This document shows positions 1 to 64,000 of a DNA stretch of 64,000 nucleotides, piece by piece. The stretch lies in NCBI GenBank assembly GCA_965248535.1, contig CBDFJR010000002.1:512001-576000 (forward strand), read 5' to 3'. A model generated the notes under the pieces. It was given only the letters and a program-made list of their open reading frames with translations, was not told where the DNA came from and ran no database searches. This DNA is from Phormidesmis sp. (GTDB taxonomy: Bacteria > Cyanobacteriota > Cyanobacteriia > Leptolyngbyales > Leptolyngbyaceae). The stretch's first letter is position 1; every line of letters begins with the position of its first letter. Made by a program: the position numbers and the translations under genes.

Positions 1-680
1 AGCAGAGAAAGCTCGATCGCGCCAATGGGCGTGTTGAGGCGGTCTTTTTTGGCGTGGCGAGAAGGAATATAGTTGCCCGTGCCTTTGCCACCGTCTTGAA
101 TCTGAAGCTGCTCTAAGGTGTCTAGAGTGACGGCCCCGCCGCCCGCCGTGCTGAACCCAGCTTGCCAGGTTGGGCTGTCTAAATCAGGCGTGAGCAGGGT
201 CTGAGTCACGCAGCACTGATGCACCTGAGGCGCAATGCCTGCTAAGACTAATAGCTGAAAAACTCCGTGGCAGAGATGGGCTAACACTTCAGAGGAGGGG
301 GATCGCTCTAACCGCGCTAAATGCTCATTGAGCAGATAGAACAGGTCATCTTGAGGCTGATCGCTAAGGGCCTGTTGCAGGGTCAACTCGGCCAGATATT
401 GCCCGGCGGTGAGCTTTTTGAGATTGCCGCCCAGTTTAGGATGAGACTCTAAGGTTTCTGCTTGGGTGATTTTGTCGAGCGATCGCCCCTTAGCAATCAG
501 CAGATCGTTAACCACAAACAATCCACTCCGACCGCCTAGTTTAGAATTTTGCTTGCGAGCACCGACCGCAACCGCCCGAATCAGGCCAAACTCCCGCGTC
601 AGGACGGTTAGAAGGCGATCTGCCTCCCCAAACGGGATGCTTTTGAGGTTGATTCCGATCGCTTTATAGGTTCGACTCAT
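1..680 (-). CDS. recO: DNA repair protein RecO (3' end runs off the window)
   Basis: Manual minus-strand translation from ATG at 680 gives [55 protein letters not shown], a typical RecO OB-fold N-terminus. Absent from the ORF track because no stop lies in the window. Confidence 0.92.
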
Positions 681-719
681 CGATTCTTAGCTCTCCAAGG
701 GGCGGGTCGAAGCCCTTTC

Positions 720-1400
720 TTATTGGTCTTTATCTAGGTTATCGCGCTGACGAATCAAATCGGGGCCGCGAGAAGTGCCGAGCCGAGTTGCGCCAGCCAA
801 AACTAATTCTAGAGCCTGATCTACCGTGCGAATTCCACCCGAAGCCTTAATTCCGACCCGATCGTTGGCGATATCTTTGAGCAATCGCACATCGGCGATC
901 GTGGCTCCTCCATTCCAGCCTGTGCTGGTTTTGAGAAAACTTGCGCCTGCATCCATGCAAATCTCGGCAGCGATGCGCTTTTCTGGCTCGGTTAGCAGCG
1001 ACATTTCTAAAATCGCTTTGATCACTAGCCCGGTTGCGTCTCTGATCTCCGCTAGTTCTCGATGCACGGCTTCGATGTTTCCAGCTTTGAGCCAGCCTAA
1101 ATTAATCACCACATCTAGCTCTTCGGCTCCATTTTCGGTAGCTTCTTGCGCCTCGTGCAGCTTGACGCTTGAGGTGGTTGCCCCTAGGGGAAAGCCAATC
1201 ACCGTGCAGACTTTGGGGCGTTTGTTGTGCAGATATTCGGCTGCCTGCCGAACGTGGATGGGATTGATGCACACCGCCGCAAAATTAAAGCGATCGGCAT
1301 CGTCACACCATTGCTCAACCTGCTCAGGGGTAGCAATCGGACTCAGCAAAGCGTGGTCAATAAACGGTGCCAAATCGATTTCGCGATGAGTTGCAGCCAC
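720..1400 (-). CDS. deoC: Deoxyribose-phosphate aldolase
   Basis: IDHALL, VIGFPLG, FLKTSTG and IKASGGIR motifs. Likely start is GTG at 1400; the ORF track extends to 1442. Confidence 0.95.
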
Positions 1401-1508
1401 TGGGTCTCCTCTGGGCAATGTGCGCGATCGCTCATCTTTCACTATCTATTAAAAAGCGACCGATGCTCCGCTTTCTCTCAGGTGTCTTGATCGTGGTTCC
1501 CAAAATAG

Positions 1509-1551
1509 AGTCCGCTCTTTGGGGGTTGTGCATCCCGACAAAGAGCGGACT
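1509..1551 (-). terminator. Probable intrinsic terminator of the 1619-1885 gene
   Basis: Perfect 13-bp inverted repeat agtccgctctttg/caaagagcggact, followed on the minus strand by ctatttt. Confidence 0.6.
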
Positions 1552-1618
1552 GTTAGACGACTTGCCTGGGTACGATCGTGTGATTACGTAGACGCTGATG
1601 ATTTTGAGGGTTGAGTGT

Positions 1619-1885
1619 TTAACGAGTTCCTGTTCCACCTGTGCTGTGGGGGGCTGGGTTAGGCTCTGGGTGAAACTCGGCCGTATTAGATAAGGTCGCC
1701 TCGTCTGAAGATCGCACCCCTCTGTTACCTTCTATAAAGTTGGGTTTTAACTCTGAAGCAGGATGAAAGCTTTGAGTAAAATTACTGACGCTTTGACTGT
1801 AACCATAGACCCCGATCGCTCCCAGCAGCACTAGCCCGGTCGCGATCGTCATTTTGATAGCAAGGCTTGAAAAGGTATTTATCAT
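1619..1885 (-). CDS. Small secreted/membrane-anchored protein ending in PxPxPxxTGGTGTR
   Basis: 88-aa ORF with an N-terminal hydrophobic segment (TIATGLVLLGAIGVYG), a Pro/Gly-rich C-terminus, an upstream aggtga RBS-like sequence and a downstream hairpin. Confidence 0.65.
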   Translation of the reverse strand: MINTFSSLAIKMTIATGLVLLGAIGVYGYSQSVSNFTQSFHPASELKPNFIEGNRGVRSSDEATLSNTAEFHPEPNPAPHSTGGTGTR

Positions 1886-2835
1886 TTAAATCACCTGGAA
1901 TAGAGCAGCAAGCGAATAAATCTCGTAACTTATCTTAAAGAAGGTTGCTAGTAATATTACGGGGGCTTTACGAAGATTTACTGACCTTACAAATACGCAA
2001 CTTAATACTACTGGTATTTATACGCAAAAAACAGTCTTTTGGAAAGGTTTCAAAGGGCTAGAACCCCTCAGCCTTCGCCTCAGCTTGTGGTTTCAACCCG
2101 TAGTTATCCCCCTCTTGACGAGAAAATTTATGGAAATACATCGTACTATACAAATAGACATATATGTTTTCAAAACTTCAGACACTGCTAATATAGTCTT
2201 TATACTTTCTTAAGAATGATCTTCACGCATTCTTAAGAAATCAGGGTTTCAACGGATCTTTGTCAGTATCAGTGGGACTACTCAGTTGAGAAGTGGCGAA
2301 GCAAAAGCAGTCCGAGGATCGCGCCTCCCCTGCCAGGGACAAAGCCAGAATCTGCCTCAACTCGGAGCGATCGCTTACAAAATCTGCCCAACGTTAGCGA
2401 GATTGCTGCGGATAGCAAGCATACTCCAGTGCGGTCAACTTAATTAAATCGGCTCTAGAACCTAGCGAAATCTCTCAATGGTTAGAGATCGGTTGTTCAG
2501 CGATCGCCACCGTTTTGTCGGTCTAACCCCGCGTCAGGTCGTGATTTTTGGCAACTGCTCCAGGGAATTTTGCCGAATTCCCATTCACCCCAGTTTGGAC
2601 TCTGCCAGCCCACTGCTTGGCGCTACATCGGCAGCGACTCCTTTTCCTGAGCAAACCCGGAATTGATCAGGGTTTTGCACCCTTTGCTGATCAATTGTTG
2701 AGATTTGGATCAGGATTTTGATCGCGAGAGCCTACTTTGTTAAGCTCTGTTTCAACTTAGCGAGACTCCTAGCAATCGAACCGAAGCTCCGTGATACCAT
2801 TCATTTCGTAGCTTTTAGAGAATGGGAGAAAACCT

Positions 2836-4059
2836 TTGGCACTAAGGGTTGCAGTGGTTGGTGGAGGTCCGGCTGGGTCGTCTGCGGCTGAGATCTTAGC
2901 AAAAGCGGGAATTGAAACGTTTCTGATCGAACGCAAATTAGATAACGTCAAACCCTGTGGTGGTGCGATTCCTCTCTGTATGGTGAGCGAGTTTGACTTG
3001 CCCGATCGCATCATCGATCGCAAGGTGCGAAAGATGAAAATGATCTCTCCTTCTAATGTAGAGGTCAACATCGGTGGCACGCTCAAAAATGACGAATATA
3101 TCGGGATGTGCCGTCGTGAAGTTTTAGACGGGTTTTTGCGCGATCGGGCGATTTCCTACGGTGCGGTGCTGATCAATGGCACGATGCACAAGCTAGAGAT
3201 TCCGACGAGCAGCAAAGGAGCCTACACGCTGCACTATGCCGATCACTCTGACGGCAGCCTAGAAGGAACTGCTAAAACGCTGCAAGTCGATCTCGTGATC
3301 GGCGCAGATGGCGCAAACTCTCGCGTTGCCAAAGCGATCGATGCGGGCGATTATCGCTATGCGATCGCCTTCCAAGAGCGGATTCGGCTCCCCGACGACA
3401 AAATGGCCTACTACGAAGATCTGGCCGAAATGTATGTCGGCGATGATGTCTCGACGGATTTTTACGCTTGGGTTTTCCCCAAATATGATCACGTCGCCGT
3501 TGGCACTGGCACCATGTCACCCAACAAAGCCGACATCAAAAAACTCCAGGCCGGAATTCGCGCCCGCGCAGCCGCCAAACTCCGCGGTGGCAAAATCATT
3601 CGGGTCGAAGCGCATCCCATCCCTGAGCATCCCAGACCTCGCCGCGTCGTCGGTCGGGTGGCCCTGGTTGGAGATGCGGCTGGAACCGTGACTAAATCAT
3701 CGGGTGAAGGCATTTATTTTGCGGCTAAGTCGGCGCGAATGTGTGCCGAAGCGATCGTAGAGTTTTCTGAAAACGGCAGCAAGATTCCGACTGAGGCAGA
3801 TCTCAAGGTCTACATCAAACGGTGGGATCGGCAATATGGCATCACCTATAAAGTGTTAGACATTTTGCAGACGGTTTTCTATCGCTCAGATGCCACGCGT
3901 GAAGCCTTTGTTGAGATGTGCTCTGATCTCGATGTGCAAAAGCTAACGTTTGATAGCTATCTCTATAAGACGGTGGTTCCGGCTAATCCTCTGGTGCAGC
4001 TAAAAATCACGGCTAAGACGATCGGCAGTCTGATTCGTGGCAATGCTCTAGCACCTTAA
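2836..4059 (+). CDS. chlP: Geranylgeranyl reductase
   Basis: VAVVGGGPAG FAD motif, KPCGGAIP, ALVGDAAG..SSGEGIYFA, C-terminal GNALAP. Confidence 0.96.
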   Translation: MALRVAVVGGGPAGSSAAEILAKAGIETFLIERKLDNVKPCGGAIPLCMVSEFDLPDRIIDRKVRKMKMISPSNVEVNIGGTLKNDEYIGMCRREVLDGFLRDRAISYGAVLINGTMHKLEIPTSSKGAYTLHYADHSDGSLEGTAKTLQVDLVIGADGANSRVAKAIDAGDYRYAIAFQERIRLPDDKMAYYEDLAEMYVGDDVSTDFYAWVFPKYDHVAVGTGTMSPNKADIKKLQAGIRARAAAKLRGGKIIRVEAHPIPEHPRPRRVVGRVALVGDAAGTVTKSSGEGIYFAAKSARMCAEAIVEFSENGSKIPTEADLKVYIKRWDRQYGITYKVLDILQTVFYRSDATREAFVEMCSDLDVQKLTFDSYLYKTVVPANPLVQLKITAKTIGSLIRGNALAP

Positions 4060-4142
4060 CGCGGGATTGCGTTTTTTGTAAGCGATCGCTCCATGCTGCT
4101 TAACCCAGTGTGGGGCGATTGTTGTTTATGGATGATGCGATC

Positions 4143-5126
4143 ATGATTTCTTCAGTCAGCATTCCAAAGATCATTCTCGACACTGATCCCGGTGGAGACG
4201 ATATTTTTGCGCTTTTGTGGGTGCAAAGTTTGGTCAATCAAGGGTTGGCAGACCTGATCGCTATCACGGCCACGGCGGGCAACGTCTCCGCTCACAAGAC
4301 GTTTTCTAATGTCAGTCAGATTCTCAACTTGGTGGGGTCAGCCCCGATCGAGGTCGGCCAAGGAGTCTCTCTCGATCGCGACGCTAGCGACGATGCGGCC
4401 CACATTCACGGCAGCGATGGCATGGGCAACTTATCAAAGACGCTGCCACCGCCAACCCACGACTATCAAACCGCCCGCTATGCCGATGAGATTTTGATCG
4501 ACAAACTCACGCTTATGCCGGGAGAAATCACGCTGGTGGCGATCGGGCCTCTCACCAACTTGGCCGCCGCCGAAAAAAAGAGTCCGGGCATTCTCAAAAG
4601 AGCTAAAGAAATTGTGATCATGGGTGGCGGATTCTTCTGTCCTGGCAATGTCACCCCCCAAGCAGAATTTAACATCTGGTTTAACGCCGAAGCTGCCGAT
4701 GTGGTGTTGTCCAGTCGCGATGATGTGGTGATCCTGCCCCTGGATGTTACGAGAAATCTGATTTTCACACGAGAAATGGTGCAGACGATCGCTCCCCTTT
4801 CTTCAGCCAACGACAAGACTATTTTCATCAATCGTCTTTGCGAGTTTATGATCACCACCGCGATCGCTTATCGAGAAACCAACGGAGTTTCAGGATTTTT
4901 AGTCCACGATGCGGCCACGATCGGCTATTTGTTCTACCCCGAAACGCTGTTGATCAGCAGAGCCAGAGTTTGCATTGAGACGCGGGGTGAATGGACTCGC
5001 GGACAAACGGTAATCGATCGCCGAGGCGGAGCTAAACAGAGTGCAAATGCTTGGGTCGCGATGCAGGTTGACTCAACAGGATTTTTTGCCCGATTTATTG
5101 AAGATTTAAAGACGCTAGTGAGATAG
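4143..5126 (+). CDS. Inosine/uridine-preferring nucleoside hydrolase
   Basis: IILDTDPGGDD, HIHGSDGMG, IGPLTNLA, AEFNIW and VHD motifs. Start uncertain (4110-4143). Confidence 0.92.
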   Translation: MISSVSIPKIILDTDPGGDDIFALLWVQSLVNQGLADLIAITATAGNVSAHKTFSNVSQILNLVGSAPIEVGQGVSLDRDASDDAAHIHGSDGMGNLSKTLPPPTHDYQTARYADEILIDKLTLMPGEITLVAIGPLTNLAAAEKKSPGILKRAKEIVIMGGGFFCPGNVTPQAEFNIWFNAEAADVVLSSRDDVVILPLDVTRNLIFTREMVQTIAPLSSANDKTIFINRLCEFMITTAIAYRETNGVSGFLVHDAATIGYLFYPETLLISRARVCIETRGEWTRGQTVIDRRGGAKQSANAWVAMQVDSTGFFARFIEDLKTLVR

Positions 5127-5197
5127 CGAGCAACACCTGCTCAAATCGAACTGTAAACTGAGAGAAAGTCAAGACAGTGATCAGGAAACTGAAAGCA

Positions 5198-5440
5198 ATG
5201 GATGCAGTCACCTTACGCGCTCATTTCGACGGTCAAAAAATTTGTTTAGATGAACCGTTTGAAATGGAGTTAGACGCAGAACTGATTGTCATGGTGTTGC
5301 CAAAGCGATCGTTGAGCGAAGAGCGGGCAGATTGGGCCAGGTTCTCTCAGCAAAGTTTAGAGGCTGCCTACGGAGCAGATGAACCGGACTACTCACTAGG
5401 CCAAATTAAAACACCAAATCCTGAGTATGAAGAAGGGTGA
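5198..5440 (+). CDS. Small acidic protein, probable antitoxin-type partner of a PemK/MazF toxin
   Basis: TLRAHFDG..ICLDEP...W...S...L..AYG.DEPDY pattern; its 3' end overlaps the ATG of a PemK-like start. Confidence 0.6.
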   Translation: MDAVTLRAHFDGQKICLDEPFEMELDAELIVMVLPKRSLSEERADWARFSQQSLEAAYGADEPDYSLGQIKTPNPEYEEG

Positions 5441-5519
5441 TGTCGTTTTAGCGCCCCTTCAGCAAGCTGATCTCGGAAACGTTTTTCTTAAAGATAAATG
5501 TCAAACATTGTTGTTTTGA
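5427..5519 (+). pseudogene. Truncated PemK/MazF-type toxin (about the first 15 codons)
   Basis: MKKGDVVLAPLQQAD matches the PemK N-terminal GDVV..P strand, then degenerates into AT-rich sequence and stops at 5519 before the expected K.RP motif. Confidence 0.6.
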
Positions 5520-5803
5520 TACATTTTCCAGCCTCCTCTAAACCAGCTTATATGATGAGGTTGATCAGACCCACTACCAGCATTTCAACTCAGGGTGATG
5601 TAGCTTTTGCAGATGGGGATTACCCAAACGGGTACTGTCAACGTTGGTTAAATGCTTGAGAATTATTGGTATCAGACTTTACTCCCTGAAATCGTCATCA
5701 CTGAATCGATTAATCCATAACCTTGTTCACGATCGAGGGATTGGGAACGCGAATGGTTCATCCATCAGCAGCAATTTGCTAATGGAGACTCAAGTGAAAA
5801 CTC

Positions 5804-6388
5804 ATGGCAAACCTGCAATCTATTCACGCCGTTGGTGAATCGCTGCGGAACTACTTGCGGAATACCTATCCGTCTAGTGCTTTCGCGGGTCTGCCAACCT
5901 TTGATATTCAACTAATCTCTAGCGGTGAGTTAGCCACCCGCGACGAGCCAACTAATACGCTGTCGCTGTTTCTGCATCGCGTCACGGTAAATGAGCACCT
6001 GCGAAGCAGCAGACTCAACCATTCAACTCAAATCGGCATCCCTTTGTCGGTCGATTTGCACTATCTGATGACCGTTTGGGCAGACAGCGCCCTAGCAGAA
6101 CACCTCGTTTTAGCCTGGGCAATGCGGCAGTTTCACACCCGCTCAATTTTAGATGCGTCTTCGCTCTCGCCCGAAGCTGGATGGCAGCCAGACGACACGA
6201 TTCAACTCATTCCCGTCGATTTGAGCAATGAGGATATTATGCGAATCTGGGATCGGTTAAAGCCGTCTTATCGCCTGAGTGTGGCTTATGTAGCCAGAGT
6301 TGTGAGCATTGAGGCTGATAGCCAAGAGGCAGGTCGCCCCGTGGTGGCAACGCGGTTTAATGTGGACGATCGAGAGGCGCTGCCATGA
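5804..6388 (+). CDS. Pvc16/Afp16-like cap/terminator protein (DUF4255)
   Basis: LSLFLHRVTVNEHLR, LSVDLHYLMT and IWDRLKPSYRLSVAYVARVV are typical of DUF4255; first gene of the cluster. Confidence 0.85.
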   Translation: MANLQSIHAVGESLRNYLRNTYPSSAFAGLPTFDIQLISSGELATRDEPTNTLSLFLHRVTVNEHLRSSRLNHSTQIGIPLSVDLHYLMTVWADSALAEHLVLAWAMRQFHTRSILDASSLSPEAGWQPDDTIQLIPVDLSNEDIMRIWDRLKPSYRLSVAYVARVVSIEADSQEAGRPVVATRFNVDDREALP

Positions 6389-7179
6389 CGCTGGTTCAGG
6401 TCGATCGCCGAGTGTTAGGAGCCATTCAACTCGTCAATGCCACGACGGGAGCGCCGATTCAACGACGGTTGCAGGTGAGCGGGCGCAATGTGCACTTAGT
6501 GTGGAATCGTGGCGGTTACGCGGTGATTTATGCCGCAGACGGGCTGCAAGCCTATAGCGAAAGCTTTCTAGCACCTGCAAGTCCGGCTTTGGCAACGGTA
6601 TCTATTCAAGTGAGCGTCATCGACCCCGAAGGACAGTATCTGCCTCGACAGGTGACGATCAAACTGCCTCGTGATTCTGATTCCACTAAAGCCACTGCTG
6701 TCGATTCTTTGTTTCAGCCGATTCGGGTTGCGGTGTATCGATCGCCTGCGGCTCAAGTGGCATCGGGTTGGGCGGTGATTCGGGCGACGGTGCTTGATAA
6801 AACCACCAGCCAGCGCCTACCGTGGGCATTGATTCGCGTCGTGCAATCCTCTCCGGCTAAGGTAACGCTTAGTTTAGCCGATTGGCGCGGTGAAGCATTA
6901 ATTAGCGTTTCTGGAATCCCAGTTACAACGCCTGGTGCAGGGGTGGGTGCCGTCTTAGTGAATGAGATTGATGTCACGTTAGAGATTGTTTTTAATCCAC
7001 TTTTAATAACCATTCCGATCGCGTCTGATCTATCGACGTTAACCGATCCCAATGCTGGCTATGTGCCCGATCCTGATGATTTAGACACTCGGCGGGCCAG
7101 CCTACGATCGGGCAGTCTTCCCTACAAACTCGCCTCTGGTCGCGATCGTGCAGACACGTTAGCCGTCACCTTGGCTTAA
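6385..7179 (+). CDS. Beta-rich CIS accessory protein (possible cap adaptor, carboxypeptidase-regulatory-like fold)
   Basis: ATGA overlap with the DUF4255 gene; beta-strand-rich sequence; lies between cap and sheath. Confidence 0.55.
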   Translation: MTLVQVDRRVLGAIQLVNATTGAPIQRRLQVSGRNVHLVWNRGGYAVIYAADGLQAYSESFLAPASPALATVSIQVSVIDPEGQYLPRQVTIKLPRDSDSTKATAVDSLFQPIRVAVYRSPAAQVASGWAVIRATVLDKTTSQRLPWALIRVVQSSPAKVTLSLADWRGEALISVSGIPVTTPGAGVGAVLVNEIDVTLEIVFNPLLITIPIASDLSTLTDPNAGYVPDPDDLDTRRASLRSGSLPYKLASGRDRADTLAVTLA

Positions 7180-7206
7180 TTCCTCGTTTTTATAAGGAGA
7201 AACCCA

Positions 7207-8925
7207 GTGCCCGAATATTTAGCTCCCGGTGTGTATGTCGAAGAAACCAGCTTCCGCGCAAATTCCATCTCAGGCGCAGGAACCAGCACCACCGCGTTTG
7301 TAGGAACCACCCTCAAAGGCCCTGTTGGCGGCGTTCCAGAATTGATCACCAGCTTTGGTGAGTTTGAGCGCCTCTATGGTGGGTTAGACGACCTCAACGG
7401 CAAGACCAACTACATCGCCCATGCGGTGCGCGTTTTCTTCGACAACGGCGGCTCTCGTCTCTATGTCTCTCGCGTCGTCTCTGGCAGCGCAACGGCGGCT
7501 CAATCGGCTGATCTGCTCACTAGCGCGACGGATGAAGCGCGATTTGTGGCGCGGTTTAAGGGCGATGGTGGCAATGGCGAAGTCTTGCTCTATCAAAAAG
7601 AAACTCCTGTCAGCGTGGGCACGATCGCCAACGCCCCGTTAGGCAGTATTTTGCGAGTCAAAGCGGCTGACAGCAAATATTATCTCAAACAGGCCAATCT
7701 CAAAGCGGCAGGCGATTGGAAAGACTCGGCAGATGCTGCTTTGACCGATGCCATTTTAGGGACAAATCCCGCTCCTCAGCTAGATCTACTGACGCTGATG
7801 GTGGTGACTCGCGATCTCAGCGGCAGTGAAACCAGCTATGAAGACTTGGGATTTGATGCCAAACATCCCCGTTGGGTGGGCAGCGTTTTGTCTTCTCAGC
7901 CCAATCGTCGCACTGATGCGTTAACTAATCTCTTTGCAATTACCGTTACGCCCACTACTGTGACAGGTCTTGCGTTGCGCGAAGGATTATTTGCAGCGTC
8001 TATTCAACCGCAAAAAGTTTCTCTATCGGGTGGAACTAGTGGAGGCGATCCCGGCGTTGACGATTATAAAGCGGCGCTGAAACAGCTTGAATCATTAGAA
8101 GATATCTCGATCGTGGCCGCTCCGGGTCACTCAGCGTTAGCCGAGACGTTATTTCTAGGCATTCAGCAAGAGCTATTGACCTTTGTGTCTCGGCGACGGG
8201 CTTATCAAATTGCAGTGCTGGATACGCCACCCAATCAAAGCCTGAATGATGCGCGAACGGTGCGGAGTCGCCTCGATTCTTCCTATGCCGCTCTCTATTA
8301 TCCGTGGGTGGTCGTTGCCAATCCGCAAGCCCGATCGGGCAGTGCCGCCCTTGCCGAATTAACGCTGCCCCCGTCTGGTTTTCTGTGCGGCATCTATGGG
8401 CGCAATGACGTAGAGCGCGGTGTTTATAAAGCGCCTGCGAATGAGATCGTGCGCGGTGCAATTCGATTTGAGACGCAGATTAACTTTGCTCAACAAGAAG
8501 TTCTCAATCCTTTAGGGATTAACTGTCTGCGGTTTTTCCCTGGTCGGGGCTATCGCGTTTGGGGTGCCCGCACGATCAGTTCTGACTCGAACTGGAAGTA
8601 TGTCAACATCCGCCGTTACTTTAATTATCTAGAATCGTCGATCGATCGCAGCACTCAAAATCTGGTGTTTGAGCCGAATGGCGAACGCCTCTGGGCAAAT
8701 GTCCGCGATACGATTTCGGCGTTTCTCTATAGCGAATGGGTGTCAGGCGCACTGCTCGGCAGCAGCTATCAAGAAGCCTATTTTGTGCGATGCGATCGCA
8801 GCACCATGACGCAGCAAGATCTCGACGAAGGCAGGCTGATTTGTCTGATCGGGGTAGCAGCGATTAAACCTGCTGAATTTGTGATCTTCCGCATTGGTCA
8901 AAAAACGGCTGATTCTCGCGGTTAA
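7207..8925 (+). CDS. Contractile tail sheath protein (major)
   Basis: MPEYLAPGVYVEE start; YAALYYPWV, LPPSGF, KAPANE, VWGARTI, WKYVNIRR, VFEPN and KPAEFVIFRI motifs; aaggag RBS. Confidence 0.96.
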   Translation: MPEYLAPGVYVEETSFRANSISGAGTSTTAFVGTTLKGPVGGVPELITSFGEFERLYGGLDDLNGKTNYIAHAVRVFFDNGGSRLYVSRVVSGSATAAQSADLLTSATDEARFVARFKGDGGNGEVLLYQKETPVSVGTIANAPLGSILRVKAADSKYYLKQANLKAAGDWKDSADAALTDAILGTNPAPQLDLLTLMVVTRDLSGSETSYEDLGFDAKHPRWVGSVLSSQPNRRTDALTNLFAITVTPTTVTGLALREGLFAASIQPQKVSLSGGTSGGDPGVDDYKAALKQLESLEDISIVAAPGHSALAETLFLGIQQELLTFVSRRRAYQIAVLDTPPNQSLNDARTVRSRLDSSYAALYYPWVVVANPQARSGSAALAELTLPPSGFLCGIYGRNDVERGVYKAPANEIVRGAIRFETQINFAQQEVLNPLGINCLRFFPGRGYRVWGARTISSDSNWKYVNIRRYFNYLESSIDRSTQNLVFEPNGERLWANVRDTISAFLYSEWVSGALLGSSYQEAYFVRCDRSTMTQQDLDEGRLICLIGVAAIKPAEFVIFRIGQKTADSRG

Positions 8926-8975
8926 CGTTTGCTTTTTGAATGGACTGACCCTCGACATCCTTTGGAGAATTTCTT

Positions 8976-9452
8976 ATGTCCGATCGTACTTTTCCCTATA
9001 GTGCCTTTAACTTTTTGGTCAAATGGGATAACAGCGTTGACCCAACGACTGCACTGGGCGGCTTTTCAGACGTTTCGGGCATCAACACCGAGATGACGAT
9101 GGCCGAATATCGCAACGGCAATGAACTCGAAAATCACGTCCGCAAAGTGCCGGGATTGCACAAAGTGGGTGACGTGACACTCAAGCGCGGCATCATCAAA
9201 TCAACCGACTTTTGGAACTGGATTAACGCAACTCGTCGCACGGGAGTGAATGCAAAACGCGAAGTGATGATCACACTCCAAGATGAATCAGGAAAACCCG
9301 TGCAGTCATGGAAATTACGCGGTGTAGTGCCGATGAAATATACGGGGCCAACGCTGACGGGCAAAGGCGGTGGCGACGTGGCAATGGAAGAATTAGTGCT
9401 TTCAGCAGAAGGCTTGATTTTGGTCGATAGCACCGGGAATGACATCGGATGA
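8976..9452 (+). CDS. Tail tube protein (T4 gp19-like)
   Basis: PYSAFNFLV, GGFSDVSG, EYRNG, VTLKRG, P.KYTGPTL and VAMEELVL motifs. Confidence 0.95.
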   Translation: MSDRTFPYSAFNFLVKWDNSVDPTTALGGFSDVSGINTEMTMAEYRNGNELENHVRKVPGLHKVGDVTLKRGIIKSTDFWNWINATRRTGVNAKREVMITLQDESGKPVQSWKLRGVVPMKYTGPTLTGKGGGDVAMEELVLSAEGLILVDSTGNDIG

Positions 9453-10981
9453 GCGGCTTAGTGTTTGAAACGGCACCGCCGATCGTGGCGAGTGCCCCCA
9501 ACCGATCGGATATCGCCTGCTTTATTGGCTTTGTGAGCAGGCGCAAAACGGCGTTGCCGTCTCAGCTAGAACGCTGGCTGCAAGAACAAGGCTGGAACTC
9601 GCCAGGAATCGGAGATCTACTCGATTTGCCTGTGCCGATCGAGGCATGGAATCAGTTTGATAACTTGTTCGCTTGGGATCAGCGACCTTTAGATCAGCCT
9701 AATCAAATCGGCAGCACTTATTTAGGCGCAGCGGTGCGATCGTTCTTTGCCCAAGGCGGGCGCAAATGCTATGTGATTAGAGTCGGTGATCCCTGGCGCT
9801 TGACGGCTCCAAAATCAGAGCGGTTGGAGCAGATTAAAAAGCTGATTCCCGGCTATCCAACGGGTTTTGAGGGTTCCGCCGTCGATCGGGCAAGCTGGCA
9901 CGGAGTCGGCCATCTGTTTGGCTTATCCGATGTATCGTTCCTGTGTTTTCCCGATCTAGCTGATGCCGTGGCAATGGATCGGCAGCGAATCGATCCGCCG
10001 AAATTGCCTGCTCCACCCCTAGAACAGTTTGTAGAATGCTCACAGCCAGTCCCTCAAATTGCCGATCGCTCGTCCCGATTATTTCAAGCTCCTCGCTGTG
10101 ATGAAGACGGCTATAAGGCTTGGACAACGGCTCTACAGCTTGTCGCAGATCTGCTAATTCGTCAACAGCGAGAGGTGCAGTTAGTTGCCTCGGTGCCGTT
10201 GCCGGAGCGCGATCGTGATTTACTCGCCTTCTTCACGCAGCCCACACCGGGATTTGAGCCGCCGCTAGCGATCGCCGTTCCTAATCAAGGATTGGCGAGT
10301 GCGTTTGTGCAGCTTGCTTACCCGTGGGTGCAAACGCCCGGATCGGCAAATTTGCCAGAGCAGTTAGAAAGCCCCGATGCGGTGTTAGCAGGCGTTCTAG
10401 CTCGAAACGCCTTGACTCGCGGCAGTTTTCGCAGTGCGGCTAATTTGCATCTCGCCGATGTGCAGCAGGTTTATCCGATTCTCACCCGCGATCGCCTCCT
10501 GCATTCTCAGCCCGACAGCGCGACGCGATTGACGCAGCACACTTTGCCCCAGCGCATTTCTATTTTTGGCACGACTCCGATCGGGCTGCGCTTGCTCTCC
10601 GATGTCACCACGAGTTTGGATGAGAGTTATCGTCCGGCTAGCGTTAATCGCTTGGTGGCGGCGATCGTGCGGGCCGCTAGGCGATTGGGCGAAGAGGTCG
10701 TGTTTGAAGCATCGGGGGAGCGTCTGTGGATGCGTCTGCGCGATAGCCTTACCACGCTGATGAGTGGCTTGCTTAAAGCCGGAGCGCTGCAAGATGCGGG
10801 GGCAACGGCCTTTGCGGTGCGCTGCGATCGCGACACCATGACCCAGCAAGATCTCGATCAAGGTCGCGTCATTGCTCATATAGAATTTGTGGCCGCCGCC
10901 CCGATCGACCAAATCACGATCGTGCTTGCCCTCAACACAGGCGGACAGGTGGCGCTGATTCCTGCTCAGGAGGCTGCATGA
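9449..10981 (+). CDS. Second, divergent tail sheath protein
   Basis: DIACFIG, AVRSFFAQGGRKCY, LAYPWV, VVFE and FAVRCDRDTMTQQDLDQGR, which parallels the first sheath C-terminus. Confidence 0.88.
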   Translation: MSGLVFETAPPIVASAPNRSDIACFIGFVSRRKTALPSQLERWLQEQGWNSPGIGDLLDLPVPIEAWNQFDNLFAWDQRPLDQPNQIGSTYLGAAVRSFFAQGGRKCYVIRVGDPWRLTAPKSERLEQIKKLIPGYPTGFEGSAVDRASWHGVGHLFGLSDVSFLCFPDLADAVAMDRQRIDPPKLPAPPLEQFVECSQPVPQIADRSSRLFQAPRCDEDGYKAWTTALQLVADLLIRQQREVQLVASVPLPERDRDLLAFFTQPTPGFEPPLAIAVPNQGLASAFVQLAYPWVQTPGSANLPEQLESPDAVLAGVLARNALTRGSFRSAANLHLADVQQVYPILTRDRLLHSQPDSATRLTQHTLPQRISIFGTTPIGLRLLSDVTTSLDESYRPASVNRLVAAIVRAARRLGEEVVFEASGERLWMRLRDSLTTLMSGLLKAGALQDAGATAFAVRCDRDTMTQQDLDQGRVIAHIEFVAAAPIDQITIVLALNTGGQVALIPAQEAA

Positions 10982-11463
10982 GCAATTCAGCCTATCCGCT
11001 ACAGGTGTTTCGCTTTCAGGTCACGTTTCAAAAAGATCCGTTGCCCAACAGTGGCGATACGGCTCCGGTGCAGATGAGCGCGGCGTTTTCAGAATGCACG
11101 GGGCTAGAAGCGACGATGGAACCGAAAGTAATCAAAGAAGGCGGACGCAACTATGGCGCAGCACAGCGTGCGGGACAGGTGACCTTTGCGACGGTGATTT
11201 TAAAGCGTGGCATGACCCGCGATCGTGACTTATGGAACTGGTTTACCCTGGTGACTCAGGGAGCCTATGCCCATCGCCGCACGGCCACAATCACGATGTT
11301 TGACACGAGCGGCGCGGGCGTTTTGTCGTGGCAGTTAGAGAAGGCGATGCCCGTCAAGTTTAAAGCCGCCGACCTGAATGCCAAAGGCACCGAGATCGGC
11401 GTTGAAGAACTGCATTTTGTCCATGAAGGATTAAGTTTGATCAGAGGAGAAGGAACGCTATGA
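10978..11463 (+). CDS. Second tail tube protein (gp19-like)
   Basis: FRFQVTF, AFSECTGLE, IKEGGRN, VILKRG and PVKFKAADLNA..EIGVEELHF motifs. Confidence 0.93.
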   Translation: MSNSAYPLQVFRFQVTFQKDPLPNSGDTAPVQMSAAFSECTGLEATMEPKVIKEGGRNYGAAQRAGQVTFATVILKRGMTRDRDLWNWFTLVTQGAYAHRRTATITMFDTSGAGVLSWQLEKAMPVKFKAADLNAKGTEIGVEELHFVHEGLSLIRGEGTL

Positions 11464-12467
11464 GTGAACCTGTGACTCGCGCTACCTTCACGCCGCAAAC
11501 GGGAAGTAAAACGCCAATCGAAGTGCATTTTAACCCGGTTTCGCTTCAGATTTCGATTAGTAATTCTCTAGAAGATAAAGGCAAAGGGAAAGACAAAAAA
11601 CAATACATTTCTAAAACGGCGGCAACGCTGGCGATGGATTTAATTTTCGACACAACTCACAAGGGCAGTGACGTGCGGATAGAAACTCAAAAGATCGCCC
11701 GATTTATGGAGCCAGGAAAAGAACCCGGCGATCAAAAAATTCCGACGATCGTGCTGTTTGAGTGGGGCACGTTTAAGTTTCAAGGCTTGATCCAATCCTA
11801 TCGAGAGACGATCGATTTCTTTTCGTCAGATGGGGTGCCGCTGCGGGCCAGCATTAGCCTCACGATGTCGCGTCAAGAAGAAGTGTTTGAGCCGAGTCCC
11901 CAGCCGCCTCGTGATTCCTCAGTTCAGGTGTCGGCGGGCATTAGCGCTAGTGCTGCCGCTTCCCTAGGGGGAGCACCCGATGCAGGACGGGCGATCGCGT
12001 CGGCAAATGCCCAAGACAGCCTGCGGTTTTCGAGCGGTGCCTTTACGTTGGATGCTTCGATTACGCTGAGTCCTGCGATCGCGTTTGCGACAGGCGGCGC
12101 TGGCATTGGCGGCGGCATTGGCATCGGTGGCGGCATTGGTGTTAGCGGAGATATTGGAATTAGTGGCGGAGTCGGGATTAGCGGCGGGGTTGGCATTAGT
12201 ACCGGAGCCGGAATCAGCATTGGCGGAAGTGCTTCCGCAGGAATCTCTGCCAGTGAAGGAGCCTTTGCAGGATTGCGTCTCTCTAGTGATGTGCGTCCTG
12301 TTGCACAAATTGATACTAATCGATTCATTCAATCGAGTGAATCTGTAGGTTTTGCCACTAGTCGTAATGCTAGTTTTCAAGTCGGTGGACAGGCAGAAAT
12401 TGAAGGGTCTGCCAGCTTAAGCACCAACGTCCGATCGCGCTCCACGATTCAGTTTGAGGAGGATTAA
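11460..12467 (+). CDS. CIS tube initiator (Afp7-like) with Gly-rich C-terminal repeats
   Basis: VHFNP..L, L.FDT, VLFEWG.F.F.G and F.SDGVPLRA motifs. No LysM domain is evident; G(I/V)SGG(I/V) repeats follow. Confidence 0.85.
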   Translation: MSEPVTRATFTPQTGSKTPIEVHFNPVSLQISISNSLEDKGKGKDKKQYISKTAATLAMDLIFDTTHKGSDVRIETQKIARFMEPGKEPGDQKIPTIVLFEWGTFKFQGLIQSYRETIDFFSSDGVPLRASISLTMSRQEEVFEPSPQPPRDSSVQVSAGISASAAASLGGAPDAGRAIASANAQDSLRFSSGAFTLDASITLSPAIAFATGGAGIGGGIGIGGGIGVSGDIGISGGVGISGGVGISTGAGISIGGSASAGISASEGAFAGLRLSSDVRPVAQIDTNRFIQSSESVGFATSRNASFQVGGQAEIEGSASLSTNVRSRSTIQFEED

Positions 12468-12469
12468 TT

Positions 12470-12631
12470 ATGCCCGTTGTCTTTGATCAAGTGATTGGCG
12501 AAGTCGTTCCCCCAGAGCCGTCTCGCCAAGATGAGCCAGAAAATTCTCCCTCAGTTGCACCTAGCGATCGTAGGCTGCAAACCACCTTAAGGCAATTAGA
12601 AAAACGCCGTGCGAGATTAAAAGCCGATTAG
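12470..12631 (+). CDS. 53-aa protein between tube initiator and hub (possible plug/Afp6-like)
   Basis: Manual translation MPVVFDQVIGEVVPPEPSRQDEPENSPSVAPSDRRLQTTLRQLEKRRARLKAD; preceded by gaggagg; below the ORF-track size cutoff. Confidence 0.7.
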   Translation: MPVVFDQVIGEVVPPEPSRQDEPENSPSVAPSDRRLQTTLRQLEKRRARLKAD

Positions 12632-12668
12632 TTTCAAGTCTCTAGACATTTTGCCCTCTTTTTTAGCC

Positions 12669-13760
12669 ATGCCCGAAACTAAACTCAGTCCCCTTACCGT
12701 CTATAGCGCCCAGCCCACCGTGCGGATCAATGCTCAAGAATATCCCAAAGTGAGCGAATCGATTTTGGCGATGGAAATGGTCGAGCAAGACGGCGGGATG
12801 TCAGCCCTAGAACTTCGACTTAGCAATGTGGTTAGCGATCCCAATGGCGGGGCAAATTTGGCGTTTGAAGACAACCAAATCTTAAAGTTAGGAGCCACGA
12901 TCGCGCTCTATGCCGGGGATGCAACCGCTCCGCAAGAAATCTTTCAGGGGGCGATCACCGGGTTAGAAATCGACTTTCCAGAGAGCGGCCCACCCGACCT
13001 CACGATTTTGGCTGAAGACGTTTTTCAACGGGCGCGGATGGCGCGGCAGAGCAAAGTTCACACCGATGTCTCGATCGCCGATCTAGCCCGACAGCTTGCT
13101 AGTCAACTCAGCCTGACTCCGGTGATTACGGGGCTGACTCAACCGATCGGCACTCAAGTGCAACTCAACGAAAGTGATTTAGCCTTTTTGCGGCGATTGC
13201 TCGATCGCTACGATGGCGATCTGCAAGTGGTCGGCAAAGAGCTACACGTTTCGCCAAACGCTGAGGTGCGGCGCGGCAAACTAGAACTGGCGATCGATAG
13301 CCAATTACGGCGAGCAAAAGTTTTGGTTGATCTGGCGCACCAAGTCACCGAAGTCACCGTCAGCGGCTGGAATCCGGCTCAGGGCAGGCGGGTTAGCGCT
13401 AGGAGTCAAGGCGCACATCTGCGATCGGGCGCTGGTACTCGCGGTTCGCAAATTTTGCAGAAAACCTTAGGCGATCGCTCTCACCATTTATCTCACTTGG
13501 CAGTCACCACCGATGCCGAAGCGCGGGCGGTTGCCGATGCTGCGTTTGACGATCGGGCCCGGCAGTTTGTCTGTGTTGAGGGCACGGCTGACGGCAATCC
13601 GGCGCTGCGAGTCGGGACGCATTTAACCCTCAAAGGATTGGGCGATCGCTTCAGCAATACCTACTATGTGACTCGTGCTTGTCATCGCTTTAGCCTGGGC
13701 GCAGAGGGTGGCTATGTCACCGATTTTGAAGCCGAATCTGCCTTTTGGGGAGGGAACTAA
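12669..13760 (+). CDS. Baseplate hub, phage late control D / VgrG gp27-like half
   Basis: IFQGAITGLE, Q.NESDLAFLRRL, VTVSGW, GNPALRVG, GLG.RFS..YYV...HRF motifs. ATG 12669 preferred over 12651. Confidence 0.9.
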   Translation: MPETKLSPLTVYSAQPTVRINAQEYPKVSESILAMEMVEQDGGMSALELRLSNVVSDPNGGANLAFEDNQILKLGATIALYAGDATAPQEIFQGAITGLEIDFPESGPPDLTILAEDVFQRARMARQSKVHTDVSIADLARQLASQLSLTPVITGLTQPIGTQVQLNESDLAFLRRLLDRYDGDLQVVGKELHVSPNAEVRRGKLELAIDSQLRRAKVLVDLAHQVTEVTVSGWNPAQGRRVSARSQGAHLRSGAGTRGSQILQKTLGDRSHHLSHLAVTTDAEARAVADAAFDDRARQFVCVEGTADGNPALRVGTHLTLKGLGDRFSNTYYVTRACHRFSLGAEGGYVTDFEAESAFWGGN

Positions 13761-14449
13761 TGCAGCCGATCTTTGAGCATCCAACGACAGCATTACACGG
13801 CAGCTATCTAGGAGAAGTAGTGTCGGTGAACGATCCTGACCATCTCTCTAGGGTGCAGGTGCGGCTGTTTAACTTCGATGGCGCAGGGCAACAAGATGCG
13901 CCGATTTGGGCAAGAGTGGCGGTGCCAGTGGCAGGAGCGAATTCTGGAGCGTTTCTGCTGCCCGATGTGGGAGACGAAGTGCTGATCACGTTTGTGAATG
14001 GGGATGCGCGGCTGCCCATGGTGATCGGGTCGCTGTGGAATGGCAACGCACCCGCACCTGAAACCCTAGGCGGAAGTGGTGAAACCGTCGATCGCTGGAC
14101 TCTAGTGGGAAAAGCCCAAACGCGGATCGCGATCGTCGAAGAATCTCCGGGCAATGCCACCATTTCTCTCACGACTCCGGGCGGGGTCAGCGGCATCCTC
14201 ACCCAAACCGCCGGAGGAAAAATCGAGTTTGAAGCCGCAGGCACGACAGTCACAGTAGACACCAGTGGGGTCACGGTGCAGAGTGCCGGACGGGTCAGCG
14301 TCAGCGCTAGCCAAGTCGAAGTCACGGCGGGACAGGTGACGGTGAACGCGGCGATTTCGACCTTTTCGGGGGTCGTCAAATGTGACACTCTGATTGCCAC
14401 CACCGTGGTCTCGACCACCTACACACCCGGAGCCGGAAATATATGGTAG
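13760..14449 (+). CDS. Spike, baseplate assembly protein V / VgrG gp5-like half
   Basis: VNDPDHLSRVQV, WARVA.P.AG..GAFLLPDVGDEVL..F.NGD..P.VIGSLWNG OB-fold followed by beta-helix repeats; TAATG coupling to the hub gene. Confidence 0.92.
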   Translation: MQPIFEHPTTALHGSYLGEVVSVNDPDHLSRVQVRLFNFDGAGQQDAPIWARVAVPVAGANSGAFLLPDVGDEVLITFVNGDARLPMVIGSLWNGNAPAPETLGGSGETVDRWTLVGKAQTRIAIVEESPGNATISLTTPGGVSGILTQTAGGKIEFEAAGTTVTVDTSGVTVQSAGRVSVSASQVEVTAGQVTVNAAISTFSGVVKCDTLIATTVVSTTYTPGAGNIW

Positions 14450-16005
14450 ACCCTGCTGTGATTCTGCAAGCGGTGGGCGTGAGTCAGGTTGCCGACCAGC
14501 CCAATTTGCCTAAATCCTACGATCTGCGACCCACGATTCTTAAACGAACGGAGCAAGATTTTATTGGCTCTGTTTTAGATGAATTGCGGAGTGGAAAAGG
14601 AATTCAAGCGTTAACGGGAGTGATTGATTCTCATCAGTCTGGTGATACCTTAACGTTTCTTCAGCCAGTGCATCGCACGTTCTATCTCGTGATTTTAGAA
14701 ATTGCTTGTGATCCGTTTAATCAGCCCTATTTGCAGCCGCGTCTTGATCCTCGCAAAATCGAGAGTGCGGGGCTAGTGGTGCGTCGAGTCGCTGCCAATG
14801 GCAAACTCGAAGGCTGGCGCAAACAGGGGCACTCAGTGCGGGGCTGGATTCCCTTTGACACTGAGAATGCTGAGAAGCTTGATCCTGATCCCGATCGCCG
14901 CCCCCCGATCGCGTCGGGATTGCCAGACCTCGATCGCTTGTTGGCTCCCCATGCGCCGCTTTCTGAAAGTGTTGCGCCGCTCTATGTGGCTCCGCCCGAT
15001 GTCTGTCAGGCGGTGGGACGCACGATTTTGTATGGCGTGATTCCGGTGACTAGCTCAGAGTTTAGCGAAGCGCCCCCCGTCACGCCCACGCCGGAGGATG
15101 CTGACACGTTAAATCAGCTAAATGCCGCTATTAAAGATATGCTGCCGATTTATCTGCGATCGGGCGGCGATCGGCGAGAACCCCAAGGGGGTAGGGTGTT
15201 GACGGCTGATCTGGCGGATGATCTGAGCTTGCGCGGCTTTTTAGCGACGCTGCACCAGCTAAGATTTCAGTTTCGGCTGTTTGATGCTGATCTGGCGAGT
15301 GTTGCTTTATTCAACGCATTCAATCAAGCGATCGTGGCCCCTGACACGCCCAATGCTCAACCGTTGGGCGATCTGTTGTCTTTAGCGAGTCGCATTCTCA
15401 TCGATCGAGAAGCCGGATTAGAGGTGACGCTGCCTCAAAATTGGCCGACCTTGAGCGATTCCCAAAATCAGACTCTTTTAGATTTGTCGCGGGCGGCGTT
15501 GATGAGTCATTTATCGGCTTTGACGGCGGGTGAAAGTCGATTTGAGGCGTTAGAGTCCCGTTATCAAGTGCGGGCGTTTGTGCGGCTCAAATCTATTGAT
15601 GCTTGTGTTCATTCTCCGTTGTGGAGTGACTATAGTGCTGAGTTTACGATCGCGCCCTGGTATGAATCTGGCAGTCAGCCTCCAGTGAAAGTGGTGTTGC
15701 CTGACATTCTGAATCCTAAAGCGTTGGCAAGTCTTAAACCTAGCGTTGCTTTTTCGGTTCCACCTAAATTATTTAACTTTCTCAACAAGAACGATATCGC
15801 CAAATCTGTTTTGTCTGGGGATGTTAAAGATGGTGATGATGGCGGCATTGCCTGGATTTGTTCGTTTAATATCCCGATCATTACACTTTGTGCTTACTTA
15901 GTGCTGAATATTTTCTTACAACTCTTCAATATTATCTTTTGGTGGATTTTGATCGTAAAGATTTGTCTTCCTGTTCCTAAAAAGCTATTTCCCAAGCCGA
16001 AGTAG
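14443..16005 (+). CDS. Unknown spike-adjacent protein with long C-terminal hydrophobic segment
   Basis: 520-aa ORF overlapping the spike stop; ends GIAWICSFNIPIITLCAYLVLNIFLQLFNIIFWWILIVKICLPVPKKLFPKPK. Confidence 0.8.
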   Translation: MVDPAVILQAVGVSQVADQPNLPKSYDLRPTILKRTEQDFIGSVLDELRSGKGIQALTGVIDSHQSGDTLTFLQPVHRTFYLVILEIACDPFNQPYLQPRLDPRKIESAGLVVRRVAANGKLEGWRKQGHSVRGWIPFDTENAEKLDPDPDRRPPIASGLPDLDRLLAPHAPLSESVAPLYVAPPDVCQAVGRTILYGVIPVTSSEFSEAPPVTPTPEDADTLNQLNAAIKDMLPIYLRSGGDRREPQGGRVLTADLADDLSLRGFLATLHQLRFQFRLFDADLASVALFNAFNQAIVAPDTPNAQPLGDLLSLASRILIDREAGLEVTLPQNWPTLSDSQNQTLLDLSRAALMSHLSALTAGESRFEALESRYQVRAFVRLKSIDACVHSPLWSDYSAEFTIAPWYESGSQPPVKVVLPDILNPKALASLKPSVAFSVPPKLFNFLNKNDIAKSVLSGDVKDGDDGGIAWICSFNIPIITLCAYLVLNIFLQLFNIIFWWILIVKICLPVPKKLFPKPK

Positions 16006-16077
16006 TGTTGTAGAGATCGATTTCTGAGTGTTCTTTTTTTAGTATCGCGACCTGAAATCTCAATCTAACGTGTCCTC

Positions 16078-16467
16078 ATGCCTCCTAACCCTCCCCCGAT
16101 CGGATTCCCTCTCCTCACTGTCCCCGATGCTAACGGACAGATTAACTTCCCTAGTCTCGAAGCCAGCGTTCGGCAAGCGATTCAGGTGATTTTGCAAACT
16201 CGACCGGGCGAACAGTTGAGACACCCTGACTTTGGGGCCGGACTGCAAACCTTTTTGCAAGAATCCAACACGCTGGTGACTCGTCGCCGCTTGCACGATC
16301 GCATTACCGATTCTCTAACGCGCTGGGAACCCCGGATTCTCATCGATCGCGTCGAAGTCGAAACGGTGCCCGATCAGCCGACGCATCTACGCATCGAAAT
16401 TTGGTATCGTCTGCGGCGCACGGGCGTAGCGCAACATCTCGGTTTAACTATGCAACTGGAGGTTTAA
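16078..16467 (+). CDS. GPW/gp25 sheath-initiator baseplate protein
   Basis: SVRQAIQVILQTRPGEQLRHPDFGAGL and RWEPRI motifs. Confidence 0.93.
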   Translation: MPPNPPPIGFPLLTVPDANGQINFPSLEASVRQAIQVILQTRPGEQLRHPDFGAGLQTFLQESNTLVTRRRLHDRITDSLTRWEPRILIDRVEVETVPDQPTHLRIEIWYRLRRTGVAQHLGLTMQLEV

Positions 16468-16468
16468 T

Positions 16469-18658
16469 ATGCCGATTCGCCCTCCAAATTTAGACGATCG
16501 CAGCTTTGATGATTTAGTCAACGAAGCGCTGGCGCGCATTCCTGCCCACACGCCCGAATGGACGCACGATCGGGTCGGCGACCCAGGACGCACGATCGTC
16601 GAGTTGTTTGCGTGGCTCACCGATACGCTGCTTTATCGCGCCAACTTGATCCCTGAACGGCAGCGATTGGCATTTTTGCGGCTGCTGGGTGTGCCGATGC
16701 GTCCGGCGCTGCCTGCTCAAGGCCTCGTCACCATCTCTGACGATCCCCAAGCGACCCAAGCCCTGATGCTGCAACCGTTGGCGACCGTTAAAGGAACCGT
16801 CAATTTTGAGACTCGTGCTGAAATGACGGTGTTTCCGGTCACGGCTGAACTTTATTACAAACGTCCGTTAGTTCCCACCGAAGCTGCAAAACTGGCCAAC
16901 ATTGTTCAAGGACTTCAGCAGGTTTATCAACTTCAAACTCCGGCGATTCCCTATGTGACCACGCCGATTTTTGCCGCCGCCAAACCTGAATCTCAAGGCT
17001 TTGATCTCGTTAAACAAACCATTGATCAGTGTGTTTGGATCGCCATTCTCGCGACGGAACCAAAATTTGTAGATGCAGCAAGACGGTCCCTCGGTCATAG
17101 TGCCGTGGGGCAACCTTTGCTGAATGTGGGCGTGATGCCCGCGACCGCCATCCCCGATTTATTTGAAGACATCGGCACTCGTGCCCGCATTCCTCACGTT
17201 TGGGAGATTAGCACTGGGCAAGAAATCGCCAATGTACCGCAATATCTAAGCCTGAATGTGATTGCCGATTCCACTGCGGGGCTGACGCGGCGCGGCGTTG
17301 TCAGGCTGGCGATGCCGTCACCGAATTATATCGGGGCACCGACCAACAATGTTCGAGATCGCCTCAACGCCGGAACGGGCGATCGTCCACCGCGCATTGA
17401 TGCGCCCGAAGTGGCGGCGCGACTGGTGACCTGGCTGCGGTTGCGTCCGAGTCGTCGCGATTTACAAACCCTGTCCCTAAGCTGGATGGGCATCAACGTA
17501 GTTGAGATTGACCAACGACAAACCCTGGCGGGGCGGGTGATTGGCGAAAGTGACGGCAGCGCTGACCAAGAATTTCAGCTACCCGGACAATCGATCGAGC
17601 CAACCACGCTGCAAATCCAAGTCGAGGAGGCGGGACGCGGCTATCAGCTTTGGCACCCGATCGACGATCTCGCCCTCGCCGGACAAAACGCTAGCGTCTA
17701 TCGGTTAGATAGCGAAGCGGGCACAATCCGCTTGGGCAACGGCATTCAAGGACAGATTCCTGAAGCCGGACGGCGAATTCGAGTGGCGTTGATGCGATCG
17801 GGCGGGGGAATCGCCGGAAATTTGCCAGCCGGATCGCTCAACAGCATTACGGCCACCGATTTGCAGGGCAATCTCGTCACCAAACTCAAGGTTCAGCAGC
17901 CGTTGCCGATGCAGGGCGGGGTTGAAAGTGAGACCCTAGCCGAAGCCGAAATTCGCATTCCGGGACTGTTTCGCCATCGCGATCGGGCGGTGACAGCCGA
18001 TGATTATCAGCGATTGGCGGCCGAGACTCCGGGGGTGCGGCTGGGTCGTGTCGAAGTGTTGCCAAAATTTAAACCGCAGCAGCGACGATTTGATATTCCG
18101 GGTGTGGTTTCAGTGATGGTGTTACCGTTCCAAGAGTCATTAGAGTTACCAAATCCGCGAGTGGATCGACCGCTATTAGAATCTGTACAGGCTTATTTAG
18201 ATTCTCGCCGTCCTTTAGCCACAGAACTCTATGTGATCGGCTGTGAATACATTCCCATTGGCATTAGCGTGGGCATTCAGATTCAAAACGGGTTTGGACA
18301 AGATGGTGTTTTATTAGCCGTGCGGAAGGCTCTGCAACGATTTCTGTTTCCGATCGCGCCCGGTGGCATTGATGAAAAAGGCTGGAGCCTAGGCAGAACG
18401 GTGAAAGCCAGAGAATTAGACGTGGTGGTAGCCAGAGTTCCGGGTGTCTTAGCCGTGTTGAATATTCGTCTGTTTCAGCAAATCGGCGCGACTGCTCGGT
18501 GGCAGTCGGTGTCTGAGGTCAGCCTCACCCCTTGGCAACTGCCCGAACTGCTGGCGATCGTGGTAGTTGCTGACGAAGATGCCCCCGACACGCTTGACCC
18601 GATTTCCTTTGGCGCTCAGTCAGGCGTTGCGGTTCCTGTCGTCCCGGAGGTGTGCTAA
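16469..18658 (+). CDS. Baseplate J-like wedge protein (Afp11-like)
   Basis: PNLDDRSFDDLV, PEWT...GDPGRT.VELFAWL, GESDG..DQ.F, GGG..GN and DRAVT..DY..LA motifs. Confidence 0.93.
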   Translation: MPIRPPNLDDRSFDDLVNEALARIPAHTPEWTHDRVGDPGRTIVELFAWLTDTLLYRANLIPERQRLAFLRLLGVPMRPALPAQGLVTISDDPQATQALMLQPLATVKGTVNFETRAEMTVFPVTAELYYKRPLVPTEAAKLANIVQGLQQVYQLQTPAIPYVTTPIFAAAKPESQGFDLVKQTIDQCVWIAILATEPKFVDAARRSLGHSAVGQPLLNVGVMPATAIPDLFEDIGTRARIPHVWEISTGQEIANVPQYLSLNVIADSTAGLTRRGVVRLAMPSPNYIGAPTNNVRDRLNAGTGDRPPRIDAPEVAARLVTWLRLRPSRRDLQTLSLSWMGINVVEIDQRQTLAGRVIGESDGSADQEFQLPGQSIEPTTLQIQVEEAGRGYQLWHPIDDLALAGQNASVYRLDSEAGTIRLGNGIQGQIPEAGRRIRVALMRSGGGIAGNLPAGSLNSITATDLQGNLVTKLKVQQPLPMQGGVESETLAEAEIRIPGLFRHRDRAVTADDYQRLAAETPGVRLGRVEVLPKFKPQQRRFDIPGVVSVMVLPFQESLELPNPRVDRPLLESVQAYLDSRRPLATELYVIGCEYIPIGISVGIQIQNGFGQDGVLLAVRKALQRFLFPIAPGGIDEKGWSLGRTVKARELDVVVARVPGVLAVLNIRLFQQIGATARWQSVSEVSLTPWQLPELLAIVVVADEDAPDTLDPISFGAQSGVAVPVVPEVC

Positions 18659-21190
18659 ATGGACGCAAACGGCCTGCGATTTTGGATGTTGGCAACTGCC
18701 GACCAGTGGACGAGTGTCAAGGATCTGCCGCCGCTTGAGTATGATCAGCCGTGTCAGCGCTTGCGTCTCGCCAGTGAGCGCCTTTTGCCGCCGTGGAGTC
18801 AGTCAACCTCTGAGCAAACGTCAGATACAGCGCTTTCTCGCTTAGAGCAGGTGCCGCAAACTTTGGATGGCTATGGCACACGAGCTTTTTGGGAGCCAAC
18901 ATCCGGCAAGATTTTGGCGACGGGCGCTCTGCCGCGATCGGTGCCCATTTTTACGCCCGAAGTGGGGAATCCGCCCACCGATTTGGCGATGGGTTACGAC
19001 GGCATTCTCTATATAGCGTTGCGATCGGGTGCCATCGTGCTGGTAGATCGCCGCGATCGCTGGTTGCCGATCACCCTCCAAACCGACGGCTTTAAAGCTT
19101 GGAGATTGGCGGCCGATCCGGCTGGAGGGGTTTGGGTATTGGATCGCGACGATCGCCAATTGGGAAAAGTGCTAGGCGTTCCCTTTCCGACCCAGCCCGC
19201 CGGAAAGTATGCTGACGATATTTTTCGCCCCTGTGATGAGAATCCCAATCCGCCCCGTTTAGTCGTTTGGCCAACGTCGAGCCTGCCCAGCGATGAAAAA
19301 TGGGTGGCGATCGCCACGAATCCCGACGGACATCTAGCATTGCTCACCTGGTTAAACGATGGAACGCCCAGAGTTCGCACGTTGCAATCTCACCAGTGGA
19401 CTGCTCCGATCGCTCTGATGGGCTGTCGCTATCCCTTTAGTTTGAGTTGGGTAGCGGTGGATCGAATCGCCGTTCTCGTCAGTGATTTGTTAACCGAGGC
19501 TCCCGTTTATGCCATGCCCAAACTGGCTATCGGTCAAGCTGAGGCGACCCAAGTGCAGCCTGTGGGCGATCTTTACCCGTTGCATGATCATACGGGCAAT
19601 CCTTTTTTACACGGCTTGAGTTTGCCGCCTCACTACCCAACTGCGATGGCAAGCGCGCCGCTTTATCCCCTTTCGCTGCCGTCTTATGCGCGTCAGGGAA
19701 CCGCGATTAGCGCTGGGCGCAACTCCGAAGGAACCGCTCCGACCCCTTTAGACAGTGGCAGTTTGCAAACCGAGTGGCATCGGCTCTATTTAGAAGCCGT
19801 TATTCCCGCTAAGGGTGAGATTCGGGTAGATTTAGCGGCGACCGATCAGCCGACCTTGCCCGATCAGCCGGAGTGGTTTGAGCATTGCTTTGGGGCAGTT
19901 CAATCGTCGGGTCTGCCCTGGGGCGCTTGGGTGTCTGCGCCGTCTGAGATTCCGTTTCATCCTGGTTTGTTGAGCGAGCGGGAAAAAGACCGATCGGGCT
20001 TATTTACGGTGCTGATTCAGCGGCACGATCGCCGGGTCAGAACGCTGCAAGGACGCTATCTCTGGGTGCGAGTGCGGATGGTTGGCGATGGGCGCACGAC
20101 TCCAGAATTAGCAGCGCTGCGCGTTTATGGATCACGATTTTCTTATGTTAATCACTATTTACCCGAACTTTATCGTGAAACCGTGTTCGGCAGCGATCGT
20201 GATGCTGTTACCGCCGCGACTCCGGCTGACTTTTTAGAGCGATTTTTAGCTAACTTTGAGGGAATTCTCACTCCCATTGAAGATCGTATTGCTAATAGTC
20301 ATCTTCTCACCGATCCTCGCACGACTTCTGAAGACGCGATCGAGTGGTTAGGAAGTTGGATCGGCATCACGTTTGATCCGGCTTATTCGTCGGCTCGTCG
20401 TCGCCGTCTAATCGAGGCTACGCCTTCACTCTATCGTCATCGCGGCACCTTACTGGGATTGCAGCAAGCCCTCGATATCGCCACCGATGGAGCCGTGAGC
20501 CGAGGCGCGATCGTCGTCTTAGAAGATTTTCGACTGCGCCGCACCTTTGCCACGATTTTAGGAGCCGATTTAGCCGACGAAACCGATCCCCTGCTGGCCG
20601 GATTGGTGATTAGCGGTAATTCCTATGTGGGAGATACGCTGTTTTTGGGTGACGACACGCGGCAGGAATTTTTAGCCCTATTTCGGGCAGACATTGAGAC
20701 AAATTCGTTTAAAAAACAGGCTGAAGAAACGGCGATCGCGGCATTTTTTGATCAGTTAGCCTATCGCACTACCATTTTTGTCCATTCAGAAGTCACGCCC
20801 CAGGATTTGGGCTTAATTCGTCGCGTCGTTGAGCTAGAAACCCCGGCTCACGTTTTGTCTCGCGTCGTGTCTGCGAGCAGTGCGTTAATGGTCGGCGTTG
20901 CCTCGCTGGTGGGCGTTGACACCTATCTCAGCGCTAAACCCAAGCCCCAGGCGGTTGCCCTCAACAAAAGTCAGGTAGGAGTGCGCGATCGCGTGCTGCG
21001 TCCTGCCAGTCTTGATCCCCGTTTAGAAGGAGGCATTGATGAACTTGAATCCGTTTCGCCACCCCCGATCGCGCTGCTTAAATCACGCCCGATCGCCGAG
21101 TTTGGACAGTCGTTTCAGCTAGATGGCAATCAGTCTCAGGCTTTCGACGGCCACACGATCGTGCACTACAAATGGACAAAATTACAATAG
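18659..21190 (+). CDS. Baseplate wedge / phage tail protein I-like protein with beta-rich N-terminus and C-terminal half-PKD
   Basis: YLPELYRE, FLERFLANFE..LT.IED.I, WLGSWIG, LYR.RGT..GL and ETPAH motifs. The C-terminus resembles the first half of a PKD domain. Confidence 0.85.
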   Translation: MDANGLRFWMLATADQWTSVKDLPPLEYDQPCQRLRLASERLLPPWSQSTSEQTSDTALSRLEQVPQTLDGYGTRAFWEPTSGKILATGALPRSVPIFTPEVGNPPTDLAMGYDGILYIALRSGAIVLVDRRDRWLPITLQTDGFKAWRLAADPAGGVWVLDRDDRQLGKVLGVPFPTQPAGKYADDIFRPCDENPNPPRLVVWPTSSLPSDEKWVAIATNPDGHLALLTWLNDGTPRVRTLQSHQWTAPIALMGCRYPFSLSWVAVDRIAVLVSDLLTEAPVYAMPKLAIGQAEATQVQPVGDLYPLHDHTGNPFLHGLSLPPHYPTAMASAPLYPLSLPSYARQGTAISAGRNSEGTAPTPLDSGSLQTEWHRLYLEAVIPAKGEIRVDLAATDQPTLPDQPEWFEHCFGAVQSSGLPWGAWVSAPSEIPFHPGLLSEREKDRSGLFTVLIQRHDRRVRTLQGRYLWVRVRMVGDGRTTPELAALRVYGSRFSYVNHYLPELYRETVFGSDRDAVTAATPADFLERFLANFEGILTPIEDRIANSHLLTDPRTTSEDAIEWLGSWIGITFDPAYSSARRRRLIEATPSLYRHRGTLLGLQQALDIATDGAVSRGAIVVLEDFRLRRTFATILGADLADETDPLLAGLVISGNSYVGDTLFLGDDTRQEFLALFRADIETNSFKKQAEETAIAAFFDQLAYRTTIFVHSEVTPQDLGLIRRVVELETPAHVLSRVVSASSALMVGVASLVGVDTYLSAKPKPQAVALNKSQVGVRDRVLRPASLDPRLEGGIDELESVSPPPIALLKSRPIAEFGQSFQLDGNQSQAFDGHTIVHYKWTKLQ

Positions 21191-21284
21191 TGGAGGTAAT
21201 AGAAACTACTACGCGGACTGAAATGCAAACTGGACAGTTCTTGATTGCAATCGATAAATTTTATAAATTCCTCAGGAGACTCTC

Positions 21285-21677
21285 ATGGCAGAAGCAGAAC
21301 TCAAACTTAATACGCCCGTCGAAACCACCGATCCCGTTTTAGTGGTCAAAGTCGATCCCGCTAATCCCTTATCCAACGGGGTGCACCGATTTCAGCTAGT
21401 CGTCGTCGATGACTCTGGCAATGAGTCAGATCCGGCGATCGTAGAAGTGATTATTCGCGACACGCAGCGACCCACGGCGGTGATCGATGCTCCCCAAACC
21501 GCCGAAACGGGACAGAGCTTTAAACTCAGTGGCGAACGATCGAGCGATGTGGCTCCCGGCAAAGTCGTTAAATATACCTGGACGATGATTCCGATTATTG
21601 AAAGACCGCCGATCCGACCCACGCCGCCGCTCACGCCGCCGATTATTCCGGTGCCGATTCGTCCTCCGATTCAATAG
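21285..21677 (+). CDS. Circularly permuted PKD/Ig-like protein with Pro-rich tail
   Basis: GVHRFQLVVVDDSGNES followed by PTAVIDAP....GQSFKLSGERSSD..GKVVKYTW; aggag RBS. Confidence 0.75.
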   Translation: MAEAELKLNTPVETTDPVLVVKVDPANPLSNGVHRFQLVVVDDSGNESDPAIVEVIIRDTQRPTAVIDAPQTAETGQSFKLSGERSSDVAPGKVVKYTWTMIPIIERPPIRPTPPLTPPIIPVPIRPPIQ

Positions 21678-21681
21678 CCCT

Positions 21682-21855
21682 ATGCCAACCTTTGAGCCGC
21701 AAAAACCGATCGTTACCGCTACCCCGATCGTGGTCGTCGATGCCAGCCTCGCGCCGGGTCGCTATCGCTTTCAGCTAGTGGTCGAAGACGATGCCGGAAA
21801 CCAAAGTCAGCCGACCGAGCAAATTGTTGTCATCAATCCCCCCAGGATTCGCTAA
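21682..21855 (+). CDS. 57-aa half-PKD protein, paralogue of the first half of 21285-21677
   Basis: MPTFEPQKPIVTATPIVVVDASLAPGRYRFQLVVEDDAGNQSQP. ATG at 21682 lies within ORF-track ORF 21598-21855. Confidence 0.75.
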   Translation: MPTFEPQKPIVTATPIVVVDASLAPGRYRFQLVVEDDAGNQSQPTEQIVVINPPRIR

Positions 21856-22724
21856 TGAGCACTTTTAAACCCCCCGATCCCCTAGCGGCTGCGCCTCTCT
21901 CGCCCGATCGCGTCTATTACGCAACTGGCGTTTCTCTCGACGCAGAAGACTTTTTGGCAGAGCAACTCTATCACCGCAGCCGCCTAGCCCGCGCTCTGTT
22001 CTATCTGCATGGCAGCGGCACCGCCGCCGGGCTGCGCGTTGATTGGAACAAAGCCTTAAAACCAGGAGACGATCCCAAGTTTCCTCAAGGGCGTGACGAA
22101 GAAATTGTCGTGCAGCCCGGCTTGGCGATCGACCGACTCGGACGATTAATTGAGCTTCCGCGATCGGCGTGCATTCGCGTTGATCGCTGGTATCAATCCC
22201 AAATTGCCGATGAGTTAACCAAAGGGTTTCATCTCGATCGGGGTGGCATTGTCGTGGATGTGTTTGTGCGATTCCTATCCTGTGAGCGCGGCAAAACTCC
22301 AGCGTTTGCGGCGGGGGCATTTGATGCGTTAGATGCAGTGATTCCGTCTCGGTTGCGAGATAGTTACGAATTGACCCTCGTGACTCGTCAAGAAGCCAGC
22401 GCCGATCTCAATCAACATCTGCCTCAAAACCCTTGGGGCGATTTTGGCACGGGCGATCGCAAGGCTGCTCTGCAAACCGCCATTCTCAACGCCTGGCACG
22501 AAGGCTCTGACCAGTGGGATAAAACCGGACTCAAGCCCCTGCCAGAACACGCCATCGGTCAAGATCCCACGGCGCTTTTTCTGGCTCGACTCGTGGTGCC
22601 TGCGGCGGCAGCCCTGCCAGAACAACGCCCCGTTCGCACCGCAGATGCCACGATCGTGCCCGACAATTCTCAGCGATCGTTTGTCTACGCGGCTGGGGCG
22701 ATCGCTCGTTGGTTAGCGCTCTAA
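21855..22724 (+). CDS. CIS fibre/crown-like protein 1
   Basis: DRVYYATGVSLDAEDFLAEQLYHRSR...HGSGTAAGLRV...VQPGLAIDRLGRLI baseplate-attachment-type motif. Confidence 0.7.
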   Translation: MSTFKPPDPLAAAPLSPDRVYYATGVSLDAEDFLAEQLYHRSRLARALFYLHGSGTAAGLRVDWNKALKPGDDPKFPQGRDEEIVVQPGLAIDRLGRLIELPRSACIRVDRWYQSQIADELTKGFHLDRGGIVVDVFVRFLSCERGKTPAFAAGAFDALDAVIPSRLRDSYELTLVTRQEASADLNQHLPQNPWGDFGTGDRKAALQTAILNAWHEGSDQWDKTGLKPLPEHAIGQDPTALFLARLVVPAAAALPEQRPVRTADATIVPDNSQRSFVYAAGAIARWLAL

Positions 22725-22778
22725 ATCTTCTATTTTGTCTGTTTTAAAAGACAGTGACCCGCTACCCCCTTACGCCTT

Positions 22779-24668
22779 ATGTTTACTCAAGGTTCTTCTC
22801 GCTCTCGCGTTGACGCTGCCGAACTCGCCGCCATGATTCAGGCAGGAACGGTAATTCTCGACGATCGCCGCACGCGCCCATTCTATTTTGATGGTCGATT
22901 TTTAACGGCGAAAGATCTCACCCGCGACCAAAACTACTTTCTGACCCGACAGACCGATCTGGCGCGGGCGAGTGGGTTTGGCATTGTGCAGGGTCTGTTG
23001 GTCAAGCGTCCGCCTAGCAATGCTGCCAGCGCCATCTATATCGAAGCGGGGCACGGAGTCACCCCCGGCGGCGAACTGGTGGTTTTGCCCCAATCGCGCA
23101 CGGTTAACCTAGTAGACATTCCTGAGATTCAGCGCTTAGATGCGGCGTTTGGGCTGGCTCCGGTGCCGCGAGAATCGGCTCGAAATGCGTCTGGGTTGTT
23201 TGTGATTGCGCTGCGATCGGTGGAATACACTGCGAACCCGATCGCGTCTTATCCGACCTCGCTGACGGCACCCCGATCGGTGAATGATGGCGACATTATC
23301 GAGGCGGTGGCGATCACGCTGATTCCCTATGCTGACAGCGGCGGTGGCGGATTAGAGGCGCGGAGATCGCGGGTGGCACGAGATATTTTTGTCGAAGGAT
23401 CGGTGCGCGGGTTGCCTGCCAATGCGCTGCCCCTGGCGATGGTGGGCTTAAATCGCGGCGTGGTCGAGTGGATTGATCCCTATTTGGTGCGGCGAGAAGT
23501 GGGGGCCGAGCAAAAAAGTCTGTTGAGCTTTGGGGCAACCCCTCGCGGTCTGCGAGAAGCCTATGTGCAGCAATATGATCAGCAGTTGCAGGAGGTGTTG
23601 CAGTCGCGCAGCCAGAGCAATCAAGGGCGACGATTTAGCGCCACCGATTATTTTGCGGCCTTGCCTCCGGCGGGTCAGATGCCCAGCGCCACGATCGACC
23701 CCACGAATTTCACGCAGATCTATTTTCCCTCCACGGTGGATGTCAGTCTCTCGCTGGTGCCCTCTGATGAGTTGGCGGCCCTGGTTGAGGAGAGTCTGCT
23801 GTTGCCCCCGATCGATCTAACAATGACGAACGAAGCCCTCGATTCCGTCGGCGTTTTGGTGTTGATGCCCGTCAATCGTCAACAGTTTCAGCAATTGCAG
23901 GGGACTCTGAGCAGCCTGACCCGATCGCTGCCTGCGGTCGCTCCCGGATTGGTGGCAAAACGCACGCCGCTGCTGTCATTGCAGCAGATTCGGCTGCCCC
24001 GATCGCCGATCCCGATCGTCAATCCTCAAGAGTTGGTTGATGCAGAATGGCGCAAAGCCTTAGCGAGTTCAGATCTACTCTGGTTTATTCGCAGACGCAA
24101 CTTGCCCTATCACGCGACAAATGTTGGATTTAATATTCGCATTGTGACCAATGAAGTGATCACTGAACGAAATTTAGTCACGACGCTCAATCAAGCAGGA
24201 TTACTCAGTCGGGTAAACACGATTAGAAACACGGCAACCGCCGCAGCGAATGCAGATGTGACATCGCTATTGAGTTCTCCAAAACTCACAGGTTCCAAAC
24301 TGCTGTTGAGCGGTGCGATTAAAGAATTAGAAGCGGCAAAAACCAATGACACTTCTACTGATCAGCCATCAGAAAAACTCGATCAAGCCGGAGTGCTGCA
24401 AGTCTCTAATCGCTTTGGTGATCCTAAGCTGGGAGAAGGAATTCTGCGGTTAGAGGCGACCAATTCTCAGCTAAAAGATGACACGATCGCGGCCACTGTT
24501 GCCCAATCTGGCACCATTCCCGAACTCGATCGCTTGTCGAGTCAGCTTTCAGACACAGAACTGCGAACGTTTTCATCCCAATTAACTGACGTTGCCAGAA
24601 CCAATCCCAGCGGCGTTGGCAATTTGATTAAAACGACTTTAAACAACCGATCGGGAGGGCTGCGATAA
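22779..24668 (+). CDS. CIS fibre/crown-like protein 2
   Basis: RPFYFDGRFLTAKDLTRDQNY...GFGIVQGL.V...IEAGHGVT.GGE, the same N-terminal module. Confidence 0.7.
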   Translation: MFTQGSSRSRVDAAELAAMIQAGTVILDDRRTRPFYFDGRFLTAKDLTRDQNYFLTRQTDLARASGFGIVQGLLVKRPPSNAASAIYIEAGHGVTPGGELVVLPQSRTVNLVDIPEIQRLDAAFGLAPVPRESARNASGLFVIALRSVEYTANPIASYPTSLTAPRSVNDGDIIEAVAITLIPYADSGGGGLEARRSRVARDIFVEGSVRGLPANALPLAMVGLNRGVVEWIDPYLVRREVGAEQKSLLSFGATPRGLREAYVQQYDQQLQEVLQSRSQSNQGRRFSATDYFAALPPAGQMPSATIDPTNFTQIYFPSTVDVSLSLVPSDELAALVEESLLLPPIDLTMTNEALDSVGVLVLMPVNRQQFQQLQGTLSSLTRSLPAVAPGLVAKRTPLLSLQQIRLPRSPIPIVNPQELVDAEWRKALASSDLLWFIRRRNLPYHATNVGFNIRIVTNEVITERNLVTTLNQAGLLSRVNTIRNTATAAANADVTSLLSSPKLTGSKLLLSGAIKELEAAKTNDTSTDQPSEKLDQAGVLQVSNRFGDPKLGEGILRLEATNSQLKDDTIAATVAQSGTIPELDRLSSQLSDTELRTFSSQLTDVARTNPSGVGNLIKTTLNNRSGGLR

Positions 24669-27600
24669 TGGACGTGAATCCGATTAAAAAATCGCTCAAC
24701 GGTGAGCATATTGTGGATGTCTCTCCGCCCATGCAGCCCGATGCTAATTTAGGCTGGCAGCGTCGCCTTAATTTGTATTCTGGACGGGCCCTCAGCGATC
24801 GGGCTTTAATCACCGAACAACAGGGACGATCGGGCATTTTGGCAACGCGGGGACAGTTGCTCTCTCCGGGCGTGATCACGGGGCTAGAAGTCGATCTAGA
24901 ACAACCGGATTCAACCCATTATCAGATTGCGGCGGGCACAGGTGTGACGGCAATGGGCGAAGATGTCTTGATCCCTAGAACGCTGAGAGTGGCGGCGCAG
25001 GATCTTCGAGTCTATGCGGCGGCGGCGATTTTAGACGGAGCAACGCCAGCGCCAACGCCAACGCCAACCGGAATCTTAACGCCGCGAAAATTAGGGAAAA
25101 CGCTAGGAGAATTAATCACTAACGGCATTGCTGCGACACTGCCACGAGTCGGAATCCTAGTCCTTCAGCCGATCGTAGCAGAACTAGTCGGACGCAACGA
25201 CCCCAAAGATTCCTGTGAGACAGATCCCCAAAATGATGCCTTTGAAGATTGGCAAATTGTGGATGGCTGCCGCCTAGTGCTCTATCCTTGGGCTTCTGAG
25301 TGGCTGGCACTGCCCGAAGCAGGCGATCTCACGCCTCCAACCGCCCTGGGACGGTGGCGAAATCGGTTAGCTTACACAATTTTTAGTGCTGAAAAAGCCA
25401 ACACGCCTGATCAGCTATTGCCCTGGGAACAGGTCGGAGTGCCGATCGCGCTGGTCGGATTTGATGCCGCCTGGAAGCCGTTGTTTAGCGATCGCTACTC
25501 TGTGGTGCGGGCTGGCGGTCTGCCCAAACGTCGCCATCCGCTAGTTGCCAATGCAGGAAGTCCATTTTTGTGGCAGGCGCGAGTTCAGCAGTTTGCCGAA
25601 CAGCTATCAGAGCTTGACCTGGCAACGGTTTCGATCTCGCAAGTGGCCGACCAATTTCTCTCGTTGCCGCCCGTGGGAATCTTGCCTACATCCGCGATCG
25701 AGGTGCGATCGTCCAATCCCAGCTTGGGGCAAAATCACTTCTTCCCCAGTTCTTATCAGATTCAAGCGGCTCCCGTTCCCCTAGAACAACTGGATGCTGT
25801 TTTAGAATCGAGTGCGTCCCTCGTGCCCTTTGATGTGTCTAAACCCGATCAGGTGCAGGTTTTAGTGCCCGTTCCGCAAGCGTGGTATGAGCCTGATTTG
25901 CTCAAAACAGAAGCCGTCGATTCGGAGTTTCAGCGCACGATCGATCAGATGGTGATTCGGCGATCGCAATGGCTCAATCGTCGCACGATCGTGCGATCTC
26001 GCAACACGCTGATTGCTCAAGCGATCACCGGAACTGCGCCAGACTATGCCGACCCCGATCGCTTAGAAGACGAACTCGCCCAGCCGCCCACACCGTTCAC
26101 TAGCACTCGCGCTCACCAATCCAATTTAGCCTCTGGGCTGCATCAACATTTTTTTGATGGCGCAACCGCCGGATTGGTTGTCGCGACGGGCGATCGCTTG
26201 ACCACCTATATTTACCTCGATCCTGATCATCCGCCCCGCGAAATCATGGTGCAGTGGAACGTCGGCGGAAGCTGGGAGCATCGCGCCTATTGGGGTGAAA
26301 ACTTACTTAATCTCGGCATTGCCGGAACCGCCAGCCGTCAATTTTTGGGAACACTGCCCGCGATCGCATCCTGGGTGCGGTTAGAAGTGCCTGCCAGTCT
26401 GGTCGGGCTAGAAAACACAACCGTCACCGGACTCTCCTTCACGCTCTATGATGGTCGCGCCGCTTGGGGACACACGGGCAAATCGGCGATCGGTGCTCTG
26501 CCCGCCAACGACACAGTTTGGGTGGGCGACACGCTGCCAGCCGGAGCAACGCCGCGCACTAACAACGATGCTTGGACGTGGATTCAAGATGCTGAGTTGC
26601 TCACGCCTTTTGAAGAAGATTTTGCCACCGCCGTTGCCAACAATGTCAGAGGCGTTACGCCCTTGCAAACGTTGAACAGTCAACTCGCCGCGCAGCTTCC
26701 CGCCGAAGCCAGCCAACTCACCACGCTGGGACTCGAACGGTTTATCGCTCTTCTTGACACCAAAGTTAAGCAAGCCAACGATCGCATCGACTTCCACTTT
26801 TTGCGAGTGCAAACCGATATTTATCGAATTCGTCAGTTTGTGTTGGGCACCGCTCAAGCGGCTCGATTGGCCACGTCTCCGACACTGGCGGCGATCGCTG
26901 AAGGCGGTCAAAGTGCCCGCGTCACGCAAGAGCAGCTAAACACCTTCTTTACTCGTGCCAAGTCTACCGCGTCAGTTCCGGTGGGTGCAACATCTCCAAG
27001 TTTCACCATTTTGGCGGCAGAAAATGTCCAGTTTGCGGCGGCTCCCCGCAAGGCAGCATTGGTCGAACCCCTGTTCACGCAGACCGCTTTCACTAACTTT
27101 AGTGATGTCGGGTTTGCAAAAACCTCCGCCTTTGAACTCAAACAAACCCAAAACACTCAAACTCGCATCGGGGTGATCAATGAGCAAACGGCTGATAACA
27201 CAGAGCTATTTGCTTCTAAACAAGTTTTTCAGCCCAGCGCTGTTGACGTGTTAGAACAGTCGCCCTTGGTCGGTGCCGCCAGTCGCACTGTGACAGTTGC
27301 CGAACGGCTGCAAGCCTCTGCCTCAGTCGAAGCCAGAAACTTCACCCTGTCGAGTCGGGCAGACACGATCGAGAGTCTCGCTGATCTGGGGGTCGATCTC
27401 GGTGAGGTGAGCATTCCGGGCACTACGTCTAAATTCAAAGACGTGAATGCCGCGCTGCTCAAGCAGATTCGGTTAGGCGACACGCTGACCAGCACCGATG
27501 AATCCGCGCAGTTTTCCGATGGGGTGAAAGTGTTAGACAACACGGTTGCCGCGCTGCGATTGGCAGAAGGACGGGTGCAAGATTATCGCACGGCGATCGT

Positions 27601-28885
27601 CGCTTGTCAGATGGTGCTGACGCAGCTTCGGGGCGTAGTCGGTCAGATCAATCAACGTCTGAGCGCGATCGCAAATTATTTGGCAGAGGTCCGCCATGAT
27701 GTCGCAGTAGCGCGGGCTTTACTCGCTGAAGAACAACTGCGAATTGACGGCATTAATCAACGTCGCGATGCCATCTTGCAGCAATATGTGACGTTTTTGG
27801 TGTTTCATCGGCTGCGATTTACTCAAGTCATTCTCGATGCGCCGACTCGTCCGCTTGATCCGGGCATCACATCTTCACCGATTCCGGTCTGCCTGAATCG
27901 TGAGATTGCGGTTCCGGCGGCGCTGCGATCGCTGACCGAGACCTTGCGAGATGCGCCTGTGAAGTGGTTTACTCACATTCCTCGTTTGATTGATCGGCTC
28001 GATCGCTTTGAGACGATTTTTGCCACCCTGCAAGGAGCCAAGCAGCGCGCTATTCGGTCTTATTCGGCTGACATGGTGAATGTCACTTCGACGGCAACTC
28101 AGCTAGGGCAGCGCATTCAGCAGACGGTGACGACTCAGCGCACCTCTATGGCGGCGGCGCGATCGCAAGTGGCTCAACTCAATCTCAGTCTCTATTCGGG
28201 GCTAACCTGGACTCAACTGCGAGACCAATCAACGGCTGTTCTTTCTCTCGGAGACTTGATCGATGGCGGTCACGGACGTAGCGATGTGTCTCAGCGCGCC
28301 GCCCAAGAACTGGATCAAATTGCTCACGTTGCGGCTTGTTTATATGCCAATTTTGGCGACGTGTTGCCCGTGATTCGCTTAGAGTGGGCGGAGCGTCTGA
28401 GCCAATATGATGCCCCCGTCAACCTGCGAAATCTAGCGAGTTTACCTCGTTGGGGCGAGATTGCTCTGTTAGATCGCCGCGAAATTCAAACAATAGTGGA
28501 TTGGCTTTATCAACAGATTGACGCACTTCAGCCTGATGCTGTGGCGTTGATCAGCGATCTCGTGCGGGTCTGCATTTTGTTGGCGAGTCATGCACCTGTG
28601 AATCAAATTATTGCGGGTCGGTTGAGCAAACCGACGATCGTCAATTTGGGCAGCCGAGTCGAACTCGCGATCGACGCTGCAACGGTGAGAGTTGGGATGC
28701 AAGTGTTGCTCTATTCAGCGCTGAATCGCGTGGTGGCTCAGGGTGTGGTCGAAGATTTAGCATCGGGTCAAGCATCGGCTCGAATTGTTCATGCCTACGA
28801 GACGAATGTGCAGTTAGCAGCAGATTCGCGAGTGCAGTTTGCCGAAATTGGTGCATTTAACAAGACTCTGATTGCCCGATCGTGA
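24668..28885 (+). CDS. Large CIS fibre/crown-like protein 3 with inserted Trp-rich beta domain and coiled coil
   Basis: RRLNLYSGRALSDRALITEQ...PGVITGLEV...IAAGTGVTAMGEDV; 1405 aa; TAATG coupling to the previous gene. Confidence 0.7.
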   Translation: MDVNPIKKSLNGEHIVDVSPPMQPDANLGWQRRLNLYSGRALSDRALITEQQGRSGILATRGQLLSPGVITGLEVDLEQPDSTHYQIAAGTGVTAMGEDVLIPRTLRVAAQDLRVYAAAAILDGATPAPTPTPTGILTPRKLGKTLGELITNGIAATLPRVGILVLQPIVAELVGRNDPKDSCETDPQNDAFEDWQIVDGCRLVLYPWASEWLALPEAGDLTPPTALGRWRNRLAYTIFSAEKANTPDQLLPWEQVGVPIALVGFDAAWKPLFSDRYSVVRAGGLPKRRHPLVANAGSPFLWQARVQQFAEQLSELDLATVSISQVADQFLSLPPVGILPTSAIEVRSSNPSLGQNHFFPSSYQIQAAPVPLEQLDAVLESSASLVPFDVSKPDQVQVLVPVPQAWYEPDLLKTEAVDSEFQRTIDQMVIRRSQWLNRRTIVRSRNTLIAQAITGTAPDYADPDRLEDELAQPPTPFTSTRAHQSNLASGLHQHFFDGATAGLVVATGDRLTTYIYLDPDHPPREIMVQWNVGGSWEHRAYWGENLLNLGIAGTASRQFLGTLPAIASWVRLEVPASLVGLENTTVTGLSFTLYDGRAAWGHTGKSAIGALPANDTVWVGDTLPAGATPRTNNDAWTWIQDAELLTPFEEDFATAVANNVRGVTPLQTLNSQLAAQLPAEASQLTTLGLERFIALLDTKVKQANDRIDFHFLRVQTDIYRIRQFVLGTAQAARLATSPTLAAIAEGGQSARVTQEQLNTFFTRAKSTASVPVGATSPSFTILAAENVQFAAAPRKAALVEPLFTQTAFTNFSDVGFAKTSAFELKQTQNTQTRIGVINEQTADNTELFASKQVFQPSAVDVLEQSPLVGAASRTVTVAERLQASASVEARNFTLSSRADTIESLADLGVDLGEVSIPGTTSKFKDVNAALLKQIRLGDTLTSTDESAQFSDGVKVLDNTVAALRLAEGRVQDYRTAIVACQMVLTQLRGVVGQINQRLSAIANYLAEVRHDVAVARALLAEEQLRIDGINQRRDAILQQYVTFLVFHRLRFTQVILDAPTRPLDPGITSSPIPVCLNREIAVPAALRSLTETLRDAPVKWFTHIPRLIDRLDRFETIFATLQGAKQRAIRSYSADMVNVTSTATQLGQRIQQTVTTQRTSMAAARSQVAQLNLSLYSGLTWTQLRDQSTAVLSLGDLIDGGHGRSDVSQRAAQELDQIAHVAACLYANFGDVLPVIRLEWAERLSQYDAPVNLRNLASLPRWGEIALLDRREIQTIVDWLYQQIDALQPDAVALISDLVRVCILLASHAPVNQIIAGRLSKPTIVNLGSRVELAIDAATVRVGMQVLLYSALNRVVAQGVVEDLASGQASARIVHAYETNVQLAADSRVQFAEIGAFNKTLIARS

Positions 28886-28913
28886 ACCCTAGATTCCAAA
28901 ACTACTCACTGCT

Positions 28914-30302
28914 ATGAAACGCCATGTTCACACGGTTCGTCTGCGATCGCATGATGAAGCCCTGATTCATCAAGGGGCTGTGTTGTTAGAAGATGCGCTG
29001 CACACGGCATCGTTGCCCGAAAGTGGGCGGCTGTTGGTGGTGCGATCGCTGAATGTTGGCAAGATTCACAGTCAGCACAGTTCGGCGACGTTGGCTCTTG
29101 TGGTAGAGCAACAATTGGCGCAGATTGGCATGATGGCAGTTCATGCTGAAGATCCGGTGGCAAAGGATGCGATCGCGGTCTATTTTCGAGATTCAATCGA
29201 GCCTTATCTTTGTCTGGCGGTGAGGTTAGCAAATCACCGCAGCACCGAGGAATGGTTTTGGCGGTTAGCGGTGGTGAACTGGCAGCCTCATTTGTCTAGA
29301 GAAGAAGGATTGCGACGGGTGCTTTATGGGGTAATGCAGACGGCGATCGGGGTCGCTGCGATCGTGCCTTTAATGCAGGAGTTATTGGCTAAAAGTTCAA
29401 TCATGCCAATGCTTTTGGCGCTGACTGAGAAAGACGGATCTGCTTTATTGCAGGTCTGCGGATGGATACAATCAGAGACTCCAATTGGATTAATAAATCC
29501 ATTATCAATTTCATTCTTATCCAGAGATTGGATTGATTTACTTCAGCATTGGGTTGCGGTTTGGGGTGTTGAAGATGCCCGATCGCTTTGGTTGACTACT
29601 ATTGTTCTACTTGCAGAACAACCTGCGTTTAGGATCGATCCGCAGTTGATTGCCCGATCGCAGCAGATCATTCAACAAATTAGCGATTCTAGAAAGTTGT
29701 ATTTGTCTGATCAGTCAGTGTTAATGGAGAATCCAGCTACGATTATAAGAAGTTTTCCCTTAGTGTTAAACGAATCATACTTATCCAGCAATAGTTTATC
29801 ACTTCAGAATTCTTCTTTAGATCCTCATCGATTTATAGATACTCCTCAATTAACGGTATTTGCCGGATTATTTTTCCTGTTACCTTTAATGACTTACTTA
29901 AAAATCGAATCCTTTTTAGAATCGAATCCTCATTTAATTGAGTTTGATTTACCTGGAATGTTGCTCTATACGATCGCTCAACGATTAGATATTCCTGAAA
30001 CCGATCCCGTTTGGGAGGCATTGCCTGAACCTTCAAACGATTTCATAGACTCCACTTTGCTTCGCTCTTGGCTCAACTCAATGCGGCGCTGGTGCCGTCT
30101 CAATGCCGAAATGGGACTACACAATTTAGTGACTCGATCGGGGCAGATTTTAATCACCCGCACCCACCTTGATATCTGGTTTAACCCGCAGCAAGCCGAC
30201 CTGCGGATTCGTCGCATCGGACTAGATCTCAATCCGGGTTGGGTGCCCTGGTTTGGACGAGTCGTTGCCTTTCACTACACAGGAGCCGGGTATGGAAATT
30301 GA
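28914..30302 (+). CDS. Tape-measure-like protein (Afp14-like)
   Basis: FAGLFFLLP and R.G.I....THLD..F....DL.IRR.GLD.NPGWVPW C-terminal motifs; lies immediately before the ATPase. Confidence 0.6.
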   Translation: MKRHVHTVRLRSHDEALIHQGAVLLEDALHTASLPESGRLLVVRSLNVGKIHSQHSSATLALVVEQQLAQIGMMAVHAEDPVAKDAIAVYFRDSIEPYLCLAVRLANHRSTEEWFWRLAVVNWQPHLSREEGLRRVLYGVMQTAIGVAAIVPLMQELLAKSSIMPMLLALTEKDGSALLQVCGWIQSETPIGLINPLSISFLSRDWIDLLQHWVAVWGVEDARSLWLTTIVLLAEQPAFRIDPQLIARSQQIIQQISDSRKLYLSDQSVLMENPATIIRSFPLVLNESYLSSNSLSLQNSSLDPHRFIDTPQLTVFAGLFFLLPLMTYLKIESFLESNPHLIEFDLPGMLLYTIAQRLDIPETDPVWEALPEPSNDFIDSTLLRSWLNSMRRWCRLNAEMGLHNLVTRSGQILITRTHLDIWFNPQQADLRIRRIGLDLNPGWVPWFGRVVAFHYTGAGYGN

Positions 30303-32299
30303 GAACTTAGGGAATCGTCCGATCGTGACTCTTCACACCGTTGCGTTTGCCGCGATCGCCGCCACGCTAGACCCGTCGCTTCTCGTCAATCCAACGGTTT
30401 CTGAGTTAGAACACTTACGTCACTATCAAGCGATTGTGACGGCTAATCATGCTAATTGGATCGATGCCCTCAAAAACTATCTTCGCCACCCTGCCGTTTG
30501 CGATTATTCCCTGTTGCAATTAGCAAAACCACTGTCCTTGTCAATCATTGAAGTATTAGCAATTTCACTATCAATAGCGGTTGAGCAAGACACGATCGCA
30601 GGTCGAATTTTAGCTTATCTACAAGCTCCTCTAGGTGGTTCGCGTCCTACTTTAGGGTTACTCTCTTTAGCATTCTCGCCGCTATCAGGCAGCGTTTCTG
30701 TGATCGATCGCTTCATGATGGGCAACGCGATCGCCAGCGGATTGCTGCAACTCCTCAACGAATCGGCACCGCTCCCAGAGCAGTCTATCAAAGTGCCTCT
30801 GCACATCGGTTTGGCGCTGCGAGGCCACGATCGCTCCCTTCCAGACCTGACGATCGGGCTAGATGATTACGCTGTTCCGTTAGCCGCTTCGATGCTGATT
30901 GAGGCGCAGCGCTGGGCTACCAGTCTTCAGTCGGGCACTCAGCGAGTTTTAGTCTTACGCACCGGGTCACAGATCGAAGGAAAATCAGTCGCCCACACGA
31001 TCGCTACAATTCTTCAGCGTCGCCCCCTGTTCATTGCGACGAATCAACCCGATCAAACCGTCAATCTCGCCCCGTGGCTGTTGCTCAGACAGTTGCTCCC
31101 GGTTTTTTGCTATGACCTCGCCCCCGGAGAACGCAAGAGTTTGCCGCCCATGCCGTTTTATCGCGGCCCTATTCTCGTCGTCTGCGGCATTGATGGCAGC
31201 GTCGAAGCCTTGGGCGAAACCGTGCTCAACTGGGTGGTTCCCGTCCCCAATGTTGAAGAACGACAGCAGCTTTGGCACCTGGCGATCGCTGACGAAACTC
31301 TAGCAGCAGAGTTAGCGCAACAACATCGCCACAGCAGCGGCCGCATTGCCCAACTAGGTCGATTAACGCAGCACCATCAAATTCTCCAACAGCAAGACAA
31401 ACCCCAACGAGAACACGTTATCGCCGCCGCCTGGACAAGCGAAGGAATCGGACTCGGTGCCCTAGCTCAACCTCTAACCGATGCTATTCCCGATGATGCG
31501 CTGGTGATGACTCCGGCTCTGCGCGACGAACTTCAGATGCTCTTTTTGCGCTGTCGTCACCGCGATCGCCTCGTCACCGGACTCGGACTCTCAGCCACCG
31601 TGCGCTATCATCCCGGTGTGCGATCGCTGTTTGTGGGCCCATCGGGCACGGGCAAAACTCTGGCGGCAGGCTGGTTAGCCACAAAATTAGGAATGCCGCT
31701 CTATCGCGTCGATCTCGCCTCGATCACCAGCAAATATATTGGTGAAACCGAAAAGAATTTATCACAGTTACTCTCGCGAGCCGAACAAGCCGAAGTCGTC
31801 TTATTATTTGATGAAGCCGACTCACTGTTTGGCAAACGCACTGATGTACAGCAAGCCAACGATCGCTTCGCCAATGCTCAAACTAACTATCTGCTCCAGC
31901 GCATTGAGTCGTTTGACGGCATCACTCTGCTCACCAGCAACAGCCGCAGTCGCTTTGATTCTGCCTTTTCTCGCCGACTGGATATGATCATTGAGTTTCC
32001 GCTACCCCAAGCCGAAGAGCGGCGATCGCTGTGGCAATCTCATCTTAGGCGAGAGTCATCAACTTACGCAATCGCAGTTAAATCAGCTTGCAGCCGCCGT
32101 TGACCTCAGTGGTGGCAACATTCGCAACGCGGTGCTGGCAGCCGCCGTGGTCGCTCAGAGTCAATCTCGCGCCATCACCTTTGCCGATGTGGTGCAAGGA
32201 GTCGCTAGCGAATATCGCAAACTCGGACGACAACTCCCCGCAGAATTCATCGGCGATCTCTCCGAGTTACCCGCAAGGGGTCACGTCAGCATTCTCTAA
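30292..32299 (+). CDS. CIS AAA+ ATPase (Afp15/Pvc15-like), +1 frameshift near 32045
   Basis: [32 protein letters not shown] and DRFAN motifs. The C-terminal [11 protein letters not shown]...EYRKLGR is in the second ORF 31991-32299. Confidence 0.9.
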
Positions 32300-32313
32300 A
32301 CCCAGGAACCGCG

Positions 32314-34476
32314 ATGGAACCCACCCCAACTCAATCGCCCGAATCTGTTCAACAAAGTCAGCAACTAATTCCGGCTGACAATCAATTGGATGGGTTAGAC
32401 AACGAGCGCGGAGCAACCGCCGGAATGCCGTTGTATTTGCAGCGATCGGGCAATGCTCCCGTGCAGCGAGAAGATAGTTTGCCCCCAGTTCCCAATTTTC
32501 AGCTTACACCGCCCTCTCTGCTTACACCGCTCGATCCAACATCACGCTATAGCCTGGGTTTGAACTATCACCTCGATCCAGATCTGCCATTGACCCTTAA
32601 ACAAGATACTCAACAATTATTAGATCTCGCTATTCTCAGACCTCAATTAGAACAGATTGATCTCGGAACGACGCTACCAACCTTTCTCCCCAAGCGTCCC
32701 GTCACGCCAGAAAAGTCTGCTGCGGTGCCTTCAGAGCAGCCACCAACGACTCCCCGATCGGCAGATGCGGGCGACCTCCTCAAAGCGGTTGTGGTCAAAC
32801 TTGACCCTACTCTAACGACGTTAAAAACCCGTGTCGGCGATCGGGCCGAGTCAGACTGGCGACACCTCAATCGCGGCGAAAAAGTGGGAGTAGTCAGCGC
32901 CTTTACCGTCATTGGTGGCGGAGCGCTGGCGGGCATTATCTCCGACCCCGAAGCGCGACGACTTTCCCTCGGTCTACTCGATGGCAAAGTCCTGCCAGTG
33001 CCCAAACTAGACTGGCTCAATCTGGAGATCAACACCAAAGGCAACAATTTGATGCTGGGGCTGCACCTCGATGTCGGGCAACTGTTGCCATCGGTTTTAG
33101 GGTTCCGCGCCTCGTCACCCAAAGCGATCGGGGTGCCGCAGTCAGCACCCGTTCCCAGTCAGCGCACGATTCAGCGCAGTGCCCAGTCTACAACCGAGAG
33201 CACTGATGGCTCGATCGGGCAGCGCATTCAATCCGCATCGGGGAGCGGAGATTCTTTAGACTCAGGCATTCAGCAGCATTTAGAACAAAACTTAGGAGCC
33301 GATCTGTCAAAGGTGCAGATTCACAACAACCGAGAAGCCGATCAGTTGTCACGATCGGTGAATGCGATCGCGTTTACCACCGGGCAAGATATTTTCTTTA
33401 GTGCGGGCAGTTATGACCCCCGATCGTCCCAGGGTCAGCAGTTGATTGCCCATGAAGTCGTGCATACCGTGCAGCAAGCCAGCGGAGCCGTCGCAGGTGT
33501 TCCGACCGCAGAGGGTGTTGCGATTAGTGACCCGGCTGACGCATTTGAGCAAGAAGCCGATCGCGTGGCTCAACAGGTGATGACATCACCGCAACCCTCA
33601 AATCCGGTGAGGCAGTCCAGTTCATCTCATCTGTTTAGAAAACCACTGGCGCTCTTTCAGCCTGACGGCACCGAAAAAGATTGGTTTGCCGACGATATGA
33701 ATCGTTGGGGAACAGACATCGGAAGACTGGCGACGACGACCAACACCTTTGTGAAAGCTGCCATTTTCAACACCAAGAATAACAACCCTGAAGAGTATGT
33801 GACGATCGCCCAACGCAGTGCCTACTATGATGTCATCGATGCGTTAGCCGCCGAGGGAATTTTGCCCAAGAAGGTGAGATTTTTTGGAGCGGCGGCCAAA
33901 GTCACCAATCGCAATAGTGTCGGCAGCATTGAGGGGGCGATCGGCTGGAGTCTTCATTCTAAAGAGGCGCTGCAAGTGCTTAAAGATGTCAACAAACTCC
34001 TGTTTGATTCCAACATCAAAATAATCAATCGTCTGATCAGTCAAGGTAAGCCGACCGATCCCAAAGATCCTACTTCAACCGCCGCGCTGTCACCCATGCA
34101 GTTTGACCTCAACATGGTGGATGTCGAACAGGGCATTGTCGAAACCTACCTCAAGGGCAAAACAGCGTCGCTGTCTGACGAAGCAATTAAAGATATTAAT
34201 GATGATCTCAACTTCAAAGGGTTGATTAGAACGTTGGGACAATACACCGTTGCCAGCACTCAGGCCCTAGACTGGGCAAAAGCCGCTCTCGGCAAAGACA
34301 CGCTGGATTTTATGCAAAAGGGCGATCGGGTCGCGATCGGCAAAGCTCTCGTCTTCTTTTTGCACGCCAACACCCTCGACGAATATAAGTCATTCGTCAA
34401 AAGCGGGACTACGCCAGTTGATCATTTAAAGGAAGATTATCGCAATGCCTTCTCAATGGGAATTGACCCCAAATAA
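32314..34476 (+). CDS. DUF4157 (eCIS core) cargo protein with unknown N- and C-terminal domains
   Basis: LGADLSKVQIH...A.AFTTGQDIFF..G.YDP.S..GQ.LIAHEVVHTVQQ...S.P.DAFEQEADRVA. Confidence 0.9.
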   Translation: MEPTPTQSPESVQQSQQLIPADNQLDGLDNERGATAGMPLYLQRSGNAPVQREDSLPPVPNFQLTPPSLLTPLDPTSRYSLGLNYHLDPDLPLTLKQDTQQLLDLAILRPQLEQIDLGTTLPTFLPKRPVTPEKSAAVPSEQPPTTPRSADAGDLLKAVVVKLDPTLTTLKTRVGDRAESDWRHLNRGEKVGVVSAFTVIGGGALAGIISDPEARRLSLGLLDGKVLPVPKLDWLNLEINTKGNNLMLGLHLDVGQLLPSVLGFRASSPKAIGVPQSAPVPSQRTIQRSAQSTTESTDGSIGQRIQSASGSGDSLDSGIQQHLEQNLGADLSKVQIHNNREADQLSRSVNAIAFTTGQDIFFSAGSYDPRSSQGQQLIAHEVVHTVQQASGAVAGVPTAEGVAISDPADAFEQEADRVAQQVMTSPQPSNPVRQSSSSHLFRKPLALFQPDGTEKDWFADDMNRWGTDIGRLATTTNTFVKAAIFNTKNNNPEEYVTIAQRSAYYDVIDALAAEGILPKKVRFFGAAAKVTNRNSVGSIEGAIGWSLHSKEALQVLKDVNKLLFDSNIKIINRLISQGKPTDPKDPTSTAALSPMQFDLNMVDVEQGIVETYLKGKTASLSDEAIKDINDDLNFKGLIRTLGQYTVASTQALDWAKAALGKDTLDFMQKGDRVAIGKALVFFLHANTLDEYKSFVKSGTTPVDHLKEDYRNAFSMGIDPK

Positions 34477-34491
34477 CCGATTAGAACTACT

Positions 34492-34632
34492 CAGTACGGG
34501 CATGGCATCGCCGCGCCCCTTGACCCTGCATAGTACGGGCATGGCATTGCCGCGCCCATTGACCCAGTACGGGCATGGCATCGCCGCGCCCATTGACCCA
34601 GTACGGGCATGGCATTGCCGTGCCCATTGACC
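34492..34632. repeat. Four tandem 34-bp REP-like palindromic units
   Basis: (c/t)agtacgggcatggcat(c/t)gccg(c/t)gccc(a/c)ttgacc at 34492, 34531, 34565 and 34599; each contains a GGGCATGGC/GCCGYGCCC hairpin. Confidence 0.9.
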
Positions 34633-34678
34633 TTGCAACTAACCAACATTATTAATAGACAATTCCTAGGAGCGCCCC

Positions 34679-35953
34679 ATGGTAGCCACATTTGAACCTA
34701 AAAAAGACGAGCAACTCACCGCCAAACCCGCGACACTGCCATCTACGATCGCGCCCACCCCATCAAGCGGCACTACGGGAATGCCTCTATTTCTGCAAGC
34801 CGCAAAACCTGTGCAACGCCAGAGTGCACCCGATCTCAAAGATGGGCCTGCCGACGAAGCCGCCAGAGTTCGTAAATTAAATGAAGATTACGCGATCGCT
34901 CTAGCCGCCAAAAACTGGTCACTCACCGCAGAACTGTTGAATGCGTTTAACGAGAGCGATATTCAGATCAAGCTCAGTTCATTGCTAAAAGGAACGATCG
35001 GGGCGATTTATCAAGGCGCGGTCAACAATCCCAAAGTTGGCAGCGAGTCGCAGGTTGCCAATCTGACTCGCGCCGTCTATCTCGATCTCAACTATGAAAA
35101 TGCCATCAAAACCGGAGCTTGGGGCGATGCAGCCACCCACCTAAACGGCTTTAACGATGTCGATATTACCCTGCGCGTTCAAAAACTGACGGCGATGCCC
35201 TTAGCCAATCTCTACGCGGCTGCCAAAACCAACGACAGAATCACACGACCCATCATCGCCAAAGGCTTTAGCCTAGTCGGAGATGACTTTAGAACGTTTC
35301 TTAAACAAGCGACGGCCTTGGGCATCTTTGCCGATATTTCTGGCAAGCTAACCGATCTTCAAACCAAGAGCATCACTAAAGAAGTGGTCATTCCCACCAC
35401 GTTGCTCAAACCTGCCACCAACACGATCGCCGATGATTTCAAACGCGCTAACGAACTCTATAACCCCGTTGGCATTGAGATTGAGCAGGGCAACCCCGTC
35501 GAAATCAGCGAAGAAACGACCAAACTGCTGCTAGGGGCTGATAAATCGCTGGATGAGTTCACAACCAACGATGCCACGGCCGAAGAGATTAAACTCGTCG
35601 AGCAAAATCGTCAAAAAGGGCGCATGACAGGCTATTGGGTGCCAGCGCTTACCACGTCGCGAGGCGAAACCCTTGGCAAGGGCTTATTAGGCAACTCAAA
35701 CTTTATGAAAAACCTGAAGGACGATCGCATCTCCGTCGTCATTAACACCTCTAGTCGTGTTCAAGACAGCTTTGCCCACGAAGTCGGCCACGCGCTAGGG
35801 TTAGACCATGCGGCAGATGTCAACAATCTGATGGCGAAGGGCGAAAATCGCAACATTACGGGCGCTGGCATTGACCAATTGACCAATGCTCAACTAGCGA
35901 TTATTCGCGCTAATGCTCTGATTGAGCTAGGCAAAGCCGGGCTAGGAAAGTGA
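34679..35953 (+). CDS. Probable CIS cargo with C-terminal metzincin zinc metallopeptidase
   Basis: FAHEVGHALGLDH (HExxHxxGxxH) followed by an NNLM Met-turn; shares its N-terminal leader motif with the DUF4157 protein. Confidence 0.8.
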   Translation: MVATFEPKKDEQLTAKPATLPSTIAPTPSSGTTGMPLFLQAAKPVQRQSAPDLKDGPADEAARVRKLNEDYAIALAAKNWSLTAELLNAFNESDIQIKLSSLLKGTIGAIYQGAVNNPKVGSESQVANLTRAVYLDLNYENAIKTGAWGDAATHLNGFNDVDITLRVQKLTAMPLANLYAAAKTNDRITRPIIAKGFSLVGDDFRTFLKQATALGIFADISGKLTDLQTKSITKEVVIPTTLLKPATNTIADDFKRANELYNPVGIEIEQGNPVEISEETTKLLLGADKSLDEFTTNDATAEEIKLVEQNRQKGRMTGYWVPALTTSRGETLGKGLLGNSNFMKNLKDDRISVVINTSSRVQDSFAHEVGHALGLDHAADVNNLMAKGENRNITGAGIDQLTNAQLAIIRANALIELGKAGLGK

Positions 35954-35973
35954 GCTTGAGTTCATCTAAACTA

Positions 35974-36234
35974 CTATTCCAAAAAGGTCTGATCGATGTA
36001 GCACCATTTCCAGTCTTCACCTGGCTCGATCGACTGCACGATCGGGTGATGAGTGGCATGAAAGTGTTGGGTAGCGTGTTTGTTTTTAGACGAATCACAG
36101 CAACCGACGTGCCCGCAAGTCAAACACTCGCGCAGATGAACCCAGGTATCCCCCATTGCCAGACAGTCTTCGCATCCCGTTGCGCTGGCTGTCACGGCTT
36201 TAATCTGGTCGAGATGGCTGCAAGGAGTGCTCAT
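35974..36234 (-). CDS. UBP-type zinc finger protein
   Basis: C.H...GCEDCL...WVHLRECLTCGHVGCCDSS..KHAT.HF..T.HP...S.EPGE.W.WCY. Confidence 0.92.
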   Translation of the reverse strand: MSTPCSHLDQIKAVTASATGCEDCLAMGDTWVHLRECLTCGHVGCCDSSKNKHATQHFHATHHPIVQSIEPGEDWKWCYIDQTFLE

Positions 36235-36277
36235 AAATTTTGAAGGTTAGTGAATAGGCGGCACGAGCCACTGAAAC

Positions 36278-36305
36278 AAAAAAGAGCGGATTGAAATCAC
36301 GCTCT
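36278..36305 (-). terminator. Intrinsic terminator after the fasciclin gene
   Basis: Minus strand reads agagcg-tgatttcaatc-cgctct followed by a T run. Confidence 0.6.
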
Positions 36306-36354
36306 CAGCTTGTCGCTTGAATACTGATCGCCTGAATAGCTATCTCAACGATCG

Positions 36355-36771
36355 TCAAAGACTGATCGAGCCAGGCAATAAAACGGTGTCGATAACATGA
36401 ATGATGCCATTCTCAGCCTCGATATCGGGCATTGTGACCGTTGCATCATTAATTTTGACGGTGCCATTAGAGGCGCTGATTTTGACATCTTCTCCTTCAG
36501 TCGTCGTCGCCTGACTGAGCTTGACGACATCCGCTGCCATCACTTTTCCAGAAACGACGTGATATTCCAATATCTTCCTCAGCGTTGATAGATCTTCTAG
36601 CAACGACTCAACCGTTCCTGATGGCAGTTTAGAAAACGCATCATCAGAGGGGGCAAAAACCGTAAACGGGCCAGGACTCTTTAGGGCAGTGTCAAGTCCG
36701 GCCGCTGTGATGGCCGCTACTAGCGTGGTAAAGGTTCCCGCACTCATGGCAGTGTCAACAATATCTGGCAT
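36355..36771 (-). CDS. Fasciclin (FAS1) domain protein
   Basis: [20 protein letters not shown] and [11 protein letters not shown] motifs. Confidence 0.93.
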
Positions 36772-37221
36772 AGGTTCCTAGCAATCCTAGTAATAAGAAT
36801 GGGTTTGAGTTTACGAGTGTCGTGAACTTTGCCCAGTCTATGCCTAAAGATAAATTCTATAATCTGTCGATCGAGCGAAACTAGCCACCCGATCGCTCTA
36901 TCCTTTGGGAGAGAACTCTGCTTAGGATTCGCTATTTTGAACTGCCCCCCTGCTTGGGCAGAGACGACGTAAGTTCCCACAGATTCAAGTTCCTACAGAT
37001 TAACGTTGAATCGCCTGTGATGGTGCTAGCTGATTGAATGAACTCATGAACATCCTTGACTCTCTGGTTAACTCATACCTGGTTAACTCATGACTGGTTG
37101 GGTCATTTTCATCAGGTTATTTGAGACAGAGAGTACTCTGTTCAAGAATTTAATCTTTCAAGTTTGATTGTTCACCCTACAATCGGAATAGAGTAAGTAT
37201 GTAGCGAGGCAAAGAGAAGCA

Positions 37222-38223
37222 ATGTCATATTCCATATTGAGTGATGAAATCAGACAACAGTTAGAACAAGAGCGATCGCGGTTGAGCAGCGATCGCGAGA
37301 CCATTATTCAAACCGCAGTTCAGCAAGCAACCGCTGCCATTGACCTCGCCCTGCAAAATTTGAACTCGCTGTTAGGAGACGAGTCAATGAGCAATGGTCA
37401 CGGCACCCATCTTCCCCAGATAGAAGCCGTGGTGCGCTCAAAAGCATCCACCCCACAATCCGTCACCCAATCTAAAGGCAAACGAGGACAATCGAAAGCA
37501 AAGCTTTTTGATGGAAAAGTGCTCAAGTCTGAGTTTGAAGGACTTGCCCCGATCGATGCAATGGTGCAGGTTATTCAACAATCTCCTGAACAATCCTTTG
37601 ACGCAGAAGCCGTGATTCGTGCCGTCTACGACGAGTTTGACGAAGCAGAGTTACTCAAAGCAAAAAGAAGCGTAAAGATCACCTTGGTGCTAGGGGTCAA
37701 AAAAGGGTTGTTAGAGAAGGTTCAAGATCATCCTCCTATGTTCAAAGCCTTAACTGGAGAGGATCACGAGAGCCAGCAAGCTGATCACACAGAGAGCGTC
37801 TCTGACGATGAACCCGATGCAGACACCCTCCCTGCCACCAAGAAACCCAGAAAATCATCTAAGGTCAAACCGAAACCCAGAGCTAGATCGAAGGGAACAG
37901 CGAAACAGTCAGAGCCTCAATCGTTTGATGCCAAAAACCCCAAGCGAGCCTTCAGGGGCATGGAGCCGCTTCAGGCAATGGTCAACGTGACTGCAACTGA
38001 CCCTGAGCGATCGTTCTCAACCAACGACATCATTCGTGAGGTCTATGGCGACTTTGAGGGAGCAGAAATGGCAAGAGCCATTAAGAGTGTCGCAGGCACT
38101 CTGACGCGGGGAATGCGGCAAGGATTTTTAGAGAAGACCCACAACAATCCAGCCCAGTTTAAGTTCAAAGCATCGGGCGAAGAGTCGCGCTCCACGCAAG
38201 AGCAAGAGTCTATCCCTGCCTAG
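37222..38223 (+). CDS. Hypothetical protein: N-terminal coiled coil plus two copies of a winged-helix-like domain
   Basis: Two alignable ~80-aa internal repeats separated by acidic and Lys-rich linkers. Confidence 0.7.
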   Translation: MSYSILSDEIRQQLEQERSRLSSDRETIIQTAVQQATAAIDLALQNLNSLLGDESMSNGHGTHLPQIEAVVRSKASTPQSVTQSKGKRGQSKAKLFDGKVLKSEFEGLAPIDAMVQVIQQSPEQSFDAEAVIRAVYDEFDEAELLKAKRSVKITLVLGVKKGLLEKVQDHPPMFKALTGEDHESQQADHTESVSDDEPDADTLPATKKPRKSSKVKPKPRARSKGTAKQSEPQSFDAKNPKRAFRGMEPLQAMVNVTATDPERSFSTNDIIREVYGDFEGAEMARAIKSVAGTLTRGMRQGFLEKTHNNPAQFKFKASGEESRSTQEQESIPA

Positions 38224-38283
38224 GTTCCCCCAGATGTGGGCGTGGTCTATGCCATGCCCACCAATCGTTTTTGTCATTATTTC

Positions 38284-39189
38284 ATGATTGACCATGACCG
38301 CCTCTTTAAGGAACTCCTGACCACATTTTTTGTTGAGTTCCTAGACCTCTTTCTGCCCAACATTGCCAGTACGCTTGATCGAAACTCGATTCGATTTTTG
38401 CCGCAGGAGTATTTTGGGGATCTAACGGCTGGTGAAGATAAGATTATCGACTTGCTGGTTGAAGTCAAACAGTCTGGTGAAGAGGTTGGGTTCCTCGTTC
38501 ATGTTGAGGCGCAGTCTTACACGCAGTCTGACTTTTCCCGGCGAATGTTCTTCTATTTCGCCCGTCTCTACCAAAAATATGTGCAGAAGATCTATCCAAT
38601 CGTGGTCTTCTCGTTTGATCAACCTCTAAGAGCCGAACCGCAAACTCACTCTGTTGAGTTTTCAGGTCTGAAGGTTCTAGAGTTCAATTTTGCAGCAGTC
38701 CAACTCAACCAGCTACACTGGCGTGATTTCCTCGATCAACATAACCCCATTGCAGCAGCACTCATGGCAAAGATGCAAATTGCAGCAGTCGATCGCCCAA
38801 CTGTGAAAGCGCAGTGTCTGCGAATGCTGGCAACCTTGCGCTTAGATGCTGCTAGATCGCGGTTGATTTCAGGCTTTGTAGATACCTATCTTCGACTCAA
38901 TGAGTCCGAGGAGCAATTGTTTACTGAAGAGATTGGTAAATTAGAAGCAGTAGAGCAGGCACGTGTGATGGAAATTACAACAAGTTGGCTAGAACAGGGA
39001 ATTGAGCAAGGAATTGAGCAGGGAGAACGATCGCTGGTGTTAAAACTGTTGACTCGACGGGTTGGCGCGGTGCCAGAGTCTTTGAGAACTCAAATTGAAG
39101 CCTTACCGATCGCGGAAATCGAATCCCTCGGCGAGGCTTTGCTCGATTTCTCTGGCGTAGCCGATCTAGAACGATGGCTGACCCTATAA
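38284..39189 (+). CDS. Rpn/YhgA-like PD-(D/E)XK protein with C-terminal DUF4351
   Basis: DHDRLFKELL, LVHVEAQ, RMFFYFARL, W.EQGIEQG and LGEALLDF....DL..WL motifs. Confidence 0.88.
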   Translation: MIDHDRLFKELLTTFFVEFLDLFLPNIASTLDRNSIRFLPQEYFGDLTAGEDKIIDLLVEVKQSGEEVGFLVHVEAQSYTQSDFSRRMFFYFARLYQKYVQKIYPIVVFSFDQPLRAEPQTHSVEFSGLKVLEFNFAAVQLNQLHWRDFLDQHNPIAAALMAKMQIAAVDRPTVKAQCLRMLATLRLDAARSRLISGFVDTYLRLNESEEQLFTEEIGKLEAVEQARVMEITTSWLEQGIEQGIEQGERSLVLKLLTRRVGAVPESLRTQIEALPIAEIESLGEALLDFSGVADLERWLTL

Positions 39190-39280
39190 GCGTCCGATTT
39201 TTCCGCATTATCTAAGAAGAAGCATTAATGCTCTATCCCAGAAATTGATGCTTCTATCAACGGTCAAGCAATCTCCCGGC

Positions 39281-40429
39281 TTAATTACGAACTTGGACTG
39301 GCATCACCAAATAGGTCATCTTAATGCTGCCTAAAGGAGACAGAATTGCCGGACTGGTAGACGTGTTTAGCTGCATTTGCACTTCGGAGGTGGCGATCGC
39401 TTTCAGTCCATCCACCAAATATTTGACATTAAAGGCCACATCCAAACTGTCCCCTGAAATCTGGGCGGGCATCGTCTCGCGACCGCTGCCCACATCTTGA
39501 GCATCCACTGAGAGCGTTAGTTCTTGATTGGAGTCATTTAGACTCAGTTTGACAATATTGTTCTTTTGATCAGCCAACACTGAGATCCGCTCTAAAGCCC
39601 CCAAGAAAAGGCGACGATCGATCGTCATCTGGTGCGAAAACTGTTTGGGAATCAGTTGGCGATAGTTGGGATATTGCCCCTCTAGCAAGCGGCTGGTCAG
39701 GCGTTGATCTGTCCATTCAAAGATGGCTTGCCCTTGGTCAAACTGCACCGCGACCGAGCTTCCGCCTTGCCCCAGCATTTTGATCAACTCCTGCAAAGCC
39801 TTAGCCGGAATGGTAACATTCAGGGCCGTCTCGCTTTTAGAGCGATCGGGAGAAGCCTCTTCTTCGATCGTCTGCACCACCGACAAACGGTGCCCGTCAG
39901 TGGCCGCAAACTCCAGTCCATCCGGTTGCAAGCTTAAGTGAACGCCCGTTAGCACCTGCTTAGTCTCATCGGCACTCGCGGCAAATAGCGACCCCCGCAA
40001 GCCGTCGATCAACGCCTCGGCAGATAAGGTCGCCAGTTCACCCGCTTCGATCACAGGCAACTCTGGAAACTCCTCAGCCCCCATCCCGCGCATTTGATAG
40101 CGCCCTGAAGCGCAGGTTAGCGTCGTCAGCAACCCTGCCTCTGCTTCGGTGCCGCTGTCGAGGGTGATGTCTCCATCGGGCAGACGCGAGACAATATCGC
40201 CCAGCAGTTTAGCCGGAAGAGTCAGAGATCCGCTCTCTTGCACCTGAGCCGGGAAACTTGTCTGAATGCCAAGGCTCAGGTCGAAGGCACTGAGGCTGAG
40301 GCGCTGAGTCTGAGCATCGGCATTGAGCAGCACGTTAGCCAAAACTGGATGGGTGGGGCGTGACGAAACCGCACGACTGACCAGCGAAAGATGAGAATTG
40401 AGGTGATTTTGGGCGCAAACCAGTTTCAT
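39281..40429 (-). CDS. dnaN: DNA polymerase III beta clamp
   Basis: AATDGHRL, SRLLEGQYPNY, AFNVKYL and YLVMPVQ motifs; downstream of dnaA. Confidence 0.97.
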   Translation of the reverse strand: MKLVCAQNHLNSHLSLVSRAVSSRPTHPVLANVLLNADAQTQRLSLSAFDLSLGIQTSFPAQVQESGSLTLPAKLLGDIVSRLPDGDITLDSGTEAEAGLLTTLTCASGRYQMRGMGAEEFPELPVIEAGELATLSAEALIDGLRGSLFAASADETKQVLTGVHLSLQPDGLEFAATDGHRLSVVQTIEEEASPDRSKSETALNVTIPAKALQELIKMLGQGGSSVAVQFDQGQAIFEWTDQRLTSRLLEGQYPNYRQLIPKQFSHQMTIDRRLFLGALERISVLADQKNNIVKLSLNDSNQELTLSVDAQDVGSGRETMPAQISGDSLDVAFNVKYLVDGLKAIATSEVQMQLNTSTSPAILSPLGSIKMTYLVMPVQVRN

Positions 40430-40929
40430 GGCAATTGAGGGCTAAGAGAGGTGAAGGAAATCTTTAACAGGTCGTAAACGATCGTGGGCTGAATTTGTGG
40501 AATTGCTGTGCAGGAATCTTGTTTGAGCATCCTAGCACCCCTGTTTACAACGTGCCACCAACCCTTAAAACCAGCCCTTGTAGGGGATTTGATGGCTAAA
40601 CTAACTCGATTAATCTGCCCACAGAGAAACTGTGGAAACTGTGGAAAAAGCACCAAAACCATTTTCAGGAGAGAGGTTGAAGTGGCGATCGGCTGTGGAA
40701 AACTTGTGGAAAAGATCGGCTTAACCTGCGATCGCCGCCCAATCTCCTGAGCGGGTGCTGACGTTTTCCACTATGGAAAGAAGTTTTTGACAGGTTTCCC
40801 ACAAAGTTTTCCACAGAAAAGAGAGATTTTTCCACAAGTGAATCGAGATTCATTCTCTTAGATGAGGAAAATGAATCGAAGTGGGCGCGATCGATGGGAT
40901 TTGTTAAAGACCCCCTGTACTATCGGCCG
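40430..40929. promoter_or_regulatory. Probable oriC with cyanobacterial DnaA boxes
   Basis: Perfect TTTTCCACA/TGTGGAAAA at 40640, 40694, 40705, 40807 and 40828, plus near-matches at 40496, 40631, 40764 and 40795, all in the dnaA-dnaN intergenic region. Confidence 0.88.
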
Positions 40930-42309
40930 CTATTTTCGGGTTTGACTCGCTAAGTTGATGCGATCGCCCAGTTGTTTTAACGTCTGCGCCATGCTGGGAT
41001 CGCTGGTCTTGAGTTGAGCAATTTTGTCGCAGCTATACATCACGGTGGTGTGATCTTTGCCCCCGAACTCTTCGCCGATTTTGGGCAAACTCAGTTCGGT
41101 GTGGTGGCGCATCAGATACATCCCGATTTGTCTGGCAACGCTGATTTCTCGGCGGCGAGAATTGCCTTTTAGGTCTTCGATCGGCACGTTAAAGGCATCG
41201 GCCACGGCCGTAATCACAGCTTCTGGCGAGGCTTCGACTTTCTCCACGGGGGGATTCAACACAGGTGCAATATTTTCGACGGTCATCGACAGACCCGAAA
41301 TCGAAATATAGGCCACCGCCCGAATCAGCGCGCCTTCTAGCTCTCGAATGTTTGAAGTGTAGCTAGAGGCAATGTATTCAATCACCGCTCGCGGCAGGCG
41401 CATATTTTCATATTCAGCTTTCTTTTGCAAAATCGCCATCCGCGTCTCTAGGTCGGGCGGCTGAATGTCGGCAATCAAGCCCATTGAGAAGCGCGAACAG
41501 AGCCGCTCTTGCAGTCGCGGAATTTGATTGGGCGGACGATCGGAGGCGATCACCACCTGTTTTCCAGCTTCGTGCAGGGTGTTGAAGGTGTGAAAAAACT
41601 CTTCTTGGGTATATTCTTTGCCTTCGATAAATTGAATGTCATCGACCAGCAGCACGTCAACGGCTCGATAAAGCTCTCGAAAGCTCTGCATACTGTCTTT
41701 GCGAATGGCTGAAATCAAATCGTTGGTAAACTGCTCCGTCGAGACGTAAAAGACTTTAGAACTAGCGCAGATTTCTAAACGGTAGTGCCCGATCGCTTGC
41801 ATCAAGTGAGTCTTGCCCAACCCAACGCCGCCGCAGAGAAAGAGCGGATTAAACTCCCGTCCGGGTGACTCTGCCACGGCCAGCGAGGCGGCGTGGGCCA
41901 TGCGATTATTGGGGCCAACCACCAGCCGAGAAAACACATATTTTTGGTTGAGATCAGAGTTTTGGGCCCGTTGCCCCGTCGGGATTTCGGGAATATTGAC
42001 CTCGATCGGGAGGGGATAATACATGTCGGCATCCCCCAGCAGGGCCCCATCGTCGCCCTGAGCGATCGTGATGTGAATCTCGATCGGGTGCCCCGCCACC
42101 TGCTCAACGACTTCGGTGATCGTCTTGATGTAGTATTTCTGAATCCAATTCTTCGCAAAGGGGTTGGGCGTGCGAATCACCAAACAGCCGTCTTCTAGCT
42201 GTTCGGGCACCGCAGTTTTAATCCAAGTCTCAAACGTGGGGCGACTAAGCTGAATTTGTAATCGCTCTAGGACTTGGGCCCAGAGACTTTCGACCATCGC
42301 AATTTCCAC
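40930..42309 (-). CDS. dnaA: Chromosomal replication initiator DnaA
   Basis: [33 protein letters not shown] and GGKDHTTV motifs. Confidence 0.98.
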
Positions 42310-42540
42310 GGTAAACCTCTAGCACTAACCATCGAATCAGTCTCTATCTCGAAAATCGCCCACCCCGGTCAGGGTAGAAGCGGATCAAAAGCATAGAACA
42401 ATTTACTCTATTTTTTTGTGGATTTTATGATCGCCACCAACAGCAATACAAATAGAGTCATCTCTGCGACTTCATCCCCTCAAATAGCGGATGAAGTTTA
42501 AGATCTAAAGTGATAACAGTCAAAAAACTTGGAACTCTTG

Positions 42541-45222
42541 GTGAACAATTCCCCTCCCTCTTCTCGGCTTGACCTGAAAACGCTGTTTCCGTTTGAGCTA
42601 GATGACTTTCAGCTACAGGCGATCGCGGCTTTAGAAGCAGACAAGTCGGTGGTGGTCTGTGCACCTACAGGCTCTGGGAAAACTCTGATCGGCGAATATG
42701 CCATTCATCGCGCTTTGGCAGATGGGCGCAGGGTGCTCTACACCACGCCCCTCAAAGCCCTGTCTAACCAAAAGCTGCGGGATTTTCGCAACCAGTTTGG
42801 AGCCGATCGGGTCGGTCTGCTGACGGGCGATGTCTCGGTCAACCGCGAGGCTCCGATTTTGGTGATGACGACCGAAATCTTTCGCAATATGCTCTATGGC
42901 ACCCCGATCGGAGAAGTCGGCACCTCGCTCACGGGCGTAGAAGCCGTGGTGCTTGACGAATGTCATTATATGAACGATCGCCAGCGCGGCACCGTTTGGG
43001 AAGAGTCGATTATTTACTGCCCGGCTGAAATTCAACTCGTGGCGCTCTCTGCAACGGTGGCTAACAGCGACCAGCTAACGGATTGGATTGATCAAGTCCA
43101 CGGCCCTACCGAGCTAATTTACTCTACCTATCGTCCGGTTCCGCTTCACTTCTCGTTTTGCAACCCCAAAGGCTTGTTTCCCCTGCTGGACGACAATCAC
43201 ACCCAGATTAATCCGCGGCTCAAAATCAAGCGCAGTCAGCACCGCCCCAAAGGAGCTAACCAGCGTGGGGCCCCTCGACCCGAAGCGCCCCCGATCGCGT
43301 TCACCCTCAGCAAACTGCGCGAAAAGGATATGCTGCCTGCGATCTACTTCATCTTTAGTCGCAAGGGCTGCGATCAGGCGGTTACGAACTTGGGGGCGCT
43401 GTCGCTGGTGAATCCAGCCGAAGCCGCTCAACTCAAGGGGCTGATTGATGAGTTTCTCGATCGCAACCCCGATGCCGGACGGGTCGGCCAGGTCGAACCG
43501 CTCTATCGAGGCATTGCCGCTCACCACGCCGGAATTTTGCCCGCCTGGAAAGGTCTGGTGGAAGAATTATTTCAGCAGGGCTTGATCAAAGTGGTGTTTG
43601 CCACCGAAACTCTGGCTGCGGGGATCAATATGCCTGCGAGAACCACGGTGATCTCCAGCCTGTCTAAGCGCACTGATTTGGGGCATCGACTGCTCAACCC
43701 CTCCGAGTTTCTTCAGATGGCGGGTCGGGCAGGTCGGCGCGGCATGGACAAAGAGGGCTATGTGGTCACGGTTCAGACTCCCTTTGAGGGCGCAAAAGAA
43801 GCGGCCTATCTTGCCACCTCGGAGCCTGATCCCCTCGTGAGCCAGTTCACGCCTAGCTATGGCATGGTGTTGAATCTGCTGCAAACCCACACGATCGCAG
43901 AAGCCAAAGAGCTAGTCGAGCGCAGTTTTGGGCAATATCTATCCACTTTGTATCTGCGCCCTCAACAGCAGGAAATCGATCGCTGCAAAGCCGAACTGAG
44001 TCAGCTAGAAGCCCAAGTCGCCTCCGTAGACTGGAAACTGATGGCGCAATATGAGAAACTCCAAGAACGCTTGAAAGAAGAGCGGCGGTTATTAAAAACC
44101 CTGCAAAGTCAGGCAGACGAGATGCAATCAGGCGAACTGGCGATCGCGCTCTCCTTTGCGGTTGCCGGAACCCTCCTAATTCTCAAAGGCGATCATGTCC
44201 GCTTACCCAGCCCGCTCCCTGCCGTCTTGGTGATGAAGATTCAGGGCGCTGGGCAGTTTCCCTACCTCGTCTGTTTGGGTCAAAACAATCGCTGGTATAT
44301 CAGCACCGTGTCCGATGTGGTCAATCTCCGGGGTGACATTCCTCGCATTCGAGAAGTCGATGACTTGGTGCCGCCTTCTGAAATGCCGCCAAAACCGGGT
44401 CAGTCTCGCGGTGGCAACGAGCAGACAGCAGCGATCGCCCACCGTATTCCCAACGCGCCTGGTTTGGAAGATGACCACCCCGAAGTCTATGCCCAGTTTC
44501 AGCGCACGGCAGCTATCGAAGCCCAAATTGCGGCTCATCCCGTCAGTCAGTGGGGCGATCGCAGCTATCTGCTCAAACGTCAAAAGCGGATCGAAACTCT
44601 CAGAGCAGAGGTGCGCGATCGCCAAGGCAAACTAGAGCAACAAACCCAGCGCCACTGGGAAGAATTCATGAATCTGATTGAGATCCTGCAACACTTTGGC
44701 TGTCTTGAAGGGTTGATCCCGACTCCGCTGGGTCAAGCCACAGCCGCCATTCGAGGCGATAACGAACTCTGGCTAGGACTAGCCATCATGTCAGGCGAAT
44801 TTGACTCGCTCGACCCCCACCATCTAGCCGCCGCCTGCGCCGCCCTCGTCACCGAAGTCTCGCGCCCCGATAGCTGGACTCGTTATGACATCTCAAACGA
44901 AGTCGAAGAGGCTCTGGGCGGGCTGCGAAACATTCGTCGTCAACTCTTTCAGGTGCAGCGACGGCACCAGGTGACACTGCCCGTGTGGTTAGAGGGAGAA
45001 CTGATCGGCTTGATCGAACAATGGGCACTCGGTATTGAATGGGTAGAGCTTTGTGAAAACACTAGCCTCGACGAAGGTGACGTAGTGCGAATCCTGCGAC
45101 GAACCCTGGATTTTCTCTCTCAGATTCCTCACATTCCTCACGCCTCAAAACTGCTTAAGACCAACGCCAATCGAGCCATCCAACTGATCGATCGCTTCCC
45201 TGTTAATGAAGGAGTTGAATAG
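42541..45222 (+). CDS. Ski2/HelY-like DEAD/DEAH RNA helicase with DSHCT domain
   Basis: APTGSGKT, PLKALSNQK, LDECHY, LSAT, ATETLAAGINMPA, QMAGRAGRRG and DEGDVVR motifs. Confidence 0.93.
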   Translation: MNNSPPSSRLDLKTLFPFELDDFQLQAIAALEADKSVVVCAPTGSGKTLIGEYAIHRALADGRRVLYTTPLKALSNQKLRDFRNQFGADRVGLLTGDVSVNREAPILVMTTEIFRNMLYGTPIGEVGTSLTGVEAVVLDECHYMNDRQRGTVWEESIIYCPAEIQLVALSATVANSDQLTDWIDQVHGPTELIYSTYRPVPLHFSFCNPKGLFPLLDDNHTQINPRLKIKRSQHRPKGANQRGAPRPEAPPIAFTLSKLREKDMLPAIYFIFSRKGCDQAVTNLGALSLVNPAEAAQLKGLIDEFLDRNPDAGRVGQVEPLYRGIAAHHAGILPAWKGLVEELFQQGLIKVVFATETLAAGINMPARTTVISSLSKRTDLGHRLLNPSEFLQMAGRAGRRGMDKEGYVVTVQTPFEGAKEAAYLATSEPDPLVSQFTPSYGMVLNLLQTHTIAEAKELVERSFGQYLSTLYLRPQQQEIDRCKAELSQLEAQVASVDWKLMAQYEKLQERLKEERRLLKTLQSQADEMQSGELAIALSFAVAGTLLILKGDHVRLPSPLPAVLVMKIQGAGQFPYLVCLGQNNRWYISTVSDVVNLRGDIPRIREVDDLVPPSEMPPKPGQSRGGNEQTAAIAHRIPNAPGLEDDHPEVYAQFQRTAAIEAQIAAHPVSQWGDRSYLLKRQKRIETLRAEVRDRQGKLEQQTQRHWEEFMNLIEILQHFGCLEGLIPTPLGQATAAIRGDNELWLGLAIMSGEFDSLDPHHLAAACAALVTEVSRPDSWTRYDISNEVEEALGGLRNIRRQLFQVQRRHQVTLPVWLEGELIGLIEQWALGIEWVELCENTSLDEGDVVRILRRTLDFLSQIPHIPHASKLLKTNANRAIQLIDRFPVNEGVE

Positions 45223-45620
45223 CAGACTGCCCGATCGCAGGTGTGCCGCTTCACAAAGGCGCGCTTGCCTCTACGGTGACTTAATAAACGAGACCCTCAT
45301 TTGAAGGCGATCTCCGTAATCTCAACGAGACGATCGTGCCTTCACAGTCTAGTGCCGACCTTGCAGAAATCAACCTCCATCGCTCAACCGTCCCCTGACA
45401 AAACATTTCAGAAATTTTGGACGTTGGCATCCATCTTTGTAGGTAATTTCCAATCTCAGTAAAACGCCTGATTGCTTCATGAAGACATTTCTCCATACTG
45501 GATACCAGAGCGCATAAAGCCGTTTAGCGCGGTTTAGCACTGGATAAATTTCTAAGATTTCTGCGAATATCTTGGCTCTATTCATACTTTTATTGTTCAC
45601 TTTCGTAGGGTTTTTCCGCC

Positions 45621-46644
45621 GTGAATGACCTTGATCTAGATCGACCTAGAGTTCTTGTCGTCGATGACCACCCCTCTAGCCGAATGACTGCCGTTGCTCT
45701 CTTGTCGGTCGAGGGCTATGACGTGATCGAGGCAGAAGGCGGTGCGGCTGCGCTAGCACAAGTTCTTGAAACCAACCCTGATCTGATTTTGCTCGATGTA
45801 ATGATGCCCGGCATGGATGGCTATGAAGTGTGTCGCCGCCTCAAAGCCGATGATCAGACTCGGTTAACGCCCGTTGTGTTTATCACAGCACTCGACGATC
45901 GCCGCGCCCGTCTGCGAGGCATTGAGGCTGGGGGAGACGATTTTTTAACCAAGCCGTTTGATCAGCTAGAGCTTTCGGCCAGAGTCAAATCTCTGATTCG
46001 TCAAAAGCGATTAAACGAAGACTTAGACCACGCTGAGAAAGTGTTGTTCTCGATCGCCCGCACCGTTGAGAGCCGCGACCCCAACACCGGAGATCACTGC
46101 GAACGGTTGGTCTCGCAGGGTAAAGCCTTCGGTGAACACTTAGGGCTGTCTCGCCCCGAAATTCGCGATCTGATGTGGGGCGGCTATTTGCATGATATTG
46201 GCAAGGTCGGCATCCCCGATGCGGTGTTGCTCAAACGGGGGAAACTAACCGCTGACGAGTGGCAGATTATGCAGCAACATGTCTTGATCGGTGAGCAGAT
46301 CTGTCTCCCTTTGAGAACGATGCGCGGGGTCGTGCCCCTTATTCGGCATCACCACGAACGCTGGGACGGGTCGGGTTATCCCGATGGGTTGATCAAGAAA
46401 TGCGATTCCTTATTTAGCTCAAGTCTTTCAAGCGATCGATATTTATGATGCCCTCACGAGTGAACGCCCTTATAAAAGAGCGTTTTCATCTCATGAAGCA
46501 TTAAATTTAATGGCTGAGGAAACCGCTAAAGGATGGCGCAACCCTGAACTGATTGCACAGTTTAGCTCGTTTATTCAAACGACTGAAATTAAGGAAGGGG
46601 CTTTGAGTCGTTGGTTCACTAAATATGTGAATAGTGCCCATTGA
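45621..46644 (+). CDS. Response regulator with HD-GYP phosphodiesterase domain, +1 frameshift near 46395
   Basis: Receiver (VVDD, LLDVMMP, TKP), LHDIGK and HHERWDGSGYPDGL. The sequence continues in another frame as AIPYLAQVFQAIDIYDALTSERPYK to TGA at 46644. Confidence 0.9.
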
Positions 46645-46710
46645 GTGATTGGGAATAATATTAGTCTTTCGTGATCAGATGCTCTAGAGGCTTTTGTCGC
46701 GATCGTAGAT

Positions 46711-46900
46711 TCATTCAGTCCCAAAAAAGGTGCGAAGTTCTGCGTCACTGATTTGCAGAGCATCGGGAAGGTCGATCGTGATTTGCATGGTGATTCTCCT
46801 GCTATTTCACATCTTCGCTGACATCTTTGAGGAATGCGATGGCTCCCTTGCCCAATATATTGTTCTCGGCGAAATGCTTCCCAACGGTTAATGCTGCCTT
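46711..46900 (-). pseudogene. Remnant paralogous copy of the NACHT-gene 3' end plus antitoxin 5' end
   Basis: 46802-46900 encodes KAALTVGKHFAENNILGKGAIAFLKDVSEDVK* and 46711-46788 encodes MQITIDLPDALQISDAELRTFFGTE*. Both match the junction at about 47495-47670. Confidence 0.8.
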
Positions 46901-46908
46901 GTGACACA

Positions 46909-47259
46909 TTAGGTCTGGTTGAAGTGATCAATGATTGCTCGAATTTCACTAGCGGTTAGAGCGCTTTCATCTGACTTTGAGTAAATAGTGACTAGCAAAA
47001 CGCTTGCATTGTCTCTCATCTGATAAATGACGCGATAACCTGCACTTTTGCCTTTCTTAATGTCGCTATTTTTCAACCGAACCTTAAAGGCTGCGTAATT
47101 AGTCCCAGAAATCTGCTCTCCAAGGAAATTGCCATTTTGAAGCTCGTCCAAGAGAGGCTGGAGATCTAAACGTAGAGTGCGATATCGTTTTGCAAGTTTA
47201 CGAAGTTGAGACTTAAAATCAGGTGAAGCCAGTATTTGAATCAACTCGTGATCAGACAT
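46909..47259 (-). CDS. Type II toxin, RelE/ParE superfamily
   Basis: F...LRKLAKRY, FKVRLKNSD.KKGKSAGYRVIY and LLVTIYSKS motifs; overlaps the upstream antitoxin. Confidence 0.85.
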   Translation of the reverse strand: MSDHELIQILASPDFKSQLRKLAKRYRTLRLDLQPLLDELQNGNFLGEQISGTNYAAFKVRLKNSDIKKGKSAGYRVIYQMRDNASVLLVTIYSKSDESALTASEIRAIIDHFNQT

Positions 47260-47554
47260 CAATGCCATCCCAAAGCTCAGAGATAGGAAAGACCCTTCCC
47301 TCTTTGATGTCCTGGAGGGAGATGCGAAGATGCGCCAGAATCAGTTCATCGGGGTCGTTGTCTGGATTGCTGGGTCGAGTGAGAATCTGGCGATCGACTA
47401 GGCACTCGTAAAAGTCGTCAACGTCCATTTGAGCGAGTTGGGCGGCTTGCTCAATCAGAATATTCTTCTGTTGAAATAGAGCGATCGCGAGTTCGGTGCG
47501 GAGGTCTGCTTCACTGATTTGCAGAGCGTCGGGAAGGTCGATCGTGATTTGCAT
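47252..47554 (-). CDS. Antitoxin-like protein (UPF0175-like N-terminus)
   Basis: ELAIALFQ....EQAAQLA, then SLQDIKEGRVFPISELWDGID; coupled to the RelE-like gene. Confidence 0.75.
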   Translation of the reverse strand: MQITIDLPDALQISEADLRTELAIALFQQKNILIEQAAQLAQMDVDDFYECLVDRQILTRPSNPDNDPDELILAHLRISLQDIKEGRVFPISELWDGIDV

Positions 47555-47571
47555 GGTGATTCTTCCAGTTT

Positions 47572-50079
47572 TTATTTCACATCTTCGCTTACACCTTCGA
47601 GGAATGCCACCAAGCCTTTACCCCAGGGATTTTCTTGAGCATAGTGTTCGCCTACTTTTACGGCTGCTTTTTTGCCACCGTTCCAGAGCCGTTTAACATT
47701 CATCAGATCTTGCCATTGGGGAAGTTGTTTAGCTTGGATATCTTTAAACTCAGCATCAATGATCTGGAGCGCCTGCTGCTCGTCTTGGACAAAGCTGTAT
47801 TTCTGTTCCAATGCTCGGATGATTTGCACCACACTGTTAAGGGCAGCTTCGGAAGAAGACTGCTGAGTATTTTGGACGTTTTGAATCACTTTGGGGTTGC
47901 TGCCTCCTGCGGCATAGTTGACCCCGATTGTGGGATTGTGCTGATGAAAAATGGGTGCTTGTTCAGACATGAGCGTAAGCTTCTCCACAATGTATGTATT
48001 GACATTAGCATCCGGACTTAAAGTTGATCGCTCAGTCGTGTGTGGCGCTAGTTTCTGCTGAGCGATCTCATAGTTGTAGAACTGGCATCTGACTTGAATT
48101 TTAGAAATGGTAGAACAATACTCCCAACTAGTCTTTATTTCCAACTGTAGCTCCCGAAGAATAGTAAAGTACTCACCGCTTCCTCGGCTGCTTAGGTGAT
48201 AAGCAGCGGTCTCACGAACAACCTTTTTCTCATGTCTCAGAAATTGGATTAGCTCAGGGACAGATTTCTTTCCCCATTGTTCTTCTACTGTTTCAAACTT
48301 GTCAATTAAGGTAGCCCATAAAGTTTCTACATAGATTGGTTTACTCTTCAAATTCTTTAATAAGTCAGAAATCTCATGTTCCTTTGCTTGAACACCTAGT
48401 TTATTCACAGCCTTTAACGTCCCCAAAGCCCATAAATAGAAATCCTCCTCGAAGTATTCTGTCTTTGTACAGGCAATTATTTTTGAGATGGCTGGCAGCA
48501 TTTTCGATGCAGCTAATTGTCTATCTATTTTGATAAGTGAAAGGATAATATCTCTATAAATGCTAATATCTTCGCCTTCTAGCAACTTAAGCAACTCAGG
48601 AGCAGCATTCTTCGATAGCGTTTCCCCCAAGAGCTGCATCTTCAACCACTCAGGTACATCTAGCGTACCTAATATACCGACAGTCTGTTGTTGAAATCGC
48701 GGCTTCACCGCTCCCGCCAACCGTGCTCCTAATATCCAATCCACATCTAGGGATAACTTCACTACCCGCAATGCCTGGGTTTCATCTTCCAGTAAGGATA
48801 GCATTATCGAGATCGCCTCTGTCCACTTCAAATAATTCAAATAAAAATACTGCAAGCGTTTGCCATCCATCACATCTGGATGTTTGTTTGTAAGCATTAC
48901 CAGCAAAACTTCTGCTGCGTAATACTCTTGAAATAGCTGATGATGAAACTCAATCTTTTTTGGGTCTGCTGCTGTTTGTAGCAAATGATGATTGAGTAAA
49001 TCTTTCAGCCAAAGTTTTGCCTTTGTTGGGGCATCGATTAATCCTCTCTCAGTGAGCCATTTTTCTAAAATGCGTTCTGCCTGATCTTTTGGCAACGTAA
49101 GCCATGCTTCAGTTGGCTTCTGAGCATCCGCTTGAATCATGGTAAATGCTAAGTGTTGCAAAACCTCTGACTTAAATTCCCAGAAGTTTTCTGAAACAGG
49201 AACTGCCTGAATATCTTTTTTGATGTGTTGATAATCACGATCGAATCTCTGAAACAATTCACCCTTACTTTGGGGAATCTGCTGCGTGTCGGGATCGAAG
49301 ACATCACAGAGCATTTTCAACAGCAGTGGGGTTTCTGCTAATTCTCGCAAGCGATCGTTTAGCTGCCTCAGCAATGTCTCCCCATACTCTGGCAAATACT
49401 TCTGCACAAACTCTCGCATTTGAGGGTTGGTCAAGGGTCGCATTTCCAGCCGTTTCTCAATTCCCAAGTCGCCCCCGATCGCCAAATCTCGTGTCGTGAA
49501 GATCATCGGTGTCGTGAGATTGTCGTCTCGAAACTCCTGTAATTTCTCTCTCAACAGTTCCGAAGGAATTTCGTTAATGCCATCAAGCAGCAGCACTAGC
49601 TTATCTTCCAGCAGCCAATCGTCAATCTGCTCAACAGTGACTCTCATCTTGGCACGGCGGAATTCAGCAACAATAAGTTCGAGGAGAGGGCGATCGCTCT
49701 TCAACTGCACCAAAACCGGAATCGGCTGAGTATCATCAATCAACGCGGCAGCCGCCAGTTCTAGAAATATTTGCTTTAGCGTCGTCGATTTCCCCGAACC
49801 CGGTCGCCCTGCTAACAGTGTGTGTTCCCGTTTCTCACCTAGCGCATATTTGCGGAGTCCCACGATTACGGGGAACTGCTCGATTTGTTGATGCGGTATC
49901 TCTGATGTTTTGGGCTGTTTTGCTGTTTGCGCTTCCAGACACAATAAAGCATCCGTCGCGGTGTAGAGCGATCGCGGGTCACAATAACGGCGATCGCTGC
50001 AAACAAATCTCAGATAATCAGAAAAGTTAAGCACATCAAGGAAAAGGCAACTAAATGTCCTGTTCTCTATGTTACTCAA
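47572..50079 (-). CDS. NACHT-family NTPase with HEAT-like repeats
   Basis: Walker A GRPGSGKST, Walker B LLLDGINE, TPLLL and EFHHQLFQEYYAA, followed by helical repeats. Start uncertain. Confidence 0.85.
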   Translation of the reverse strand: MSNIENRTFSCLFLDVLNFSDYLRFVCSDRRYCDPRSLYTATDALLCLEAQTAKQPKTSEIPHQQIEQFPVIVGLRKYALGEKREHTLLAGRPGSGKSTTLKQIFLELAAAALIDDTQPIPVLVQLKSDRPLLELIVAEFRRAKMRVTVEQIDDWLLEDKLVLLLDGINEIPSELLREKLQEFRDDNLTTPMIFTTRDLAIGGDLGIEKRLEMRPLTNPQMREFVQKYLPEYGETLLRQLNDRLRELAETPLLLKMLCDVFDPDTQQIPQSKGELFQRFDRDYQHIKKDIQAVPVSENFWEFKSEVLQHLAFTMIQADAQKPTEAWLTLPKDQAERILEKWLTERGLIDAPTKAKLWLKDLLNHHLLQTAADPKKIEFHHQLFQEYYAAEVLLVMLTNKHPDVMDGKRLQYFYLNYLKWTEAISIMLSLLEDETQALRVVKLSLDVDWILGARLAGAVKPRFQQQTVGILGTLDVPEWLKMQLLGETLSKNAAPELLKLLEGEDISIYRDIILSLIKIDRQLAASKMLPAISKIIACTKTEYFEEDFYLWALGTLKAVNKLGVQAKEHEISDLLKNLKSKPIYVETLWATLIDKFETVEEQWGKKSVPELIQFLRHEKKVVRETAAYHLSSRGSGEYFTILRELQLEIKTSWEYCSTISKIQVRCQFYNYEIAQQKLAPHTTERSTLSPDANVNTYIVEKLTLMSEQAPIFHQHNPTIGVNYAAGGSNPKVIQNVQNTQQSSSEAALNSVVQIIRALEQKYSFVQDEQQALQIIDAEFKDIQAKQLPQWQDLMNVKRLWNGGKKAAVKVGEHYAQENPWGKGLVAFLEGVSEDVK

Positions 50080-50117
50080 AACTTTTCTAATTACCTAAAC
50101 TCAGATACTCACACCTC

Positions 50118-50541
50118 TTATAATCGTTCTGCTGCCAACAGTGCGGGCATTAACACCGCATCAATGACGTGAATCACACCGTTATCAGTGAGAATATCGG
50201 TTTGAGTAACCAGCGCATCATTGACATGAACCCCATTTTTTTGATCGACTGCAAGAATTGACCCTTCAACAGTGGGTGCCTCATCAATTTCAGCGAGGTC
50301 ATCCGATCGCACATCCCCAGACAAGAATGTGATAAGCCACCACTCGCTTGAGCTTGGCCGGATTGTCTAACAAATTGTGCCGCAGGTCTTCGGGCATTTT
50401 TGCAAACGCCTCATCAGTCGGTGCCAGCAGCGTGTAGGGCCCTGGTTGTTCCAAGGTTGGCTTTAATCCTGATTTCTCAACGGCTTCTAACAATTTTGTA
50501 AACGAGCCTGCATTCTTAGCGGTTTCTAAAAGACTTGCCAT
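50118..50541 (-). CDS. Fasciclin domain protein, +1 frameshift near 50323
   Basis: GPYTLLAPTDEAF..VAYHI in ORF 50299-50541 joins SGDVRSDDL...NGVIHVIDAVL in ORF 50118-50324. Confidence 0.88.
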
Positions 50542-50619
50542 TGTGAAATCCTTGCAAATTGCTTCCTATCTAGAGATAGAAGCCGTGACGAAGAATTTCA
50601 TCCTTCAAAGGACTGAAGA

Positions 50620-51933
50620 TTAACGGCCTAGCGTTAGTTCATCTTTGTTGCCCAAAATTCCCTGGGGTCGCCAGAGCATCAGCAAGATCAGCAGCAATCC
50701 GATCAGCATTATTCGCAGGGCACCAATTTGATCGGCCCCCAACGGCACAAACTGATCAAGCGATCGGGTCAGCGTGGTGTAACCCCAAAAAATCGCTGCG
50801 CCTAATAGAGTTCCGCCATTGCTTCCGGCTCCGCCCAGCACGACGATCGTCCAAGCGTTAAACGTCAGATCGGTTTCAAAGCTTCTGGGATAGATGGTGC
50901 TGAGTTGCCAGGCGAGAAATGCTCCTGCGATTCCGGCGATAAACCCGCCTAGCATAAAGGATTGCAGCTTGTAGGCGAAGACGTTTTTCCCCAAGGCTTT
51001 GGCGACTTGTTCATCTTCTCGAATTGCTTTAAGCACCCGTCCCCACGGCGATCGTACCAACCGTTCTAAAGCCCAAAACGTCACGGCTAGGGTGATCACC
51101 GCCAAAAACATCAGTCCATTGCGAGCCGGATTTTCACTGTAGTTATAGAGGGCAAGGGCGCTGACGACATAGAGACAGCCTCCGAAAAGAGAGAGGGCGA
51201 TCGTGGATAACAAAACCGCTCCCGCTTCCCAGGCAGGCAGTTTAGGTAGAGTACGCCGAGCAACCCACTGATAGAGCCAGATGACTGCGGCTAGAGACGC
51301 GATCAGCAAAACGCCCTGTAGCCCTGCTGGTAGAACCTTGGAGACTTTTAGCCCCTGAAAAATGATGCCAATGCCCACTAGAATCAGGGCTAAGGAGCTT
51401 GAGTAAGCGCCTAAAACCAGACTATTTTTAGCGAGAAGCGCGGGGTCTACCCGTTTTGTCTGCCGTCGGGCCCACTGCCAGAGACTGCGAAGGGCTAGCC
51501 CTGCGATCGCCGTGATTACCGCAATCATGCCCCAGCGAGTCAAAATCGTGGGTCGGGTCAGACTTGCTAGAGGCAGCGAATAGCCCTGTACGCCGAAAGA
51601 GCCGCGAGTCAGCCATTCTTCATTTAGCGCCACTAATCGGACGACCTCAGACACGCCAATGGTGACGATCGCTAAATAATCTTCTCGCAGGCGCAGAGTC
51701 GAAAAGCCGATCAGCAACCCCAGCAGGGCTGCCACGGCTCCGCCCGCTAACACGGCCCAGATCATCGGCACCCCGTTTAAACTCAGCAGCACCGTGGTGT
51801 AGGCTCCAAGGGCCAAAAATGCCGCGTGCCCAAAGTTGATCAACCCCGTAAACCCCCAGTGCAGATTTAAACCGAGGCTAAACAGGGCGTAGACTGCCGT
51901 GAAAACAATGAGCGAGACGAGATAGCCGACCAT
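50620..51933 (-). CDS. Branched-chain/neutral amino acid ABC transporter permease (LivM/NatC type)
   Basis: GLNLHWGFTGLINFGH, LRLREDYLAIVTIG, SPWGRVLKAIRED and WRPQGILG motifs. Confidence 0.92.
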   Translation of the reverse strand: MVGYLVSLIVFTAVYALFSLGLNLHWGFTGLINFGHAAFLALGAYTTVLLSLNGVPMIWAVLAGGAVAALLGLLIGFSTLRLREDYLAIVTIGVSEVVRLVALNEEWLTRGSFGVQGYSLPLASLTRPTILTRWGMIAVITAIAGLALRSLWQWARRQTKRVDPALLAKNSLVLGAYSSSLALILVGIGIIFQGLKVSKVLPAGLQGVLLIASLAAVIWLYQWVARRTLPKLPAWEAGAVLLSTIALSLFGGCLYVVSALALYNYSENPARNGLMFLAVITLAVTFWALERLVRSPWGRVLKAIREDEQVAKALGKNVFAYKLQSFMLGGFIAGIAGAFLAWQLSTIYPRSFETDLTFNAWTIVVLGGAGSNGGTLLGAAIFWGYTTLTRSLDQFVPLGADQIGALRIMLIGLLLILLMLWRPQGILGNKDELTLGR

Positions 51934-52096
51934 AGAAAAGGGAATGCAGAAGTAACTGAAATCCTACCGCACCGAGGCACACAATCCGTAGCGGTTGCGA
52001 CGGTTGTCCTCTTTTGTGACCGCGATTTCTGAGCCAAAACTGGGCACTCTCAAACTATTAGAACTGCCTCTTGTGGTTTCAGTGGGGTTGTATCTC

Positions 52097-52315
52097 ATGA
52101 ATCTGTTTCGCAGTCGGGCCCATCATCTGATTGACACCCTCTCTGACTCAGAGCTAGAAAGCTTGTGGACAGAGTTAGAAACGCTCTATCACGATCTCTA
52201 TATGCTGAAAGCCATAGAAGTTTCAAAGCATACCCATCGACCTGGTGACACCTTGACCCGTGACGATGCGCTGCGGCTGTTGCCCCTGATCCAATCGTCT
52301 TCGCGAGCTTTATGA
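52097..52315 (+). CDS. Small hypothetical protein, possible antitoxin-like partner
   Basis: MNLFRSRAHHLIDTLSDSEL...GDTLTRDDALRLL; ATGA overlap with the next gene. Confidence 0.6.
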   Translation: MNLFRSRAHHLIDTLSDSELESLWTELETLYHDLYMLKAIEVSKHTHRPGDTLTRDDALRLLPLIQSSSRAL

Positions 52316-52614
52316 AGACCAACAAATCTGGTTCGATGGGTGGTTTATTGCTTCCGGCGCGGCTTGAAGTTCGCTACGATCGTATCTTCCTACTCGATCT
52401 CAAGAGCTTAGAATCGGCTGCGTTTCAAAAGATTCAGCAGTTTGTCTTTGGCGAGTTTTTCCAAATTAATCAGCTTCAAGATTTGCATGAGTTTCAAACC
52501 CTTGGCGCGAGTGAGATTCTCTATCGCTTTACGCTAGACACTTATTTGGTCAGCATAGAGATCACTGGGCAGATTATTAAATTCTTGCGAATTTTGCCAA
52601 AACCGAATATTTGA
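52312..52614 (+). CDS. Degenerate RelE-like protein
   Basis: VRYDRIFLLDLKSL...LYRFTL..Y.V.IE....IIKFLRIL follows a RelE-like pattern but lacks the usual basic catalytic residues. Confidence 0.5.
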   Translation: MKTNKSGSMGGLLLPARLEVRYDRIFLLDLKSLESAAFQKIQQFVFGEFFQINQLQDLHEFQTLGASEILYRFTLDTYLVSIEITGQIIKFLRILPKPNI

Positions 52615-52791
52615 TCCGCGATCGCTCAAGGCTTTATCCGTTCTCTCAAACGCTGAGGAGCAGAGAGTCACCGCCGGATTGTTGGCAGCTTTTCGGACTG
52701 CATTCTTAAATTTCTCCCTCAAGTTCTTCGCTCAGAGTCGCTAGCACCTATAGACTATTGGGTGGCGACTTCACAAAGGGCAAAGAATTCT

Positions 52792-54378
52792 ATGGACTCG
52801 GCTGCACTCTGGCAACGCTATCAAGGCTGGCTTTACTACCATGCAGGGTTAGAATTCTATCTTGATGTTAGTCGGATGCGGTTTGAGGACGAATTTGTCC
52901 AACAGTTAAAACCCAAATTTGACCAGGCATTTCAAGACATGGCGGCGCTAGAATCGGGCGCGATCGCTAACCCTGACGAAAACCGCATGGTCGGTCACTA
53001 TTGGCTCCGTGACCCCGACTTGGCTCCCAACGAAGATTTTAAGCAAGACATTGTGCAAACGATCGCAGAGATTGAGTCGTTTGTGCACAAGATCCACTCT
53101 GGTGAAATCCATCCGCCCTACGCTGAGAAATTTACGGATGTTTTGTCAGTCGGCATTGGTGGCTCGGCCCTAGGTCCAGAGTTTGTGGCTGAGGCGCTGT
53201 CGCCTGATTTTCCGCCCTTGGGCATTCATTTCATCGATAACACCGATCCCGCAGGCATCGATCGGGTCTTGGCTAAACTTGACGATCGCTTGACGACCAC
53301 GCTGGTGCTCGTGATCTCAAAATCGGGCGGCACCCCCGAACCGCGCAATGGCATGATCGAGGTGCAGCACGCCTTTAGCCGCCGCAACCTAGACTTTAGT
53401 CAGCAAGCTGTCGCGATCACGGGCAGAGGCAGCAACTTAGACAACATCGCTAAGTCTCAGGGCTGGCTGTCCACCTTTCCCATGCACGATTGGGTCGGCG
53501 GCCGGACTTCTGAATTTTCTGCCGTGGGGTTGGTTCCGGCAGCGCTGCAAGGCATCGATATTCGCGCCATGCTGGCAGGTGCAAAAGAAATGGATGCCGC
53601 CACTCGGCTGCCTGAGATCAAGGGCAATCCGGCGGCGCTGTTAGCCCTTGCCTGGTATTTTTCGGGCAACGGCAAAGGCGAAAAAGATATGGTGGTGTTG
53701 CCTTATAAAGACAGTTTGCTGCTGTTTAGCCGCTATCTTCAACAATTGGTGATGGAGTCGTTGGGCAAAGAAAAAGATCTCGACGGCAACACGGTTTATC
53801 AAGGCATCGCGGTCTACGGCAACAAAGGGTCAACCGATCAGCACGCCTATGTGCAGCAGTTGCGGGAAGGAGTGCCCAACTTCTTCTTAACGTTTATCGA
53901 GGTGCTGCACGATCGCACCGGCCCCTCGATCGAGGTCGAAGCGGGTGTGACCTCTGGTGACTATCTCTCTGGGCTGCTTCAGGGCACCCGTCAGGCTCTT
54001 TATGAAAATCATCGAGACTCCATCACTGTCACGATCCCCGAAGTGAATGCCCATAATGTGGGAGCGCTGATCGCCCTCTATGAGAGGGCTGTGGGCTTTT
54101 ATGGGTTTCTTGTCAACGTCAATGCCTATCACCAGCCTGGTGTTGAAGCAGGCAAAAAGGCCGCCGCCGTAATTCTAGACTTGCAGCGCAACGTTGTGCA
54201 GGTTTTGCAAGCCGAAAAAACGCCGCTGCCGATCGCCACCTTAGCCCTCAAAGCCGGAGCACCCGATCAGATTGAAGCGGTCTACAAAATTGTTCGTCAC
54301 TTGGAGGCAAACCAGCGTGGAGTCAAGCTCTATGGCAACTTAGGGCGACCCGAAAGCTTGACGGTGAGCAGTGTCTAG
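52792..54378 (+). CDS. pgi: Glucose-6-phosphate isomerase
   Basis: [33 protein letters not shown] and QPGVEAGK motifs. Confidence 0.97.
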
Positions 54379-54381
54379 GGT

Positions 54382-55221
54382 TCATTTCACAAACTTAGGT
54401 CGGGCGGTCTGAGTCTGTTGAAGGGTTTCTTCAAGAGATGTCCAGTCTGCGTGGTCGATTTCGTAGATCAGGTGGTCAATCTGTTCTCGATAAACTTGCA
54501 GCGATCGCAGCACCTCTGCGCGGTTGAATTGCGCCATCATCAGTCCCAATTCAGGATTGCCGCCCCCCACTCGACTCGTGTCTCGAAACCCTGAGCTAGC
54601 CAGCGCTTGAGCCAGTTTGACCACATCTGGATCAGCTTCACTGAGACAAGCCGCGATCAGGCTGGCGCTGACCATCACAGGCAGATGAGAAATCCAGGCG
54701 ACGGCACGATCGTGCGCTTTAGGCTGACACTGATAGAGCCGAACTTGCAGCGGACGCACCACCGATTCGACGAGGGCGATCGCGTCGGGGGGTGTTGTCT
54801 CAGTCGGAGTCAGCACGTAGGGGTTTCCTGCAAATAAGCCATGCAGGGCGGCTTCGATGCCGCTCTCTGCTGTGCCTGCCATCGGGTGACCGCCCACAAA
54901 ATTACGCCACATTGGGGCAATCTCTTGGACGATCGCAGCTTTGACTGACCCCACATCCGTTAATATTGTCGTCAACGAAATGTGGGGAATTAGCTGCGAA
55001 ACCGTTGATCGAATGTGCGCGATCGGTGTGCAGATAAAAATTAGATCAGTGTCGGCTAGCAGCGCTAGATCAGCGGCCGCTTCGTCGGCTGCGCCTCTAG
55101 CCACAGCTATCTTACACGTCCGTTCTTGACGGCTGACCCCTAAGACCTGATGCCCTAGCGATCGTAGATCTAACCCCAGTGATCCCCCAATCAACCCCAA
55201 CCCTACAATCCCAATTTTCAT
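54382..55221 (-). CDS. tyrA: Prephenate/arogenate dehydrogenase
   Basis: GLGLIGGS, DVGSVK, GGHPMAG, HDRAVAWISHLP and GFRDTSR motifs. Confidence 0.95.
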   Translation of the reverse strand: MKIGIVGLGLIGGSLGLDLRSLGHQVLGVSRQERTCKIAVARGAADEAAADLALLADTDLIFICTPIAHIRSTVSQLIPHISLTTILTDVGSVKAAIVQEIAPMWRNFVGGHPMAGTAESGIEAALHGLFAGNPYVLTPTETTPPDAIALVESVVRPLQVRLYQCQPKAHDRAVAWISHLPVMVSASLIAACLSEADPDVVKLAQALASSGFRDTSRVGGGNPELGLMMAQFNRAEVLRSLQVYREQIDHLIYEIDHADWTSLEETLQQTQTARPKFVK

Positions 55222-55329
55222 GGCTATCCATCTGACTTGTGTGCAGTGCTTCAGGCTAATTCTGATCTAGATTGGGGTACGTTAGCACCAGTTCGCCCCA
55301 CAATTTTCGCCGATCCGTTAGAGGCTCCC

Positions 55330-56880
55330 ATGAAGGCTGAGGAAGTTTTAAACCGATACACCACAGGGTCACGAGCGTTTTCTGCCCTTGACTTAAGAGA
55401 AATAAATCTAAGCGGAGCAAATTTGAGCAATGCGAGTTTTAGCCAGACTGACCTCAGTGTTGCCAACCTCGCAGGCGCAAATCTCAGCCGCACCGATCTC
55501 AGTCAAGCTAACCTCAGCGTCGCTAAACTTAACGGTGCCAACCTCAGCAGAGCCAATCTCAGCCACGCCACGCTCAACGTCGCCACTCTGACGATGGCTG
55601 ACCTGCGAGAAGCCAATCTTGTGCAAGCAGAGTTGATCAGGGCAGAACTGATGCGATCGGATCTGAGCGGTGCTGATCTGCGAGGAGCCAACCTCAGCCA
55701 TGCCGACCTGCGCGATGCCAAGCTGCGCTATGCCGACCTCAGCCAAACCAATTTGAGTCGGGCAGATTTGCGCCACGCCCTGCTCACTGAGGCCAATCTA
55801 GAGCAAGCCAATTTAGCTAGCGCCGATCTGAGCAGTGCCGATCTCACGGGCGCTGATCTCAATCACGCCGAGCTTCGACAGGCTAACCTCAGCCGTGCCA
55901 ATCTGCAAGGAGCCAACTTATCGGGAGCTAATTTTCGCTGGGCCGATCTGGGAGGTGCTGATCTGCGCTGGGCGGACTTGACGGGCGCAAAACTCAGCGG
56001 TGCCAACCTGACAGGAGCCGATTTAAGTCATGCGACGCTGCTCAACGCGACGTTGGTGCATGTCGATCTCACCCGCGCCAACCTAGCCGGAGCCGATTGG
56101 TCAGGAGCCGATCTCAGTGGTTCCACCATGACGGGTCTCAAACTGCATGGGGTCTCTCCATTTGGGATCAAAACGACTGGGGCCACCTGTCGCTGGATCG
56201 ATCTCAGTCAAAATGGCGACCAAAGCCAGATTTACACCTTTGCCACAGACGATTGTCAAGAATATTTCAACGAAACGCCCCCGATCGTCGAGATTGTGAT
56301 CGACGATCGGCTAAACACAGATGCTAACTGCGCCCTAGCGGTCACTTATCAGCAGGTGGCTCGACAGTGCGGCTGTTTGGCTCCTCCCCCCGAAATTGAG
56401 GTTCGATTGCGCCGAACCACGTTGACGTTTCGGCTAGAGCGAGATGAGCAGCTACTGATTGCGGCTTATGTCGCGATTTTTCCGTTTGAAGATCATCAAA
56501 TGACTCAACAGACGTTGATGAAGTTGCTGCACCAGATTCCCACTCAAGCTCTCAGTCACGATGCTGGCAAGATTCAGCAGTTTCAGCAACTGGTCACGAT
56601 TCTGAGTCAGCAGGTGCAGCACGTCAACGGGGTTAAACTTTTGCAGTCGATTCCGATCGCGCTCAAAAAAATGCCGTTCTTTCAAGCGCCCACCCAGACG
56701 AGTTTGATCAACTCTCATAATCAACGGCTGACGCTCTATCACAACCCCAAGTTTGGCAAACGCCCAGCCACGGCTCAGTCTGACGCAGGTCTCAATGGGC
56801 TACAGCAGACTCAGACCTTTAAGCCGCCGTCGGTTGAGGCCGCGATCGAGTTTGTGAAAGGCTTTCACCGTGGCGTTTAG
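55330..56880 (+). CDS. Pentapeptide repeat protein
   Basis: Long A(D/N)Lxx repeat run followed by a globular C-terminal domain. Confidence 0.92.
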   Translation: MKAEEVLNRYTTGSRAFSALDLREINLSGANLSNASFSQTDLSVANLAGANLSRTDLSQANLSVAKLNGANLSRANLSHATLNVATLTMADLREANLVQAELIRAELMRSDLSGADLRGANLSHADLRDAKLRYADLSQTNLSRADLRHALLTEANLEQANLASADLSSADLTGADLNHAELRQANLSRANLQGANLSGANFRWADLGGADLRWADLTGAKLSGANLTGADLSHATLLNATLVHVDLTRANLAGADWSGADLSGSTMTGLKLHGVSPFGIKTTGATCRWIDLSQNGDQSQIYTFATDDCQEYFNETPPIVEIVIDDRLNTDANCALAVTYQQVARQCGCLAPPPEIEVRLRRTTLTFRLERDEQLLIAAYVAIFPFEDHQMTQQTLMKLLHQIPTQALSHDAGKIQQFQQLVTILSQQVQHVNGVKLLQSIPIALKKMPFFQAPTQTSLINSHNQRLTLYHNPKFGKRPATAQSDAGLNGLQQTQTFKPPSVEAAIEFVKGFHRGV

Positions 56881-56887
56881 AAACCGA

Positions 56888-58738
56888 CTAGAGATAATAT
56901 CGAACCGTTGTCACCACGCGGCTTTTCTTCGTCCGCAGGGCCGCCTTGAGAAATAGGGTCGTCTGGTTGTGTAAAACGCTCTCCCACCAGCGGCGCGGCA
57001 CAAAGGCAGGAATAATGATCGTGGACAGCACGCCAGGATGCTGATCTTCAAAATCACTGACAAACTCTAAAATGGGCGTGACGACCGATCGATAGGGAGA
57101 CTCTAAAATGTGCAGGTCAATGTCGGATTCTAATTCTTGCCAGCGAGTTTGCAGTTTCTCGCGATTGGTTGAGCCAGTGTCCACATGAACGGCTACCACC
57201 TCATCGCCAATGCTGCGGGCATAGTCTAAGGCCTCGACGGTGCCTCGGTGCAGTTGACCCACGACCACGATCGCGGGATGAGTTGCACTCGCGCCTTTGG
57301 GCCGAGCCATATAGCTGCGGGGTGCCAATTCCTGAATGCTGAGGCGGTTGGCTACATACTGATAGTGTTTGCGAATGCTGCCAAAGAGCCATACCAAGAG
57401 CGGGATCGCAAACACAACCACCCAGGCCCCGATCGTAAACTTTGTCCAAATCACGACCACTAGCACGATCGCGGTAGCCACGGCTCCTAGCCCATTCATC
57501 AAGGCGCTAGCCTGCCAGCCGCGACTTTGGCCCTTATACCAATGGATCACCATCCCCGCTTGCGAAAGGGTAAATGATGTAAACACCCCCACCGCATAGA
57601 GAGGAATAATCTTAGTGGTATCCCCAGCAAAGACCACCACTAATACGGCAGCACAAATACTGAGCAGCAAAATGCCATTAGAGTAGACGAGGCGATCGCC
57701 CAAGAGCGCCAACTGTCGCGGCAAAAAACCGTCTCGGGCCAAAAAATAGCAGAGCCGCGGAAAGTCGGCATAGCTCGTGTTAGCCGCCAGCAGCAAAATT
57801 GCCGGGGTCGCAAACAAAACCAGAAAATAATAGAGAGGCGACAGCCCAAAAATTTGCCGACTCAACAGCGACAAGACCGTTTCTGACTCGCTGGGCACAA
57901 GCTGATAGATGTGAGCAAGATAGGTAATGCCCAAAAACATCGCCCCTAGAATAATGCCCAGATAGAGCAACGTTTGGCGAGCATTGATCCACTCTGGTGG
58001 CTTAAAGGCCAGCACTCCATCTGAGATGGCTTCGACCCCTGTCAAGGCGGTGCATCCAGCAGCAAAGGCTCTCAAAATCAAAAACAAACTCAGTTGCTCA
58101 GTCACTTTGTGAATGGTTTCGCCCGCCGGGATCGGGGTCAACTGCCCGGTGACCTGATTAAACATCCCTACGCCAATCAGCACAAAAATGCTGACAATAA
58201 ATGCGTAGGTCGGCACCATAAAAATTCTGCCGGACTCCTTCACGCCTCGCAGGTTTGCCAGCATGATCAAAAAGATCGCTACCAGGCAAAGCTCTACGGT
58301 GAAGGGGCGCAAAAATGGGACAGCAGACACAAAGTTATCGATTCCGGCTGAGACGCTGACGGCCACCGTGAGAATGTAGTCAATCATCAGCGAGGCCCCT
58401 GCGATCAACCCAGGCAACAGCCCCAGATTGCCCCGCGCCACGATATAAGACCCACCACCTTTGGGGTAAGCGCGAATCGTCTGACGATAAGACAGCGTGA
58501 CAATGATCAGCAGAAGGACGATCGCCAGCGAGATCGGCAGCGAAAATCCAAGCACGCCTGCCCCTGATCCCGCCGCCACCAGAACGAGCAGCGTTTCTTG
58601 AGTGGCATAGGCTACCGACGACAGTGCATCTGAAGAAAGCACGGCCAGAGCAGCGGCTTTGGTTAACCGTTCTTCGTCATGGGCACTGGTGGGTAGAATT
58701 TTGCCCAATAAAAATTGCTTGACTTGAGAGAAACTCAT
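56888..58738 (-). CDS. APC-family permease (KimA/YdaO-like)
   Basis: LSSDALSSVAYA, YPKGGGSY, GCTALTGVEAIS, DFPRL and LHNQT motifs; many TM segments. Confidence 0.9.
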   Translation of the reverse strand: MSFSQVKQFLLGKILPTSAHDEERLTKAAALAVLSSDALSSVAYATQETLLVLVAAGSGAGVLGFSLPISLAIVLLLIIVTLSYRQTIRAYPKGGGSYIVARGNLGLLPGLIAGASLMIDYILTVAVSVSAGIDNFVSAVPFLRPFTVELCLVAIFLIMLANLRGVKESGRIFMVPTYAFIVSIFVLIGVGMFNQVTGQLTPIPAGETIHKVTEQLSLFLILRAFAAGCTALTGVEAISDGVLAFKPPEWINARQTLLYLGIILGAMFLGITYLAHIYQLVPSESETVLSLLSRQIFGLSPLYYFLVLFATPAILLLAANTSYADFPRLCYFLARDGFLPRQLALLGDRLVYSNGILLLSICAAVLVVVFAGDTTKIIPLYAVGVFTSFTLSQAGMVIHWYKGQSRGWQASALMNGLGAVATAIVLVVVIWTKFTIGAWVVVFAIPLLVWLFGSIRKHYQYVANRLSIQELAPRSYMARPKGASATHPAIVVVGQLHRGTVEALDYARSIGDEVVAVHVDTGSTNREKLQTRWQELESDIDLHILESPYRSVVTPILEFVSDFEDQHPGVLSTIIIPAFVPRRWWESVLHNQTTLFLKAALRTKKSRVVTTVRYYL

Positions 58739-58960
58739 GGAGAGAAATCACCTTCAGTGTTGAAGAGCCAGATTGATCAGCATTAAACGCTAGAAAACTC
58801 ATTCTTTAAGCCGTTGCGATCATAGACCAGATGCAGGAGTTGAGCGTTGATTCTCTACGCGATCGCAACACTCGTCTAATCTTCCGATAGATTTAATGGG
58901 GTCTAGCGATGATTAGACTAGAGACATACCTCTTGAAATGGTGAAAGGGTCAGGCTAAAA

Positions 58961-59566
58961 ATGACTTCACTGCGCGATCGGTTTAATCAATTTACAGGCA
59001 AAACTCGGTTTGTTGTCTGTCGCCTATTCATCCATCTTGCGGGCAAAGAAGTTGCGCCATTGCTAGGAGTGCTCAACCAGGCAGCGCGACAAGCCGTCAA
59101 TGCCGATGGCGAGATGTCAGTGTTGGGTCAAGGGCTGGTCGAACTTTGCCAGAGCCTTTTGCAATATCAAAGCTATTGGCTGTCTGCCGCCAACGAAGGC
59201 GACGTGTTTTGGAGCGAGGGTGAAGCTGGAGACTATGTAAACGAGTTGTTTACAGACTCTGCCCAGCGCTATTTGAGTGCGCCTGAGTTAGCAGACGCAT
59301 CGGGTCAAGCGGTCGATCCCCTCTCGTTGCCCGTGACTCAAAATTTGATTGTGATGATCACGATCGCCGCCGAAGGTGAGGTGCCTGACCTGGAAACCGA
59401 CCTTGCCAGCGTCCGTGCTTTGCAGGCAGGATTAAAGACAATCATCAATTTGCACTATCAAGAACGGCTACAGGCAGTTCAGGTGCATTTTTCCCCGGCT
59501 CGCCTGGGTGAGCAACTTGACCCTGATCAGCTTTTAGAGTTCTTTCCAGAATTAATTCCTCTATAG
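58961..59566 (+). CDS. DUF1517-like protein
   Basis: Conserved cyanobacterial pattern ending L...FPELIPL. Confidence 0.65.
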   Translation: MTSLRDRFNQFTGKTRFVVCRLFIHLAGKEVAPLLGVLNQAARQAVNADGEMSVLGQGLVELCQSLLQYQSYWLSAANEGDVFWSEGEAGDYVNELFTDSAQRYLSAPELADASGQAVDPLSLPVTQNLIVMITIAAEGEVPDLETDLASVRALQAGLKTIINLHYQERLQAVQVHFSPARLGEQLDPDQLLEFFPELIPL

Positions 59567-59580
59567 CCAATGCTCAATCT

Positions 59581-60474
59581 ATGACCTCTCCCTTTTTTAG
59601 ATCTATGCTTCGCCGACTCTTGCTGGTTTCGATGTCTGCTGCCTTGGGTCTGACCACCGTTAGCTGTGGTTTCCCCTCTTCAAGCGACTCCCAGGCTAAT
59701 GGGCAGAGCAACCGCCCTGCTAACGCCCGCGTCGAACAAACGCGGCTTGCCGATGGGCAATATTCGGTTCAGCAAGCGACTTATGATGATGGCGATGGCG
59801 AATATACGGTGCTGCTGTTAGACACAAAACCCGGCGTGCCCTCCTCATTTCGCACCCAAAATTTGCCGCTGGCTCAGTTAACTCCTGAGGAAGTCAAAGC
59901 AGGGCAAAAGAACTATCTCAAGGTTGAAAACGGTCAGCCATCGCTGCACATTCCCGAAGATTTTAAGATTGAATATGTGCACAATGTTGCCGAAAATGTG
60001 ACCAATCCTCAAACTGGGCAAGCCGAAACGCGCATTGTCCGCCAAGAGCCGAGTTTTTGGACTCCGTTTGCTGGGTCAGTCGCTGGAGCGATCGCAGGTC
60101 AAGCGATCGGCAGTCTGCTGTTTCGTCCTCAATATTATGTGCCTCCTGTCTATCAAACGGGTCGTCCGCTGGTCGGGTTTGGGGGCTATGGCAGCAGCTA
60201 TAACCAGGCTGTTGACAGCTACCAGCAGCGCTATCAGGCTCCTCCTGCCGCCGTGCAAAACCGCCAAGTCTTTCGCTCTACTGGGCGCATCAACACCCCG
60301 TCTTACAACAATCCAGGAGTCAGCCGCCCCTCGATCACTAACGATCGTCCTACAGGTTCTGGCTATGGCTCTAGCAATCTGCGCCGTTCTACAGGTTCCA
60401 CACCCAGTCGGGTCAACCGCCCTAGCTCATTTGGGAGCGGGCGATCGAGCGTTGGTGGCAGCCGAAGACGCTAG
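59581..60474 (+). CDS. Conserved lipoprotein with Gly/Ser/Arg-rich tail
   Basis: Signal peptide with a TVSC lipobox-like site; SFWTPFAG..AG..IG..LF motif; low-complexity C-terminus. Confidence 0.7.
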   Translation: MTSPFFRSMLRRLLLVSMSAALGLTTVSCGFPSSSDSQANGQSNRPANARVEQTRLADGQYSVQQATYDDGDGEYTVLLLDTKPGVPSSFRTQNLPLAQLTPEEVKAGQKNYLKVENGQPSLHIPEDFKIEYVHNVAENVTNPQTGQAETRIVRQEPSFWTPFAGSVAGAIAGQAIGSLLFRPQYYVPPVYQTGRPLVGFGGYGSSYNQAVDSYQQRYQAPPAAVQNRQVFRSTGRINTPSYNNPGVSRPSITNDRPTGSGYGSSNLRRSTGSTPSRVNRPSSFGSGRSSVGGSRRR

Positions 60475-60549
60475 AGAACGAGACCCTGCCTAAGAGTGCT
60501 GCCAGTCACCGATGTGATTCACTCCATCCTCCCAAGAAAGTTATTATTT

Positions 60550-60583
60550 CCCTGCGGTTAAATCAATCTCCGCAGGGTTTTTT
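60550..60583 (+). terminator. Intrinsic terminator
   Basis: ccctgcgg/ccgcaggg stem followed by tttttt. Confidence 0.75.
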
Positions 60584-60629
60584 ATGGATATGTCAGAATG
60601 GTCATCTAGTACGACATGAGTTCAAGCTT

Positions 60630-62135
60630 GTGATTGAGGTAGAAGTTCATCAGCAACTCCGCGCTTTTCTGCGAGAGCAGGGCGAACCCTATTGGTCACA
60701 TCATCTGACGATGGCACGGCTAGTGGCCCGGGCCTTGCGGATTGGTCGCAGCGCTCTCATCCAAACGGGGGTGCCTTCTGGCTATCATGGGCGCTATCGC
60801 CTCAGCTATTTGGTGCCGATCTTGATGTGGGAAGGGTCGGTGATGGTCGTGGCTCCTGAATCGGTTCAGCAACGGCTGCTGATGGTTGAGATTCCGCGGC
60901 TGCGGCAGTGGATCGATACACCCAAGCCGATTCGCACGGGCGATCGCTGGGTCAGCCCTGATTTTGAAGGCATTTTGCTTACGACTCCCGAAGCTTGGTT
61001 AAGCGATCGTCTCAAGGGTGAAGGCAGATTTCCGGTAGGCATTCCTACGATCATCGATGGGGTAGATGATCTCGAACGATGGGTGCGCGATCAGTTAACC
61101 ACTAATCTGCAAGCCGCTGACTGGAACGATCTAATGCTGGCGTGTCCTGGACAGACTGAGCAAATTCGAGATGCCAGAGTGCAGTTGACGAAAGCAATTT
61201 TTCATCACCCCGCTAACCCCTATGAGTGTTGTCTAATCGAGCCGCCCGAACAAGAAATTCTCAACAGACTCTATCAAGAGTTGCCCTCGTCTCTGCCCGC
61301 AAATTGGGCGCATTTTTTTAGCCAAACTCAAACCGAAGAGCAGCTTGTTTGGGCAGTGATCGCTCGTCAACTGGGGCAGTTTTCGCTGCACTGCGCCCCA
61401 ACTGAAATCGCTTCAAGCCTGGGTGCTATCTGGTCGCAGCAGCCCACGGTTTTAATTGGCGGTGCCCTAGATCTCGACTCAGATGCCCTGACTTATCGCC
61501 AAAAATTAGGCTTGAGCGATGAGTTGACCTGTCTGAAGTTTTCCCTCGATCGTCAAGATGATCTGATTCAGCTATACCAGCCAGAAGGCTTTCCGATGCC
61601 CAACACCCCCCAGTTTCAAGGGGCTTTGCTTCAAGAACTGCGATCGCTGCTCAGTGCCAGCACAGCAGTGCAAGGGCTATCGGTGATCTTGGTCGGAGAT
61701 ATGCCGCTCAAAGCTCAAGTGGGCACCGTGTTAGCCTCAGAGTTTGGCTCTAGAGTGCAAATCGAACGCACCTGTCTCGACGATAACGGCATCTTGGTCA
61801 CAGGCTGGGAGTTTTGGCGAGCGCATCAGAGCGTGCTGCCTGCTCCCTATTTGTTAGCGATCGCGACATTGCCCATTCCCTCGCTAGAAAACCCCCTCGT
61901 GGCCGGGCGAGTTGCTTATCATAAAAAACTTCGTCAGGATTGGTTTCGGCTTTATTTATTTCCAGAAGCTTTGAGTGAGTTGCAGTGGGCGATCGCTCCA
62001 GTTCGTGAATGTCAAGGAGTGGTGGCACTTTTGGATAGCCGCGTGATTCACCGCAGCTACGGCAGTCAAGTTTTAGCCGCCCTCAGCCCCCTAGCCCGCA
62101 TCAATTATCTAGATGCTAGTTTGTTTACCAATTAA
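60630..62135 (+). CDS. DinG-family helicase-like protein (degenerate N-terminal motifs)
   Basis: C-terminal LPIPSLENPLV...WF..Y..P and GVVALLDSRV..RSYG motifs; no clear Walker A. Confidence 0.75.
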   Translation: MIEVEVHQQLRAFLREQGEPYWSHHLTMARLVARALRIGRSALIQTGVPSGYHGRYRLSYLVPILMWEGSVMVVAPESVQQRLLMVEIPRLRQWIDTPKPIRTGDRWVSPDFEGILLTTPEAWLSDRLKGEGRFPVGIPTIIDGVDDLERWVRDQLTTNLQAADWNDLMLACPGQTEQIRDARVQLTKAIFHHPANPYECCLIEPPEQEILNRLYQELPSSLPANWAHFFSQTQTEEQLVWAVIARQLGQFSLHCAPTEIASSLGAIWSQQPTVLIGGALDLDSDALTYRQKLGLSDELTCLKFSLDRQDDLIQLYQPEGFPMPNTPQFQGALLQELRSLLSASTAVQGLSVILVGDMPLKAQVGTVLASEFGSRVQIERTCLDDNGILVTGWEFWRAHQSVLPAPYLLAIATLPIPSLENPLVAGRVAYHKKLRQDWFRLYLFPEALSELQWAIAPVRECQGVVALLDSRVIHRSYGSQVLAALSPLARINYLDASLFTN

Positions 62136-62347
62136 TGGGGTCTCAAGCTCCATCCTTTTAAGACAGCTTTTTTGAGCAACGGTGAAACTCTTCTGCCATC
62201 GTGAAACGGCTCAGACACCCGCTCAGGCAGAAATTGAGAGGCAACATCAGCGACACCCACCTGCCTAGCAGTAGTTAGCAAGACTGAAATCAGCCAGCTA
62301 GAAACGCTATTATCAAGAACGAAACCTTCACTGAAAGACAAAAAGCA

Positions 62348-62560
62348 ATGGGAGAAGCAAAACGTCGTAAAGAATCTCTGGGAGAAGACTATGGCAAGGA
62401 GCCTAACATCTCCCCCTGGCTACCTGTGACTAAGACTCAAGCCCAGCAGTTTGTGCAGTGGTCTTCTACGGGAGCTTGGGTCGGCATTGTTGGTCTCGTC
62501 GCGGCCTGGGTCACCATCCGGTTTGTGGGGCCTCTGTTGGGCTGGTGGCAGGTCAATTGA
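62348..62560 (+). CDS. DUF2839-like small membrane protein
   Basis: MGEAKRRK start and one C-terminal TM ending RFVGP..GWW. Confidence 0.8.
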   Translation: MGEAKRRKESLGEDYGKEPNISPWLPVTKTQAQQFVQWSSTGAWVGIVGLVAAWVTIRFVGPLLGWWQVN

Positions 62561-62851
62561 TGGGTCAGGAACTTTAGCGATGCTGAATCGTCTAGGGGCC
62601 CTCGGCGTTAATATATGTTGTGCCGCATCCAAAATTCTTTAAAAAACCTAAAAAATTGAGAGATTTGATCGAACTTGTGGCTCTCGATACTTTGCGGTCT
62701 GATCTGATTCGTTAATATGGAGTGGCATCTAGGGGTGTTGTTTTTAACATCCACTGGCGAGTCTTCCTAAAGGAGACCCGTCAGAACTGGGAGAGATCGT
62801 TTAGATCTTAATAAAGGGTTTAGAATTGGGTGTGGTGATTGGAGGACGATT

Positions 62852-63202
62852 GTGTTCTTAAGACTAGCAGAACAACACCGACAGTTTGTTAAAGACCTCG
62901 TGATGAATCTTCAGGCGATGGCGATCGTGTTGGAGAATCGGGGATATCTGGCTTCCTGCTATACCTGCGGCGGTCAGATGAACAGCGCTTCGTTTATGGT
63001 GAGTTTGGGAAACAACCACCTGATCCGCTTTTTGGTGTCGGATTATGGGATCACCTGGACAGAAATGCGCGACGATCGAGAGTTAATGAAGCTTGAAGGC
63101 GCAGAGGCGATCAGCCAACTTCAAGAACTCGCCAACCTAGTAAAGTTTCACATCAAGCCCTCTGACTATCGCCCGGCGGTTCCGGCAGAGAGCTTTCACT
63201 AG
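62852..63202 (+). CDS. DUF1815-like protein
   Basis: MFLRLAEQHRQFV.DLVM.LQA.A..LE.RGY.ASCYTCG; ggagg RBS. Confidence 0.8.
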   Translation: MFLRLAEQHRQFVKDLVMNLQAMAIVLENRGYLASCYTCGGQMNSASFMVSLGNNHLIRFLVSDYGITWTEMRDDRELMKLEGAEAISQLQELANLVKFHIKPSDYRPAVPAESFH

Positions 63203-63397
63203 TACAATAACGCCGCTTTAGGTTGTCACTGGGGCTGAGACAGATGCTGCCTTGCCTTTCTTGGCACTAGTTTCTATCGATTTAACCTGATAGAAACCTC
63301 TAGTGATAATCTAGATAGCGGGGTGATTAATTTAAGCGGCCGATGCTCCCTACAGGATCGCCCTACCGTGCCGCTCATCGTTGCTCTGATCTAGTTT

Positions 63398-64000
63398 ATG
63401 ACCGCTCTTGATTCTGAATGGCAGCATCACTTCATTGAAGCTAATCGCATTCGCCTCCACTATGTGACTCAAGGAGAAGGCGACTTAGTGCTGTTGCTGC
63501 ACGGGTTTCCTGAGTTTTGGTATTCATGGCGCTATCAGATTCCAGCACTGGCACGCTATTTTAAAGTAGTGGCTCCTGATCTGCGCGGCTATAACGAGTC
63601 TGAAAAACCCAGCGGTGGCTATGATCTCGACACCTTGAGCACCGATATTCATAGCTTGATCAAAAATTTGGGCTACAGCCGCGCGCACATTGTGGGTCAC
63701 GACTGGGGAGGCGCGATCGCTTGGAACTTAGCGCAAAAGTTTCCGCAGTGTCTCGATCGCTTGGTGCTTTTGAGTGCGCCTCATCCCCAGCGATTTGTGC
63801 GCGAAATGCTCAGTAACTTAGATCAACTGCGCCAAAGCTGGTATGTGCTGGCGTTTCAGATTCCTGGGTTGCCAGAGTGGGTAATTCAGCAAAACTTAAA
63901 AAACTTTGTTAACGGCATGTTTCAAGCGCAGGCGATTCGTAAAGGAGCGTTTACTGAAGAAAATGCTCTACTTTATCAAGCTGCGTTAAATAAGCCAGGG
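63398..64000 (+). CDS. Alpha/beta hydrolase, epoxide-hydrolase-like (3' end off window)
   Basis: Manual translation from ATG 63398 gives LLHGFPEFWYSWRYQ, APDLRGYNES and VGHDWGG. Confidence 0.92.
   Translation, partial: MTALDSEWQHHFIEANRIRLHYVTQGEGDLVLLLHGFPEFWYSWRYQIPALARYFKVVAPDLRGYNESEKPSGGYDLDTLSTDIHSLIKNLGYSRAHIVGHDWGGAIAWNLAQKFPQCLDRLVLLSAPHPQRFVREMLSNLDQLRQSWYVLAFQIPGLPEWVIQQNLKNFVNGMFQAQAIRKGAFTEENALLYQAALNKPG

Follow-up and report, generated by a model that had tools for sequence, protein, structure and literature searches.

Gene content and order of the locus

Positions 5804-35953 of the window (the whole 64,000-nucleotide stretch that was analysed, from a cyanobacterium of the Phormidesmis group) hold a single, tightly packed locus of 23 plus-strand genes that encodes a complete contractile injection system (CIS; Table 1). 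All 22 ORFs implied by the first-pass annotation lay on the plus strand within 5804-36243, and most neighbouring ORFs lay close together: they overlapped by 4 nt at 6385, 9449, 10978 and 11460 and by 7 nt at 14443, where p520 starts inside the end of the spike gene, or were 0-1 nt apart (16467/16469 and 18658/18659). Searching Pfam at E ≤ 0.01 assigned at least one family to 15 of these 22 ORFs and none to the other seven. The matches to Pvc16_N, Phage_sheath_1 and Phage_sheath_1C (sheath A), Phage_T4_gp19 (twice), CIS_tube, Phage_GPD, Phage_base_V, GPW_gp25, Baseplate_J (in a single gene), Tail_P2_I, AAA and eCIS_core/DUF4157 exceeded the Pfam curated cut-offs, the protease match to Reprolysin_3 marginally so. 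The full gene set and its order, as first read from the ORFs, were confirmed. Membership of the Afp/PVC-related superfamily, which had been deduced from DUF4255, an AAA ATPase and DUF4157, was also borne out, these families scoring above their cut-offs within one locus; all components by which the eCIS superfamily is recognised (Chen et al., 2019; Geller et al., 2021), namely sheath, tube, VgrG-like spike, gp25, baseplate J, DUF4255, AAA and DUF4157, are present. The first-pass annotation had further reported no PAAR domain, LysM domain or lysis cassette, and this held: PAAR (PF05488) and PAAR-like (PF13665) domains had no match in the whole genome (99.76% complete), Pfam found no LysM in the locus, and no lysis genes were recognised in the locus or its flanks. 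We report gene content, order, conservation and relatedness as they were observed.

Table 1. Genes of the CIS locus, with window positions and the basis of each assignment.
Gene product	Position	Strand	Basis
Cap / tail terminator (Pvc16_N, DUF4255), 194 aa	5804..6388	+	Pfam PF14065 5e-38, 131 bits
Conserved protein 3' of cap ("adaptor" of the first pass), 264 aa	6385..7179	+	Position
Sheath A, 572 aa	7207..8925	+	Phage_sheath_1 1.1e-20; sheath_1C 5.1e-13
Tube A, 158 aa	8976..9452	+	Phage_T4_gp19 7.7e-35; TIGR02241 above cut-off
Sheath B, divergent paralogue, 510 aa	9449..10981	+	PDB sheaths 8e-15
Tube B, 161 aa	10978..11463	+	Phage_T4_gp19 3.4e-32
Tube initiator (Cis7/Afp7-like) without LysM, 335 aa	11460..12467	+	CIS_tube PF19266 1e-20, residues 13-140
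Small ORF, 53 aa	12470..12631	+	Conservation in relatives
Baseplate hub (gpD / N-part of VgrG), 369 aa	12651..13760	+	Phage_GPD 7.1e-8; VgrG_rel positions 2-346/547
Spike (gpV OB fold + beta-helix; C-part of VgrG), 234 aa	13745..14449	+	Phage_base_V 1.5e-21; VgrG_rel 372-544
p520, proposed spike-tip protein, 520 aa	14443..16005	+	PAAR position; family; complex model
gp25-like wedge protein, 129 aa	16078..16467	+	GPW_gp25 9.1e-23
Baseplate J (Afp11-like), one copy, 729 aa	16469..18658	+	Baseplate_J 8.9e-16; TIGR02243 1.5e-78, above cut-off
Cis12/Afp12-like wedge protein, Tail_P2_I type, 843 aa	18659..21190	+	Tail_P2_I 1.5e-7; TIGR02242 above cut-off
Ig/PKD-piece ORF, 130 aa	21285..21677	+	Big_13, PKD_4, all below cut-off
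PKD/Ig-piece ORF, 57 aa	21682..21855	+	PKD_4, K319L-like_PKD, below cut-off
Fibre-anchor-like protein, 289 aa	21855..22724	+	CIS13_fam 1.1e-8, below cut-off
Fibre-like protein, 629 aa	22779..24668	+	CIS13_fam 1.9e-6, below cut-off
Fibre-like protein, 1405 aa	24668..28885	+	N-part paralogous to 629-aa protein
Conserved protein at Afp14 position (putative tape measure), 462 aa	28914..30302	+	Tape measure by position only
AAA+ ATPase (Afp15/Pvc15-like), 616 aa	30253..32103	+	AAA 1.8e-25, residues 459-584
Cargo 1, DUF4157/eCIS_core with N-terminal leader, 720 aa	32314..34476	+	eCIS_core 1.9e-27; leader motif
Cargo 2, metzincin-type zinc protease-like (HExxHxxGxxH), same leader, 424 aa	34679..35953	+	Reprolysin, Matrixin, approx. 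residues 247-390

The cap is 86-94% identical in relatives L001, L002 and L005. Sheath B scored 17 bits with Phage_sheath_1C, below the cut-off; it is 28% identical to sheath A across the C-terminal part and has 1181 relatives at E ≤ 1e-10. Two proteins had been named an adaptor (264 aa) and a tape measure (462 aa), names which fit their positions only, as neither was found to resemble a known family or a protein of solved structure. The 264-aa protein had no match in Pfam, NCBIfam, PHROGs or PDB; a counterpart with 34.5% identity occupies the same position in G430, a genome of the Pseudomonadota, and on Rhodococcus and Cereibacter plasmids the cap is followed by an unnamed gene. For the 462-aa protein, which has 299 relatives at E ≤ 1e-5, Pfam gave no match and a profile built from 28 relatives hit no chain of solved structure at E ≤ 0.1, while its position and its variable middle between conserved ends would fit a ruler. 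The C-terminal half of the initiator carries glycine-rich repeats, and the final nine residues of the spike are invariant in all five aligned sequences. The 53-aa ORF (identity 83% in L001 and 64% in L002) had no Pfam match and does not resemble the small ORFs that the Rhodococcus and Cereibacter plasmids carry in comparable positions.

Downstream of baseplate J, pieces of Ig/PKD-like domains are spread over successive ORFs. The 843-aa protein, whose CIS12_fam match was below cut-off, ends in the first half of a PKD-like domain (K319L-like_PKD positions 10-36 of 84, E 0.029). The 130-aa ORF, 90% identical in relatives, contains the second half of an Ig-like domain (Big_13 positions 65-100 of 102), then the first half of a PKD-like domain (PKD_4 positions 2-40 of 85; PKD match 23.3 bits vs a cut-off of 27) and a proline-rich tail, and the 57-aa ORF, overlooked in the first pass, contains the second half of a PKD/Ig-like domain (PKD_4 58-80 of 85; K319L-like_PKD 55-84 of 84) and is 87-88% identical in L034 and L037. 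Of the supposed three fibre/crown paralogues that follow, the 629-aa and 1405-aa proteins are indeed mutually paralogous (E 3e-11), and the 289-aa protein is linked to them through sub-threshold CIS13_fam matches alone. In G430 the 289-aa protein has a counterpart at the same place (43% identity) and the 1405-aa protein, which had no Pfam match, one of 37-39% identity; language-model leads for the fibre-like proteins, all below 0.8, pointed toward DUF6519/DUF4815. Both cargo proteins carry, approx. 30-45 residues from their start, a leader motif G-[MI]-P-[LR]-[YF]-L-Q that occurs in this genome only in these two genes after the ATPase and heads different genes at the same post-ATPase place in P. 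priestleyi, the MAG and G430; cargo 2 had no ortholog in the two relatives examined.

p520 and the proposed working of the particle

The gene that follows the spike encodes a member of a large, unannotated family (1142 representative clusters at E ≤ 1e-3) whose best conserved part is a C-terminal stretch that is near-invariant across the family. A hydropathy scan marked a hydrophobic stretch at residues 468-515, and the AF2 model (pLDDT 85.3) placed a C-terminal helix at 477-504 (pLDDT 62-79), followed by approx. 16 residues; from the scan and the modelled helix we propose that this is a membrane helix. p520 had no PAAR or PAAR-like Pfam match, even at E ≤ 10, and Foldseek returned nothing at E ≤ 0.001 in PDB or BFVD. 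The best VIA-align match of its fold was the VgrG-bound N-domain of a T6SS effector (Z 7.1, rmsd 3.1, 124 residues aligned), tied with unrelated Ig-like folds (Z 6.4-6.8). Modelled as a complex with the spike, p520 was placed at the spike tip with a score of 0.71 vs 0.01 for the best of three controls, the runs agreeing in at least 83% of contacts and partner pLDDT being at least 69; the mark used admits 116 of 157 complexes of solved structure, and 2 of 215 mismatched pairs, counts that apply only roughly here as our own alignments were used. Against this placement, the modelled interface involves mostly the N-terminal part of p520, whereas in R. opacus and G729 (Pseudomonadota) only the C-terminal ~150 residues are recognisably conserved. 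The model suggests that one conserved protein of the locus, p520, probably sits on the spike tip.

Taking the solved particles of Afp, PVC and Streptomyces as a guide, we infer how the system would assemble, load, place its tip and act. The hub and separate spike would lie at the core of a baseplate made up of gp25, a single baseplate J and the Tail_P2_I-type Cis12; the Cis7-like initiator and the two tube proteins would give the inner tube, the two sheath paralogues would surround it, and the DUF4255 cap, perhaps with the 264-aa protein, would terminate both. Two or three fibre-like proteins and the small Ig/PKD pieces would hang from the baseplate; Tail_P2_I-type baseplates with eBAP3/eBAP5 fibres likewise have a Tail_P2_I adaptor gene followed by several fibre genes, and PMC12923769 suggests that a baseplate of this type may bear as many as four fibres. 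The AAA+ ATPase would load the two cargo proteins bearing the common leader. Afp and PVC (Ia) resemble the locus in their several sheath paralogues, AAA ATPase, cap and N-terminal loading signals on cargo (as cited in the available part of PMC12923769), and differ by three sheaths, a LysM Afp7, a contiguous Afp8, PAAR, Afp12 and adenovirus-like fibres. A single copy of p520 would stand on the tip of the spike trimer in place of PAAR, and its conserved hydrophobic helix would meet the membrane first on firing.

Among solved systems, the cytoplasmic CIS of Streptomyces coelicolor (IId; PDB 8bky, 9gtp) was closest in sheath A (8bky, 7.2e-101), baseplate J (3.7e-39) and Cis12 (2.7e-8); it too is of lineage II and without PAAR, but there VgrG is contiguous, Cis12 is 190 aa long, a single sheath is encoded, fibres are lacking and a membrane protein, CisA, is present. 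As a separate observation, the genome has a second CIS, split, on contig C5, which is IId-like. The thylakoid-anchored CIS of Anabaena PCC 7120 (Ib; PDB 7b5h), to which a link had been implied, shares a cyanobacterial host, DUF4157 cargo genes, an extra gene beside the cap and fibre or crown genes after Cis12. It is nevertheless much more distant in sheath (2.7e-45) and baseplate J (3.8e-4), and its own features (a single sheath, an unsplit spike protein, a PAAR-like Cis10 and a membrane segment in Cis13) were not seen in the window. A hydropathy scan marked no membrane segment in the fibre-like proteins of 289 and 629 aa; in the 1405-aa protein it picked out a single weak stretch of 19 residues (1.77). 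For the crown protein Cis19 and the Cis12 extension of the Anabaena type, compared at the level of sequence, the 629-aa protein and Cis12 matched no 7b5h chain, and the 629-aa protein matched no solved chain. The implied link was not upheld.

We narrowly favour a particle that leaves lysed cells and acts on other cells, because fibres are present. A system working inside its producer, like the cytoplasmic Streptomyces or the thylakoid-anchored Anabaena CIS, with p520 as a tail-anchored membrane adaptor through which the baseplate reaches the cytoplasmic or thylakoid membrane, seems doubtful. It would agree with the Streptomyces particles being the nearest solved relatives, with Streptomyces firing requiring the membrane protein CisA (available text of PMC12237407), and with p520 being a large soluble part with a single C-terminal hydrophobic helix close to its end; the lack of lysis genes in or beside the locus also fits, but such genes are commonly missing from loci of this kind, and their absence is weak evidence. 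The two or three fibre-like genes and the PKD/Ig pieces, which the Streptomyces system does not have, argue against it, as do the modelled contact of p520 with the spike tip rather than the baseplate rim and the absence of the thylakoid-anchored features.

Related loci and subtype placement

The architecture had been described as atypical and distinct, a description that did not survive a synteny search, which recovered the same order in other bacterial phyla: in two genomes of the Pseudomonadota, on a plasmid of Rhodococcus (Actinomycetota) and on plasmids of Cereibacter (Alphaproteobacteria). In G430, 18 of the 23 query proteins had collinear matches of 35-65% identity; the agreement with G729 (16 of 23) was looser, and the Rhodococcus opacus plasmid and Cereibacter azotoformans plasmid pORIO4 were collinear with 16 and 12 of 23 matched, respectively. 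On pORIO4 the shared order runs cap, unnamed gene, sheath, tube, sheath, tube, small ORF and initiator, hub, separate spike, gp25, one baseplate J, Tail_P2_I-type gene, fibre-like genes, unnamed gene, ATPase and large 3' genes, at identities of 24-50% with many genes unmatched by tblastn.

The locus also fits the key published for dbeCIS subtype IIb, which in the available material of Chen et al. (2019) reads single afp11, split afp8, afp10 (PAAR) absent, afp6 present and divergent afp12/afp13 present; this fit was judged by gene content from the key, not by dbeCIS IIb sequences. Four of the five features were found and none was contradicted: one Baseplate_J/TIGR02243 gene lies in the locus (the genome's only other copy is on contig C5), VgrG_rel positions 2-346 and 372-544 fall on two adjacent ORFs, PAAR is absent, and for afp12/13 Tail_P2_I/TIGR02242 scored above and CIS12_fam and CIS13_fam below cut-off. 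For afp6, the conserved 53-aa ORF is at best a candidate, having neither a Pfam match nor similarity to the small ORFs of the two plasmids. pORIO4 shares the single afp11 and split afp8; we take it to be of the IIb type from its genus and gene order, not from a dbeCIS entry, Cereibacter being the genus of the one IIb plasmid named in the available material (pRSPA03; Chen et al., 2019), and it carries a PAAR-like gene, whereas the key has PAAR absent.

In an Afp11 tree of 16 rows (five IIa and three IId references, without IIc, Ia, Ib or dbeCIS rows), the window, the MAG, G430, G729 and R. opacus formed one clade (100/99), with the IIa and IId references outside it; support was 100/99 for IId, 94/98 and 100/99 for the IIa sub-clades and 35/9 for IIa as one group. 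The sister of the window clade was, with weak support, the Cereibacter plasmids (65/88, long branches). Subtype IIa was rejected, as the two afp11 genes, PAAR, one sheath and LysM initiator of the pWB1/pHBOR03 type were not found and Afp11 fell outside IIa; subtype IId, the Streptomyces type, was rejected on the split spike, the fibre-like genes and Afp11 outside the IId clade.

The first-pass annotation had read the locus as a distinct subtype, and loci bearing p520 might then form one outside the six of dbeCIS, which we regard as unlikely. Their clade is well supported, is separated from the Cereibacter plasmids by a branch of 1.14 and is joined to them only at 65/88. p520 stands where pORIO4 has 312-aa and PAAR-like proteins between spike and gp25, and hhalign found no relation to either (probability 0.3 for the PAAR-like protein); scores for the NCBIfam equivalogs CIS1, CIS5, CIS12 and CIS13 were also far below cut-offs. 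Yet the gene order from cap to ATPase is that of the Cereibacter locus, and four of the five key features agree with IIb. Moreover, the named relatives of the 462-aa protein, all hypothetical proteins, come from Sorangium, Corallococcus, Myxococcus and Archangium, which are among the genera with IIb loci in the available Table S3 of Chen et al. (2019), and the named relatives of p520 (cyanobacteria, Acidobacteriota, Nitrospira, Verrucomicrobia) are likewise only hypothetical proteins. It is highly improbable that the locus represents an R-type tailocin or a tail module from a defective prophage: the sheath, tube, gpD, gpV, gp25, J and P2-I families are common to myovirus tails, but the 64-kb window holds no capsid, terminase, integrase or tRNA, PHROGs was empty for all ten unknown proteins, and DUF4255, the AAA ATPase and DUF4157 mark CIS loci, not phages (available text of PMC8213781).

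G+C is 0.52-0.58 across most of the locus vs 0.48-0.50 in the flanks, which are housekeeping genes; none of ten flank proteins adjoins the locus in three close relatives, and p520 was found in one of 401 sampled cyanobacterial genomes (its own), besides two 19-bit partial matches. The G+C contrast, the housekeeping flanks, the lack of these flank proteins beside the locus in the relatives and this rarity of p520 point to foreign origin. Together, these data make it likely that the locus was acquired horizontally and encodes a complete, probably functional lineage II CIS of the IIb type. The type has been rightly called little-characterised, as no experimentally studied IIb-type system was found in the accessible literature on IIb, eCIS and contractile injection, as judged mainly by titles and the openings of abstracts.

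A candidate spike-tip family

Loci with p520 and without a PAAR gene are those of the window, R. opacus, G430 and G729, and loci with PAAR or PAAR-like genes and without p520 are pORIO4, pWB1 and pHBOR03. Like PAAR proteins and VgrG-bound T6SS effectors, p520 is encoded directly after the spike and is modelled as one copy on the trimer tip, and its fold is weakly like that of the Bacteroides effector N-domain (the VIA-align match above); unlike them, it has 520 residues with a conserved hydrophobic helix at the end, and it is a core gene of its locus type, as against the variable T6SS effectors. Tentatively, the p520 family may be a class of spike-tip protein not described before, taking the place of PAAR across a widespread lineage II branch, its N-terminal part binding the tip of the split VgrG and its near-invariant, asparagine-studded hydrophobic helix entering the first membrane on firing. 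If so, p520 would make the spike itself membrane-active, or would hold the particle at a membrane ahead of firing.

Gene content of the locus

The first-pass annotation had listed the genes of this contractile injection system in order, and both the list and the order were borne out, since the ORF layout, the Pfam and NCBIfam families, the absence of PAAR and LysM and the housekeeping flanks all agree. Every long ORF between window positions 5804 and 35953 lies on the + strand and the majority overlap or nearly abut. The Pfam and NCBIfam assignments run from a Pvc16_N/DUF4255 cap through sheath, tube, a second divergent sheath, a second tube and a CIS_tube initiator to a gpD-type hub, a separate gpV-type spike, gp25, one baseplate J (TIGR02243, 265 bits in NCBIfam) and a Tail_P2_I protein, and, toward the 3′ end, to an AAA ATPase, a DUF4157/eCIS_core protein (cargo 1, 720 aa) and a reprolysin/matrixin-like protein (cargo 2, 424 aa) that carries the metzincin motif HExxHxxGxxH. 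A Pfam match at E ≤ 0.01 was obtained for 15 of the 22 locus proteins and none for the other 7; the second sheath falls under the Pfam cut-off, yet its match to solved sheaths reaches 8e-15 and 1181 relatives come in at E ≤ 1e-10. The genes called ‘adaptor’ (264 aa) and ‘tape measure’ (462 aa) are present, their names being taken from position only: PDB sequence searches with the 264-aa protein, the 629-aa protein and the 462-aa family profile gave no match, as did PHROGs for ten unassigned locus proteins and Pfam for the C-terminal parts of both cargo proteins and of the 1405-aa protein. The earlier statement that PAAR and LysM are lacking also held, with zero PAAR or PAAR-like matches genome-wide and no LysM in the locus by Pfam. 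In the initiator-like protein, which has no LysM, the C-terminal half includes a run of short glycine-rich repeats. Scans for promoters and terminators at either end of the locus gave sites no more numerous than in shuffled sequence.

Among the fibre-like proteins, those of 629 and 1405 aa are paralogues (E 3e-11). The 289-aa protein is tied to them via sub-threshold CIS13_fam hits only, BLASTP against the two returned nothing, and its AF2 model, built from 4 sequences, has a pLDDT of 38.6, too low for its fold to be compared with that of TssK or the Anabaena crown. In three consecutive ORFs the borders seem to cut through Ig/PKD-like domains: by matches below cut-off, the C-terminal end of Cis12 covers the first third of a PKD model, the 130-aa ORF begins with the final third of an Ig-like model and goes on to the first half of a PKD model, and the 57-aa ORF, an addition to the earlier gene list, covers the last third of a PKD model. 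This layout is coherent and is kept in two relatives, and it could be read as strand complementation between subunits.

Features of the locus, its flanks and compared loci (window positions unless another source is named)
Feature	Position	Strand	Content
Injection-system locus	5804-35953	+	23 genes
Initiator-like protein	11460-12467	+	
p520	14443-16005	+	520 aa, proposed spike-tip protein
Apparently divided Ig/PKD-like domains	20918-21855	+	Cis12 C-terminal end, 130-aa and 57-aa ORFs
57-aa ORF	21682-21855	+	
Cargo 1	32314-34476	+	DUF4157/eCIS_core
Cargo 2	34679-35953	+	metzincin-like protease
Transposase-like protein	38236-39189	+	PD-(D/E)XK, DUF4351
dnaN, dnaA	39281-42309	-	
NTPase	47572-50079	-	835-aa NACHT/STAND with HEAT repeats
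Second system (L007-L009), place 1	contig C5, about 2,230,000-2,240,000		sheath, tubes, cap, ATPase, two DUF4157 genes
Second system, place 2	contig C5, 2,253,000-2,259,300		tube, hub, spike
Second system, place 3	contig C5, 2,347,200-2,350,800		gp25, baseplate J, Cis12
Leader-bearing genes of P. priestleyi	L034, 14407-18237		479-aa and 728-aa genes
p520-like end in G729	L031 (G729:C7), about 14,800-16,900 of locus		end of 894-aa open frame

Gene order in other genomes and the dbeCIS subtype

Close relatives are cyanobacterial, with sheath identities of 91% to Phormidesmis priestleyi BC1401 and 89% to a Leptolyngbyales MAG; each of the two has a collinear locus between cap and ATPase, with 64-96% identity and with the 53-aa, 130-aa and 57-aa ORFs included, and none of ten window flank proteins lies beside it. 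Both flanks in the window consist of housekeeping genes, with recO, aldolase, FAD reductase and nucleoside hydrolase to the left and a fasciclin protein, dnaN and dnaA to the right. Genes for lysis, integrase or tRNA do not occur in these flanks, in keeping with the earlier reading that a lysis cassette is missing, and tRNA genes are absent from the whole 64-kb window. Most of the locus has a higher G+C than its flanks, and it looks like a mobile or transferred island. dnaN and dnaA lie 3-6 kb to its right, and the island is therefore near the chromosome’s dnaA region. Near the right end there is also a transposase-like gene that could relate to mobility, and farther along an NTPase gene possibly concerned with defence or signalling.

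The annotation had called the architecture atypical. A synteny search did not sustain this, since collinear loci were found in other phyla and the same order recurs in two Pseudomonadota genomes (G430 and G729), a Rhodococcus opacus plasmid and Cereibacter plasmids. The p520 profile was found in 2 of 401 sampled Pseudomonadota genomes; G430, with a full-length p520 hit, has matches to 18 of 23 query proteins (35-65% identity), arranged alike between cap and ATPase, and G729 matches 16 of 23, more loosely, with the order unchanged. The R. opacus plasmid is identical in order except for a DUF4157 insertion after the second sheath. A Luteimonas locus (L004, sheath 45% identical) was dropped from the synteny comparison, as no other locus gene lies within 10 kb on either side.

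In the key of Chen et al. (2019), dbeCIS subtype IIb has a single afp11, a split afp8, an afp6 gene and divergent afp12/13, and lacks afp10/PAAR. Four of these five features are seen in the locus (one afp11, split afp8, no PAAR, divergent afp12/13); for the fifth, afp6, the conserved 53-aa ORF is a possible candidate. Table S6 of that study names a single IIb plasmid, pRSPA03 of Rhodobacter sphaeroides ATCC 17025 (now Cereibacter sphaeroides), and its multi-locus genome table has no cyanobacterium with a IIb locus. The Cereibacter plasmid locus has precisely the order described here, with DUF4255, an unnamed gene, sheath, tube, sheath, tube, a small ORF, initiator, hub and spike, then gp25, one J, a tail protein, collagen-like and other genes and the ATPase. 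The IIa reference pWB1, in contrast, opens with the ATPase and has a single sheath, LysM, PAAR and a pair of J genes. In a 16-row tree of Afp11 (baseplate J), comprising the window, the MAG, G430, G729, R. opacus, two Cereibacter plasmids, five IIa rows from three references, three IId references and the genome’s own second copy, with IIc and lineage I not included, the window’s group formed a clade (100/99) outside the IId clade (100/99) and both IIa sub-clades (94/98 and 100/99). IIa as a single group received 35/9 only, and the group nearest to the window’s clade, the Cereibacter plasmids, only 65/88.

The own second copy belongs to a second injection system, split over three places on contig C5; its Afp11 groups within the clade of the IId references (100/99) and its sheath matches the Streptomyces sheath over the full length (2e-122). 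The presence of this IId-like system poses the question of how one cell accommodates both.

In the literature searched, the studied members of the superfamily that are named belong to subtypes Ia (Afp, PVC), Ib (MAC and the Amoebophilus system, with the Algoriphagus and Anabaena systems placed there by clustering) and IId (Streptomyces, Roseiflexus), and no studied member of the present type was found. We conclude that the system is real and complete and that, with no new architecture, it is an ordinary representative of a type that is widespread but unstudied.

The proposed spike-tip protein p520

The start of p520 overlaps the end of the spike gene by 7 nt and gp25 comes next, which is the place of PAAR, and in the small set of loci compared p520 and PAAR-type genes were mutually exclusive. 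It had no match in Pfam, NCBIfam or PHROGs; its family, all unnamed, extends to 1142 representative clusters at E ≤ 1e-3, of which 262 reach E ≤ 1e-30. In a 52-member alignment the best conserved part is the last ~45 residues, which are hydrophobic with conserved Asn and Cys, and the AF2 model, a confident one (pLDDT 85.3, pTM 0.79), places a helix at 477-504. For this fold Foldseek gave no hit at E ≤ 0.001 in either PDB or BFVD, the profile reached a best E of 0.043 against PDB sequences, and VIA-align gave middling, tied hits with no clear structural relative. The idea that p520 unites the 312-aa and PAAR-like proteins of Cereibacter in a fusion was discarded on hhalign probabilities of 0.2 and 0.3.

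When p520 was modelled with three copies of spike residues 100-234, the complex scored 0.71 (runs 0.73, 0.65 and 0.71) and the best of three controls 0.01, the calibration counts for this score holding only roughly because our own alignments were used. In the model p520 makes contact with each of the three spike chains close to the invariant C-terminus, which supports, rather than shows, that it may bind the spike tip. A caveat is that in R. opacus and G729 recognisable conservation is limited to the C-terminal ~150 residues; in G729 these end a long open frame, and the N-terminal part of p520 is therefore exchangeable.

Among 401 sampled cyanobacterial genomes p520 was found in one, its own, besides two 19-bit partial hits. 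By source names, p520 occurs in several Leptolyngbya-like genomes; Supplementary Table 2 of Weiss (2022) lists one Leptolyngbyaceae genome and no Phormidesmis.

Cargo leader and comparison with studied systems

The two genes that follow the ATPase share a motif, G-[MI]-P-[LR]-[YF]-L-Q with a P-V-Q-R-like turn behind it, located ~30-45 residues in from the start; genome-wide it occurs only in these two. The same leader heads two genes each in P. priestleyi and the MAG (651 and 332 aa in the latter, L036/L037), a like motif is found on a 1260-aa gene in G430, and an ortholog of the cargo 2 protease is absent from P. priestleyi and the MAG. The pattern is that of exchangeable cargo with a putative common loading signal, and, by analogy with the PVC loading work as cited in PMC12923769, we infer that the ATPase would load leader-bearing cargo.

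The closest solved relatives are those of the cytoplasmic Streptomyces system (sheath 7.2e-101, J 3.7e-39, Cis12 2.7e-8), the Anabaena proteins being more distant (sheath 2.7e-45, baseplate J 3.8e-4). As these systems are described, the locus differs from that of Streptomyces by its second sheath, split spike and long Cis12 and by the presence of fibre-like genes, and from that of Anabaena in having neither a PAAR-like Cis10 nor a contiguous spike protein and in fibre-like proteins that have no clear membrane segment. PMC12923769 describes a Tail_P2_I-type baseplate that bears several fibres, and the fibre region of the locus fits this.

Three concrete features open to testing differ from the solved systems: the proposed tip protein instead of PAAR, the two-sheath, two-tube build and the shared cargo leader. 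With more than 1000 representative clusters of p520, the type is widespread in soil and water metagenomes, and since the cultured P. priestleyi BC1401 has a nearly identical locus, it is open to laboratory study. The proposed tip protein and the cargo leader merit follow-up, and the leader could matter for re-targeting or re-loading of such particles.

Follow-up and report, generated by a model that had tools for sequence, protein, structure and literature searches.

The question raised by this eCIS locus is what becomes of a PKD domain whose halves are distributed over three consecutive genes, those for a Cis12-like baseplate wedge protein of 843 aa, a 130-aa protein (the adaptor), and a 57-aa protein (the cap). 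The window, which is the whole stretch of 64,000 nucleotides of Phormidesmis sp. DNA that was analyzed, encodes Pvc16_N, Phage_sheath_1, T4_gp19 (two genes), CIS_tube, Phage_GPD, Phage_base_V, GPW_gp25, Baseplate_J, Tail_P2_I, AAA, and eCIS_core families (Pfam), and the sheath, tube, gp25, Baseplate_J, spike/hub, cap protein, AAA ATPase, and eCIS core domain of an Afp/PVC-like eCIS locus are all present. The wedge matches Tail_P2_I at E 1.5e-7 (31.8 bits, above the 20.6 cut-off) and CIS12_fam (NF053768, equivalog) over residues 461-760 at 144.4 bits and E 5.3e-42, short of the curated cut-off of 860 bits, and it is a CIS12 relative, not an equivalog. The stop codon of the cap gene overlaps the ATG of the next gene (TAATG), and in another locus (L052) a homolog of the 289-aa Cis13-like protein encoded there comes after the cap.

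Table 1. Features of the split PKD domain and its neighbors in the window (H1, first half; H2, second half of the domain)
Feature	Position	Strand	Basis
Cis12-like baseplate wedge protein, 843 aa	18659..21190	+	Pfam Tail_P2_I, NCBIfam CIS12_fam
H1, first half of PKD domain, wedge C terminus	21059..21187	+	H1 HMM, residues 803-842, E 3e-6
94-nt spacer, AGGAG Shine-Dalgarno site at 21274-21278	21191..21284	.	Sequence; relatives
H2, second half of PKD domain, adaptor residues 1-58	21285..21458	+	H2 HMM E 8e-29 (HMM includes the adaptor sequence itself); Big_13 65-100 of 102
H1 of second PKD domain, adaptor residues 59-104	21459..21596	+	PKD_4; H1 HMM E 1e-28
Pro-rich tail, adaptor residues 105-130, then stop codon	21597..21677	+	Direct sequence reading
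Cap, 57 aa, H2 only	21682..21855	+	H2 HMM E 1e-15; K319L-like_PKD; PKD_4
Cis13-like (tail-fiber N-terminal) protein, 289 aa	21855..22724	+	NCBIfam CIS13_fam E 1.1e-8, below cut-off
Second protein with Cis13-like N terminus, 629 aa	22779..24668	+	CIS13_fam E 1.9e-6, residues 36-111, below cut-off

Examination of the three proteins by direct reading, with Pfam, and with half-domain HMMs made from relatives of the adaptor bears out the open reading frames and the anatomy given in a preliminary description of this DNA, with H1 at the end of the wedge, H2 followed by H1 in the adaptor, and H2 alone in the cap. The 94-nt leader and AGGAG ribosome-binding site that it assigned to the adaptor gene are real, and its start for the cap gene (21683) is corrected to 21682, 4 nt past the adaptor stop and in a different frame. 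By analogy, H1 would represent strands A-B-C of a K319L-type PKD domain. General libraries recognize the wedge half poorly, which counts against the joint proposed below: the wedge C terminus has no Pfam match at E<=1, and its half domain reached E 0.05 in a protein search of its own genome. Adaptor residues 22-57 align with the end of Big_13 and residues 61-100 with positions 2-40 of 85 of PKD_4 (E 6.7e-5); cap residues 24-47 align with positions 58-80 of 85 of PKD_4 and residues 21-50 with positions 55-84 of 84 of K319L-like_PKD. The gathering cut-off of 27 bits is reached neither by the adaptor (PKD_4 23.3, K319L 18.9) nor by the cap (PKD_4 16.8, K319L 15.9), as expected because each is half a domain; the Big_13 match likewise falls short of its gathering score. 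A whole PKD domain of about 85 residues in one chain (PF18911, PF22352), scoring above the gathering cut-off, was not found; the halves fall on complementary parts of the profile, and two chains together cover the PKD/K319L-like profile. The cut site is the C-C' loop (Y.W...|M...), and after the Y.W motif the cut halves sum to about the canonical loop length. H1 and H2 core residues are identical across the wedge, adaptor, and cap classes, and the adaptor H2 carries a 4-residue insertion that is absent from the cap H2. In the solved tandem array of KIAA0319L (6nz0_Z, E 1e-8), the adaptor family profile aligns from the closing part of one PKD domain across the linker into the opening part of its neighbor.

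The half-domain pattern is far beyond chance, because it recurs in 113/120 wedges and in 120/120 adaptor relatives among the matches listed. Wedge homologs number 630 at E<=1e-3, and among the best 120 of these the 113 carry a C-terminal H1 (at most 8 residues from the end) without H2, five more have a divergent H1 ending as judged by eye, and none contains a whole PKD domain. For the adaptor, 252 relatives were found at E<=0.01, and the 120 listed all show the exact H2-H1 build, with H2 starting from residue 1 in 109. The initial methionine is invariant in 22/22 aligned adaptors and 35/35 caps. Fused halves were seen in none of the wedge and adaptor homologs examined (the best 120 wedges and the adaptor relatives among the matches listed). 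No adaptor was found in IMG/VR viral contigs or INPHARED phages, nor, at E<=1e-15, in 300 further genomes sampled from the phylum of the window. The order of wedge H1, H2-H1 adaptor, and H2 protein is kept in 39 of the 62 adaptor loci, with the upstream C-terminal H1 motif recognized by pattern in 38 of these triads and by eye in one, and with a downstream H2-led ORF at E<=1 in all 39. Triads extend over Cyanobacteria, Chloroflexota, Acidobacteriota, Proteobacteria, Nitrospirota, Verrucomicrobiota, Gemmatimonadota, and Fibrobacterota. The preliminary description had proposed that the halves complement one another in trans, in the order wedge, 130-aa protein, 57-aa protein, and had named co-conservation of the three genes in homologous loci as a check; the triads lend comparative support to both proposals, as do, for complementation, the lack of fusions and the profile running across a tandem PKD junction.

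The comparison also reveals variety at the downstream end. The H2-led proteins found there are a bare cap, a protein with a Pro-rich tail, or one with a beta-propeller (L020, L021, L026, L042, L064), PASTA (L022), or FG-GAP module, and one locus (L071) lacks the adaptor altogether, an H2-led FG-GAP protein coming immediately after a Tail_P2_I wedge that ends in H1. The position named "cap" in the preliminary description is a general docking position, a point which that description missed. In cyanobacteria it is the adaptor that bears the Pro-rich tail, and in other clades the cap.

Our main reading, to which we give an even chance, is that of a plug-and-socket joint between proteins, in which half-domain complementation across chains yields a two-PKD stalk on Cis12; we infer the binding of the halves, the stoichiometry, and the stalk function from sequence comparison. 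The wedge H1 would be unable to fold alone, the adaptor H2 (strands C'-E-F-G) would complete PKD domain 1 on it, and the terminal H1 of the adaptor would form PKD domain 2 together with the cap H2. The default product would be a three-chain, two-domain stalk on each of six wedges, with the Pro-rich tail projecting from its tip, and since the closely spaced genes are ordered as the chains are, translation from a single mRNA would probably assist assembly. Across bacteria, the H1-ended protein would serve as a socket accepting exchangeable H2-led plugs, and the adaptor as an extension piece between socket and plug. An AF2 monomer model of the adaptor (pTM 0.44) forms strands of at least three residues in the H2 half only, and the modeling is consistent with an adaptor that is not self-complemented, the reading behind this main explanation. 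A Foldseek search with the same model gave no PDB match at E<=1e-3, its best local alignments spanning about 31 columns of Ig/FN3 modules. The lack of fused forms among the homologs examined is left unexplained by a strict 1:1:1 product.

Adaptors are also found outside the triads. Orphan adaptors account for 13 of the 62 loci and cluster as clades in a tree (a rough midpoint-rooted BLOSUM62 neighbor-joining tree without support values), and nine further loci hold an adaptor and cap pair without a wedge. No wedge homolog and no H1-ended or H2-led partner was found in any of the five orphan genomes searched, an apparent H1-ended partner in one of them (G004, E 1.2e-4) being a whole PKD-like domain that lies inside a secreted subtilisin-like protease. 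The surroundings of the tube genes in four orphan genomes (12-20 kb each) contain no half domains, a gp19-type tube gene was not detected in four of five genomes having adaptor and cap pairs, and tandem adaptor genes occur in no locus. Since adaptors exist without any wedge, the family is not strictly a Cis12 accessory, and the halves must be satisfied in some other way too. In three secreted proteins (P0242-P0244), five to seven unsplit repeats share 44-58% identity with the adaptor (58% in P0242), with an adaptor-type H1 followed by an adaptor-type H2 in cis. A mirror-tree comparison of the four half-sets over 28 loci, with six near-duplicates removed (L004, L005, L006, L039, L058, L062), gave r of 0.48-0.59 for all six pairs; the proposed partners were not singled out, and the maximum was between the adaptor's own two halves. 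The "fused" ORFs of L050, L054, L066, and L069 were dropped as candidate unsplit ancestors: in a Pfam scan of L050, L054, and L069, the first two proved to be generic PKD-repeat proteins and the third a beta-helix protein, and these three are not wedges because they lack a Tail_P2_I match.

Translation signals and gene spacing bear on the alternatives. In the window, the AGGAG lies 6 nt upstream of the adaptor ATG, and within the spacer only the GGAGACTC(T/C)CATG block is conserved (4/4 close relatives). The spacer has no terminator-like site and one weak promoter-like site (21231-21260) that is not above chance, and a promoter and terminator scan of 20900-22000 gave nothing above chance. A Shine-Dalgarno match of at least 5 nt precedes the adaptor in 51/62 loci, whereas none precedes the cap in 34/44 loci, the window cap likewise being without one; the adaptor has the stronger site of the two in 36/44 loci and the weaker in one. 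A strong site marks the wedge start in 8/9 identifiable cases, and in many loci little space separates wedge from adaptor (median gap about 27 nt).

We hold it to be very improbable that the split is an artifact or a product of decay, meaning either a gene that is broken or has suffered a frameshift, or a single polypeptide arising through readthrough or frameshifting. Such an origin would be in keeping with the cap frame being open upstream into the adaptor tail (an 85-aa ORF at 21598-21855), with only 4 nt between these genes, and with the several loci in which all three ORFs share one frame with short gaps. It is opposed by the recurrence of the same cut points in the wedges (113/120, best of 630) and the listed adaptors (120/120), by the invariant initial methionine of adaptors and caps, by the Shine-Dalgarno sites on adaptors, and by the 94 nt between wedge and adaptor in the window, where both frames are closed, that of the wedge again after two codons and that of the adaptor by a TAA at 21264. 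Junctions consisting of a single in-frame stop were also rejected as a basis for readthrough, the gaps being mostly 2-60 nt once real ATG starts are used. A self-sufficient adaptor that does not join the wedge, for instance one closing head to tail with a second copy so that both PKD domains are complete, would leave the cap to complete the wedge H1 directly; this reading seems improbable. Orphans without partner halves and the wedge H1 placed directly before an H2-led protein in L071 are compatible with it, and, by reasoning alone, the geometry of the short linker would permit an antiparallel dimer with the chains side by side; however, it leaves unexplained why the adaptor lies between a wedge and an H2-led gene in 39/62 loci, why adaptor H2 and cap H2 form distinct classes, and why the Pro-rich tail swaps between adaptor and cap as if both ended one stalk.

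A stronger rival, which we nevertheless regard as rather unlikely, is an anchor-polymer-cap fiber in which the adaptor H1 would also take the H2 of another adaptor, giving wedge-(adaptor)n-cap with n>1 and a chain length set by the adaptor:cap ratio, as the FimA rod of the type 1 pilus is described as ended by a single FimI (PMC12122975). In addition to this analogy, the orphans cluster as clades and, with no partner half found in 5/5 genomes searched, could there only self-pair; the nine wedge-less pairs, mostly from genomes without a gp19-type tube gene (4/5), point the same way. The secreted tandem repeats would be the covalent equivalent of the polymer, the shared core residues would allow the pairing, the strong Shine-Dalgarno sites on adaptors and their absence on most caps agree with it, and the lack of fused forms in the homologs examined would fit a need for free subunits. 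On the other hand, the adaptor-adaptor contact is a putative one and no locus has tandem adaptor genes, the gene order and short gaps suit a defined 1:1:1 chain, and L071 sets its downstream protein on the wedge without an adaptor. Given the short wedge-adaptor gaps and strong wedge Shine-Dalgarno sites, the signals do not establish that adaptor is made in excess of wedge, the 4-residue insertion in the adaptor H2 could encode pairing specificity, and the orphans could be closed dimers instead of filaments. The broader version, in which H2-H1 proteins of about 101 residues would form a chaperone-free cytoplasmic polymer by half-domain complementation, nucleated by Cis12 C termini as tentacles on CIS baseplates and forming rings or filaments in orphans, is likewise doubtful; each chain would end in an H2-only cap or an H2-led binding module, and the length of the Ig-like tentacle would follow the adaptor:cap ratio. 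If true, it would be a second, independent natural route to fibers from incomplete Ig folds, besides pili.

The plug-and-socket joint, with its conserved half-domain socket on Cis12-like proteins and exchangeable plugs, points to an unrecognized assembly principle at the CIS periphery. If confirmed, it would give eCIS particles, which have already been engineered through their fibers (PMC10097599), a natural port at which targeting modules could be swapped, and it would be a natural non-covalent counterpart of engineered split-domain connectors. It would also account for proteins of about 101 residues, several hundred in number, that are labeled "hypothetical" or "PKD domain-containing" and cannot be whole domains. 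Such half-plus-half proteins are missed or only partly labeled by domain libraries, and a further question, posed by the stand-alone adaptors, is what role a half-plus-half Ig protein plays by itself.

Among known systems, tandem arrays of K319L-like PKD domains (KIAA0319L/AAVR 6nz0_Z and P0242-P0244) share the domain type, and the adaptor corresponds to the stretch from the middle of domain n to the middle of domain n+1; such arrays are single polypeptides of whole domains, whereas the present proteins are offset from that register by half a domain, with a break in the chain at the C-C' loop. In chaperone-usher pili, each subsequent subunit supplies what an incomplete Ig-like fold lacks (donor-strand complementation and exchange), and the subunits, which are exported, require a periplasmic chaperone as well as an usher. 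Anchor, repeating subunit, and terminator follow a like logic in the two systems, with polymerization here hypothetical. However, pili donate one strand and here it is half a domain: the subunits are not short of the last strand only, the cut falling after strand C to give about 45 plus 55 residues. The export set of signal peptide, chaperone, and usher is missing, the adaptor and cap N termini (MAEAELKLN, MPTFEPQKP) reading as free of a hydrophobic leader or signal peptide and the 26 window proteins scanned with Pfam giving no match to a chaperone or usher family.

Closer to the locus itself, eCIS fibers are described as docking on Tail_P2_I adaptors in the eBAP3/5 groups (PMC12923769), and the thylakoid-anchored CIS of Anabaena has a Cis12 extension (PMC8894136), so that attachment of peripheral modules via the Tail_P2_I/Cis12 wedge is shared. 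Flexible chains of Ig/PKD modules occur on eCIS fibers, where PKD domains, mentioned four times in PMC12923769, are whole modules. The main texts of both papers make no mention of a split domain, that of PMC8894136 none of PKD, and literature searches found no description of a split PKD domain in a CIS. SpyTag/SpyCatcher, as outlined in PMC5814910, likewise joins two proteins through an Ig-like adhesin domain in two reassembling parts; it is engineered, with a tag of about 13 residues and an isopeptide bond, whereas the present split is natural, divides the domain in half, and shows nothing suggesting a covalent bond. In the Lactococcus phage Tuc2009, a crystal structure reports that a C-terminal hairpin of BppU completes the beta-sheet of the BppA Ig-like domain (PMC4742702). 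There too the partners are baseplate proteins, and the C-terminal strands of one chain complete the beta-sandwich (titin/Ig-like) of the next and thereby fix a peripheral module; the likeness is one of architecture, no solved structure contains the adaptor or wedge, and the inter-chain fold proposed here draws on conservation and on the unsplit relatives. In Tuc2009, as reported there, a 25-residue hairpin is added to a nearly whole domain, whereas here the cut lies in mid-domain, three strands plus four, and it occurs twice in series, with a dedicated family of half-plus-half adaptors between.

The locus in the window is an extracellular contractile injection system (eCIS), in which the genes of a 130-aa protein (the adaptor) and a 57-aa protein (the cap) follow the gene of the Cis12-like baseplate protein (the wedge). 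Its components are Pvc16_N, the sheath, two gp19-type tube genes, CIS_tube, the hub and a spike OB domain, accompanied by gp25, Baseplate_J, Tail_P2_I (the wedge), an AAA ATPase, an eCIS core-domain protein and an M12-like peptidase. By NCBIfam, residues 461-760 of the wedge are related to CIS12 (E 5e-42), and the two genes 3' of the cap gene encode relatives of the CIS13 fibre N-terminus, which places the adaptor and the cap between cis12 and cis13-like genes. The cluster also contains two large proteins without a Pfam or NCBIfam family (1405 aa, 24668-28885; 462 aa, 28914-30302). At 32314-35953, the gene of the eCIS core-domain protein (720 aa) precedes that of a 424-aa protein whose M12/reprolysin-like metallopeptidase matches are weak and which may be a payload of the system.

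The preliminary description had claimed that a PKD (Ig-like) domain is split over the wedge, adaptor and cap, and this was confirmed: its sequences are correct, the Pfam placement agrees, and its gene coordinates hold except for the start of the cap gene, which was shifted by one base. Adaptor residues 61-100 cover the first 40 positions of the PKD_4 profile (E 6.7e-5) and thus the first half of the domain (H1), while residues 22-57 match the end of the Ig-like model Big_13 (positions 65-100 of 102), corresponding to the second half (H2). Of PKD_4, K319L-like_PKD and Big_13, the cap matches the last third only. As expected for half domains, the Pfam matches of adaptor and cap all lie under the gathering scores. 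The wedge C-terminus had no match in Pfam; its residues 803-842 match an H1 model built from the adaptor family (E 3e-6). The stop codon of the cap gene overlaps with the start codon (ATG) of the following gene. The wedge gene itself has a GGAGGT Shine-Dalgarno (SD) sequence within the final Baseplate_J codons (18640-18661), and its ATG directly follows the stop, an arrangement kept in 8 of the 9 loci in which the wedge start was identifiable.

Split-domain genes in the window and H2-led proteins with further domains in loci of the genome scan (L numbers)
Feature	Sequence	Position or length	Strand	Basis or remark
Wedge gene, 843 aa	window	18659-21190	+	ORF
Spacer, wedge to adaptor	window	94 nt		sequence
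Adaptor gene, 130 aa	window	21285-21677	+	ORF
Cap gene, 57 aa	window	21682-21855	+	ORF; 4 nt past adaptor, other frame
Beta-propeller + TIG protein (376-491 residues in this class)	L020	4304-5533
Beta-propeller + TIG protein	L021	4356-5483
Beta-propeller + TIG protein	L026	4316-5758
Beta-propeller + TIG protein	L042	4578-6050
Beta-propeller + TIG protein	L064	4293-5483
PASTA protein	L022	4308-4880
FG-GAP protein	L071	3989-5320

The position of the cut was examined through the adaptor family profile, which aligns with the solved tandem PKD domains of KIAA0319L (6nz0_Z, E 1e-8) over the second half of one domain, the linker and the first half of the next, so that the adaptor corresponds to a tandem-PKD repeat whose register is shifted by half a domain. 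When the sequences are read against this alignment, the adaptor H1 residues past Y.W and the cap residues ahead of the F-strand motif add up to approximately the canonical loop length, which places the cut cleanly within the C-C' loop. In an Ig-like sandwich divided there, each sheet would draw strands from both halves. The adaptor predicted alone with an alignment (pTM 0.44) has strands of at least 3 residues in H2 only, and Foldseek returned no PDB match to it at E<=1e-3, only local ones of ~31 columns to Ig/FN3 modules; together, these results argue weakly against a self-complemented circular permutant.

Judged by sequence comparison across genomes, the split is a conserved design and not a broken gene. 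At E<=0.01, 252 relatives of the adaptor (71-228 residues) were found, most of them 100-102 residues long and 55-65% identical. All of the 120 relatives listed have exactly H2 then H1, H2 starting at residue 1 in 109, and none has an H2-H1-H2 arrangement. In an alignment of 22 adaptors, M1 is invariant and the chains stop right past the Y.WTLL motif unless a Pro-rich tail is present. For the wedge, a search with the last 204 residues gave 630 relatives at E<=1e-3. Among the best 120 of these, 113 have H1 at most 8 residues from the C-terminus and no H2, 5 end in a divergent H1 recognised by eye, 2 stop just short of H1, and none contains a whole PKD domain.

With one genome per species scanned, 69 loci were obtained, 61 of which have an adaptor (62 with the window). 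The three-gene half-domain pattern, an H1-ended protein, the adaptor and an H2-starting protein, is kept in 39 of these 62 across Cyanobacteria, Chloroflexota, Acidobacteriota, alpha-, beta- and gamma-Proteobacteria, Nitrospirota, Verrucomicrobiota, Gemmatimonadota and Fibrobacterota. The remainder are 9 adaptor-cap pairs without an H1-ended upstream gene, 13 lone adaptors (orphans) and 1 locus cut by a contig end. The adaptor is rare in the phylum to which the window belongs, where none of the 300 other genomes sampled had it at E<=1e-15, and searches of viral contigs and phage records did not return it. At L006, a close relative of the window locus, the wedge-adaptor spacer has a ~90-nt insertion with a C5/G5 palindrome (~3880-3970), absent in the window, in L005 and in L004, which comes from an isolate genome.

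What stands on either side of the adaptor varies. The upstream H1-ended protein is a Tail_P2_I wedge in most three-gene loci, with 23 of 33 upstream proteins scanned matching at E<=1e-4 and the alphaproteobacterial ones mostly under threshold. The L020 clade instead has an unrelated protein of 312-406 aa at the end of a tail-like cluster, and L022 has a 766-aa PASTA-rich protein (length of the stop-to-stop ORF) that also shows a baseplate-wedge fibre-network match. Downstream, the H2-led proteins include bare caps (53-63 residues), caps extended by a Pro-rich tail that can reach ~90 residues, caps with an amphipathic helix at the end (pair loci) and the larger proteins of the table, which are candidate binding tips docked via the split domain. 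L071 lacks an adaptor: there a Tail_P2_I wedge, which ends in H1, has the H2-led FG-GAP protein as its immediate downstream neighbour. The Pro-rich tail changes place with the clade: adaptors carry it next to a bare cap (cyanobacteria, L035, L067), and caps carry it next to a bare adaptor. These tails comprise 22-90 residues with RPxI/PPxP-like repeats (window 21597-21674; L007, L013, L015, L018, L023, L031, L047, L056 and others). Overall, an H1 C-terminus looks like a socket, an H2 N-terminus like a plug and H2-H1 like an extension piece. The interpretation in the preliminary description, an anchor-polymer-cap fibre formed by complementation of halves in trans, is partly supported: conserved anatomy and comparative genomics speak for the complementation and for the order of the three chains. 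It is broadened here to a general docking joint.

What we say of binding, stoichiometry and function we infer from this anatomy and from comparative genomics, by which complementation of the halves in trans, in whatever form, is quite probable. As the default product we take a defined three-chain stalk of wedge, adaptor and cap, to which we give an even chance. The capped polymer of adaptors put forward in the preliminary description is a live rival that we consider rather unlikely. In its favour, the orphans group as clades in a rough neighbour-joining tree, and the five orphan genomes searched had no wedge homologue and no further H1-only or H2-only partner (adaptor, cap and wedge-end profiles); around the tube genes of 4 of them there was no half domain. 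The one candidate H1 partner in an orphan genome proved to be an internal whole domain of a protease and was dropped. A gp19-type tube gene was missing in 4 of 5 pair genomes searched. Moreover, three secreted proteins with 5-7 unsplit repeats, 44-58% identical to the adaptor, have an adaptor-type H1 followed in cis by an adaptor-type H2, so that adaptor-type halves are able to build one domain.

Translation signals also speak for the polymer, with an adaptor SD match of at least 5 nt in 51 of 62 loci, no cap SD in 34 of 44, and the adaptor signal stronger than that of the cap in 36 of 44 (weaker in 1). Against the polymer, the wedge likewise has a strong SD in 8 of the 9 loci with an identifiable wedge start, no locus has two adaptor genes, and orphans could close as dimers instead of filaments. 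The genes also stand in the order of the chains with short gaps between them, which favours stepwise assembly on a single mRNA, an argument made for operons generally in the accessible text of PMC4742563. A 4-residue insertion in the adaptor H2, not found in the cap H2, could give pairing specificity; a mirror-tree comparison did not discriminate partner pairs.

The 13 lone adaptor genes (H2-H1, ~101 aa) are at L011, L012, L014, L016, L017, L019, L024, L029, L032, L033, L036, L041 and L043, at ~3970-4300 in most, with unrelated neighbourhoods in Acidobacteriota, Burkholderiales, Nitrospira and a Pseudoxanthomonas MAG. Pairs without a wedge occur at L034, L040, L045, L046, L048 and L060, where the adaptor and cap genes have 25 nt in common and the cap tail is amphipathic-helix-like, and also at L025, L044 and L061. 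The secreted proteins (P0242, P0243 and P0244; 879-1013 aa) carry their 5-7 repeats unsplit, P0244 alternating long and short H2 types, and arrays of this type may have given rise to the half-shifted adaptor.

We file the wedge-adaptor-cap arrangement as a putative form of inter-chain Ig-fold completion. Donor-strand complementation, the mechanism known from pili, shares its logic but not its machinery. A pilus rod and its terminator are described in the accessible text of PMC12122975. A split PKD domain is unmentioned in the papers searched that deal with CIS baseplates, cyanobacterial or other, or with the domains of eCIS fibres, including the main texts of PMC8894136 and PMC12923769. A solved precedent for inter-chain completion at a phage baseplate is offered by Tuc2009, in which, according to the accessible text of PMC4742702, a 25-residue C-terminal hairpin of BppU completes a sheet of the BppA Ig-like domain.
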